Shown here in pieces: positions 1-32,336 of a DNA stretch of 32,336 nucleotides. The DNA comes from Sulfurovaceae bacterium. GTDB lineage: Bacteria > Campylobacterota > Campylobacteria > Campylobacterales > Sulfurovaceae. The position numbers and the translations under genes are program-made. Location of the stretch: the NCBI GenBank assembly GCA_029933395.1, contig JAOZOG010000003.1, positions 1 to 32,336 on the forward strand, written 5' to 3'. The first letter of the stretch is position 1. The number at the start of each line of letters is the position of its first letter. The notes below the pieces were generated by a model, which had not been told where the DNA came from, searched no databases, and was given only the letters and a program-made list of their open reading frames with translations.

Positions 1-313
1 CATACTCACTGAGCAGATGTTTGGCGCTTTGAATGAGAGGATGGTCAGGCTTGAGACTGGGTGTTGTGACTTCTAGTTCACTGGCATCGGGGTCGAAAAG
101 GTGGGAGGGGAGGATCTGGTTTCCCTCTTCATCCGTGAAAGGCTTTGCCGTTCTGTCATCAAAGAAAGTGCAGCCACCACCCAGTGCTTTGGCGATGGCC
201 CGGGTAGTGATGCCGTAGCCGAAAAGGGAAAGCCCTTTTAGTGAAGAGTGAAGAGTGAAGAGTGAAGAGTGTTTGTGTGTTTTACTTTGCAAAACTTTTG
301 TTTTATTTTTCAT
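1..313 (-). CDS. murD: UDP-N-acetylmuramoylalanine--D-glutamate ligase MurD, N-terminal fragment running off the left edge; start unresolved
   Basis: The minus-strand translation from about 236 down to 1 reads LKGLSLFGYGITTRAIAKALGGGCTFFDDRTAKPFTDEEGNQILPSHLFDPDASELEVTTPSLKPDHPLIQSAKHLLSEY. This is the GxGxT nucleotide-binding N-terminus typical of MurD, and it lies downstream of mraY as in dcw clusters. The only in-frame start codons are TTG 290-292 and ATG 311-313. Confidence 0.7.
   Translation of the reverse strand, partial: MKNKTKVLQSKTHKHSSLFTLHSSLKGLSLFGYGITTRAIAKALGGGCTFFDDRTAKPFTDEEGNQILPSHLFDPDASELEVTTPSLKPDHPLIQSAKHLLSEY
241..271. repeat. Tandem heptamer array (GTGAAGA x about 4.4), left arm of an inverted repeat
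   Basis: Read directly: gtgaagagtgaagagtgaagagtgaagagtg. Positions 241-270 are complementary to 709-738 at 28 of 30 positions. Confidence 0.9.
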
Positions 314-659
314 TGTAGTTTTCTTTTGCTGTTTTTATACTTGAAGCTAAAATCTTTATCAGGCTTTCGGTATCATCTAGCATACTTTCAGCCGCTCTTT
401 TTTCTAGATATTGGCAATCCTTCAAAAGTCTTAACCAGTATTTTGTTTCATTGGCCTCTTTTAGTGAAATCGATAGTTTATTGATAAAATCTAATTTTGA
501 TTGGGCATATTTTCCTTCTGCAACAAGTGCCCCTATTGCTGTTCCTGAACGCAATAGCTGCTTACTTAAAATATACTCTTTTTTTTCTTGCTGGAGATGC
601 TTGCTGCATTTTACTATTCGAATTGAAAAATCATAACTTTTATCTTCTAATACACCCAT
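303..659 (-). CDS. Four-helix-bundle protein (23S rRNA intervening-sequence protein / Avd-like family)
   Basis: 118-aa ORF predicted to be all-helical (..LLRSGTAIGALVAEG..SKLDFINKLSISLKEANETKYWLRLL..). It resembles the TIGR02436/PF05635 family from memory. The gene is bracketed by inverted repeat arms. Confidence 0.7.
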   Translation of the reverse strand: MGVLEDKSYDFSIRIVKCSKHLQQEKKEYILSKQLLRSGTAIGALVAEGKYAQSKLDFINKLSISLKEANETKYWLRLLKDCQYLEKRAAESMLDDTESLIKILASSIKTAKENYNEK

Positions 660-708
660 ATATCACCCGGCCCTAGTAATAGCTTTTCTAAAAGAAAAGC
701 ATACCAAA

Positions 709-740
709 ACTCTTCACTCTTCACTCTTAATTCTTCACTT
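709..740. repeat. Inverted copy of the heptamer array (TCTTCAC units), right arm
   Basis: Sequence is actcttcactcttcactcttaattcttcactt. It lies 17 nt past the mraY stop and 50 nt upstream of the four-helix-bundle gene start. Confidence 0.9.
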
Positions 741-756
741 TGAAGCAGAGCTTCAA

Positions 757-1815
757 TCATCGGAACTTAAACGAAACCAACGCCAACACATTACTGATCA
801 GCGCAATCATCCAGAAGCGAACGATGATTTTGTTTTCGGACCATTTTTTGAGTTCGAAGTGGTGGTGGATGGGGGCCATGAGGAAGATGCGTTTGCCCCG
901 GAGTTTGAAGCTGAGTACCTGCAGGATGACAGAGAGGGTTTCGATGACGAAGATGAAACCGATAAGCAGGAGGAGGACTTCGCTTTTGCCGAGGATTGCG
1001 AGGTAGGCGATGATGCCGCCGATGGAGAGGCTGCCGGTGTCGCCCATGAAGAGTTCGGCGGGGTAGCAGTTGTACCAGAGGAAGCCGAGCAGACCGCCGG
1101 CAAAACTGGCTGCAAGGATCGTCACTTCACCGACCCCTTTGATATTGGGAACGAGAAGGTAGTCACTGATAATGGCATGGCCGGTGACATAGGCGATCAT
1201 CCCCAGGGAACCCAGGGCGATGACGGAGGGGACAGTGGCGAGCCCATCGAGTCCATCGGTGAGATTGACGGCGTTGCTGGTCGCAAGGAAAAGCAGGAGC
1301 CAGAAAGGGATCGCAAAGTAACCCATATCAAAAAGCGGCGTCTTGACGAAGGGGACATAGAGTGTGGTGGGAAAGTCGGAGTAGATCAGGATCCCGGTGA
1401 CAATGAGGCCTACGACGATCTGCAGCATCAGTTTGCCGCGGGGAGTCAGTCCTTCGAGATTGTCGCGCGAGATGACTTTGCCCAGATCGTCTTTGAGTCC
1501 GACCAGGCCGAAGCCGATGATGCTGATCAGGCCCGCGACGATATAGATATTGCCCAGATTGGCAGTGATGAGGATGGCGATCACGATGGCGACTAGAAAG
1601 ATGGCGCCGCCCATTGTGGGGGTGTGTCGCTTGCCGTCATGGGCGGGAACGTATTTGCTGATAGGCTGATTAGCGTTTTTGGCGAGGGCCCAGGCGATAT
1701 AGCGAGGGAAGAGATAGAGTGTCAAAGCGAAGGCGATAATAAATCCAAAACCTGCACGAACGGTGATATAGGAAAAGAGATTGATATCAAAAAATTGATA
1801 TAATGCATACAACAT
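757..1815 (-). CDS. mraY: Phospho-N-acetylmuramoyl-pentapeptide transferase
   Basis: 352-aa polytopic membrane protein with MraY-like sequence throughout (..HTPTMGG.., ..[13 protein letters not shown].., ..MGDTGSL..). Its length and its position next to murD fit. Confidence 0.95.
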
Positions 1816-1887
1816 AAAAGAACTGCCTTCGAAATAAATGATGGTGGATATTCTACAATGATTTTGATTAAGTGAGGATGGTAAAAA

Positions 1888-3369
1888 ATGGCGATACAGA
1901 AAACATTATTGGTGATAACGGATGGAATCGGATGCAAGCCAAACAGTGTCTGCAATGCATTTAAGGATGCAGATAAGCCAACCTTCGACAAGCTTCTGGC
2001 TGAGGCACCCAAAGCGCTGATCCATACTTCCGGACTGAGTGTCGGCCTGCCCGAAGGACAGATGGGCAACTCGGAAGTGGGGCATATGACGATCGGAAGC
2101 GGCAGAATCCTCTATCAGGATCTGGTCAAAATCTCTCTGGCACTGGAGGATGGCAGCATCGAAGAGAATGAAGCGCTCAAGAAGACACTCGAGAAGAGTG
2201 AAAGAGTCCACCTGATCGGTCTGATGAGTGATGGCGGTGTCCATTCGCATATCGATCATATCATCGGTTTTGCGAAGCTGGCGAAGCGCAGAGGAAAGCG
2301 GGTCTTTCTGCATCTGATCACGGATGGCCGTGATGTGAGCCCCACTTCGAGCAAAACCTACCTCAAGCAGATCGAAGCGATCTGTGATGACGATATCTCC
2401 ATCGCGACGATCGGTGGACGCTTCTATGCAATGGATAGAGATAACCGCTGGGAGAGAGTGGAGCGTGGATATCGTGCGATCGCCGAAGCGGAACCCAAAA
2501 CCTCTCTGAGTCCGGAAGCGTATGTCGATGCAAGCTATGAAAAGGGTGAGACGGATGAGTTTATCGAGCCGGTCGCTTTCGAAGGGTATGACGGGATGCA
2601 GAGTGGCGATGCGGTGATTATGATGAACTTCAGAAGCGACAGGGTACGGGAGATCACGACAGCACTGGGGGATGAGAACTTCTCCGAGTTCGAGAGGAAG
2701 TTTATCCCTCTGCACATCGCTACGATGACACAGTATGATGCCAGTTTCCCCTATCCGGTACTCTTCCCCAAAGAGGCTCCGAAGAATACATTGGCTGAAG
2801 TGATCAGCAGGGCAGGATTGACACAGCTGCATACTGCAGAGACAGAGAAGTACGCCCATGTGACCTTCTTCTTCAACGGCGGCATAGAAGAGCCCTATCC
2901 CGGCGAAAGCAGGGTACTGATTCCCAGCCCCAGTGTCAAAACCTATGACCTGAAACCGGAGATGAGTGCGCCCGAAGTGGGTGAAGCGGTACGTAAAGCG
3001 ATGGATGAGCATTACGACTTCGTTGTTGTCAACTTCGCCAACGGAGATATGGTAGGGCATACCGGTAATTTCGAGGCGGCAAAAAAAGCGGTACATGCCG
3101 TCGATACGGAGCTGGGCAAAATTCTCGAAAAAGCCAAAGAAGATGGCTATGCTGTCATCATCACCTCCGATCACGGTAACTGTGAAGAGATGATGGATGC
3201 AGAGGGGAATATCCTGACCAACCATACAGTCGGCGATGTCTGGTGCTATATCCTCGCGGATGGTGTCGATCATGTCAAAGAGGATAAGGGTCTCAACAAC
3301 GTGGCACCGACGGTCCTGAAGTTGATGGGTCTGCCGATTCCCGAAGAGATGGATGAGCCGCTGATATAG
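1888..3369 (+). CDS. gpmI: 2,3-bisphosphoglycerate-independent phosphoglycerate mutase
   Basis: 493 aa. iPGM motifs are present: [40 protein letters not shown]. Confidence 0.95.
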
Positions 3370-3398
3370 TTGACTAATTGTCTTATATTCAATATGAT
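3370..3398 (+). promoter_or_regulatory. Sigma70-like promoter candidate TTGACT-N17-TATGAT
   Basis: TTGACT at 3370-3375 and TATGAT at 3393-3398, with a 17-nt spacer. It starts right after the gpmI stop and lies 27 nt upstream of the 3425 ATG. Confidence 0.4.
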
Positions 3399-3424
3399 AT
3401 AGAAAAATAAAAAAGGTAGTTGCC

Positions 3425-3772
3425 ATGGAGAAGAAAATCAAGCAATCCGTTGCCACCTTACTTGCCCATATTATCAAAATGGACGAGAGGGATGTAGAGA
3501 AGGAGGCACCGCTTTTTTGCTCCCTGATGAAGCAGGATTTTGACTGTGACCCCGAAGAGGCGAAAGCTTTTTTGCATCAAGCGATTGTAGAAGACTATGA
3601 TCTGGATGAACATTTGAATATCATCAATGAAGCGTTGTGCAACGATCAGTTGAGCAAAATGCATATTCTGGAGCAATTCAATCATATTATCTACTCCGAC
3701 AAATTTACCGATGAGGATTATGAGGAGTTCGAGAGGATCAAGGATAAGCTTTTTACCTGTGATTCGAAGTGA
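3425..3772 (+). CDS. Hypothetical acidic protein (possibly TerB-like helical fold)
   Basis: 115-aa ORF with its own promoter-like signal. I recognise no diagnostic motif; the weak resemblance to TerB/DjlA-N type helical proteins is only an impression. Confidence 0.5.
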   Translation: MEKKIKQSVATLLAHIIKMDERDVEKEAPLFCSLMKQDFDCDPEEAKAFLHQAIVEDYDLDEHLNIINEALCNDQLSKMHILEQFNHIIYSDKFTDEDYEEFERIKDKLFTCDSK

Positions 3773-3788
3773 TTGTTTGCAGGGCCAT

Positions 3789-3880
3789 TGCAGGGTGGGT
3801 TTTCAAACCCACCAATCGAAATATTAAATGATGTGGTGGTGTGATTGAGGAGAATGGTGGGCTTGAAAGCCCACCCTACA
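3789..3880. repeat. REP doublet (REPIN-like): two inverted copies of TG(C/T)AGGGTGGG-YTTTCAAR-CCCACCA
   Basis: Copy 1 is 3789-3816, tgcagggtgggttttcaaacccaccaat. Copy 2 is 3853-3880, whose reverse complement is tgtagggtgggctttcaagcccaccatt. Each copy is a hairpin, and the stem differences between copies are compensatory (T..A versus C..G). Confidence 0.8.
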
Positions 3881-3924
3881 GAAACATTATCAATTCAAAA
3901 AAGATGAAAGAAAAGGGAATCAAA

Positions 3925-4668
3925 ATGAAATTTACAGGAAAAAATGTACTGGTCACCGGTGCGAGTAGAGGTATCGGGGCAGAGATCGCCAAAGGATTGG
4001 CGGCGATGGGGCTCAAAGTCTGGGTCAATTATCGTAGCGGCGAAGCAGAAGCGGCAGCAGTCAAAGAGACGATTGAGGCAACTGGTGGCGAGGCGGAGAC
4101 GATCGGTTTTGATGTCAGCGATGAGGCTGCTTTTGTCGCTGCAATCAAAGAGATCGTTGGTGCAGATGGAGAGTTAAGCTATCTGGTCAACAATGCCGGT
4201 ATCACCAACGACAAACTGGCGATGCGGATGAAAGAGGCGGATTTTATGTCGGTGATCGAAGCCAATCTCAAATCGACTTTCATCGGTTGTCGAGAAGCAG
4301 TGAAGGTGATGGGCAAAAAGCGTTTCGGTGCCGTGGTCAATATCGCTTCCATCGTAGGAGAAACAGGCAATGCCGGACAGACCAACTACGCCGCAAGCAA
4401 AGGCGGTACGATCGCGATGACCAAATCCTTCGCACTGGAGGCGGCACCGAGAAATATCCGCTTCAACACAATCACTCCGGGCTTTATCGCGACTGAGATG
4501 ACTGATGTGCTCAAAGATGAGGTCAAGGAGGCCTTCATCGCCAAGATTCCGTTGGGCCGATTTGGAGAGCCCAGAGAGGTCGCCGAGGCAGTGGCCTTCC
4601 TTCTCTCTGACCACTCCAGCTATATTACAGGTGAGACGCTGAGAGTCAACGGCGGGATGCTGATGTAA
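3925..4668 (+). CDS. fabG: 3-oxoacyl-[acyl-carrier-protein] reductase
   Basis: 247 aa from ATG 3925 (MKFTGKNVLVTGASRGIGAEIA..), with the SDR TGxxxGIG motif, NNAG, and YAASKGG (YxxxK). The RBS aaaaggga lies upstream. The track ORF starting at 3841 begins inside the REP element and is unlikely. Confidence 0.93.
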   Translation: MKFTGKNVLVTGASRGIGAEIAKGLAAMGLKVWVNYRSGEAEAAAVKETIEATGGEAETIGFDVSDEAAFVAAIKEIVGADGELSYLVNNAGITNDKLAMRMKEADFMSVIEANLKSTFIGCREAVKVMGKKRFGAVVNIASIVGETGNAGQTNYAASKGGTIAMTKSFALEAAPRNIRFNTITPGFIATEMTDVLKDEVKEAFIAKIPLGRFGEPREVAEAVAFLLSDHSSYITGETLRVNGGMLM

Positions 4669-4720
4669 TTTTGGCCGGGGGTGGTGATGAGCTTTTTGGG
4701 TTCAGGATAGCAATCCAGCC

Positions 4721-4788
4721 GTAGCGTGGGCATTCCTGCCCACGAATCAACGATGCACTTCTGTCGTGGGCAGGAATGCCCACGCTAC
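4721..4788. repeat. REP doublet (REPIN-like): perfect 25-bp inverted copies of GTAGCGTGGGCATTCCTGCCCACGA
   Basis: Positions 4721-4745 and 4764-4788 are exact reverse complements separated by 18 bp. Each copy has a GTAG head followed by the hairpin cgtgggca-ttcc-tgcccacg. The doublet lies 53 nt after the fabG stop. Confidence 0.85.
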
Positions 4789-4838
4789 ATATGGCAAGGG
4801 CGGAGAGTATGTAATATTTTGGAAAAGGGGAGGTGTCA

Positions 4839-5507
4839 ATGTCTGCGACTATTTTGTTGCTTGAAGATGACAGACTTTTCAACGAAACACTTCAGGATTT
4901 CCTCGAGGAGGAGGGATATGGGCTGCACTATGCACTCGACCCCTATACTGCCCTCGATCTGACCTATGAGCATAAATTCGACCTCTATCTCTTTGATGTC
5001 AATCTCCCCTATGAGAGTGGTTTCGACCTGCTCAGGAAACTCCGGGAGAGTGGTGATACGACACCAACGATTTTTATCACTTCACGCAGCGACAAAGATT
5101 CTCTGCGCGAGGGTTTCGTGACGGGGGCGGATGACTATCTGAAAAAGCCTGTCGATCTCGATGAGCTGCTTTTGCGTATCGATGCGGTACTCAGACGACA
5201 GGTGCGCAGCGAGCATATTCCGATAGGCCACTACAAGCTCGACAGTAAAAAGAAAAAACTCTACCTGAACGAAAGTGAGATAGAGATGCCTGCCAAAGTG
5301 ATCGACCTTCTGCACCTTCTCATCTCCTCCCAGGGGGAGATCGTCTCCTCGGATGAGATCAAAGATCGTCTCTGGCCCGCCAGCCAGGAGGCCAGCGAGG
5401 GGTCGATCCGTGTCTATATCGCCAAGCTCAAAAAATATTTTCCAGATGCAATAGAGAACATCCGTGGTGTCGGGTATCGCTTTGTGCTGCCCCGACAGGA
5501 GCTTTAG
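4839..5507 (+). CDS. OmpR/PhoB-family response regulator (receiver plus winged-helix DNA-binding domain)
   Basis: Receiver motifs LLLEDD, DLYLFDVNLP and YLKKP are present, and the C-terminal winged helix ends ..IENIRGVGYRF. ATG 4839 is preferred over GTG 4833 because of the ggagg RBS ending at 4832. Confidence 0.9.
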   Translation: MSATILLLEDDRLFNETLQDFLEEEGYGLHYALDPYTALDLTYEHKFDLYLFDVNLPYESGFDLLRKLRESGDTTPTIFITSRSDKDSLREGFVTGADDYLKKPVDLDELLLRIDAVLRRQVRSEHIPIGHYKLDSKKKKLYLNESEIEMPAKVIDLLHLLISSQGEIVSSDEIKDRLWPASQEASEGSIRVYIAKLKKYFPDAIENIRGVGYRFVLPRQEL

Positions 5508-6368
5508 ATGCCAAAAGCAGGCCGCCGACATACCATCAGCCTGCTCTATGCAGCACTTGTTTATTTTCTGAGTGTTGTGCTGCTTCTGGCACTGCTCTAC
5601 TGGTTTCTTCTGCTCAATGGATTTGACAAGGCGGATTTTTTGCTGGGAGCGGGAGCTGTGGCGGTTTTGGCGATGATCCTGGGGTATATCCTCTCTGGCG
5701 ATATCCTGGCGCCCAAGCAGGAGATGGACGCGAGGTTTCTGCATCTGAGCAAAGAGATTCTGCACGAACTCAATCTGCCTCTGGCAACGATCGAAGCCAA
5801 CAGTAAAATGCTGAAAAAAGCACATAGTGATGAGAAAACACAGAAGCGGCTGAAACGTATCGATGCGGCTTCTGTACGGCTAAAGCGGCTCTATGATGAG
5901 CTGGTCTATACGATCAACAAAGAGATCTACAATGTAGAAAAAGAGCACTTCTCTCTCTTGGCGCTGATCGAAGAGCGGGTCGAGGCGATGAAGGAGCTTG
6001 GCCGCAATCCTTTTCATCTCGAAGTTTCAGACCGCACCCTTTTTGCCGACAGAATCGGTTTTGAGCAGATGGTCGACAACCTGCTCAGCAATGCGATGAA
6101 GTATAGCAGCAGGGAGGCACCGATCAGGATCGCTACCGAGGGAAACAAGCTGGTGATAGAGGATCAGGGCATCGGGATGAGCGAGAGTGAGCTGGTGCAG
6201 ATTTTTGAACGCTACTATCAGTCCGACAGTAAGCAAAAAGGGGAGGGGATCGGTCTGGCACTCGTCAAAGCGTATTGTGATGAAGCGAAAATAGGGATCG
6301 CGATCTTGTCGAAGCCGGGAGAGGGGACGACCGTAAAATTGGATTTAACACAGTGTATTGCTGCCTGA
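5508..6368 (+). CDS. Sensor histidine kinase with two closely spaced TM helices and no sizeable periplasmic domain
   Basis: H-box HELNLPLATIEAN, N-box LLSNAMKYS, G1 EDQGIGM and G2 GEGIGLALV are present. The start codon abuts the regulator stop (TAGATG). Confidence 0.9.
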   Translation: MPKAGRRHTISLLYAALVYFLSVVLLLALLYWFLLLNGFDKADFLLGAGAVAVLAMILGYILSGDILAPKQEMDARFLHLSKEILHELNLPLATIEANSKMLKKAHSDEKTQKRLKRIDAASVRLKRLYDELVYTINKEIYNVEKEHFSLLALIEERVEAMKELGRNPFHLEVSDRTLFADRIGFEQMVDNLLSNAMKYSSREAPIRIATEGNKLVIEDQGIGMSESELVQIFERYYQSDSKQKGEGIGLALVKAYCDEAKIGIAILSKPGEGTTVKLDLTQCIAA

Positions 6369-6377
6369 AAACCGGCC

Positions 6378-6409
6378 TTAACGGTGAATTAACATTCATT
6401 TGTTACACT
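6378..6409 (+). promoter_or_regulatory. TTAAC direct repeat (11-bp phase) plus N4 plus TACACT -10-like box upstream of tonB
   Basis: ttaacggtgaa at 6378-6388, ttaacattcat at 6389-6399, ttgt, then tacact at 6404-6409. The architecture matches those at 7319 and 20429. Confidence 0.5.
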
Positions 6410-6507
6410 GCTTCGTCCCAAAATAGACTTGCCTTCTACAGGGTTGCAGCGTTTTCCCCTCCTGATTGTGAGCGATGGTTTTGGGATAGACTCTATGGGA
6501 TGAGTGC

Positions 6508-7308
6508 ATGAGCCGATTGTCGGAACAAACAAAACGGGATATACTCTCTTTTTCTATCACGTTGTCACTCTATCTTGGCCTCTTTTTCCTGTGGATATAC
6601 GCTTTTCAAACACTCACACCCTCTTTGGTACAGCCCAATGTCAATACAGTCACACTGAATCTCGATGACTTCACAAAAGAGACCCCGGAAGATATACCCA
6701 TCGAGGAGAAGCAGGAAGAGACCGCAGATGAGCCGGAACCTGTCGAGCAGGAGGAAATGCAGAAGGAGGAGCCTGAGAAGAAAGAGCCAATCGAGGTACC
6801 GCAACCCGAGGAGCCGCCGACCCCCAAAGAGCCCGAACCGGAACCCATAGTCGAAGCCCCGCCACCTCAGCCTCTCAGCGAAAAACCCAAAGCGCAGGTC
6901 GTCGAAAAACCAAAGATCAAAAAACGCATGCCTAAAAAAGTCGCCAAAAAAAAGAGGCACACCAAAAAGAAGAAAAAAAGTGTCAAACGTCGCAGTTCCA
7001 GTGCCCCCAGAAAAGCGAGACGAAGCGGCGGTGTCGGCAGCAGCCGTTTTGTTGCCAGGCTCAAAGCCAAAATCAATGCGCACAAGAGTTATCCCCGTAT
7101 CGCACGAAAAAGAGGGATGCAGGGCAGTGTCAGGGTGAAGTTTCGCATCTCTTCGACAGGCAAACTCTCAGGACTCAGTGTATCGGGACCCCGAATCTTC
7201 CTCAACTCTGCCAGACAGGCAGTGAAGAGCGCTTTTCCTCTCTCCACGAGGGGGGCTTCTCTGCCTATGACAGTCAATCTGACACTGAATTACCACTTAA
7301 AAAAATAA
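6508..7308 (+). CDS. tonB: TonB-family energy transducer
   Basis: N-terminal TM helix, a Glu/Pro/Lys-rich spacer (..EEPPTPKEPEPEPIVEAPPPQP..), and a C-terminal TonB domain (YPRIARKRGMQGSVRVKFRISSTGKL). Confidence 0.88.
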   Translation: MSRLSEQTKRDILSFSITLSLYLGLFFLWIYAFQTLTPSLVQPNVNTVTLNLDDFTKETPEDIPIEEKQEETADEPEPVEQEEMQKEEPEKKEPIEVPQPEEPPTPKEPEPEPIVEAPPPQPLSEKPKAQVVEKPKIKKRMPKKVAKKKRHTKKKKKSVKRRSSSAPRKARRSGGVGSSRFVARLKAKINAHKSYPRIARKRGMQGSVRVKFRISSTGKLSGLSVSGPRIFLNSARQAVKSAFPLSTRGASLPMTVNLTLNYHLKK

Positions 7309-7318
7309 AATATACTGC

Positions 7319-7350
7319 TTAACACCAATTTAACAAATATTTATCATAAT
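7319..7350 (+). promoter_or_regulatory. TTAACA direct repeat (11-bp phase) plus N4 plus CATAAT -10 box upstream of the TonB-dependent receptor
   Basis: ttaacaccaat at 7319-7329, ttaacaaatat at 7330-7340, ttat, then cataat at 7345-7350. The ATG is at 7384. Confidence 0.55.
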
Positions 7351-7383
7351 TTTTCCACATCATTATAAAACAAGGAAGTCAAG

Positions 7384-9396
7384 ATGAAACATGCACTCTA
7401 TCTATCCGTCGTTTGCGCTTCAGCTCTCTTCGCTGCCGAGGCAGAGCTGGGTACGATTGACGTAGAGGCCAAATTCGATACGGAAGTGATCAGGGATGTC
7501 AGCGGGGAAGATATCAAATCTGCAGATGTGGCTGATGCCCTGATGAAGCAATCCCCCAGTGTCTCGCTGGTGAGACGAAGTGGAATTGCCAACGATATTA
7601 TCGTCAGAGGACAGAAGAAGGACAATATCAATGTCACGATCGACGGTGCCAAAGTCTGTGGTGCCTGCCCCAACCGTATGGATCCGCCGATATCACATGT
7701 GCTGACAAACAATATCGACTATATTGCGATCGAAGATGGCCCGTTCGATGTCGAAAGCTTCGGTGCGCTCAGTGCGGACGTCAAGGTGCAGACGCGCAAG
7801 CCGACCAAAGCGTTTTCGGGTGACGTAGGCCTCAACTTTGGAAGCTGGGATTACAAGAAAGCGTCTGCAATGGCCAGCGGCGGTTTCGACACAGTAAGGT
7901 TCCTGGTCAGTGTGTCCGGTGAACGGGGCGGGCAGTATGAAGATGGAGACGGCAACAATTTTTATCAGCAGGTCAACAACTATATCGCTGCCAACCTCAA
8001 TGGAGATCCTGAGCATGACAAAAAACTCAAGGCGCAGGCCTATAAGCCGCAGTACAGTGATATGGATGCCTTCACCAAAAAGACCGCGATGGCAAAAATG
8101 TTTTGGGATATCACGGATGCACAGCAGCTCAGGCTGAGCTACACAGGCAACAGAAGTGACGATGTACTCTATCCCAGTACGCCCATGGACGCACTCTACG
8201 ATGACTCCAATATCTACAATGCAGAGTACAGTGCCAAAGATCTGGGCCGATACTCAAAGCAGCTGGATATCCAGATCTACAAGTCGGATGTTGACCACCC
8301 TATGTCCAATATCTACAGAAAAGCATCCAATAAAAAATTGATGAAAAACTGGCTGACGACGGATATGAGAGGTGCGACGATCAAAAACCGTTTCGATGCA
8401 GACAATCATGAAATCACAGTGGGGATTGATTCCAGTCTGAGAAACTGGGACGGTGCCTATTTCGGGGCCGATGATGTTTATCTGGGTATCAGTATCCCCG
8501 ATGTCGATACCCGTAATATCGCTTTTTTTGCTGAAGACAAAATCACGCTTGACAAATTTGTCATAGATCTGGGGCTTCGCTATGATGATACCTCTATCAC
8601 TCCGGCCGGCACGCTTCGGGAAAATGATTATAATGCCCTGAATGGCCATATCGTAGGCACCTGGCACCAAGATGAGGATACAAAGATCTATTTGGGTATC
8701 GGCCGATCCTCCAGGGTGCCGGATGCAAAGGAACTCTATTTTCAAAAAGCAGGAAAAGTACTTGGCACACCGGATCTGGATCTTGTGACCAATACGGAAA
8801 TCGATCTTGGAGCCAAAAAGCAGTTTGAAAATGCTACCTTGGAAGCCAAACTCTTTTACAGTATGCTGGGGAATTTTATCTTCTACAATGCTGACAGAAT
8901 GGTGAATCGTTTTGAAAACATGGATGCAACGATTTATGGCTTTGAGTTGAGTGGTACCTATGTGGCGACAGATTCTATCTATTTTGATTATGGAATTGCT
9001 TATCAAAGAGGCGAAAAGGATAATCCTTTGAGTGGGCAGGCCGGAACCAATATGCCGGAAATCCCGCCACTGAAGCTGACAGCGGCCGTTAACTACGATT
9101 ATGATGCTACGGCGAATTTGAGGGCCGAATTTGTTGCTGCGCATCGTTGGGACGACGTCGACTATGAAAATGGCGAGCAGGTGCTTGCGGGCTGGGGAGT
9201 CGTCAATCTGAAGGGGACAAAAACATTCTATGATTCTCTCGAATTGACCATTGGTGTCGACAACCTGTTCGACAAGACTTATGCCATATCAAACACCTAT
9301 CAGGATTTGACACTGATCAGCGGTGGTGTCGGTGAAGTGATGTTGATGAATGAACCGGGCCGCTATATCTATGCCAATTTGAAATATACTTTCTAG
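7384..9396 (+). CDS. TonB-dependent outer-membrane receptor, OprC/NosA-like putative copper importer
   Basis: 670 aa. It has a signal peptide, a TonB-box-like GTIDVEA, a plug domain and a C-terminal ..NLKYTF. C95-P-N-R-M99 (nt 7666-7680) and H305-P-M307 (nt 8296-8304) reproduce the CxxxM...HxM copper site described for OprC. Confidence 0.85.
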   Translation: MKHALYLSVVCASALFAAEAELGTIDVEAKFDTEVIRDVSGEDIKSADVADALMKQSPSVSLVRRSGIANDIIVRGQKKDNINVTIDGAKVCGACPNRMDPPISHVLTNNIDYIAIEDGPFDVESFGALSADVKVQTRKPTKAFSGDVGLNFGSWDYKKASAMASGGFDTVRFLVSVSGERGGQYEDGDGNNFYQQVNNYIAANLNGDPEHDKKLKAQAYKPQYSDMDAFTKKTAMAKMFWDITDAQQLRLSYTGNRSDDVLYPSTPMDALYDDSNIYNAEYSAKDLGRYSKQLDIQIYKSDVDHPMSNIYRKASNKKLMKNWLTTDMRGATIKNRFDADNHEITVGIDSSLRNWDGAYFGADDVYLGISIPDVDTRNIAFFAEDKITLDKFVIDLGLRYDDTSITPAGTLRENDYNALNGHIVGTWHQDEDTKIYLGIGRSSRVPDAKELYFQKAGKVLGTPDLDLVTNTEIDLGAKKQFENATLEAKLFYSMLGNFIFYNADRMVNRFENMDATIYGFELSGTYVATDSIYFDYGIAYQRGEKDNPLSGQAGTNMPEIPPLKLTAAVNYDYDATANLRAEFVAAHRWDDVDYENGEQVLAGWGVVNLKGTKTFYDSLELTIGVDNLFDKTYAISNTYQDLTLISGGVGEVMLMNEPGRYIYANLKYTF

Positions 9397-9439
9397 CTTC
9401 ATCTGTCTGCCGGCATTCGTCTTTTGGCCGCTGCAGGCC

Positions 9440-9459
9440 GGCAGGCCCGGCTGCCTTTT
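9440..9459 (+). terminator. Weak intrinsic terminator candidate after the receptor gene
   Basis: ggcag-gcccgg-ctgcc followed by TTTT. A larger GC-rich dyad is also present (ctgccggc 9407-9414 with gccggcag 9437-9444). Confidence 0.35.
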
Positions 9460-9538
9460 GTGCCCATGTTTTCTATTTTTTCATAGCGATCATCAATAAA
9501 ATTTATTAAAAATAATCCAGAATATCGCTTTTTATCAC

Positions 9539-9560
9539 AGAAGTGTTAAAGAAGTGTTAA
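9539..9560 (-). promoter_or_regulatory. Two identical tandem 11-mers (TTAACACTTCT x2 on the minus strand) upstream of nosZ
   Basis: The plus strand reads agaagtgttaa agaagtgttaa. The core is the same TTAACA with 11-bp phase as at the other three sites, but the orientation is inverted. It ends 36 bp upstream of the Fnr-type box. Confidence 0.5.
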
Positions 9561-9595
9561 CTAATCAACGAATACCGCTGAAATTTGCCTTAAAA

Positions 9596-9609
9596 TTGAT
9601 GCATATCAA
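9596..9609 (+). promoter_or_regulatory. Crp/Fnr-family binding site, perfect TTGAT-N4-ATCAA, upstream of nosZ
   Basis: TTGATGCATATCAA, centred at 9602.5. TATGCT (9632-9637) would put the centre at about -41.5; TAGAAT (9638-9643) is the alternative -10 box. Confidence 0.65.
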
Positions 9610-9670
9610 GAAGAACTAAAGCAAAATCGCTTATGCTTAGAATTGGAATAACTTATAAAAAGGAGAAAGT

Positions 9671-12277
9671 ATGCTTAGCTTACACAAAAAGCTCTTCGGC
9701 TTGGCGGTTGGTGCCTGTGTCGCGACGACATTTGCATCTGCAGCCAGCGGCGAGCTTGACAAAGTGATGAAAGAGCGTGGCCTGACTCAGGCAGACCTGC
9801 TTGCAGCGGCGAAAACATATACGCCGAGTGGGGGGCGTGACAAATATATCATCTTCAGTTCGGGTGGTCAATCCGGACAGATTATGGTGTATGGTGTACC
9901 CTCTATGAGACTGCTCAAGTATATCGGTGTCTTTACGCCGGAGCCTTGGCAGGGATGGGGATATGATGACGATACCAAAAAGGTATTGGCGCAGGGTAAT
10001 ATTCGTGGTAAATCTATTACCTGGGGTGACACACACCACCCGGGACTTTCTGAAACAGATGGTAAGTATGACGGTAAATGGCTCGTTATCAATGACAAAG
10101 CCAACCCAAGACTTGCTGTGATAGATCTGACAGACTTTGTTACCAAGCAGATCGTCGTCAACCCGGTTTTCAAATCTGATCATGGTGGAGCATTCTTTAC
10201 GCCTAACTCCGAGTACATTCTCGAAGCGTGCCAGTATGCTGCACCATTCGACAACAACTATCACCCAATCGATGAGTATAAAGAGACTTATCGTGGCGGT
10301 GTAACAGTCTGGAAGTTCGACCACGAAAAAGGAAAGATCCTTCCTGAAGAGTCATTTACAATCGAAATGCCTCCTTATATGCAGGATCTTTCCGATGCCG
10401 GTAAAGCAGCGAGTAACGGTTGGGGATTTACCAACTCATTCAACTCCGAAATGTACACCGGTGGTATCGAAAAAGGTCTTCCTCCGTTTGAAGCGGGTAT
10501 GAGCCGTAACGATACCGACTTCCTCCATATGTACAACTGGAAGAAGCTGGCAGAACTGGCAAAAGATGACAAGAATGTCAAAGTTATCAACGGTCACCGT
10601 GTCATCCCTATGGATGTAGCCGTCAAAAATGATGCGCTTTTCCTGATTCCTGAGCCAAAATCACCTCACGGGGTAGATGTCTCTCCTGATGGTAAGAAGA
10701 TCGTTGTTTGCGGTAAACTTGATACCCATGCAACCGTTTACGATTTTGACAAATTGATGAACGCCATCAAGAATAAAGAGTATGCCGGTAAAGATCCCTA
10801 TGGTATACCTATCCTTGATATGAAGAAAACGATGCACTGCCAGGCAGAGTTGGGCCTGGGGCCACTGCATAACCAGTATGGATCCAATTGGGAAAAAGAG
10901 GGTGAGATCTATACCTCTCTCTATGTTGACTCCCAGGTTGTCAAGTGGAACTACCTGACGTGTAAAGTAGAAGATAGACAAAACGTCAACTACAACATCG
11001 GTCACCTTTGCGGAATGGAAGGGAAATCGGCAGACCCTCAGGGTGAGTATATCATCGCATTGAATAAGCTGGCGATCGATAGATTTAACGAGATTGGGCC
11101 TCTGCATCCGCAGAACCACCAGTTGATCGATATCCGCGGCAAGAAGATGCAGTTGCTTTACGATATGCCGGTACCTCTGGGTGAGCCACACCAGGCAGTC
11201 GCGATCAGAGCTGATAAGCTGCATACGCATGTACGCTATAAAATGGGAACAAATGCCTTCACAGGCGAGATTCACGAAGGTAAAACACTGGCAGGTCAGG
11301 AGAAGATCGTAAGAAAAGGTAACCATGTCTATATCTATGGAACGGTTGTCCGATCTCACATCAACCCTGAGCGTGTGACAGTGAATAAGGGCGATACGGT
11401 AACATTCTATCTCACCAACCTCGAAAGAGCAGAGGATGAGACACACGGATTTACAGTAGATACCTATAATGTCCACACGTCACTGGAGCCGGGCAAAACA
11501 GTTGCGGTCACATTCAAGGCAGATCTCGAAGGTGTCTTCCCGTACTACTGTACAGAGTTCTGTTCAGCACTTCACCTGGAGATGATGGGTTACCTGATGG
11601 TCAAAGACCCCAACAAGAAGTATGAGAAAGCAGCGAAGCTGAAAATAGCGGCAATGAGTCCTGAGCAGCTCAAAAAAGAGTATGATCAGACAGTAGCGGT
11701 CAACGATGCGACAGACAAAGTCATCCAGAGTGTTGTGAAATTCCTCAAAGAGAATCACTATGAGAAGTATCCAACAATCAAGGCACTGGTAGAAGATGCA
11801 CTGGATCAGTATGGCAAGATCCCTGAGCAGAAGAAGCAGGCGGATGAAGCGGTCAAAGCCGGTGATATGGAGAAAGCGATTCTCTTCGAAAATATGATCT
11901 GGCAGTATATGGTTAAGACAGCTGATGTCGGTATCCGTGCGAAAGACCTCCTGGTCAAAAAAGTAGCCAAGCCTATGAGTGATGCTGCCAAGCGTGGTGA
12001 AGCGGCTTATCTCGAAGGTGGATGTAACGGATGTCACGTTATTGGAAAAGTATCTTCAGGTCCAGACTTGACAGGTGTTCTCCAGAGACATGAGAATGGT
12101 GAGAAGTGGGTAGCCGAGTGGATCATGCATCCAGAAACTATGTATGACAATGACTACATCAAGTCAATGGTCAACTACTTCAACCTCCGTATGCCTAACC
12201 AGGGTATGACGGAAGAGCAGACTAAAGATATCATCGAATATCTGAAGTGGATCGACGAAAACGCGAATCTCTTCTAG
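9671..12277 (+). CDS. nosZ: Nitrous-oxide reductase, clade II type with a C-terminal monohaem cytochrome c domain (cNosZ)
   Basis: 868 aa. The CuA motif is C627-TEF-C-SAL-H-LE-M (nt 11549-11584), and the CNGCH haem c motif is at residues 785-789 (nt 12023-12037). The N-terminal signal has no twin-arginine, so it is Sec-type. The beta-propeller-length N-terminal part also fits. Confidence 0.95.
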   Translation: MLSLHKKLFGLAVGACVATTFASAASGELDKVMKERGLTQADLLAAAKTYTPSGGRDKYIIFSSGGQSGQIMVYGVPSMRLLKYIGVFTPEPWQGWGYDDDTKKVLAQGNIRGKSITWGDTHHPGLSETDGKYDGKWLVINDKANPRLAVIDLTDFVTKQIVVNPVFKSDHGGAFFTPNSEYILEACQYAAPFDNNYHPIDEYKETYRGGVTVWKFDHEKGKILPEESFTIEMPPYMQDLSDAGKAASNGWGFTNSFNSEMYTGGIEKGLPPFEAGMSRNDTDFLHMYNWKKLAELAKDDKNVKVINGHRVIPMDVAVKNDALFLIPEPKSPHGVDVSPDGKKIVVCGKLDTHATVYDFDKLMNAIKNKEYAGKDPYGIPILDMKKTMHCQAELGLGPLHNQYGSNWEKEGEIYTSLYVDSQVVKWNYLTCKVEDRQNVNYNIGHLCGMEGKSADPQGEYIIALNKLAIDRFNEIGPLHPQNHQLIDIRGKKMQLLYDMPVPLGEPHQAVAIRADKLHTHVRYKMGTNAFTGEIHEGKTLAGQEKIVRKGNHVYIYGTVVRSHINPERVTVNKGDTVTFYLTNLERAEDETHGFTVDTYNVHTSLEPGKTVAVTFKADLEGVFPYYCTEFCSALHLEMMGYLMVKDPNKKYEKAAKLKIAAMSPEQLKKEYDQTVAVNDATDKVIQSVVKFLKENHYEKYPTIKALVEDALDQYGKIPEQKKQADEAVKAGDMEKAILFENMIWQYMVKTADVGIRAKDLLVKKVAKPMSDAAKRGEAAYLEGGCNGCHVIGKVSSGPDLTGVLQRHENGEKWVAEWIMHPETMYDNDYIKSMVNYFNLRMPNQGMTEEQTKDIIEYLKWIDENANLF

Positions 12278-12290
12278 GATCTGCAAAAAT

Positions 12291-12313
12291 ACAGGAGACT
12301 CTCCGTCTCCTGT
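12291..12313 (+). terminator. Hairpin after nosZ (9-bp stem, 5-nt loop), no T-tract
   Basis: acaggagac-tctcc-gtctcctgt, starting 14 nt after the nosZ stop. Confidence 0.45.
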
Positions 12314-12371
12314 TACCAAATAACCCCTAAACTATAATCAACTCTTATTTTATATATAATTTTAACTTCAC

Positions 12372-12413
12372 TTGATATTTATCAAGCAGCTCTTTATAAC
12401 TTTGCAGTAGAAT
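12372..12413 (+). promoter_or_regulatory. Crp/Fnr-family box TTGATATTTATCAA plus TAGAAT -10 at class II spacing, upstream of nosB
   Basis: The box is at 12372-12385, centred at 12378.5. TAGAAT at 12408-12413 places the centre at -41.5 relative to a start near 12420. Confidence 0.65.
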
Positions 12414-12465
12414 GTAAAAGGAAATAAAAATGGGTACAATAACCCATTCATAAAAAGGATCAATA

Positions 12466-13248
12466 ATGAGTTCTTTGGCAAAAGCGAGAATTTTTACACT
12501 GTTGGCACTGGGCATACTGCTCTACTGGTTTGTCGTACCGGCAGTTTTGACGCACAATGTCGTTGAAATGGGACGGCAGGGGAAGGGAGACAAGATCTCT
12601 GACCTCACTGTAAAAGCTTGGGATTATTATCAAAAGGGACGCTATGTTTCGCCCAATATACCCAAAGAGGATGCCAACAATCTGAAGAAGATGATTGAGG
12701 ACGATATGGAGCTGAATGTGGTCACTGCGCCACTCTGGTATGTTTCGCTCGAAGCGCCCAACTACCCAAAAGATGCCTTCCCTGAGGGTATTCCTGTCTT
12801 TTACCACTTCGACGGCTTCAGTGGAGACGTCCATGAGATGAATACGATCAACCACTATATCGGAATGGACCCTATGGAGAGAGGCGCACCCTATCTGCGT
12901 ATGTTGGCCCCCTATGCTTTGATCTTCGTAGCCTGGATCTTCGCGATGTTTATGATTTACAACAACAGGTTGTTGAATCTTCTGATGCTGGTACCGATAT
13001 CTCTGCCTCTGATCTTCGTAGGATTCTACTCCTACTGGCTCTACTGGTTCGGTCACCATATGCATGACTGGGGTGCTTTCAAAATCAAACCATTTACACC
13101 GACAGTTTTTGGAGATGGCAAAGTGGCACAATTCACGACCCACTCCTATCCGAGTATCGGCTTTTGGCTCTTGGTGGCGATCAGTGTTTTGAGTATCCTG
13201 GCACTGGCAGCCAAGCGAAAATATCAAAAAAGCGAACAAGCAGCCTGA
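12466..13248 (+). CDS. nosB: NosB membrane protein (specific to clade II nos clusters)
   Basis: 260-aa membrane protein with a periplasmic-looking middle segment. Its position directly after nosZ and before nosD matches the Wolinella-type cluster. There is no independent motif, so the call rests on context. Confidence 0.75.
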   Translation: MSSLAKARIFTLLALGILLYWFVVPAVLTHNVVEMGRQGKGDKISDLTVKAWDYYQKGRYVSPNIPKEDANNLKKMIEDDMELNVVTAPLWYVSLEAPNYPKDAFPEGIPVFYHFDGFSGDVHEMNTINHYIGMDPMERGAPYLRMLAPYALIFVAWIFAMFMIYNNRLLNLLMLVPISLPLIFVGFYSYWLYWFGHHMHDWGAFKIKPFTPTVFGDGKVAQFTTHSYPSIGFWLLVAISVLSILALAAKRKYQKSEQAA

Positions 13249-13249
13249 A

Positions 13250-14473
13250 ATGATAGGTAAAATCATAGTTTCCGCAATGGCGATGATACAGATTGTGTCA
13301 GCCGGCAACCTTTTGCAGGAAGCTATCGATAAGGCAAAACCGGGATCACGGCTGGAGCTTCCGGCCGGTGTCTACCGCGGCAATATCGTGATCGACAAAC
13401 CGTTGATCATCGACGGCAAGGATCAGAAAGCTGTGATCGAAGGTGACGGCAAGGGTACGGTGGTCAGGATCAGCAGTTCCGGCGTCACCATCAAGAATCT
13501 TACGATCAGGCACAGCGGGGCTCAGCATGAGAGAGTAGATGCGGGTGTCGCGCTGGAGAAAGTGAAACAGTGCACCGTTGAAAACTGTAAGATTATTGAT
13601 TGCCTCTTTGGTATTGATATGAATGAAGTGAGCAACTCGGAGATCGTTGGAAACTATATCGAGTCCAAACCTTTCGATCTGGGTGTACGGGGTGATGGTG
13701 TGCGGCTCTGGTATAGCAATGACAACCACCTCAGTGAAAACCATCTCTATAAATCCCGGGATTTTGTCGTATGGTACTCACATGGAAATCTGATCGAAAA
13801 AAATATCGGTGAATATGGCAGATACTCTCTGCACTTTATGTATACCGGTAAGAATTTTGTCAAAAACAATACATACAAGCACAACTCCGTGGGAATTTTC
13901 TTTATGTACTCGCGCGATACGATCGCGACGGGCAATCTGGTGCAAAACTCCATGGGGACGACCGGCCTGGGTATTGGACTGAAAGATGCCAGCAATTTTA
14001 CGATCAAAGACAATACAATCATCTATTGTGCAAGAGGACTCTATGTGGATCGCTCTCCATTTGAGCCTGATACAATCAATCTGATCGAGGGGAATCGTAT
14101 CATTTACAACAGCGAGGGGGTGCATTTTCACTCTCTGAGTCTGCATAACCGTTTTGTCAACAATATATTCAAGGGGAATATTGAAAGTATTGTCAATGAT
14201 TCCTATAATACGAAAATTACGGAAAACTACTTTGACGGCAACTATTGGGATGATTATGAAGGATTTGACAGAAACAGTGACGGTACAGGTGATACACCCT
14301 ATCACTACTATGCCTATGCCGACAAGGTTTGGCTTCTCAATCACAATGTCAAATTCTTTTACGGTTCGCCCGTGATTTCGATCCTCAATTTTCTTGCAAA
14401 GCTGGCACCTTTTTCCGAGCCGGTACTGCTCTTGAGCGATAAACATCCAAAAATGCACGAAGGACAGGTCTGA
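13250..14473 (+). CDS. nosD: NosD, periplasmic right-handed beta-helix component of the NosDFY maturation complex
   Basis: 407 aa with a signal peptide and repeated beta-helix turns (..NLTIRHSG.., ..NCKIIDC.., ..GNYIES.., ..NNTYKHNSVGIF.., ..DNTIIYCARGLY..). The gene starts 1 nt after the nosB stop. Confidence 0.9.
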   Translation: MIGKIIVSAMAMIQIVSAGNLLQEAIDKAKPGSRLELPAGVYRGNIVIDKPLIIDGKDQKAVIEGDGKGTVVRISSSGVTIKNLTIRHSGAQHERVDAGVALEKVKQCTVENCKIIDCLFGIDMNEVSNSEIVGNYIESKPFDLGVRGDGVRLWYSNDNHLSENHLYKSRDFVVWYSHGNLIEKNIGEYGRYSLHFMYTGKNFVKNNTYKHNSVGIFFMYSRDTIATGNLVQNSMGTTGLGIGLKDASNFTIKDNTIIYCARGLYVDRSPFEPDTINLIEGNRIIYNSEGVHFHSLSLHNRFVNNIFKGNIESIVNDSYNTKITENYFDGNYWDDYEGFDRNSDGTGDTPYHYYAYADKVWLLNHNVKFFYGSPVISILNFLAKLAPFSEPVLLLSDKHPKMHEGQV

Positions 14474-15297
14474 TGGAACAGATAGAGAAAAAAAAGAGCC
14501 TCAAAGAGGAACAGAAAAGACGAAAGTTCATGAAGCAGGTAGCAGGCCTTGGTGTTCTGGGACTTGCTTCTGCCGGCGGAATATGGGCAGCGAAAGATTT
14601 CAAGCCGGATAAGGCGAGACTGCGTCCCCCTGGCGCAGTACCAGAGGATCAATATTTGACAATGTGTATCAAGTGCGGTCAGTGCCTGCAGGTCTGTCCT
14701 TACGATTCGATCCTGCTGGAAGATTATGATGGCAAGGCGGGTGTGGGAACGGCCTATATCGCTCCTCTGGAGAGAGGCTGCTACCTCTGTGAAGCCTTTC
14801 CATGTGTATTGGCCTGTCCCACGGGCGCATTGGATCATGAGGCCAATGTCATCGAGAAGGTCCATATGGGAATGGCGATCATTGTCAATGAAAGTGCATG
14901 TATCGCACTGAAAAATGAAAAAGTGACATCGGAGATGATCGGCAGGATCTATGATCATACCAAGGTGATCACCCCCGAAGAGCGCCAAAGTCGAAAGGTC
15001 GAGGTCGACCCCAACGAACCGGAGAAGGTTATATTGCAAAAAGAGCTTTTGCAAAAGCTCAGCAAGCAGGAGGGTAAAGTCTGTACACTTTGTGCAGAGC
15101 TGTGTCCTTTCGAGCCTGATCCCACTCTGGCGATCGGTATGATCTCCAAGGATGGTGGGCTCTTCCCTGAGATACGGGAAGCCTGTGTCGGATGCGGTGC
15201 CTGTGTAGAGCTCTGCCCGACCAAAGTACTCCAGATTCTTCCTGGGGCCAGTTATGCAGATGTCTATCAGAAAAACAAAGGAGCAGAAAATGCTTAA
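14473..15297 (+). CDS. nosG: NosG, NapG-like Tat-exported polyferredoxin
   Basis: Twin-arginine signal QKRRKFMKQVAGLGVL. Four Cys clusters are present: CIKCGQCLQVCP, CYLCEAFPCVLACP, CTLCAELCP, CVGCGACVELCP. The start overlaps the nosD stop (TGATG). Confidence 0.9.
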   Translation: MEQIEKKKSLKEEQKRRKFMKQVAGLGVLGLASAGGIWAAKDFKPDKARLRPPGAVPEDQYLTMCIKCGQCLQVCPYDSILLEDYDGKAGVGTAYIAPLERGCYLCEAFPCVLACPTGALDHEANVIEKVHMGMAIIVNESACIALKNEKVTSEMIGRIYDHTKVITPEERQSRKVEVDPNEPEKVILQKELLQKLSKQEGKVCTLCAELCPFEPDPTLAIGMISKDGGLFPEIREACVGCGACVELCPTKVLQILPGASYADVYQKNKGAENA

Positions 15298-15853
15298 TCG
15301 ATTATGGTTGCTTCCGGTTGGGGCAGCGCTTGTACTGCTCAGCGGATGTGGTGATGACAAAAAGAAAACAGAAACGGAAACGGCGACAAAAACAGACGCT
15401 ATTGTCGTAACGGAGGGCGCCGTCAAGGAGCTCAAAGAGACAAAAGGCAAAGAGAACAGCGGCCAATTCTACTACTCTTATAACAAAGAGAAAAATACCA
15501 GCGAGTATAACTCTGAGGAGAACAAGGTCAGAACGGAGCTGGATGCCTACCGGGATATCCGTTCCCCTTATGAGCGTGTGCAGATTACTCTGATGGTTCA
15601 GCAGCTCAGCCCGGATTATCGGCTGCTATGTTCTGCCTGTCATGACGATTATGCCAATGGCGTGATTGGGCCAGCCTTGCTGGATAAAAATTCGGAGTAT
15701 ATCTTCAAACAGATTATGGCATTCAAGACCGGTGAAAAGAAAAATGCCTTGATGAAAGATCTCGTATCGAGAATCGGTGAAGAGCGACTGAAGGGGATTG
15801 CGGTGGAGATCGAGAGATTCAATAGACAAGTTCAAGAAATGAGGAGTAAATAG
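15290..15853 (+). CDS. nosC1: NosC1, monohaem cytochrome c lipoprotein
   Basis: From ATG 15290 the protein begins MLNRLWLLPVGAALVLLSGC (lipobox LSGC), with RBS aaaggag at 15277-15283. It has a single CSACH haem motif. The start overlaps the nosG stop by 8 nt. Confidence 0.85.
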   Translation: MLNRLWLLPVGAALVLLSGCGDDKKKTETETATKTDAIVVTEGAVKELKETKGKENSGQFYYSYNKEKNTSEYNSEENKVRTELDAYRDIRSPYERVQITLMVQQLSPDYRLLCSACHDDYANGVIGPALLDKNSEYIFKQIMAFKTGEKKNALMKDLVSRIGEERLKGIAVEIERFNRQVQEMRSK

Positions 15854-16389
15854 TGATCAAGCATATTATAGCGGCTGTGGTGACACTGCTGGCAGCATGG
15901 GCAATGTTTTTGGTGTATCAGTCAGACAAAGAGGTAAATAAACTCGAAGAGATACAGAAAATGATCAAGAAGACGCAGGTCAAAGTCAATCTGGGCAATA
16001 CAGAAAGTGTGACTCAAGAGAGTGCAGCGACTGAGAAAGCATCAAGCGAGAGCGTAGAGAAAGAGCAGGCGAAAAAGAAACAAGAGCTTGATGAAAAACT
16101 CCAGGCACTCAAAAACAAAGCAGGGAATGTCGCAGCATTCAAAGTCAGTCCGCTCTATAAGCAGAAGTGTGCCTCCTGTCATGGTGTCAATGGTGAGGGA
16201 ATCATCGGTCCCAAATTGATCGGGGACAGCAGCGAAAAGATCCACCAGGCACTTCTGGAGTTCAAATCAGGCAAAAGAAAGAACTATGTTATGTATGGTC
16301 TTTTGAGCAAGATGGACGAGGGGCAACTGAAGGAGCTCTCCGATGAGATCGGTACATTCGAACAGAAGCTGCAGGAGATGCAGAAGTAG
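15853..16389 (+). CDS. nosC2: NosC2, membrane-anchored monohaem cytochrome c
   Basis: N-terminal TM helix and a single CASCH motif. Its C-terminal part is paralogous to NosC1 (..GVIGP.L......I.Q....FK.G..KN.....L.......L..). Confidence 0.85.
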   Translation: MIKHIIAAVVTLLAAWAMFLVYQSDKEVNKLEEIQKMIKKTQVKVNLGNTESVTQESAATEKASSESVEKEQAKKKQELDEKLQALKNKAGNVAAFKVSPLYKQKCASCHGVNGEGIIGPKLIGDSSEKIHQALLEFKSGKRKNYVMYGLLSKMDEGQLKELSDEIGTFEQKLQEMQK

Positions 16390-16445
16390 CAATGCGGCAG
16401 GATCCCGAGGGATCTTCACTCCGGTGTGTGATAAAAGGATAGTGA

Positions 16446-17357
16446 ATGGACAGGTATAATGATAGTATCAGAGCGCTGGTCAACGCCCCTCTGTTGAGTA
16501 CACTCTATTACAAAAGCAGGGAGGGTAAGTTTCGGCTCACCCTGAGAGCATGGAGATGGTTGATCGTCATTGTGATCAATCTTCTCTTTTTCCTCTCTTT
16601 CCATATTGACTTGCAGTTGCTGGAAGGAACATTGAATGGATCGAGGCTTTTTGGTTTTCACCTGATTGACCCCTTTACTGCATTGGAGATTTTCGCTGCT
16701 GAGCACCACTTCCATATCAATGTGATTATAGGAAGTGTCACGCTGATTGTATTTTATCTTCTGGTAGGCGGTAAGGCATATTGTGCCTGGGCGTGTCCCT
16801 ATGGTGTTCTCAGCGAAATCGGTGAACGAATCAATCAAATACTGGTTCGAAAGAAACTGATCAAAGAGCATCGCTTCAACCCCAATGTACGTTTTGTTTT
16901 CTGGGGTATCTTTCTGGCTGCAGCCGCAATCGACGGATATCTTGTTTTTGAAGTGATCAACCCAATCGGTTATCTGAGCCGTGCGATCACCTATGGATGG
17001 AGTCTCGCTTTTGTCTGGGTATTCGTCGTTCTGGCAATCGAAATATTCTACTCCAGAAGAGCCTGGTGTAAATATATCTGTCCGGTAGGAACCACTTATA
17101 ATATGCTGGGTTGGGTCAGTGCCACCAAAGTACAGTGGGATATGAACAAGTGTGATCACTGTGGCGCCTGCCTCAGCGCATGCTTTGAAGATCATGTGCT
17201 GGAATTTATCAAACCGAAATACGATAAAGAACGTGCCGAAAAGGGTGTCGAGAAGCAGTTGGTCATCAATGGTGACTGTACGCTCTGTGGTCGATGTTTC
17301 GATGTCTGCCATACTGACGCCTATAATTACGAGTTCAGATTGAAGGATTTGGTATAG
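16446..17357 (+). CDS. nosH: NosH, NapH-like membrane-bound iron-sulfur protein (putative quinol dehydrogenase subunit)
   Basis: Multiple TM helices, two CxxCP motifs (CAWACPYG, CKYICPVG) and two ferredoxin-type motifs (CDHCGACLSAC, CTLCGRCFDVC). Confidence 0.9.
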   Translation: MDRYNDSIRALVNAPLLSTLYYKSREGKFRLTLRAWRWLIVIVINLLFFLSFHIDLQLLEGTLNGSRLFGFHLIDPFTALEIFAAEHHFHINVIIGSVTLIVFYLLVGGKAYCAWACPYGVLSEIGERINQILVRKKLIKEHRFNPNVRFVFWGIFLAAAAIDGYLVFEVINPIGYLSRAITYGWSLAFVWVFVVLAIEIFYSRRAWCKYICPVGTTYNMLGWVSATKVQWDMNKCDHCGACLSACFEDHVLEFIKPKYDKERAEKGVEKQLVINGDCTLCGRCFDVCHTDAYNYEFRLKDLV

Positions 17358-17999
17358 ATGCTGGTTGTAGCCAAAAATGTCAGTAAGAAATTTATGGGAA
17401 GCTATGTTCTTGACAAAGTGAATATTACGATCAACAGCGGAGACCGCATCGCGATGATGGGGCCCAACGGTGCAGGGAAAACAACGCTGGTGAGGGCAAT
17501 ACTCGGCTTCTATCATATCGACAGCGGTGAGATCTCTGTCAAGGGTTTCGATCCTGTCAAAAAAAGAGTCGAAGTTTTGAAGCATATCAGTTTCATTCCG
17601 CAGCTGCCGCCACCGGTAAAATTGAGTCTCGAAGAGCTCCTGGTTTATGTGGAGCGCAGTTCCGGAGTCTCGAGAAAAAAGATTTTTGAAGAGTCTGCCA
17701 GGATGGATCTGGATCTGAAGAGTCATATCTCAAAGCCCTTTTTCAAACTTTCGGGCGGGATGAAGCAGAAACTGCTTATCGCTATCGCCCTCTCCAAAAA
17801 GAGTGAGCTTCTGATCTTCGATGAGCCGACAGCCAATCTTGACCCCAAGGGGCGGGAAAAATTCTATGAATTGCTGACAGAGATCGACCCGGCCTGCTCG
17901 ACACTCTTTATTACCCATAGGCTGGATGAGATCGAGGGTCTGGTCAATCGAAAGATCTATATGGATCTCGGGAGTGTGACAGAAGATGAGAAGATTTAG
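17358..17999 (+). CDS. nosF: NosF, ABC ATPase of NosDFY
   Basis: Walker A GPNGAGKTT, signature LSGGMKQKL and Walker B LLIFDEPT. The start abuts the nosH stop. Confidence 0.9.
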   Translation: MLVVAKNVSKKFMGSYVLDKVNITINSGDRIAMMGPNGAGKTTLVRAILGFYHIDSGEISVKGFDPVKKRVEVLKHISFIPQLPPPVKLSLEELLVYVERSSGVSRKKIFEESARMDLDLKSHISKPFFKLSGGMKQKLLIAIALSKKSELLIFDEPTANLDPKGREKFYELLTEIDPACSTLFITHRLDEIEGLVNRKIYMDLGSVTEDEKI

Positions 18000-18492
18000 T
18001 CCTGCCGGCTTCTCGCCAATTGCTTTTTTTGCGACTATCTTGTTTGCGACACTCTTTTTGCTGAGCTTTTCCGGCTGCGAAAAAAAGCCGATCGGTGCGG
18101 TCGACAAGATGCACTGGGACAGGGATATGTGCGAACGCTGCAAAATGGCGATCAGCGATCGCAAATTTGCCGCTCAGATCATCGACCCGAAAAGCGGCAA
18201 AGTCTATAAGTTTGACGACATCGGTTGCGCGGTTCTATGGATGGATGAGACAAATATCCCCTGGAGAGATCAGGCGATTATCTGGGTGACCGATGCAAAA
18301 ACAGGCAAGTGGATCGATGCGAGAAAAGCAAAGTATACCGATGAATCGATTACGCCAATGGCATACGGATTTGCTGCCCATAGTGATGAGACACTTCCGC
18401 CGGACAGTCAGGTACTGAATTTTGGGAAAGTTAGCGAAAAGATCAGAGAGATCGAAAAAATAAACAGTGAAAAGCTGAGGTCATATAAGTGA
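17986..18492 (+). CDS. nosL: NosL-family copper chaperone lipoprotein
   Basis: Lipobox LSFSGC. The NosL-type pattern is present: D-M-C49-ER-C52-K-M54-AISDRKFAAQ...FDDIGC...W..A..A.Y....TPMAYGF. The gene overlaps nosF by 14 nt and nosY by 4 nt. Confidence 0.8.
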   Translation: MRRFSPAGFSPIAFFATILFATLFLLSFSGCEKKPIGAVDKMHWDRDMCERCKMAISDRKFAAQIIDPKSGKVYKFDDIGCAVLWMDETNIPWRDQAIIWVTDAKTGKWIDARKAKYTDESITPMAYGFAAHSDETLPPDSQVLNFGKVSEKIREIEKINSEKLRSYK

Positions 18493-19316
18493 AAAATCTT
18501 TTTTTAATTGCGTATCTGGATGTCAAAGAGTCTCTTCGTTCCAAATGGTTCTATGTCTATGCACTTATCTTTGGCGGCCTGATGGCACTCTTTTTTGTTA
18601 CGGGTGTCTCCGACTCCGTTGTGATGGGTTTTACGGGACTGAGCCGAATGCTTCTGATCTTCATCCAGGTGACGATCATTATCCTGCCGATTTTTATCCT
18701 CATCACGACAGTCAAGTCGATCTCCGGTGACAGGGAGAGCAATGTACTTGAGTATATGCTCTCTTTTCCTGTCTCTCTCAAGGATTACTACTGGGGCAAG
18801 ATGCTGGGACGCTTTTCGACCGTTTTCCTGCCTGTATTTCTGGCACTTTTGATGGGTGTAGTTTTCGGGCTTTTCAGCGGGGGAGAAATGCCGTGGAAAA
18901 TGGTCTTTCTCTACTCTGCACTCCTTTTCTCGCTCAGTTTTGTCTTTCTGGGTTTGGCTTTTTTCCTCTCGACGATAGTCAAGTCGACAGATGTCGCACT
19001 GGGCAGCTCTTTTGTTGTCTGGATCGCTATGCTGGCTTTTATCGACATTGCCCTGATGGGACTGATGCTGCAGAACAGGCTGAGCGATGAGGTAATTATC
19101 ACTATCGCGATGCTCAACCCTATTGAAGTCTTTCGGATCGGTGCGATCTCCCTCTTCGATCCGGAACTGACAGTGATCGGCCCGGTCGCTTACTATCTGC
19201 TGGATACACTGGGAGCCAAACTCCTGATGGTCTACGCGCTGGTCTATCCTATACTTGTAGGCGCTCTTTTTGCTTATTTTGGGTATATTGCTTTTAGAAA
19301 AAAAGATCTTTTATAA
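18489..19316 (+). CDS. nosY: NosY, ABC-2 type permease of NosDFY
   Basis: 275 aa with six predicted TM helices. GTG start in a GTGA overlap with the preceding gene. Confidence 0.88.
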   Translation: MKNLFLIAYLDVKESLRSKWFYVYALIFGGLMALFFVTGVSDSVVMGFTGLSRMLLIFIQVTIIILPIFILITTVKSISGDRESNVLEYMLSFPVSLKDYYWGKMLGRFSTVFLPVFLALLMGVVFGLFSGGEMPWKMVFLYSALLFSLSFVFLGLAFFLSTIVKSTDVALGSSFVVWIAMLAFIDIALMGLMLQNRLSDEVIITIAMLNPIEVFRIGAISLFDPELTVIGPVAYYLLDTLGAKLLMVYALVYPILVGALFAYFGYIAFRKKDLL

Positions 19317-19325
19317 GGAAATACT

Positions 19326-19790
19326 ATGAAAAAGCTACTATTGGCGCTGTTGCTTTGTGCAGGAACGCTTCCGGCAGGAGAGATCAGCCCTGTCGATCAA
19401 AACAGTACGGACCCCGTCTATCAGCTTGCTTTGAAAAAATATCCCAAATGGCTCTGTGAAGCAACACTTGAGAATGGAAAAGTGATGCAGTTTGTTTCGG
19501 TCAAATCGATGATGCAGGTCTATTATCATCAGGAGTATTTTATCAAGCACAAATTGATGGAGAGTCCAATCAAGGCACTCTATGTACAGGATTATATGAG
19601 TGGAGAGAGGATCGATGCAACAAAGGCAGTCTATCTTTTCGGGAGCAAAATTGTCGGCCCGCATGGGGATGACCTGATCCCTTTCGCTTCGGAAGAGCGC
19701 GCAAAACTTTTTATGATGAAAAATGCCGGAACGAAAATTTTACCTTATACGAAGCTGACCAAAGGATTGATTCGCTACCTGGATATGTGA
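19326..19790 (+). CDS. NosL-like periplasmic protein lacking the CxxCGM ligand motif
   Basis: The C-terminal half (YVQDYMSGERIDATKAVYLFGSKIVGPHGDDLIPFASEERAKLFM..) aligns with the NosL paralogue at 21336 (VTDFYTLEGIPAKEAYYVTGSNLFGPMGNELIPFKTEEAAKNFM..). The N-terminal YPKW is retained, but CPVCGM is absent. Confidence 0.75.
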   Translation: MKKLLLALLLCAGTLPAGEISPVDQNSTDPVYQLALKKYPKWLCEATLENGKVMQFVSVKSMMQVYYHQEYFIKHKLMESPIKALYVQDYMSGERIDATKAVYLFGSKIVGPHGDDLIPFASEERAKLFMMKNAGTKILPYTKLTKGLIRYLDM

Positions 19791-19869
19791 GCCGCGACAA
19801 GAAAAAGAGATCTGTGCATCGTTTTAGTCGAGAGGACTGAAGCTATCTATTTGATAAAATTCCAAAAGG

Positions 19870-20400
19870 ATGAATACTATGAAGAGACCGGAACCAATTG
19901 ATGAAGAGATCATACTCAAAAACAATGTCTATATCGAGAGCGATACCGATACCAAAGGGATCATCACCTACTGTAATGACTATTTCGCCGAAATTTCAGG
20001 CTACAGCAAAGAGGAGCTGATCGGGCAGCCGCACAGTATTGTCCGGCATCCCGATATGCCCAGGATACTCTTCAAGATCCTTTGGGATCGCATACAAAGC
20101 GGGCAGAACTTCGTTGCCGCAGTCAAAAATCTTGCCAAAGACGGACGATACTATTGGGTTTTTACCGATTTTGAAGTGCTTAAAGATGAAAATGGTGATA
20201 TTGTCGGATATAAAGCTTCCAGAAAGAAAATCTCAAAACATGTAACGGATGTACTCGATCCTATCTATAGAAAACTGGTCGAGATCGAAAAAGAGGGCGG
20301 TATGGAAGCGTCAGAAAAATATTTGACAGAGTTCCTGCACTCCCATGGCAGTGATATCACGGTGGACAATATGCTCGAAGAGATCCATCGGCTATACTAA
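19870..20400 (+). CDS. Stand-alone Aer/CetB-like PAS (FAD-type) sensor protein
   Basis: TDTKGIITYCNDYFAEISGYSKEELIGQPHSIVRHPDMP...KNLAKDGRYYWV closely follows the Aer PAS-FAD signature. There is no output domain. ATG 19879 is an alternative start. Confidence 0.85.
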   Translation: MNTMKRPEPIDEEIILKNNVYIESDTDTKGIITYCNDYFAEISGYSKEELIGQPHSIVRHPDMPRILFKILWDRIQSGQNFVAAVKNLAKDGRYYWVFTDFEVLKDENGDIVGYKASRKKISKHVTDVLDPIYRKLVEIEKEGGMEASEKYLTEFLHSHGSDITVDNMLEEIHRLY

Positions 20401-20428
20401 GCGGGATGTGTCAGAGTTTAGCTCCTCT

Positions 20429-20460
20429 TTAACATGGATTTAACACTAACTAACGATAAT
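20429..20460 (+). promoter_or_regulatory. TTAACA direct repeat (11-bp phase) plus N4 plus GATAAT -10 box
   Basis: ttaacatggat at 20429-20439, ttaacactaac at 20440-20450, taac, then gataat at 20455-20460. The ATG is at 20489. Confidence 0.55.
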
Positions 20461-20488
20461 TGAGTTATCAAAAATATAAGGAGAGAAA

Positions 20489-21241
20489 ATGAAAAAAGTT
20501 CTATTGGCGCTTCTGGTGCTTGCAGGAATGACGAGTATCGCAAATGCGGAGATGAAGTGTGCACCGGGGAAATGTGCGGCAGGCAAATGTGGTGCTGCAA
20601 TGAAATCAGGCAATAAGCCTAAAAAAATGACGAAGATGTTTCAGATGGTACCGGCAGACAAGGCGACGATCCTGCAAAAAGGGGATGCCAAAATGTTCTG
20701 TCCCGAGTGCGGTATGACACTGCCGATGTTCTACAAGACCAACCACGCGGCAACGGTAGATGGCAAAGTGAAACAGTACTGCTCTATCCATTGTGTTGTG
20801 GAGGATATGAAAAAAGGCTCCAAGCTGGAAGATATCAAAGTGGTCGATGTCAAAAGCTTGAAGTTTATCCCGGCTGAAAAAGCTTTTTATGTCGTAGGCA
20901 GCAGCAAAAAGGGAACGATGACGATGGTCAGCAAGTATGCGTTTGCCAACAAAGTCGATGCTGAAGCTTTTGCCAAAGAGAATGGGGGCAAGGTGGTTGA
21001 CTTCAAAGGTGCGTTGAAAGCGGCAGAAGATGATTTTGACAAGGACAGCACCATGATTGCCAAAAAGCAGAAGATGATGGCGCAAAAAGGTGAGATGATG
21101 TATGGCAAAATGTGTCAGAAGACAGACAAGAAGTTTGCCACTACAGCAGAGGCAAAAGCCTTTATTGTAGAGAATAAACTCTGCAAAGATTTGAATCCGA
21201 AGCAGTTGCAGGCAGTGGGACTCTACCTGAAGAGCAGATAA
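20489..21241 (+). CDS. Secreted multi-module putative copper-binding protein: (GKCxx)3 tract, TRASH/YHS-like Cys4 motif, NosL-like domain, Met-rich tail
   Basis: A signal peptide ends ..SIANA and is followed by EMKCAPGKCAAGKCGAA. Next comes C71-PE-C74-X23-C98-SIH-C102. The NosL-like segment is AFYVVGSSKKGTMTMVSKYAFANKVDAEAFAKENGGKVVDF. Met-rich runs include KKQKMMAQKGEMMYGKM. Confidence 0.7.
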   Translation: MKKVLLALLVLAGMTSIANAEMKCAPGKCAAGKCGAAMKSGNKPKKMTKMFQMVPADKATILQKGDAKMFCPECGMTLPMFYKTNHAATVDGKVKQYCSIHCVVEDMKKGSKLEDIKVVDVKSLKFIPAEKAFYVVGSSKKGTMTMVSKYAFANKVDAEAFAKENGGKVVDFKGALKAAEDDFDKDSTMIAKKQKMMAQKGEMMYGKMCQKTDKKFATTAEAKAFIVENKLCKDLNPKQLQAVGLYLKSR

Positions 21242-21268
21242 GAACCTTCGCAGTTGGTGCTTGTTTTG

Positions 21269-21286
21269 CTCCGCACTTCTGCGGGG
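21269..21286 (+). terminator. Hairpin terminator candidate
   Basis: ctccgca-cttc-tgcgggg (7-bp stem including one G-U pair) followed by taaaattt, 28 nt after the stop. Confidence 0.45.
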
Positions 21287-21335
21287 TAAAATTTCGGACT
21301 ATTTGTTGGTGTGGCAATAAAAAAGGATTGATTGA

Positions 21336-22013
21336 ATGAAAAGTGTAGCTTTTTTCGTAATACTCCTGGCTCTGCCGCTTTTTTCCGGGGAGATGAGTGC
21401 GGCAAAAATTGTCAAACTTGCCAATAAGGGTGAAAAAATTGTGAAGACACTCTGCGAGAAAGAAAAACTTCCCGATTCTACCGGTACGATTGAACAATTG
21501 ATACCAAAAATTAAAAAATCACAGGCTTGCCCACCTCTGTCCAAATCAAGGCTTGAAGCCGTTGCCTACTACCTTAGTAACGGCAGCATGAAGCTTTCCA
21601 AAAAGCATATTGACGTGCCTGGTAATGCAAAATGTCCGGTATGCGGCATGTTCGTCAGCAAATACCCCAAATGGGCCGCATTGATGGTGGTTGATGGTAA
21701 AAAGTACTATTTTGACGGTGTTAAAGATCTGATGAAATTTTATATTTTTGATGGAGATTTTCCCTATGACCGGAGCAAGGTCACCGAAATCACTGTGACC
21801 GATTTCTATACACTCGAAGGCATCCCTGCCAAAGAGGCCTATTATGTGACAGGGTCCAATCTGTTCGGCCCTATGGGAAATGAGCTGATTCCCTTCAAAA
21901 CAGAAGAGGCGGCCAAGAATTTTATGCGTGATCATCAGGGCGAAGCGATCGTGCGTTTCGATCAGATCACGCCCAAGATGGTGATGGCCCTTGACGGTAT
22001 CGAGCAGGAGTAG
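21336..22013 (+). CDS. NosL-family protein (second full-motif paralogue), Sec-exported
   Basis: C100-PV-C103-G-M105 FVSKYPKW (nt 21633-21650), then ..FDGVKDLMKFY.. and ..YYVTGSNLFGPMGNELIPFKTEEAAKNFMRDHQGEAIVRFDQI. An extra 90-aa N-terminal region carries two more Cys. Confidence 0.85.
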   Translation: MKSVAFFVILLALPLFSGEMSAAKIVKLANKGEKIVKTLCEKEKLPDSTGTIEQLIPKIKKSQACPPLSKSRLEAVAYYLSNGSMKLSKKHIDVPGNAKCPVCGMFVSKYPKWAALMVVDGKKYYFDGVKDLMKFYIFDGDFPYDRSKVTEITVTDFYTLEGIPAKEAYYVTGSNLFGPMGNELIPFKTEEAAKNFMRDHQGEAIVRFDQITPKMVMALDGIEQE

Positions 22014-22019
22014 GGCTCG

Positions 22020-22274
22020 ATGATCAAGCCTTTTTATCTGTTGGGCGTATCGCTACTCCTGCTGGTCGCCTTCGTGGGTCTACATTATACTTTGAGTGAC
22101 AGAAAAGATATGGTGGACGACATCACAAACATTGCGGATATCAGCCGGATCTCTTCACCCTCTCTGAGTGTTGCCTGGTACGAGCCGAGGCTTCACCTGA
22201 TAGAAGCAGCAGGCAACTGCGCCTATCCCGAAATGATATCGCTTGACAGGATGGATTTTGTCTATGCAGAGTAG
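22020..22274 (+). CDS. Small membrane-anchored hypothetical protein
   Basis: 84 aa with an N-terminal TM helix (FYLLGVSLLLLVAFVGL). The start is 6 nt after the preceding stop, and the stop overlaps the permease ATG by 11 nt. No family recognised. Confidence 0.5.
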   Translation: MIKPFYLLGVSLLLLVAFVGLHYTLSDRKDMVDDITNIADISRISSPSLSVAWYEPRLHLIEAAGNCAYPEMISLDRMDFVYAE

Positions 22275-23442
22275 TCCCTTTTTCTATTTTCTGACACTGG
22301 AATTTTTCAAGGAACGCAGGAAACATATCGGAGTGATCGCTATCTCGCTGGTGATTCTCTTCTTGCTCAGCAGTGTACTTTTTATCTCTTCATCCATCCG
22401 GTATTCTCTGGTGCAGACCCTGGAGTGGGAGCCTGATTTTGTCGTGCAGCGTATTCAGGGTGGTGAACGGGTTGATACACCGATCTCGTGGATCGACGAT
22501 ATCGTGGAAGTGCATGGGGTGGACGAGGTCACACCACGTGTCTATGGGCGCTACTTTTTCAAACCCAAAGGGGTCTCATTTTTGATTGTGGGGGTAGACT
22601 TTATGGATGAGCAGAGCCACCGGGCACTGCGAAAAATCATGAACGAGACAGATTTGAAGCAGTTTTTGCAGGGAGACCGGATGTTGGTTGGAGAGGGTGT
22701 TTCGAGCTATCTCAAAGCACACTTCTATCCCAAAGACTACACCTTTTTGACGCCGAAAGGCAGTTTCAAAAAGGTGGAGATATTCAAAATACTTCCCCGA
22801 AGTGGCAATCTGCTCTCCAATGATATGATCATCATGCCAATCGCTCTGGCTCAGGAGATTCTGGGGATGGGGGAGGAGAAGGTAAGTGATATCGCCTTCA
22901 ACGTACCCAATGATGACGAGTGGGACAATGTGGCGGACAAGATCAGTACCTTTCACTACGACTTGCGTGTACTGACCAAAGAGGATATCAAAAAAGCGTA
23001 TGAGAATCTCTACAACTACAAGGGCGGTATCTTTTTGATCCTTTTCCTGATTACGATGGTGACATTTGTGCTGATTCTCTATCAGCGCTATGCGATGGTC
23101 TATTCGAGTGAACGGCGGCATATCGGGCTGCTCAGGGCACTGGGGTGGAGTATTCATGATGTCTTGAAGTTGAAGTTCTTCGAGACGATGATGGTTGTGA
23201 TCGTCGCTTTTGTGCTGGGTGTGACACTGGCGTATCTCTATGTCTTTGTTCTGGGAGCGCCGCTGATGAGAGAGATTTTTCTGGGTGGCGCCAACCTGCA
23301 CAATGAAGTCGTTCTGGTTCCGGTACTCGATTTCACCGTACTGAGTACCATCTTTCTGATCTATGCCGTTCCTTTTGTTTCGGCCGTACTGATCCCCGTC
23401 TGGAGAATCGCTGTGACCGACCCCAAGGAGGCAATGCTATGA
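22264..23442 (+). CDS. MacB/FtsX-type ABC permease (1 TM, large periplasmic domain, 3 TM)
   Basis: From ATG 22264: MQSSPFFYFLTLEFFKERRKH.., then TM1, a periplasmic domain of about 210 aa, then three C-terminal TM helices. This topology is typical of type VII ABC permeases. The track start TTG 22243 is less likely. Confidence 0.85.
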   Translation: MQSSPFFYFLTLEFFKERRKHIGVIAISLVILFLLSSVLFISSSIRYSLVQTLEWEPDFVVQRIQGGERVDTPISWIDDIVEVHGVDEVTPRVYGRYFFKPKGVSFLIVGVDFMDEQSHRALRKIMNETDLKQFLQGDRMLVGEGVSSYLKAHFYPKDYTFLTPKGSFKKVEIFKILPRSGNLLSNDMIIMPIALAQEILGMGEEKVSDIAFNVPNDDEWDNVADKISTFHYDLRVLTKEDIKKAYENLYNYKGGIFLILFLITMVTFVLILYQRYAMVYSSERRHIGLLRALGWSIHDVLKLKFFETMMVVIVAFVLGVTLAYLYVFVLGAPLMREIFLGGANLHNEVVLVPVLDFTVLSTIFLIYAVPFVSAVLIPVWRIAVTDPKEAML

Positions 23443-24155
23443 TGGGCGACAGTGCAGTGATCGTGATAGAGGAGCTCAACAAGCATTTCAGGAGCGGAGA
23501 GGCTGTGACGCAGGTTCTTCGTGATATCAATCTGCAGATCGATGCAGGCGAGTGTATCGTTCTCAAGGGTGTCAGCGGAAGCGGAAAGACAACACTTCTT
23601 TCAATTATCGCAGGAATGGACCGTCCCAGCAGTGGAAAAGTGTTGGTGGAAGGGGAGCCGATCAGTAAGCTGCCTGACCTGCATATTTCACATTTCAGGG
23701 CACGAAAAATCGGGATGATCTTCCAGCATTTCAACCTCTTCGAGCATTTGACGGCATTCGAAAATGTGATGATTCCACTCATTCCTGTCGGCCTGAAAAT
23801 GGATGAGGTCAACCAGAAAGTGACATCGAGCTTGAAGTTGGCTAATATTTATCACAAAGCCCAAAGTCCGGCAGGACGGCTCTCCGGAGGGGAGAAGCAG
23901 CGGGTGGCCATCGCCCGTGCGCTGGCTTCCGATCCGGATATCATCCTCTGCGATGAACCCACTGCGAATTTGGATCGGGAAAACTCTCTGAAATTCATCG
24001 AAATACTCTCGCAGCTTCACGAGATGGGGAAGACGATCGTAGTAGCGACCCATGATCCCCTCTTCGACGAACTGCCTTTTGACAGCAGAATGGTACCGAT
24101 AGAGGATGGATCGCTGTTGGATGGGCGCACCGAAAATCCATCCGCAAAATCCTAA
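23439..24155 (+). CDS. MacB/LolD-type ABC ATPase
   Basis: Walker A GVSGSGKTT, Q-loop IFQHFNL, signature LSGGEKQRVAIARAL and Walker B IILCDEPTANLD. The start is in an ATGA overlap with the permease stop. Confidence 0.92.
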   Translation: MMGDSAVIVIEELNKHFRSGEAVTQVLRDINLQIDAGECIVLKGVSGSGKTTLLSIIAGMDRPSSGKVLVEGEPISKLPDLHISHFRARKIGMIFQHFNLFEHLTAFENVMIPLIPVGLKMDEVNQKVTSSLKLANIYHKAQSPAGRLSGGEKQRVAIARALASDPDIILCDEPTANLDRENSLKFIEILSQLHEMGKTIVVATHDPLFDELPFDSRMVPIEDGSLLDGRTENPSAKS

Positions 24156-24164
24156 AGGGGCGAC

Positions 24165-25133
24165 GTGAACGAGATACTCTTGAGCAATCAGGTCATCGTT
24201 TACCTGCTGAGTGAATCGGTTCTGTTTGGGTTGCTGCTCATTGCTTTTGTCATCATACTGGGCATACTGGCCAAATGGGACTTTGGCAGCTACTCAGAGC
24301 AGCAGTTTCGTCTGGAGCGTCGTGCTTATCTGGTGATGACGATTCTCCTCTTTGCTTTTGTGGTCAAATTTCTGCTTCTGATATATTTTGTTTTCACGAT
24401 TGACAACCTTTCCGTGCTGGTGCCCGGTGCCATGTGCGCTGCGGGAGTTATCTCCGCCAATGATTACGGTATGCCGCTGCTTTTTCTCAAGCTGCTCATT
24501 CTCTTTTTTCTACTGCTCTGGATGGCAGTCAACCGTTATGATCTAAGGGCCAAAAACTATCCGATTTTTCGCCTAAAATCGTGGCTGTTTATCGCCATTT
24601 TTCTCCTGATTGCCATTGAAACAGGGCTCGACTTTGCCTACTTCAGCCATATCGATATCCAAAAGCCCGTCAGTTGCTGCTCGACACTCTATGGGCAGAT
24701 GGAGGGTGCCAATCCGCTGCCTTTCGGGCTCAATACAACGACACTTTTGACCCTCTTCTATCTCCTCTATGCCGTAGTTGCAGGCGCACTGCTTTCCGGA
24801 CAGAGGGCGCTCTCTTTGGTAGCCAGCCTTTTGTTCGTCGTGATCGCCTACTACAGTGTCGTCTACTTCTTTGGCACCTATATTTATGAACTGCCTACCC
24901 ACAAGTGCCCTTTTTGTATGCTGCAAAAAGAGTATTACTATGTCGGCTATCTGGTCTGGGGAACGCTCTTTGGCGGAATCTATCTGGGAATGATCGCTTC
25001 TGCAATGGAGATCGGACTCAAGGTAGAGAGGGGCAGGGAACGGAAAGCGGCACTGATGCTGCTCAGTATTTTTGTGCTACTATGTACGGCGTATGTTGCG
25101 GTGTATTATCTGCGCAATGGTGTATTTCTATAA
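24165..25133 (+). CDS. Polytopic (about 8 TM) membrane protein of unrecognised family with Cys motifs in three same-side loops
   Basis: 322 aa. GTG start with RBS aaagggg. The loop motifs are PGAMC91AAG, PVSC171C172STLYGQMEG and THKC248PFC251M. Confidence 0.75.
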   Translation: MNEILLSNQVIVYLLSESVLFGLLLIAFVIILGILAKWDFGSYSEQQFRLERRAYLVMTILLFAFVVKFLLLIYFVFTIDNLSVLVPGAMCAAGVISANDYGMPLLFLKLLILFFLLLWMAVNRYDLRAKNYPIFRLKSWLFIAIFLLIAIETGLDFAYFSHIDIQKPVSCCSTLYGQMEGANPLPFGLNTTTLLTLFYLLYAVVAGALLSGQRALSLVASLLFVVIAYYSVVYFFGTYIYELPTHKCPFCMLQKEYYYVGYLVWGTLFGGIYLGMIASAMEIGLKVERGRERKAALMLLSIFVLLCTAYVAVYYLRNGVFL

Positions 25134-25148
25134 AATGTGGAGTAGAAA

Positions 25149-25652
25149 GTGAAAAAAATAGTACCGATCGCTCTTATCCTTTTGATGCTTGCTGTAATCG
25201 CTGTGATCTTTATCTCGATGGCCAAAGAGGACCAGCCCGTGACCATCGTGACAGGCAATACGGAGATGAAACCGCTGCCGATCAGATTCAACCATACCAA
25301 CGATCCGCAGTGTGCGATGCTGCTCAAGACGGACTACAATGCTGTCGAAGTGGCGATACCCGATGGCCGCACCTGGTTTTTCGATGATCCAGGCTGTATG
25401 ATTCTCTGGCTTGAGAAGAAACCCTTTCGGGATCAGGCAAAAATCTGGGTCCATACGATCGATACAGAAAAATGGATCGATGCCAGAAAAGCTCATTACG
25501 GCGTGACCGACAAGACAGAGATGCGCTATGGATTCGGGGCGAGAGAGCATGAAGAGAATGGTACAATCGACTTTGAAGAGATGCGTCTGAGGATGCTGCG
25601 CGGAGAGAACCTGACCAATCCGAAAATCCGAAAAAAACTTTTGGGAATTTAG
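25149..25652 (+). CDS. Membrane-anchored NosL-like protein, paralogue of the 17986 gene with a reduced ligand set
   Basis: It aligns with the 17986 product: FFDDPGCMILWLEKKPFRDQAKIWVHTIDTEKWIDARKAHY..MRYGF versus FDDIGCAVLWMDETNIPWRDQAIIWVTDAKTGKWIDARKAKY..MAYGF. CERCKM is replaced by QC55AM57. It has an N-terminal TM anchor instead of a lipobox. Confidence 0.75.
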   Translation: MKKIVPIALILLMLAVIAVIFISMAKEDQPVTIVTGNTEMKPLPIRFNHTNDPQCAMLLKTDYNAVEVAIPDGRTWFFDDPGCMILWLEKKPFRDQAKIWVHTIDTEKWIDARKAHYGVTDKTEMRYGFGAREHEENGTIDFEEMRLRMLRGENLTNPKIRKKLLGI

Positions 25653-26453
25653 ATGAATTCGATAGATATCGTTTCGATCATTACGGTTGCTTTTTTGGGC
25701 TCCGTTGGTCACTGCATCGGAATGTGCGGTGGGATTATTGTCGCCTACAGCAGTACGAAGATCGATGGAAAATGGTCGAAATATGCACAATCCATTGCCC
25801 ACCTGATCTATTCCCTGGGCCGTATCACGACCTACACACTTTTGGGTGCGATCTTTGGTGCGATCGGCGGTGTCGTCTCTTTCAACAATATTGCCAACGG
25901 TACACTGACAATTGTCGCCGGAATCTTTATGATTCTCGCCGGCTTGTCACTGACGGGAAAGCTTTCATTTTTGACCCAGTTGGAGCACTCCTTTTCGGGG
26001 AGCCGCTGGTATCAGGAAGTTTTCCGACAGGTTTTGCGCTCGAAGTCCCTCTATAGTTTCTACATTCTGGGCCTCCTCAACGGCCTGCTCCCCTGTGGCC
26101 TTGTCTACTTCTTCGCGGTTACGGCAGCCAGTACGGGCAGTCCTCTGTGGGGCGCTTTCGTGATGCTGATCTTTGGTCTCAGCACCATACCGGCACTTTT
26201 CTCTCTGGGAATGTTTACGGGTATCTTTGCCAAAAGCGCTATGCGGAAGAGCATGATGAGCCTGGCAGCTATCGTGGTGATTATCTACGGTTTCTATACG
26301 ATCTACCGGGGGTATGATTTTATTATTCATCCGGATAAATCTCTCCTGAACTGCTGTGAAACTGATGGCGTAAACAGTGATGACAATCAGAGTAAACTGC
26401 CGAAATTTGAAAGAAGCTTGACGGTGCCGGAGCCCTCTACCGGAAAGCAATAG
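25653..26453 (+). CDS. DsbD_2/CcdA-like (often annotated TauE/SafE-like) membrane protein with an HCxxMCGG motif
   Basis: TM1 has GSVGH20C21IGM24C25GG and a later TM has [12 protein letters not shown]. There are six or more TM helices. The start codon directly follows the preceding stop (TAGATG). Confidence 0.8.
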
Positions 26454-26472
26454 TCTTTTTTTATCATTTTTT

Positions 26473-26481
26473 TGCTATAAT
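26473..26481 (+). promoter_or_regulatory. Extended -10 promoter element TGcTATAAT upstream of acpP
   Basis: tgctataat at 26473-26481, 35 nt upstream of the acpP ATG. The RBS aaggaga is at 26504-26510. Confidence 0.5.
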
Positions 26482-26515
26482 CGGCTGTAATTTTAACTCA
26501 ATTAAGGAGAAGTCA

Positions 26516-26749
26516 ATGGCATTATTTGATGATGTAAAAGAGGTAGTGGTAGAGCAGTTGAATGTGAGCCCGGATGAGGTAAAGGAAGAGTCCAAGTTTG
26601 TGGAAGATCTGGGTGCTGACAGCCTTGATGTTGTTGAATTGGTCATGGCGCTTGAAGAGAAATTTGATATCGAAATTCCTGACGATCAGGCTGAGAACAT
26701 CGCTACCGTAGCGGATGCCATCAAATTTATCGAAGAAAACAAAGACTAG
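26516..26749 (+). CDS. acpP: Acyl carrier protein
   Basis: 77 aa with the [17 protein letters not shown] phosphopantetheine-attachment motif. Confidence 0.97.
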
Positions 26750-26757
26750 ACAGAAGC

Positions 26758-26793
26758 GTTTCGAAACCTCTTCATTGAGAAGTGGTTTCGAAC
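26758..26793 (+). other. Long hairpin in the acpP-fabF spacer
   Basis: gtttcgaaacc...ggtttcgaac forms a stem of about 9-10 bp, with an inner cttc/gaag stem and a 5-nt loop. No T-tract follows. Confidence 0.4.
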
Positions 26794-26891
26794 AATCATC
26801 ATCGAAGTAGGTAGTCGCTAAAAATCCTTTCTGAAAACAGAGGGTTTTTAGAGGTGACTTCTCGCAATTCAACCACATATTAGGAGCGCAC

Positions 26892-28109
26892 GTGAAAAGG
26901 GTAGTTGTAACAGGTATAGGGATGATCAATAGTCTTGGTTTGGATAAAGAGAGTTCGTTTCAGGCGATTATCGACGGCCAGTGTGGTATCAAAACCATAG
27001 AGTTGTTCGACCCGGAAAGATTTTCTGCCAGAATCGCAGGTGAGATCGCTGATTTTGACCCCTCCACAGTGATGGATGCCAAAGAGGTCAAAAAAGCGGA
27101 TCGTTTTATTCAGCTGGGCCTGAAGGCAGCGGCAGAAGCGATCGAAGATGCCAATCTTTCTGACGAGATCGATAAAGAGCGTTTTGGCGTCTCTTCTGCA
27201 TCGGGTATCGGCGGATTGCCGGCGATCGAGAAAAACTCTGTCATTTGTGACACGCGCGGCCCCCGAAGAATCTCTCCCTTTTTCATCCCCTCGGCCCTGG
27301 TCAATATGCTGGGCGGTTTTGTCTCCATCTACCATGGCCTCAAGGGACCGAATCTTTCGAGTGTGACAGCCTGTGCAGCGGGAACCCATGCGATCTCTGA
27401 AGCGACCAAGACGATTATGCTTGGCGGGGCAGACAGGATGCTGGTCGTCGGTGCCGAATCAGCGATCTGTGGTGCCGGTGTCGGCGGCTTTGCCGCAATG
27501 AAAGCACTGAGTACAAACAACGACGATCCAAAAGGTGCTTCCCGTCCCTTTGATGCCGACCGAAACGGCTTTGTTATGGGTGAAGGTGCCGGTGCACTGG
27601 TACTCGAAGAGTATGACGCTGCGGTTGCCAGAGGCGCAGAGATTTATGCGGAAGTGATCGGTTTTGGAGAGAGCGGTGATGCTAATCACATTACATCACC
27701 GGTGATGGAAGGCCCGCTTCGTGCGATCAAAGCGGCACTTGCAATGGCGGGCAACCCCAAAGTGGATTACATCAATGCCCATGGTACCAGCACGCCTGCC
27801 AATGACAAGAACGAAACGGCAGCAATCAAAGAGGCATTTGGTGGGAAAGAGAATTGTCCTCCGGTGAGTTCCATCAAGGGACAGATCGGGCACTGCCTCG
27901 GTGCAGCCGGTGCAATCGAAGCAATTGTAACACTGATGTCGATGAAGCGTGGAATTCTCCCCCCGACGATCAACTATACGACACCGGATCCAGCCTGTGA
28001 TCTCGACTATATTCCAAATGAAGCGAGAGAAATGGATGTCACAGTCGCGATGAGTAACTCATTTGGATTTGGCGGTACCAATGGTGTCGTTATTTTCAAA
28101 AAGCTTTAA
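26892..28109 (+). CDS. fabF: 3-oxoacyl-[acyl-carrier-protein] synthase II
   Basis: 405 aa with a GTG start. Active-site motifs are VTACAAGTHAI, NAHGTSTP and GHCLGAAG. Confidence 0.95.
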   Translation: MKRVVVTGIGMINSLGLDKESSFQAIIDGQCGIKTIELFDPERFSARIAGEIADFDPSTVMDAKEVKKADRFIQLGLKAAAEAIEDANLSDEIDKERFGVSSASGIGGLPAIEKNSVICDTRGPRRISPFFIPSALVNMLGGFVSIYHGLKGPNLSSVTACAAGTHAISEATKTIMLGGADRMLVVGAESAICGAGVGGFAAMKALSTNNDDPKGASRPFDADRNGFVMGEGAGALVLEEYDAAVARGAEIYAEVIGFGESGDANHITSPVMEGPLRAIKAALAMAGNPKVDYINAHGTSTPANDKNETAAIKEAFGGKENCPPVSSIKGQIGHCLGAAGAIEAIVTLMSMKRGILPPTINYTTPDPACDLDYIPNEAREMDVTVAMSNSFGFGGTNGVVIFKKL

Positions 28110-28118
28110 GGGGTACTG

Positions 28119-29054
28119 ATGGCAACTTATCTTGATTTTGAAAGCCGTATCGAATCGATCCAGCAGGATATGGAGTCGGCAAAAGCAAGAGGAGATGAGC
28201 CTGCCGTAGAGATTCTCGAGAAGGATTTGGAAAAAGAGGTCCAGAAGACATACGGTTCCCTCAACGACTACCAGAAGCTTCAGCTTGCCCGACACCCGGA
28301 CCGTCCTTATGCGCTGGACTATATCCGCTTGATGATGGAGGATAGCTATGAGATTCATGGCGATCGTGCTTTCAGGGATGATCTTGCAATTGTCTGTTAT
28401 GTCGGATGGATCGATGGCGTCAAATGCATGGTGATTGGCGAACAGAAGGGGCGCGGGACCAAAAATAAGATCAGACGGAATTTCGGCATGCCCAATCCGG
28501 AAGGGTACCGCAAAGCACTGCGTGCTGTGAAGCTCGCCGAGAAGTTCGATATTCCCGTTCTCATGCTGATCGACACTCCGGGTGCCTACCCGGGGCTTGG
28601 CGCTGAAGAGCGCGGTCAGGGAGAAGCGATCGCACGCAATCTTTTCGAGCTTGCCAATATGAAGATCCCGATGGTCTCCATCGTGATCGGAGAAGGGGGA
28701 AGTGGCGGCGCACTCGCGATCGGTGTGGCAGACAGACTGGCGATGATGCGCTACTCTATATTTGCTGTCATCTCTCCGGAGGGTTGTTCCGCGATTCTCT
28801 GGAACGATCCCGCCAAAGTAGAGCAGGCAACCAAGGCGCTGAAGATCACGCCTGAGGACCTCTATGAGCATAAGCTGATCGACGAGATCCTTGATGAGCC
28901 GCTGATTGGAGCCCATCGCCATAAACAGGCTGCTGCCGAAGTGGTCAAGCACTATTTCCTTGACAGTGTCAAGCAGTTGAGGGAACTTTCACTGGAAGAA
29001 CTCCTGGAGAAACGCTATCAGAAACTTGTCTCCGTGGGGGCGTATACCGAATAA
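28119..29054 (+). CDS. accA: Acetyl-CoA carboxylase carboxyltransferase alpha subunit
   Basis: 311 aa with [27 protein letters not shown] and [10 protein letters not shown]. Confidence 0.95.
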
Positions 29055-29059
29055 TCCAG

Positions 29060-29081
29060 CAGGGATTCACTCTCATCCCTG
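29060..29081 (+). terminator. Hairpin terminator candidate after accA
   Basis: cagggat-tcactctc-atccctg (7-bp stem). T-rich sequence follows about 20 nt downstream. Confidence 0.35.
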
Positions 29082-29131
29082 GACATTGTAATTGTTTCCA
29101 TTTTATTTTGGAATCATAAGGCTCTTTCAAT

Positions 29132-29235
29132 GCCATTAAGTTAAGGTCTTTTGCCGGAATCGGAAGGCTTCGCCTCCGCTATTCGGGAGTACGCTCCCCG
29201 ATTCCCAGAGATCTATATGCCCTTAACTTAATGGT
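29132..29235. other. Structured 104-nt element closed by a 14-bp inverted repeat
   Basis: ccattaagttaagg (29133-29146) pairs with ccttaacttaatgg (29221-29234). Inside, ggaatcgg (29156-29163) pairs with ccgattcc (29198-29205), and two small GC hairpins carry ttc and tacg loops. Confidence 0.4.
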
Positions 29236-29276
29236 GTTGAAGTGCACCTCTAAAATCAAATCAAAAGAGTCTAACT

Positions 29277-29894
29277 ATGCATGAAATTGTCAATACGATC
29301 GTAGAACTTGTCGGAAGTATGGGGTATGGCGGTATCTTTATTCTGATGTTTTTGGAGAGCAGTTTTTTTCCTTTTCCCAGTGAAGTGGTCATGATCCCGG
29401 CAGGCTATCTGGCCTACAAAGGGGAGATGAACCTCTACATTGCCGTTCTTGCCGGTATATTGGGATCGGTTGCCGGCGCACTTTTTAACTACTATCTTGC
29501 AGTAAAATTTGGTCGAAAGTTTTTGATCAAGTATGGAAAATACTTCTTTTTCAAAGAGGAAAATCTGGACAAACTCGAAAAATTCTTTCAAAAACATGGT
29601 GAAATTTCAACATTTAACGGCCGCCTTATTCCCGGCGTACGGCAGTACATCTCGCTACCTGCCGGCCTCTCGAGGATGAACCTTTGGAAGTTCTCTTTTT
29701 ATTCTGCGCTGGGTGCCGGTATCTGGATCATTGTGCTGGTAGCACTGGGGTACTTTCTGGGCTCCAATGAAGCAATGATCAACCAATATTTGCATACAGC
29801 AACGATCATTGCACTGCTTTCAGTCCTCTTTATTACACTCTTTTATGTCATTCGGGCAAAGCGCAGAAGAGAGATTATAGAGGAGGAGATTTGA
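29277..29894 (+). CDS. DedA-family membrane protein
   Basis: 205 aa. [20 protein letters not shown] and ..[15 protein letters not shown].. are typical of DedA/VTT-domain proteins. Confidence 0.88.
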
Positions 29895-30547
29895 TCAAAG
29901 AACTCTTTGCGGAGAACATAGAGCTCAAAATAGCACTGATTTCCGGTATCTTCTTTGTGCTTATTCTGCTCGATGTGATCAACGAGGGTGCACTTTTCCA
30001 TTTTGATACAGTCGTCCATCAATGGTCGTTGAACTGGCATACTCTGCTCGGAGACAAGATTGTTTTTGCTTTGACACATCTGGGGGACCTTGTAACGATG
30101 CTGATCTATTCTGTGCTGCTGACAGTTTTGATGTATAGAAAAAAAATGTGGAGAGAGATTCGTTTTTACTGGGTCGGCATGGTTGGGTCGGCAGCACTCT
30201 TCAGCGGGATCAAGGAGTTGGTCGGCCGTACCCGTCCGTCGAGTTTCATTGGTGAGTTTCATCAGCATGGCTACTCTTTTCCCTCGGGGCATTCGACGAT
30301 GTCGGTCACGTGGGCACTTTTGCTCTTTCTGATCTTCAGTCCGAGGGTACCCAGAGAGTATCTCTCATTGTTTACAATTTTTTGTCTATTCTTTCCGATG
30401 ATGATTATTTTCTCACGTATCTATCTGGGTGTTCACTACTTCAGTGATGTTGCAGGAGGGATGACATTGGGAATCTTCTGGGTGATGCTGGCTGCCTGGT
30501 ATTATGGCAGACATCCGTTTACCGCAAACACAGCTAACCCTTCATAA
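29891..30547 (+). CDS. PAP2-family lipid phosphatase (undecaprenyl-diphosphatase-like)
   Basis: The three PAP2 motifs are present: [14 protein letters not shown] and [15 protein letters not shown] start with RBS aggagg, overlapping the dedA stop. Confidence 0.85.
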
Positions 30548-30556
30548 AGGAGAGAA

Positions 30557-31546
30557 GTGATACTGGCAGGAGATATCGGCGGCACTAAAACCAATCTGGC
30601 TCTTTATGCACAGATCGATGGCGGCCTTGTACTCAGGAGACAGCAGCAGTTCGCCAGCAGTGACTTTTCCACTCTGATCGAAGTGATCGATGCATTTTGG
30701 GAGGAGGGTGGAAGGGTTCAGCCTGCAGCCGCCTGCTTCGGTATTGCCGGTCCCGTCATCAATGGATATTGCCGCGCCACCAATCTTCCCTGGGAGATTG
30801 AAACATCGGAACTCCAGGGGTATCTCCATACGGCAAGTATTCGACTGATCAACGACCTCGAGGCAACCGCGTATGGGATGCTCTATTTGAAAAGAGAGGA
30901 GTTTGTTCAGCTGAATCCGGATGCAGCCATAGTTGACGGTAATTGTGCCGTAATTGCAGCGGGTACGGGGCTGGGTGAAGCGATGCTCTATTTCGATGGA
31001 TCGAGATACCACCCTATCGCTTCGGAAGGGGGGCACAGTGATTTTGCGCCTGTTACGGCACAGCAGGATGCGCTGCTGGCCTGGTTGAGAAAGCACTACC
31101 CCGACCATGTGAGCTACGAAAGAATACTCTCTGGCCCCGGGATCTATGCACTTTATGAATTCCTTCTTGAAAGCGGTTTTGCGCCGGAACCGCCCCGGAT
31201 GCAAAATATCTCTTCCGGAGAAGATCGCAGCGCAATGGTCAGCAGATGTGCTATCGAAGAGAAAGACCCCCTGTGCAGTGAAGTTTTGCGCCTCTTTGTG
31301 GAGATCTATGCTGCGGAGGCAGGCAACCTGGCACTCAAAACACTCTCTTTGGGCGGTCTCTATATCGGCGGCGGTATCGCACCCAAGATTCTGCCTTTCC
31401 TCGATGCAGACTCTTTTATGTCGAACTTTGTCCGAAAGGGTCGTTTCGAAAAGCTCCTCTCCTCAATGCAGGTCAAGATCTCACTTAATCCCGATACGGC
31501 ATTGCTCGGTGCGGCTCATTTTGCTGCTGATAAGAATAAAACTTAG
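30557..31546 (+). CDS. glk: Glucokinase
   Basis: 329 aa with a GTG start after aaaggagag. It has the ILAGDIGGTKTNLAL ATP-binding N-terminus and a Glk-family layout. Confidence 0.88.
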   Translation: MILAGDIGGTKTNLALYAQIDGGLVLRRQQQFASSDFSTLIEVIDAFWEEGGRVQPAAACFGIAGPVINGYCRATNLPWEIETSELQGYLHTASIRLINDLEATAYGMLYLKREEFVQLNPDAAIVDGNCAVIAAGTGLGEAMLYFDGSRYHPIASEGGHSDFAPVTAQQDALLAWLRKHYPDHVSYERILSGPGIYALYEFLLESGFAPEPPRMQNISSGEDRSAMVSRCAIEEKDPLCSEVLRLFVEIYAAEAGNLALKTLSLGGLYIGGGIAPKILPFLDADSFMSNFVRKGRFEKLLSSMQVKISLNPDTALLGAAHFAADKNKT

Positions 31547-32336
31547 TCCAGCCACCAAACCCTGAATTTCCTCCCTTTGATTTTTCCTTTCTTCAGCCCT
31601 TCATACGCATTTTTGATACTTCTTTTGTCGATTGCGACATAGGCCTGAAAGTCAAAGATATCGATCTTTCCGATATCTGTTCCGGGGATACCGATCTCTT
31701 TACCGAGGGCTCCCAGAATATCTCCGGGACGAAGTTTATTCTTTTTGCCACCGTCGATGCAGAGCGTTGCTTTGTCTGACTGAATAATGAAATTTTTGTC
31801 AGCAGAGTGGCTTTTGGCTGGGAGACTTTTCACATTGGGCGCCATCTCTGAGAGTTTCTCTTTTTGGCCGGGCAGATAGAGGGAGGCGGCGATGCCTTCT
31901 GCTCCGGCTCTGGCAGTTCGTCCGATTCTATGGATATAGACTTCCGGGTCGTGCGGCAGATCGTAATTGATCACCATGGAGACATCTTTGATATCCAGCC
32001 CTCTCGAAGCGACATCGGTTGCCACCATAATACGAACGGAACCATTGGCGAACTTCAGCAGTGCCTCATTGCGCTCCCGCTGATCGAGGTCGCCCTGAAG
32101 ATCCAGAGCGGAAAAGTGCTTATCCTGTAAAAAATCTGCCAGTGCGACTACTTCTGCCTTGGTGTTGCAGAAGATAATTGCCGTTTCCGGTTTGTAGGAT
32201 TGGAGCAGAGAGAGCAGTGCCTGCTCTTTTTTTCCAGGCGAAGCTTCCAATGCGACCTCCTCGATCACATTTTTTTCATGACCTGTGTCGACTTTGATCA
32301 TTTCGGGATGATGAAGTATCTCACTGGAGAGTTTCT
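31543..32336 (-). CDS. dbpA: DEAD-box ATP-dependent RNA helicase with a C-terminal DbpA-type RNA-binding domain; 5' end lies beyond the right edge
   Basis: Helicase C-domain motifs are present (ATDVASRGLDI, HRIGRTARAG), followed by a DbpA-like tail (..LRPGDILGALG..IGKIDIFDFQAYVAI..). The reading frame stays open up to position 32336. Confidence 0.88.
   Translation of the reverse strand, partial: KLSSEILHHPEMIKVDTGHEKNVIEEVALEASPGKKEQALLSLLQSYKPETAIIFCNTKAEVVALADFLQDKHFSALDLQGDLDQRERNEALLKFANGSVRIMVATDVASRGLDIKDVSMVINYDLPHDPEVYIHRIGRTARAGAEGIAASLYLPGQKEKLSEMAPNVKSLPAKSHSADKNFIIQSDKATLCIDGGKKNKLRPGDILGALGKEIGIPGTDIGKIDIFDFQAYVAIDKRSIKNAYEGLKKGKIKGRKFRVWWLD

Follow-up and report, generated by a model that had tools for sequence, protein, structure and literature searches.

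Paired TTAACA repeats in the window analysed here (the whole stretch of 32,336 nucleotides) are real, conserved, predicted regulator sites that link copper-type import to nosZ in Sulfurovum-like bacteria, and the neighbouring two-component response regulator is most likely the protein that binds them. We consider it probable that these doublets constitute the operator of this adjacent OmpR/PhoB-family regulator, which would activate uptake genes and modulate an Nss/Fnr-type nosZ promoter in response to a copper signal. The regulon is predicted to be new and the type of regulator familiar: we found no description in the literature of the motif, nor of a copper/TonB/nos two-component system in Campylobacterota, while, as a prediction, it is a regulon of the conventional kind that comparative genomics yields for a well-understood regulator family.

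The genes and sites concerned are listed in Table 1. Pfam agreed with the earlier assignments of the response regulator, the histidine kinase, TonB, the TonB-dependent receptor, NosZ and the NosL-domain proteins, and NCBIfam offered no equivalog for the regulator and none for the kinase. The response regulator has orthologues with 48–95% identity in Sulfurovum-like Campylobacterota, and its recognition-helix region (SxGSxRVYIxxLKK) is conserved. The kinase had been described, from the sequence alone, as an intramembrane-type sensor, a description that hydropathy and the alignment of its orthologues bear out: two hydrophobic segments (residues ~9–38 and ~42–68) are joined by an outer link of ~7 residues (NGFDKAD), and the protein has no periplasmic, PAS or HAMP domain and no sensor domain.

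Table 1. Genes and predicted regulatory sites of the window, in order of position (numbering from the first nucleotide of the window)
Feature	Coordinates	Strand	Details
Response regulator (RR)	4839..5507	+	OmpR/PhoB family, 222 aa; Pfam Response_reg and Trans_reg_C; candidate TTAACA-doublet binder
Histidine kinase (HK)	5508..6368	+	286 aa; Pfam HisKA and HATPase_c; hydropathy and orthologue alignment
Extra TTAACA half-site	6345..6350	+	within the kinase gene, at its 3′ end
tonB promoter	6378..6409	+	TTAACGGTGAATTAACATTCAT-ttgt-TACACT; doublet TTAACGGTGAA-TTAACATTCAT 6378-6399; TG 6401-6402; -10 TACACT 6404-6409
TonB-family protein	6508..7308	+	Pfam TonB_C
TonB-dependent receptor (TBDR) promoter	7319..7350	+	TTAACACCAATTTAACAAATAT-ttat-CATAAT; doublet TTAACACCAAT-TTAACAAATAT 7319-7340; -10 CATAAT 7345-7350
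TBDR, OprC/NosA copper type	7384..9396	+	plug and barrel domains
nosZ-upstream inverted doublet	9539..9560	-	AGAAGTGTTAA twice on the + strand, equal to tandem TTAACACTTCT twice on the - strand
Perfect Crp/Fnr-type box	9596..9609	+	TTGATGCATATCAA; TTGAT-N4-ATCAA; candidate -10 TATGCT 9632-9637; centre ~-41.5
nosZ	9671..12277	+	clade II type, C-terminal cytochrome c domain; Pfam; nos accessory genes after it, as far as 19790
Second perfect Crp/Fnr-type box	12372..12385	+	5′ of the gene after nosZ
NosL-like operon promoter	20418..20460	+	TTAACATGGATTTAACACTAAC-taac-GATAAT; doublet TTAACATGGAT-TTAACACTAAC 20429-20450; -10 GATAAT 20455-20460
Degenerate half-site TTAGCT	20418	+	in the NosL-like operon promoter
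Probable operon	20489..24155	+	NosL-domain proteins 20489-21241 and 21336-22013; small ORF; FtsX-type permease; ABC ATPase; Pfam

The four doublets that had been picked out by eye (at 6378, 7319, 9539–9560 and 20429) were all present when the sequence was re-read, and all four are intergenic. The pattern TTAAC-N6-TTAAC has four exact matches against 0.04 expected per window, and none of 100 shuffled sequences reached four, which places the motif above background. A stricter scan of the window (TTAACAN5TTAACA, up to two mismatches) returned no further site except two chance-level coding matches and in-phase extensions of the four, in keeping with the earlier impression that its other intergenic regions lack the doublet. 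The extra half-site in the kinase gene lies 33 bp (3 × 11 bp) 5′ of the tonB doublet and in phase with it, and that doublet in turn begins 10 bp past the kinase stop codon. The same scan found no doublet 5′ of the response regulator gene in the window, where there is no sign of autoregulation. In two other loci (L011 and L018), a doublet is located 5′ of a fabG-like gene that precedes the regulator gene.

To compare the sites across relatives we used 80 genome loci, each centred on a homologue of the response regulator; in 50 of them this homologue is at least 48% identical, and in 30 it falls below that value. The TTAACA pair with a period of 11 was the top-ranked over-represented hexamer pair near orthologues of the regulator (42 against 0.17 expected, in 30 loci), and the same pair with a period of 10 was absent from the enriched pairs. 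Exact doublets numbered 58 in the 50 loci with the closer regulators versus one in the 30 loci with the more distant ones, counts that refer to these loci and in which the nearness of site to regulator follows in part from the sampling, since the loci were collected around the regulator gene. Read in this way, the earlier proposal that the adjacent regulator/kinase pair acts on the doublets is upheld by association only.

The doublets have also stayed with particular target genes. Orthologous TBDR genes have an exact doublet 40–200 bp 5′ in every case (16 other loci). The tonB orthologues have one in eight loci, and L005 and L031 carry TTAATA+TTAACA instead, with the same offset to the -10 element. 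As for the NosL-like gene, which belongs to a NosL-like/permease/ATPase block that is syntenic in L001, L024 and L045, an exact doublet is found in L024, TTAACG+TTAATA (one mismatch) with TATTAT at the same offset in L045, and no doublet 5′ of the gene in L001. Overall, the doublet is usually present 5′ of tonB, exbB, other TBDR genes and the NosL-like operon, and it was kept while the coding sequences diverged to 52–88% protein identity. Together with the nosZ sites described below, this conservation favours the shared operator and small regulon that the sequence-only reading had predicted.

It is improbable that the doublets are bound by a protein encoded elsewhere, with the regulator/kinase pair a bystander, even though the association was examined in loci chosen for the regulator. 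A direct repeat with an 11-bp period is characteristic of winged-helix OmpR/PhoB regulators, and in dozens of genomes the sites begin 10–20 bp past the kinase stop codon. Different clades of the regulator also have different period-11 repeats nearby: in the Sulfuricurvum-type clade a close variant, TTAACACTTTTGTAACACTT (TTAACAC + GTAACAC), takes the place of the exact doublet, and a third clade has another period-11 repeat. In addition, in a metagenome scan that was not conditioned on the regulator, the nosZ site is preceded by the gene for either the kinase or the receptor. The recognition helices of the Sulfuricurvum-type regulators are very similar despite their slightly different sites, so these comparisons define specificity only loosely.

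The doublets are embedded in a single promoter geometry. The spacing from doublet to -10 box is identical at the tonB, TBDR and NosL-like promoters of the window, as had been noted, and a -10 element recognised by A28 and T32 keeps a constant distance from the doublet in 42 of 46 sites from seven gene classes, including 18/21 TBDR, 8/9 TonB, 8/8 PGM, 3/3 other TBDR, 2/2 NosL-like and 2/2 ExbB sites. In the position weight matrix of these sites the conserved -10 occupies positions 27–32, counted relative to the doublet and with transcription starts predicted, and a TG often precedes it at positions 24–25. The doublet has a single orientation at the TBDR, TonB, ExbB and NosL-like promoters, and many of the -10 hexamers are weak (CATACT, TACACT). 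In Arcobacter the same doublet module lies ahead of a terminator-bounded unit of ~95 nt and so behaves as a promoter. Repeats of a 6–7 bp half-site at exactly 11 bp, a linked regulator with receiver and winged-helix domains and a site over or in place of the -35 element are what is seen at an OmpR/PhoB operator, and the fixed orientation and constant A28/T32 offset across the seven gene classes agree with the pho-box architecture suggested earlier.

We give practically no credence to the view that TTAACA is a mere -35-like hexamer, agreeing with TTGACA at 5/6 positions, or a chance product of AT-rich intergenic DNA. A simple promoter scan does return TTAACA-17 bp-TATCAT at 7319, but what is conserved is a pair spaced by exactly 11 bp, and the hexamers lie 20 and 9 bp from the conserved -10, neither of which is a -35 distance; on this spacing the -35 assignment was rejected. 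As to accident, ~450 kb of control loci of similar AT-richness contained one exact pair, and the shuffles gave the low expectation per window reported above.

In the mechanism that we propose, the response regulator, partnered by the sensor-less kinase, would read a TTAACA(C)-N5-TTAACA(C) operator. A head-to-tail dimer of the regulator would lie over approximately -38 to -17 at the promoters of tonB, the OprC-like receptor gene and the NosL-like/ABC operon, 4 bp 5′ of an often extended -10 and in fixed orientation, and would substitute for the -35 contact, giving PhoB/pho-box-like class II activation at the uptake promoters. The Escherichia coli pho box is similar in having two direct repeats with an 11-bp period, in one orientation and occupying the -35 region, and PhoB, like the regulator of the window, consists of a receiver and a winged-helix domain. 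The 18-bp core of the doublet ends 9 bp 5′ of the -10, compared with 10 bp for the core of the pho box. The half-site differs (TTAACAC versus CTGTCAT), as do the signal and the regulon, and, unlike pho-box sites, one of the sites here, that of nosZ, is inverted and far upstream. For this feature the Salmonella PhoP regulon offers a parallel, by analogy only: PhoP boxes can have either orientation and lie at several different distances, a single response regulator acts from a direct, -35-overlapping site at certain promoters and from an upstream site in inverted orientation elsewhere, and the inverted-site promoter also needs a second factor, although regulator, motif and organism are unrelated to those of the window.

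The same regulator on the same sites might instead repress the uptake promoters, with the phosphorylated protein, under copper sufficiency, occupying -38 to -17 and blocking RNA polymerase. We regard this as unlikely, if far from negligible. Many of the -10 elements are TG-extended and Campylobacterota promoters generally function without a -35, so these promoters might fire unaided. The site overlaps the core promoter at a position that could equally suit repression, and metal-uptake genes are expected to be off in the presence of their metal, as with OprC and NosA, which are repressed by copper in Pseudomonas (PMC8610252). However, a repressor needs neither a single orientation nor an exact offset to the -10, both of which are kept in seven non-orthologous promoter classes; many -10 hexamers are weak, as would be expected where an activator is needed; and the nosZ site, at -61 or -91, falls outside the core promoter.

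If the neighbouring regulator activates the uptake promoters, our preferred reading, its action would take a different form at nosZ, where the inverted doublet lies 5′ of a Crp/Fnr (Nss) class II promoter and the regulator would provide a second input to transcription of the N2O reductase. The doublet here is a direct repeat directed away from nosZ. The palindrome between it and the gene is centred near -41.5 relative to the predicted start, as in a class II Crp/Fnr promoter, and is followed by TATGCT after 22 nt in the window and by TATAAT after 23 nt in all orthologous nosZ promoters. No Crp/Fnr gene was found within the window. The inverted doublet is present 5′ of nosZ in 5/5 genome loci, and in the four others (L005, L006, L012 and L017) the doublet, TTGAT-N4-ATCAA and TATAAT are kept whether the gene upstream is that of the receptor or the kinase. 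The regulator-independent metagenome scan recovered the same doublet-box composite 5′ of nosZ in ~40 contigs. Matches with a 3–4 bp gap between doublet and box and enough downstream sequence had nosZ as the next gene in every case, and chance matches were found with all gap lengths and no nosZ. The centre of the doublet is at about -91 in the window and about -61 in most relatives, and the gaps of 3–4, 13, 15, 24 and 35 bp differ by approximately whole helical turns, a phasing that, with about four independent variants, is suggestive only.

Two interpretations had been offered for the inverted site, an upstream regulatory site and a promoter of a short minus-strand transcript, and the conserved composite argues for the former. 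The latter is very improbable: although the minus strand of the window reads TTAACACTTCTTTAACACTTCT-gTGa-TAAAAA, with canonically placed TG and A/T hexamer, the 43 orthologous nosZ-linked sites have no conserved -10 (A28 0.52, T32 0.34, no TG), no minus-strand terminator or ORF follows the site in the window, and a transcript of this kind would, in L006, L012 and L017, meet only the end of the kinase gene. The minus-strand promoter was rejected for want of a conserved -10 and a terminator. The Nss control of Wolinella succinogenes is likewise of the Crp/Fnr type, as are the boxes of the window 5′ of nosZ and of the next nos gene; in that organism NssA, NssB and NssC raise N2O reductase, and a review of respiration in Campylobacterota names only Nss regulators for nos (PMC6682613). 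A response regulator doublet beside the Crp/Fnr box is an addition to this scheme, for which we found no description in the literature searched.

Copper status is most likely the signal, given what the predicted targets comprise: a TonB system, a receptor bearing an OprC-type copper site, proteins with NosL domains, and NosZ, itself a copper enzyme. The receptor has CxxxM at residues 95–99 and HxM at 305–307, the copper motif defined for OprC (PMC8610252); both are conserved in orthologues, with CPNRM and HPM kept in 12 of 13 of the Sulfurovum type. Its PDB sequence matches are to OprC only, with GACPNRMD identical, and its best NCBIfam family is TonB-copper (TIGR01778), which it matches as a distant member (171.5 bits, below the cutoff of 472). 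Pseudomonas aeruginosa OprC and P. stutzeri NosA thus share with it the plug and barrel, the GACPNRMD segment with CxxxM, and HxM, and outside these motifs similarity is low. As proposed for NosA (PMC8610252), the receptor appears tied to N2O reductase both genomically and functionally. The receptors of the more distant relatives L045–L048, which include Arcobacter, lack the copper motif, so copper may not be the signal family-wide.

N2O reduction, and hence N2O emission, is limited by copper supply, and N2O reducers of the Sulfurovum-like Campylobacterota abound in sulfidic habitats, in which copper is presumably in short supply. The regulation of ionic copper import in bacteria is poorly known, and for oprC of Pseudomonas the regulator acting under copper stress has been called unknown (PMC8610252); in the window, unlike that case, candidates for both regulator and operator can be named. 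Together with the composite nosZ promoter, this candidate regulator and its defined operator would provide testable handles, and a motif for reading metatranscriptomes, that could reveal how copper status gates N2O respiration in these bacteria.

A broader and rather doubtful reading, again drawn from comparative genomics, is that this is a two-component system for copper acquisition rather than resistance, conserved in Campylobacterota, that senses the import machinery and wires import to nosZ and, in Arcobacter, to an sRNA. The sensor-less kinase would read the state of the TonB-ExbBD/OprC-like machinery, or the flow of copper across it; the kinase gene of Sulfuricurvum-type loci leads directly into exbB. 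The regulator would couple copper import to transcription of N2O reductase through the composite of its own site and the Nss/Fnr promoter. In Arcobacter the regulator would also drive, from the doublet module ahead of the ~95-nt unit, an anti-Shine-Dalgarno sRNA (candidate at about 17075–17168 of L046) that could spare copper as RyhB spares iron. No homologue of this candidate sRNA was found in the window or in the Sulfurovum loci, and Rfam gave no match in the window or three Arcobacter loci.

The closest copper-responsive comparison in Campylobacterota that we considered is Helicobacter pylori CrdRS (HP1365/HP1364), whose response regulator is of the OmpR type like that of the window and which has been linked to copper and nitrosative stress (PMC9696931). 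CrdS is described as having a periplasmic input domain (PMC9696931), in contrast to the short loop of the window kinase, and CrdR activates copper efflux/resistance genes (crdAB, czcBA), whereas the predicted targets in the window are uptake-type genes and nosZ. A copper-acquisition system of the kind outlined above may have been the ancestral role of CrdRS. CrdR needs paired AC-rich motifs, and positions 7321–7336 of the window (AACACCAATTTAACAA) are identical at 13 of 16 positions to the crdA core AACACC-ATTT-CCACAA, as that core is quoted second-hand in a preprint (bioRxiv 10.64898/2026.06.29.735229).

We assigned the genes of the window with Pfam and collected their coordinates, together with those of the doublets, in the table. 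All four doublets that the sequence-only reading had placed upstream of tonB, the TonB-dependent receptor (TBDR) gene, nosZ and the NosL-like operon were verified in the window sequence. At the sites starting at 6378, 7319 and 20429 a direct-orientation doublet is followed by a 4-bp spacer and then a -10-like hexamer. TTAACN6TTAAC has four exact matches in the window versus 0.04 expected from dinucleotide-preserving shuffles. The extra window matches to TTAACAN5TTAACA with up to two mismatches were in-phase extensions of the known sites and two coding matches at chance level, bearing out the earlier statement that no doublet lies in other intergenic regions. An additional TTAACA at 6345 is in phase with the tonB doublet.

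Features of the window
Feature	Position	Strand	Sequence or basis
ORF matching the '23S rRNA-intervening sequence protein' family, left window edge	303-659	minus	
Perfect 24-bp inverted repeat, 20-nt loop, between fabG-like and response regulator genes	4721-4788		GTAGCGTGGGCATTCCTGCCCACG / CGTGGGCAGGAATGCCCACGCTAC
OmpR-type response regulator (RR)	4839-5507		Pfam
Histidine kinase (HK)	5508-6368		Pfam
tonB doublet	from 6378	plus	TTAACGGTGAA-TTAACATTCAT-ttgt-TACACT
TonB	6508-7308		Pfam
TBDR-gene doublet	from 7319	plus	TTAACACCAAT-TTAACAAATAT-ttat-CATAAT
TBDR	7384-9396		Pfam
nosZ doublet, direct repeat facing away from nosZ	9539-9560	minus	tandem TTAACACTTCT
NosZ with cytochrome c domain	9671-12277		Pfam
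Second perfect Crp/Fnr-type box, between nosZ and next nos gene	12372-12385		TTGATATTTATCAA
Clade-II-type nos accessory set, up to NosL	ends 19790		Pfam
NosL-domain ORF, inside nos cluster	17986-18492		weak match
NosL-domain ORF, inside nos cluster	19326-19790		
PAS protein, listed between nos set and NosL-domain pair			Pfam
NosL-like operon doublet	from 20429	plus	TTAACATGGAT-TTAACACTAAC-taac-GATAAT
Two further NosL-domain proteins	20489-22013 (ORFs 20489-21241, 21336-22013)		Pfam
FtsX/ABC pair, listed after NosL-domain pair			Pfam

Four window ORFs have NosL-domain matches; the last two are grouped with an FtsX-type permease and an ABC ATPase outside the nos cluster, a block whose synteny is kept in three related loci (L001, L024 and L045; L numbers denote genome loci anchored on RR homologues). 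The kinase has two hydrophobic segments with a joint of about 7 residues and no sensor domain, a topology kept in its orthologues and in agreement with the two-TM, short-loop kinase described earlier. The inverted repeat upstream of the RR gene is single-copy in the window, has no T-run after it and was not found in the related loci.

RR orthologues are numerous in uncultured Sulfurovum-like Campylobacterota. Scanning one genome per species yielded 80 loci centred on RR homologues (39-75% identity). Exact TTAAC-N6-TTAAC occurred 58 times in the 50 loci with RR identity of at least 48%, and once in the 30 loci below 48%. When every hexamer recurring with a 10- or 11-bp period was ranked irrespective of motif, TTAACA at 11 bp headed the list for the orthologue group (42 observed versus 0.17 expected, 30 loci); TTAACA at 10 bp was absent from the enriched pairs of this group. 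In the Sulfuricurvum-type group the 11-bp repeat is TAACACTT, present as TTAACACTTTTGTAACACTT, and a third RR clade has another period-11 repeat, TTCATACT. Since the repeats differ among the three groups, each RR clade is accompanied by its own nearby period-11 repeat. The proposal of a shared operator under the adjacent RR thus gains in silico support from the top rank of TTAACA near RR orthologues, and the doublets very probably are the operator of this RR and define its regulon. The Sulfuricurvum-type variant site TTAACACTTTTGTAACACTT lies about 2.5 kb upstream of the RR gene, before a phosphoglucomutase-like gene. In these loci (L050-L070, e.g. L056:7516, L056:~11465) exbB begins a few bases after the kinase gene, and hence the link of this two-component family to the TonB system reaches beyond Sulfurovum.

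The gene order is GT4-iPGM-TerB-FabG-RR-HK-[variable island]-FabF-AccA, the island containing tonB, the receptor gene, the nos cluster and the NosL-like/ABC block in differing combinations. Without exception, the receptor orthologues of 16 other loci (proteins 52-71% identical) have an exact doublet at 40-200 bp upstream of the gene. The tonB doublet is found in 8 loci, with the one-mismatch form TTAATA+TTAACA in L005 and L031, and the NosL-like gene has a doublet in L024, a one-mismatch form in L045 and none in L001. Among the more distant relatives, L045-L049, of which three are Arcobacter genomes, doublets stand in front of exbB and of other TonB-dependent receptor genes.

The consensus of 55 unique sites is a-TTAACAC-tnAn-TTAACAC-T-nnn-tTGt-cATAcT. 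As had been suggested for a doublet standing in place of a -35 element, its offset to the -10 box is constant across seven gene classes: A28 and T32 occur together in 18/21 receptor, 8/9 tonB, 8/8 PGM, 3/3 other-receptor, 2/2 NosL-like, 2/2 exbB and 1/1 cytochrome sites. Taking positions 27-32 as the -10 box, the half-sites fall at about -38 to -33 and -27 to -22; neither stands at -35 distance, so the half-sites are not themselves -35 elements. The 18-bp doublet core ends 9 bp ahead of the -10 box; in the pho box this distance is 10 bp, and PhoB-type operators have the same architecture. A simple roadblock repressor is the less favoured reading because orientation and offset are fixed across non-orthologous promoters, and the RR probably activates at class II-type sites. 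One locus (L043:13679-15101) has, downstream of the receptor gene, a 448-aa ORF preceded by a doublet and a canonical -10; the matches of this ORF to cytochrome bd subunit I-like and cytochrome c domains are weak and fall under Pfam's cutoffs, and it may be a further regulon member. In-phase TTAAC(T/C) repeats on the minus strand (L006:~4453, L009:~4379-4390, L010:~3937) lie upstream of a conserved gene, beyond a glycosyltransferase gene, for a porin-like outer-membrane protein (400-480 aa, no Pfam match). These repeats have no -10 at the canonical offset and reflect either regulon membership or AT-rich coincidence.

The window receptor is predicted to be of the copper type. OprC chains were its only PDB sequence matches, with GACPNRMD identical. 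The copper ligands of OprC are Cys143/Met147 (CxxxM) and His323/Met325 (HxM) (PMC8610252); CPNRM and HPM are present in the window receptor and 12/13 Sulfurovum-type orthologues, and neither motif occurs in the receptors controlled in the more distant relatives L045-L048. The NCBIfam TonB-copper model was the best match with a score under cutoff, and the receptor would therefore be a distant member of that family.

Aligning the DNA ahead of nosZ in the window, L005, L006, L012 and L017 brought out three elements: the inverted doublet, a perfect palindrome of the Crp/Fnr type (TTGAT-N4-ATCAA) and, 23 nt further, TATAAT, from which the palindrome is judged to lie near -42. The layout is the same downstream of the receptor gene (window, L005) and of the kinase gene (L006, L012, L017). 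Doublet and palindrome are separated by 3-4 bp in the four other loci (doublet centre about -61) and by 35 bp in the window (doublet centre about -91). We scanned metagenomes for TGTTAA-N5-TGTTAA-N(3-33)-TTGAT-N4-ATCAA and obtained 93 stretches, 41 with a gap of 3-4 bp: nosZ follows in 30, a contig end cuts 7, and the other 4 are unrelated and lack a nosZ-type -10. Five nosZ-linked stretches have four in-phase half-sites (gap 24), and gaps of 13 and 15 occur once each; where visible, the upstream gene in nosZ-linked cases is always the kinase or the receptor. The remaining matches have all gap lengths and no nosZ. The nosZ gaps (3-4, 13-15, 24, 35), which represent few independent variants, differ from one another by roughly whole turns of the helix, a hint that the interaction depends on the helix face, and one that slightly favours co-activation by the RR. 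The other role considered for this site, a minus-strand promoter, was not borne out, as 43 unique nosZ-linked sites have no conserved minus-strand -10 (A28 0.52, T32 0.34). NssA, NssB and NssC, of the Crp/Fnr type, up-regulate N2O reductase in Wolinella succinogenes (PMC6682613), and the nosZ box would most simply be a target of such regulators; no Crp/Fnr-type regulator gene is encoded within the window. The second such box points to the accessory genes having an Nss/Fnr-type promoter of their own.

In the proposed mechanism the kinase would phosphorylate the RR, whose dimer would then bind the doublets. With its site placed like a pho box, the RR would activate tonB, the OprC-like receptor gene and the NosL-like/ABC operon; at nosZ, where the doublet is inverted and farther upstream, it would modulate the Nss/Fnr-dependent promoter. 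Copper status is the signal suggested by these targets, and for the Sulfurovum group we favour copper, with some reserve. H. pylori CrdRS, which responds to copper and nitrosative stress (PMC9696931), may be the closest biological relative. Its operator core is quoted as AACACC-ATTT-CCACAA in a 2026 preprint (bioRxiv 10.64898/2026.06.29.735229), and window 7321-7336 is identical to this second-hand core at 13/16 positions. However, a periplasmic input domain has been described for CrdS, unlike the window kinase, and CrdR drives efflux genes, whereas the window doublets precede uptake-type and nos-related genes (tonB, OprC-like receptor gene, NosL-like operon, nosZ). Our literature search found no description of the TTAACA doublet and, for Campylobacterota, no account of a two-component system that connects TonB-dependent copper uptake with nosZ. 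From these comparisons we predict, on good grounds, a new regulon under a regulator of a familiar class; its one less ordinary feature is the putative composite RR and Crp/Fnr promoter at nosZ.

In the three Arcobacter loci (L046:17037-17168, L048:17973-18100, L049:14858-14990) a TTAACA doublet and -10 are followed by a non-coding unit of about 95 nt, which has no Rfam family match and is absent from the window. It has a hairpin loop exposing UUCUCCU (anti-Shine-Dalgarno-like) and ends in a terminator hairpin and U-run, with compensatory changes between genomes and a fold z of -6.7. The unit is a candidate RR-dependent small RNA, and its terminator-ended form behind a doublet shows that the module would function as a promoter.

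Follow-up and report, generated by a model that had tools for sequence, protein, structure and literature searches.

The window, the whole 32,336-nucleotide stretch of DNA analysed here, contains seven close-set genes on the plus strand (G1 to G7, positions 21336-26453). Re-reading of the open reading frames confirmed both the genes and the spacing described in a previous reading made from the sequence only (the sequence-only reading), with successive gaps of 6, -11, -4, 9, 15 and 0 nt; the start of G4 overlaps the stop of G3 by 4 nt. For G3, a TTG at 22243 is also open as an alternative start. The block is real and conserved, as had been claimed, but seven genes is not its full extent, since the conserved unit usually opens with an additional NosL gene, G0. 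The features of the locus are as follows.

4833-5507, +, OmpR-type response regulator (Pfam Response_reg/Trans_reg_C)
5508-6368, +, short histidine kinase (Pfam HisKA/HATPase_c)
6508-7308, +, TonB (context gene)
7384-9396, +, OprC/NosA-like TonB-dependent copper receptor (PDB match to OprC, CxxxM/HxM)
9671-19790, +, clade II nos cluster nosZ-B-D-G-C1-C2-H-F-(G6 paralogue, 17986-18492)-Y-L (Pfam/NCBIfam)
20489-21241, +, G0, secreted NosL-family protein, the usual opening gene of the conserved unit
21263-21292, +, hairpin in the G0-G1 spacer, 13-bp stem and 4-nt loop
21336-22013, +, G1, secreted NosL paralogue with CPVCGM
22020-22274, +, G2, 84-aa single-pass transmembrane (TM) protein of no known family
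22264-23442, +, G3, type VII (LolC/E-MacB-FtsX fold) ABC permease, ATG start
23439-24155, +, G4, ABC ATPase of the FtsE/LolD/MacB clade
24165-25133, +, G5, predicted 8-TM Cys/His protein of an unnamed family
25149-25652, +, G6, membrane-anchored, divergent protein of the NosL superfamily
25653-26453, +, G7, DsbD_2/CcdA-like membrane protein
26473-26481, +, extended -10 of acpP, TGcTATAAT (sequence read), the downstream boundary
26516-26749, +, acpP (Pfam)

The arms of the hairpin stem are 21263-21275 and 21280-21292, and folding of the RNA from 21242 to 21335 gave a minimum free energy of -28.3 kcal/mol (z-score -2.83 relative to shuffled sequences). No clean T-run follows on the 3' side and the element was not flagged by the terminator scan; it may serve attenuation or transcript stability. 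A hairpin had been noted before, although it was placed at 21269-21286 and ahead of the block rather than inside the unit between G0 and G1. Downstream of the block, acpP, fabF and accA were identified by Pfam, and the extended -10 proposed for acpP was read at the expected place.

Upstream of G0, NosZ scored 863 bits against TIGR04246, above the cutoff of 625 bits, and the nos cluster gave Pfam matches to NosD, Fer4, cytochrome c, ABC, ABC-2 and NosL. Its layout is that of the 11-gene campylobacterial cluster, which was delimited without the genes of the module described here (PMC7476070). The TonB-dependent receptor had OprC as its sole PDB sequence match (1e-24), and its best NCBIfam model was TIGR01778 (TonB-copper; 3.3e-50, 171 bits against a trusted cutoff of 472). 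CxxxM (C95-M99) and HxM (H305-M307) each occur once in the protein and do not vary among seven orthologues; these two motifs constitute the copper site of OprC (PMC7558416). The histidine kinase has two N-terminal TM helices with hardly any periplasmic loop, and the heavy-metal subfamily was among the top NCBIfam matches of the response regulator, all of which were below cutoff. Between fabG and acpP, this lineage has a single island that holds the nos cluster together with the copper receptor and the module.

Two types of NosL proteins

G0 and G1 were both assigned to the NosL family by Pfam (1.8e-15 and 1.5e-28, respectively). The CPVCGM motif of G1 agrees with its earlier description as a full-motif NosL paralogue, the C-P-x-C-G-M columns are at least 85% conserved across 106 family members, and the PDB matches were the NosL structures 7og7 (6e-6) and 7osf (3e-5). 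An N-terminal extension of about 90 residues carries two further cysteines. G0 has the motif CPECGM, a Cys/Met/Lys-rich N-terminal tail and a Met-rich C-terminus, and we count its Met/His-rich tails as part of the link to copper. The tblastn synteny map labelled G0 upstream of G1 in 44 loci; CPxCGM was present in every orthologue inspected, most of which had 4-7 Met within the last 70 residues.

G6 had also been described as NosL-like. The Pfam NosL match was below threshold (E 0.12, 13 bits), whereas profile-profile comparison with hhalign placed it with the NosL family (98.6%, E 5.6e-16) and BLASTP aligned it at 29% identity (E 1e-21) with the NosL-positive gene at 17986-18492. By these sequence comparisons G6 is a paralogue of that gene, which lies between nosF and nosY; it carries C55-x-M57 and G-C83. 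Of 61 campylobacterial loci whose downstream sequence was available, 55 contain G6. The module types G0/G1 and G6 mirror the nos-cluster pair 19326-19790 and 17986-18492, which suggests that, in the window, the ABC system of the module and that of the nos cluster each work with the same pair of NosL types.

A type VII ABC pair with a small membrane protein

G3 matched Pfam FtsX (2.3e-9), and hydropathy analysis indicated four TM helices with approximately 213 periplasmic residues between TM1 and TM2. The protein contains no Cys. Its alignment profile matched YtrF, BceB and LolC in the PDB. Foldseek searches with the AlphaFold model (pLDDT 78) gave a probability of 1.0 to LolE, LolC, MacB, HrtB, BceB and YtrF, with matches that included the periplasmic domains for LolE (4.8e-14, TM 0.57) and MacB (1.8e-10, TM 0.60), in addition to matches to the isolated periplasmic domains of LolE, LolC and MacB. 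The FtsX/MacB-type assignment with a periplasmic domain of about 210 residues is borne out by the FtsX match, the topology and the LolE/MacB fold, but not by Pfam MacB_PCD, which was not detected in G3. G4 is an ABC ATPase, as annotated before (ABC_tran 6.3e-37); its top NCBIfam models were FtsE (9.8e-60) and LolD (6.1e-58), both below the equivalog cutoffs, and MacB types were also matched. G3 and G4 are a type VII (LolCDE/MacB-fold) ABC pair. ABC systems of this class are known for work done mechanically outside the membrane, not for moving substrates through it.

G2 had no Pfam or NCBIfam match and has a predicted N-terminal TM helix. A small open reading frame occupies the same position just 5' of the permease in 49 Campylobacterota loci and in 29 of 33 long metagenome loci, with lengths of 95 aa in Thiovibrio, 99 aa in Desulfonema and 113 aa in an alphaproteobacterial metagenome-assembled genome (MAG).

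Cys-rich membrane proteins G5 and G7

G5 belongs to no Pfam or NCBIfam family, although its own family comprises 862 representatives at 50% clustering. The AlphaFold model (pLDDT 93.6, pTM 0.90) has eight helices and matched no PDB fold (best E 0.77, TM <0.3), and the sequence likewise had no PDB match. Three motifs are the signature of the module: GAMCAxG (C91), SCC (C171, C172) and LPTHxCPFC (H246, C248, C251). C91 and C248 are invariant, and C171, C172 and H246 are at least 90% conserved. The positive-inside rule predicts that all three face the periplasm, in line with the initial description of an 8-TM protein with Cys motifs in three same-side loops. Some members have Asp at the position of the second CPFC Cys, a substitution easier to reconcile with a metal ligand than with a redox pair that requires both cysteines. 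A G5-Sco fusion or read-through occurs in one G5 cluster.

G7 is a DsbD_2 protein with HCxxMCGG, as proposed (Pfam 3.6e-51); this motif lies in TM1 and a PCG in a later TM helix, and H20, C21, M24, C25, P147 and C148 are at least 90% conserved in 42 sequences. It was found in 34 of 61 campylobacterial loci and is thus missing from approximately 44%. We know of no experimental proof of a role for PF13386 proteins with HCxxMCGG.

Conservation of the gene order

The core order NosL-small TM-FtsX-ABC-G5 is kept in approximately 160 loci (80 from genomes and 80 from metagenomes) in Campylobacterota, Thermodesulfobacteriota and a locus linked to an alphaproteobacterial MAG, and this recurrence shows that the block is not a chance arrangement. 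Within Campylobacterota, the order G0/G1-G2-G3-G4-G5-G6-(G7) was observed in 80 species-representative loci with variable flanks. Read by eye, the campylobacterial flanks resemble housekeeping genes (sdh/frd, thiL, ftsX/envC). The Thiovibrio locus reads Redoxin-NosL-95aa-FtsX-ABC-G5, and a second Thermodesulfobacteriota contig has the same order with a MacB_PCD-containing permease; the Desulfonema ishimotonii locus reads NosL-99aa-permease-ABC-G5 and the alphaproteobacterial one NosL-NosL-113aa-FtsX-ABC-G5. NosL is a frequent, not universal, partner of the core in every lineage sampled: some Arcobacteraceae loci (L083 and L085) carry G2-G3-G4-G5, and in their vicinity neither NosL nor G6 or G7 was found, which means that the core can occur without NosL. 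No description of this combination was found in the searchable literature, in agreement with the sequence-only reading, which had not recognised it as a described system.

Copper-related neighbours

The recurrent neighbours of the module are OprC-like TonB receptors, Sco, TlpA-like thioredoxins, DsbD_2 proteins and P1B ATPases with Cu(I) signatures. In the 33 long metagenome loci, partners were thioredoxin-like proteins (24), NosL (21), P1B ATPases (15), DsbD_2 (13) and Sco (7), and 13 loci have a DsbD_2 gene after the Cu(I) P1B ATPase. Long open reading frames were recovered for 12 of the P1B ATPases, and each of these contains CPC and YN(x4)P, while 11 also have MxxSS and an HMA MxCxxC; together these motifs are the Cu(I) P1B-1 signature. 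The receptor lies directly beside G0 in six loci (L001, L006, L017, L046, L047 and L048) and is encoded with TonB, and also with ExbBD in Nitratifractor. Beyond the Sulfurovum/Nitratifractor group, most module loci lack it.

Comparison with known systems

One of the closest counterparts is the NosL-NosDFY system (structures 7osf-7osj, 7znq), the copper-insertion machinery of nitrous-oxide reductase. Both sets combine a NosL-family Cu(I) chaperone, an ABC ATPase and permease and a periplasm-exposed partner in a tightly coupled operon, and in the window both pair a NosL relative of canonical type with one of G6 type. However, the permease of the module has the type VII FtsX/LolCE/MacB fold rather than the ABC-2 type of NosY, the NosD beta-helix protein is missing and the 8-TM Cys/His protein G5 and the small G2 are found instead, and the module is mostly located away from nos genes.

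With the type VII mechanotransducers (LolCDE, MacAB-TolC, FtsEX, HrtBA, BceAB, YtrEF and YbbAP), G3 shares four TM helices, the large TM1-TM2 periplasmic domain and the FtsX domain, and G4 is closest to FtsE and LolD. Scores are nevertheless far below the equivalog cutoffs (lolCE 52 bits versus 362), there is one permease gene in place of the LolC and LolE pair, and the annotated module examples contain no MFP, TolC or EnvC-like partner. G2, G5 and NosL, in turn, are not known as neighbours of the type VII systems characterised so far.

The island receptor resembles OprC/NosA in its PDB match, its conserved motifs, its TonB and, in six loci, the adjacent module, but falls short of the trusted cutoff for that family; OprC/NosA has no described partner system in the periplasm or inner membrane (PMC7558416). 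Genes of the kinds found in the cuproenzyme-biogenesis sets (CcoI/CopA2-type P1B ATPase, Sco/SenC, TlpA and CcdA/DsbD-type reductant carriers) flank the proteobacterial and metagenome core, namely Sco, a TlpA-like thioredoxin, a P1B ATPase with the Cu(I) signature and DsbD_2, and G7 is the DsbD_2 member in the window; unlike the module, these sets have no ABC transporter, NosL or G5-like protein.

Alternative functions of the module

The sequence-only reading had proposed a second copper (or sulfur) relay; in a NosZ-dedicated form, this would work in parallel with NosL/NosDFY and mature CuZ or CuA of the adjacent clade II NosZ. The module indeed lies directly 3' of a complete nos cluster here, nos genes adjoin it in 8 of the 32 campylobacterial loci for which 5 kb or more upstream was available, and its two NosL types are paralogous to the nos-cluster pair. 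In Nitratifractor salsuginis, the module directly follows the copper receptor with no nos gene in the 10 kb fetched upstream, yet the genome carries nosZ (PMC7476070). The neighbourhood survey nevertheless speaks against a dedicated relay. No nos genes were found upstream in the other 24 of the 32 loci, L047 and L048 have the same regulator-kinase pair, receptor and module (fabG-RR-HK-TBDR-module-acpP) with no nos genes, and none occurs within 8-10 kb in the 80 distant-branch metagenome loci or in Thiovibrio, Desulfonema ishimotonii and the alphaproteobacterial MAG. The published nos cluster also excludes the module genes. We consider a NosZ-dedicated function improbable, and the nos-linked part of the proposal is not upheld.

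Somewhat less improbable, although still unlikely, is the detoxification of copper, Ag or another soft metal, in which the type VII ABC pair would clear the periplasm or outer leaflet of metal or metal-thiolate, by analogy with HrtBA (haem) and MacB, and NosL, G5 and DsbD_2 would sequester or hand off the metal. Most of the type VII systems characterised to date export substrates or confer resistance, and the Foldseek matches of G3 include MacB, HrtBA, BceAB and YtrEF; two-component regulators are common next to the module, and the adjacent Cu(I) P1B-1 ATPases could be CopA-type efflux pumps. The outer-membrane partner in Campylobacterota is, however, an OprC-like importer with TonB/ExbBD rather than an efflux duct, Sco and TlpA-like thioredoxins are cuproenzyme-biogenesis factors, and no membrane-fusion protein, TolC, RND or multicopper-oxidase gene was found in or beside the Pfam-annotated modules (the window, L001, L086, L167 and L168). 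Least probable of all is a thiol-disulfide or sulfur system that delivers no metal, with G5 as a new membrane thiol oxidoreductase like DsbB, VKOR or CcdA that, with DsbD_2 and thioredoxins, repairs or matures periplasmic Cys proteins or processes polysulfide in sulfide-rich habitats. The CxxC-type motif, CC and lone Cys on the periplasmic loops of G5 would suit such an enzyme, as would the DsbD_2 and TlpA-like AhpC-TSA thioredoxin partners and the thioredoxin fold of Sco, and many hosts live by oxidising or disproportionating sulfur or by reducing sulfate. But this leaves the frequent NosL, the Cu(I) P1B ATPase and the OprC-like receptor without explanation, the Asp in place of the second CPFC Cys recurs in several members, the PDB search with the G5 model brought up none of the DsbB, VKOR or CcdA folds, and the family also occurs in an alphaproteobacterial soil and water lineage. 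The sulfur alternative of the original relay proposal likewise found no specific support, whereas the link to copper is strong (Cu(I)-type P1B ATPase, Sco and OprC-like receptor).

A proposed model for periplasmic copper trafficking

We favour, at a probability of roughly 0.55, the interpretation that G0-G7 form a self-contained operon for ATP-driven trafficking of copper in the periplasm, be it supply or removal, which is general and not specific to nos. Cu(I) would enter the periplasm through the OprC-like TonB receptor, or in other lineages through the Cu(I) P1B ATPase, and be captured by soluble G0 and G1 at their CPxCGM sites and Met-rich tails. These would hand it, possibly through membrane-anchored G6, to the Cys/His site of G5, which may serve as the metal platform of a putative G2-G3-G4-G5 complex, as NosD does for NosFY. 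We infer this physical complex solely from the gene order and from coding regions that overlap or nearly abut. G4 would hydrolyse ATP and the periplasmic domain of G3 would transmit the resulting work to drive Cu(I), by loading or release, toward cuproenzymes of the periplasm or membrane, with NosZ (through its own NosL/NosDFY) and haem-copper oxidases as candidate recipients. G7 here, and TlpA-like thioredoxins or Sco elsewhere, may keep the thiol ligands reduced or carry copper. The type VII ABC systems of known role act on lipoproteins, peptides, haem and cell-wall hydrolases; we know of none that acts on a metal ion, which counts against the copper reading.

The proposed logic of a NosL chaperone with an ABC motor of a different class recurs across lineages with the type VII fold and is supported, whereas its specificity for nos is not. 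Most likely, this widespread operon of NosL proteins, a LolCDE/MacB-type ABC motor and a new Cys-rich membrane protein moves copper in the periplasm generally, and its function is best read as general periplasmic Cu(I) trafficking rather than as that of a private helper of the neighbouring nitrous-oxide reductase.

Gene content of the module

The module under study consists of seven forward-strand open reading frames, G1 to G7, with gaps of 6, -11, -4, 9, 15 and 0 nt, exactly as the sequence-only reading had described. A further gene, G0, lies upstream of G1 in most related loci. The genes in the window are:

20489-21241, forward strand, G0, NosL
21336-22013, forward strand, G1, NosL paralogue
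22020-22274, forward strand, G2, transmembrane protein of 84 amino acids
22264-23442, forward strand, G3, FtsX permease
23439-24155, forward strand, G4, ABC ATPase
24165-25133, forward strand, G5, Cys-containing protein with eight transmembrane helices
25149-25652, forward strand, G6, NosL-like anchored protein
25653-26453, forward strand, G7, DsbD_2 protein

Profile searches confirmed four of the assigned families, namely NosL for G1 (PF05573, 100.2 bits, 1.5e-28; Pfam gathering score 24 bits), FtsX for G3 (PF02687, 37.8 bits, 2.3e-9; cutoff 25.5 bits), ABC ATPase for G4 and DsbD_2 for G7 (PF13386, 174.3 bits, 3.6e-51; gathering score 24.9). No Pfam or NCBIfam family was assigned at normal thresholds to G2, G5 or G6, the first two being without a match in either collection. 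The permease start at ATG 22264 was also picked by gene callers on identical metagenome contigs. The extended -10 element of acpP was found where expected, downstream of the unit (26473-26481). The hairpin that had been placed ahead of the unit is present, although it is longer (13-bp stem, 21263-21292) and lies within the unit, in the spacer between G0 and G1. It is GC-rich (z -2.8), and a clean T-run is absent downstream. Such a hairpin could lower read-through, leaving the first chaperone in excess over the transporter.

The permease and its ATPase

Four transmembrane helices were predicted in G3 (residues 22-40, 254-272, 311-329 and 359-377), with a large periplasmic domain separating the first two, and the secondary structure of the AlphaFold model, which is of moderate confidence (pLDDT 78), is consistent with this prediction. 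The earlier reading had assigned G3 to the MacB type. The MacB_PCD profile (PF12704) was undetected in the window protein by Pfam, and the likeness to MacB was found at the level of the fold instead. Foldseek matched the model to LolE (4.8e-14) and MacB (1.8e-10), and also to HrtB, BceB, YtrF, YbbP and FtsX, while the periplasmic part matched the isolated periplasmic domains of LolE, LolC and MacB (TMt 0.5-0.6 for the entries 5udf, 3ftj and 5naa, not listed in the order of the names). By these matches to solved members, the model identifies G3 as a type VII ABC permease. The closest NCBIfam models of the G4 ATPase are of the FtsE, LolD and MacB types.

By its modelled fold, the module is a type VII ABC system, yet it lies outside LolCDE, MacAB, FtsEX and the other named subfamilies. 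In MacAB-TolC the ATPase is fused to the N-terminus of MacB, whereas it is a separate gene in the module, and no HlyD/MFP family member was found among G0-G7 and the flanks in the window and four comparison loci (L001, from Nitratifractor salsuginis; L086, from Thiovibrio; L167 and L168). LolCDE has two permease paralogues, whereas the module has one permease gene, and scores against the LolCDE models were below equivalog level (TIGR02212, 52 bits versus a cutoff of 362; TIGR02211, 196 versus 308). In the Thiovibrio locus (L086, 3032-6719) and a second Thermodesulfobacteriota contig, the region directly upstream of the module encodes another permease, of the FtsX/MacB_PCD kind and in divergent orientation, together with an ABC ATPase and a protein of about 386 amino acids that has no annotation.

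NosL-family proteins

Besides its Pfam match, G1 matched the solved NosL structures 7og7 and 7osf in a PDB sequence search, and G0 scored 57.9 bits against the NosL profile (gathering score 24 bits). The metal-binding motif region reads CPVCGM in G1 and CPECGM in G0, and the C-P-x-C-G-M columns are at least 85% conserved in an alignment of 106 NosL-family sequences. The module NosL proteins are candidates for binding Cu(I) and delivering it to an ABC-linked acceptor.

The mature N-terminus of the window G0 is EMKCAPGKCAAGKCGAAMK, a repeat of the GKC type, in place of which the orthologues have Met/His/Lys-rich tails; the last 70 residues of most orthologues contain 4-7 Met. Met-rich C-termini and Met/His/Lys-rich tails are typical of periplasmic Cu(I) proteins, and the G0 tails resemble low-complexity segments that bind Cu(I). 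The Cys-rich tail was also considered as a HvfA/bufferin-like RiPP precursor; this candidate was dropped, the tail being variable among orthologues and a maturase gene being absent.

The description of G6 as NosL-like held at the superfamily level and not at the level of the Pfam family. Its score against Pfam NosL was 13.2 bits (E 0.12), below the 24-bit gathering score, and of the NosL motif only C-x-M is left. Because of this sub-threshold score, the link rests on paralogy and on profile-profile comparison: hhalign of 74 G6-type proteins against the 106 NosL-type proteins gave a probability of 98.6% (E 5.6e-16), and G6 shares 29% identity (E 1e-21) with the product of 17986-18492, which itself narrowly exceeds the Pfam NosL threshold (25.5 bits versus 24). 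Judged from these comparisons, G6 is a NosL relative at superfamily level only. In a Sulfurovum MAG, G7 is followed by another G6-type gene, which directly precedes acpP.

The gene 17986-18492 lies between nosF and nosY and encodes a 168-aa "hypothetical" protein with a lipobox (LSFSGC) and a CERCKM motif. The gene in the nosL position (19326-19790) passes Pfam NosL, although the CxxC motif was found in 0 of 11 orthologues. The 168-aa paralogue of G6 may be the protein that in fact serves as the copper-binding NosL in the nos clusters of Campylobacterota.

G5, G2 and G7

The model of G5 has eight transmembrane helices (pLDDT 93.6), with Lys and Arg clustered on loops 37-54, 125-138, 211-215 and 283-292. 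Given these loops, the positive-inside rule, read from the sequence and not from a computed prediction, places both termini and all three Cys motifs on the periplasmic side. The motifs GAMCAxG, SCC and HxCPF(C/D) are near-universal in the family. The last Cys of HxCPFC is occasionally replaced by Asp, which favours a putative set of metal ligands over an obligatory redox CxxC. Neither a fold relative (Foldseek, best E 0.77) nor a sequence relative of G5 was found in the PDB, and G2 likewise gave no sequence match there.

The G5 family comprises 862 representatives at 50% clustering, and one G5 cluster contains a fusion with, or read-through into, Sco. Named homologues of G5 and G2 carry only the label "hypothetical protein". 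By these sequence searches, G5 and G2 are two undescribed protein families, and G5 is the best marker of the module. Conservation in G7 reaches at least 90% at H20, C21, M24, C25, P147 and C148, and no solved relative was found in the PDB.

Distribution and gene order

A species-level scan (one genome per species), using a G5 alignment narrower than the full 44-sequence set, identified 560 relatives. The best 80 loci, which were analyzed by tblastn and ORF clustering, were all from Campylobacterota (Sulfurovum, Nitratifractor, Sulfurimonadaceae, Sulfurospirillum and Arcobacteraceae). The order (G0)-G1-G2-G3-G4-G5-G6-(G7) was kept throughout, while the flanks differed and included, by eye, sdh/frd, thiL, L,D-transpeptidase, ftsX/envC and ppa genes. 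Two Aliarcobacter loci (L083 and L085, about 7.9-11 kb) contained only a G2-like ORF and G3-G4-G5, with no NosL, G6 or DsbD_2 detected in the locus; by their gene content, a minimal unit may work without a linked NosL.

In 32 campylobacterial loci the sequence extends 5 kb or more beyond the upstream end of the module; nos genes were located there in 8 of them, a copper receptor in 3 and neither in 21. The receptor of Nitratifractor salsuginis lies immediately next to G0, and the 10 kb fetched upstream contained no nos genes; the genome does carry nosZ (PMC7476070). The campylobacterial nos cluster has been delimited as eleven genes, with G0-G7 not among them (PMC7476070).

A profile of distant G5 representatives retrieved Thermodesulfobacteriota, and look-ups of G5 clusters added Desulfonema ishimotonii and the alphaproteobacterium Pinisolibacter.

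Gene order of the module outside Campylobacterota
Thiovibrio sp. JS02: Redoxin-NosL-95aa-FtsX-ABC-G5
Second Thermodesulfobacteriota contig: order as in Thiovibrio; permease bears MacB_PCD
Desulfonema ishimotonii: NosL-99aa-permease-ABC-G5, surrounded by unrelated genes
Alphaproteobacterial MAG: NosL-NosL-113aa-FtsX-ABC-G5

A metagenome scan with the distant G5 branch added 80 further loci, and the 33 of at least 9 kb were tallied.

Genes in the 33 long metagenome loci (at least 9 kb)
G5: 33/33
ABC ATPase: 32/33
G2: 29/33
G3: 29/33
TlpA-like thioredoxin (AhpC-TSA/Redoxin): 24/33
NosL: 21/33
Second NosL-like gene: 19/33
P1B ATPase: 15/33
DsbD_2: 13/33
Sco: 7/33
nos genes: 0/33

All 12 P1B ATPases recovered as long ORFs contained CPC and YN(x4)P, and 11 of these also contained MxxSS and the HMA motif MxCxxC, features that we take, following the established classification, as the Cu(I) P1B-1 signature.

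Layout of the island

The window also holds a true nos cluster upstream of the module, including NosD (13250-14473) and an ABC2_membrane protein (18489-19316). From left to right the gene order is:

left part: fabG, response regulator, histidine kinase, TonB, TonB-dependent receptor
nos cluster: nosZ-B-D-G-C1-C2-H-F-(G6 paralogue)-Y-L
right part: PAS protein, G0-G7, acpP-fabF-accA

NosZ is of the Sec-type clade II with a fused cytochrome c (863 bits). The genes from the regulators to G7, including TonB, the copper receptor and nos, form an island of about 22 kb (3841-26749) between fabG and acpP, two fatty-acid genes that are usually adjacent. In two comparison loci (L047 and L048) the order is fabG-RR-HK-(TonB)-receptor-module-acpP, and nos genes are entirely absent. 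Since the same insertion occurs there without nos, the gene order suggests that nos was inserted secondarily, or else lost, at the junction of the receptor and G0. The module is a self-contained mobile unit, distinct from nos.

The receptor has the TonB-dependent plug and barrel Pfam domains, and its only PDB relative is OprC; its score against the best NCBIfam model, the TonB-dependent copper receptor TIGR01778, was 171 bits, below the 472-bit cutoff. CxxxM and HxM each occur once in its sequence and are invariant across seven orthologues; they form a candidate copper site. The Cu(I) site of OprC is CxxxM-HxM, according to a review (PMC7558416).

The histidine kinase (5508-6368) has two N-terminal transmembrane helices and almost no periplasmic loop and is therefore an intramembrane-sensing kinase. 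Sensing by way of FtsX-type (BceAB) transporters is known for such kinases, and a Bce-like partnership with G3-G4 is conceivable, if speculative. A PAS-only protein of 176 amino acids (19870-20400) lies between nosL and G0. At least eight related loci share this placement, and the protein is a possible sensor or regulator of the nos/module junction.

Proposed function and alternatives

We classify the module as a probable chaperone plus ABC motor for copper with two undescribed protein families. The mechanism builds on the conserved five-gene core, the type VII permease fold and the periplasmic Cys/His residues read from the G5 sequence. Copper-specific neighbours occur in three independent configurations. 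The first is an OprC-like importer, the second combines Sco and DsbD_2 with a TlpA-like thioredoxin and a Cu(I) P1B ATPase, and the third is NosL, which recurs throughout. We infer that G2-G3-G4-G5 form a complex and that G5 provides a metal site. NosL proteins would shuttle Cu(I) to or from this site, and ATP hydrolysis by the G3-G4 motor, probably with G2, would be coupled to loading or release, a step analogous to the docking of NosL on NosDFY. DsbD_2, TlpA-like proteins or Sco would maintain the ligand thiols in the reduced state or pass copper on. The sequence-only reading had recognized this chaperone-plus-motor logic, and the likeness to NosL-NosDFY, with a different ABC class, stands. 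NosL-NosDFY is closest in working mode, but the module contains neither a NosD beta-helix protein nor an ABC-2 type NosY permease and is therefore not a member of that system.

We assign a probability of roughly 0.55 to a role of this kind in copper trafficking and supply. Type VII systems are usually exporters, which would fit detoxification of copper or another soft metal; we regard this role as unlikely. The proposal of a nos-adjacent second relay had tied the module to N2O reduction, and a dedication to NosZ would agree with the layout of the window. Proximity to nos in the window should not be taken for nos specificity, however, and nos specificity was not borne out by the 8 of 32 campylobacterial and 0 of 33 metagenome loci with nos genes, so that a NosZ-dedicated role appears improbable. 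A pure thiol or sulfur function, the other option raised from sequence, would call on the Cys motifs as such, and given the Asp variant of G5 it is the least probable of these roles. More tentatively than for copper supply itself, NosL-G2-G3-G4-G5 might represent an unrecognized, widespread class of metal-handling systems, in which a type VII mechanotransducer, driven by ATP from the cytoplasm, would load Cu(I) onto the Cys/His site of the new-fold G5 or release it there. Such a class would serve general, NosDFY-independent metalation of periplasmic cuproenzymes in copper-poor (sulfidic or anoxic) habitats and would provide OprC/NosA-type import with the periplasmic partner that it lacks so far.

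The impression that the combination was undescribed agrees with our literature searches (NosL with FtsX, MacB, LolCDE or type VII ABC, TonB, DsbD and P-type ATPase), which found no account of the cluster, although incomplete coverage of the literature makes this weak evidence. In a 2020 review on copper homeostasis in bacteria, FtsX-type transporters and DsbD-type proteins both go unmentioned in this connection.

If correct, the proposal would add metal ions to the range of type VII ABC function and give a role to the unannotated G5 family, with about 860 sequence clusters and no solved structural relative. How copper reaches periplasmic cuproenzymes from importers in the outer membrane or from P1B exporters is understood only in part, and to our knowledge NosL-NosDFY is the only case of ATP-driven copper insertion. 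The module would then be a second NosL-plus-ABC system, far more widely distributed and built on the LolCDE/MacB mechanotransmission fold, and would matter for N2O reduction and for microaerobic respiration in sulfidic, copper-scarce environments.
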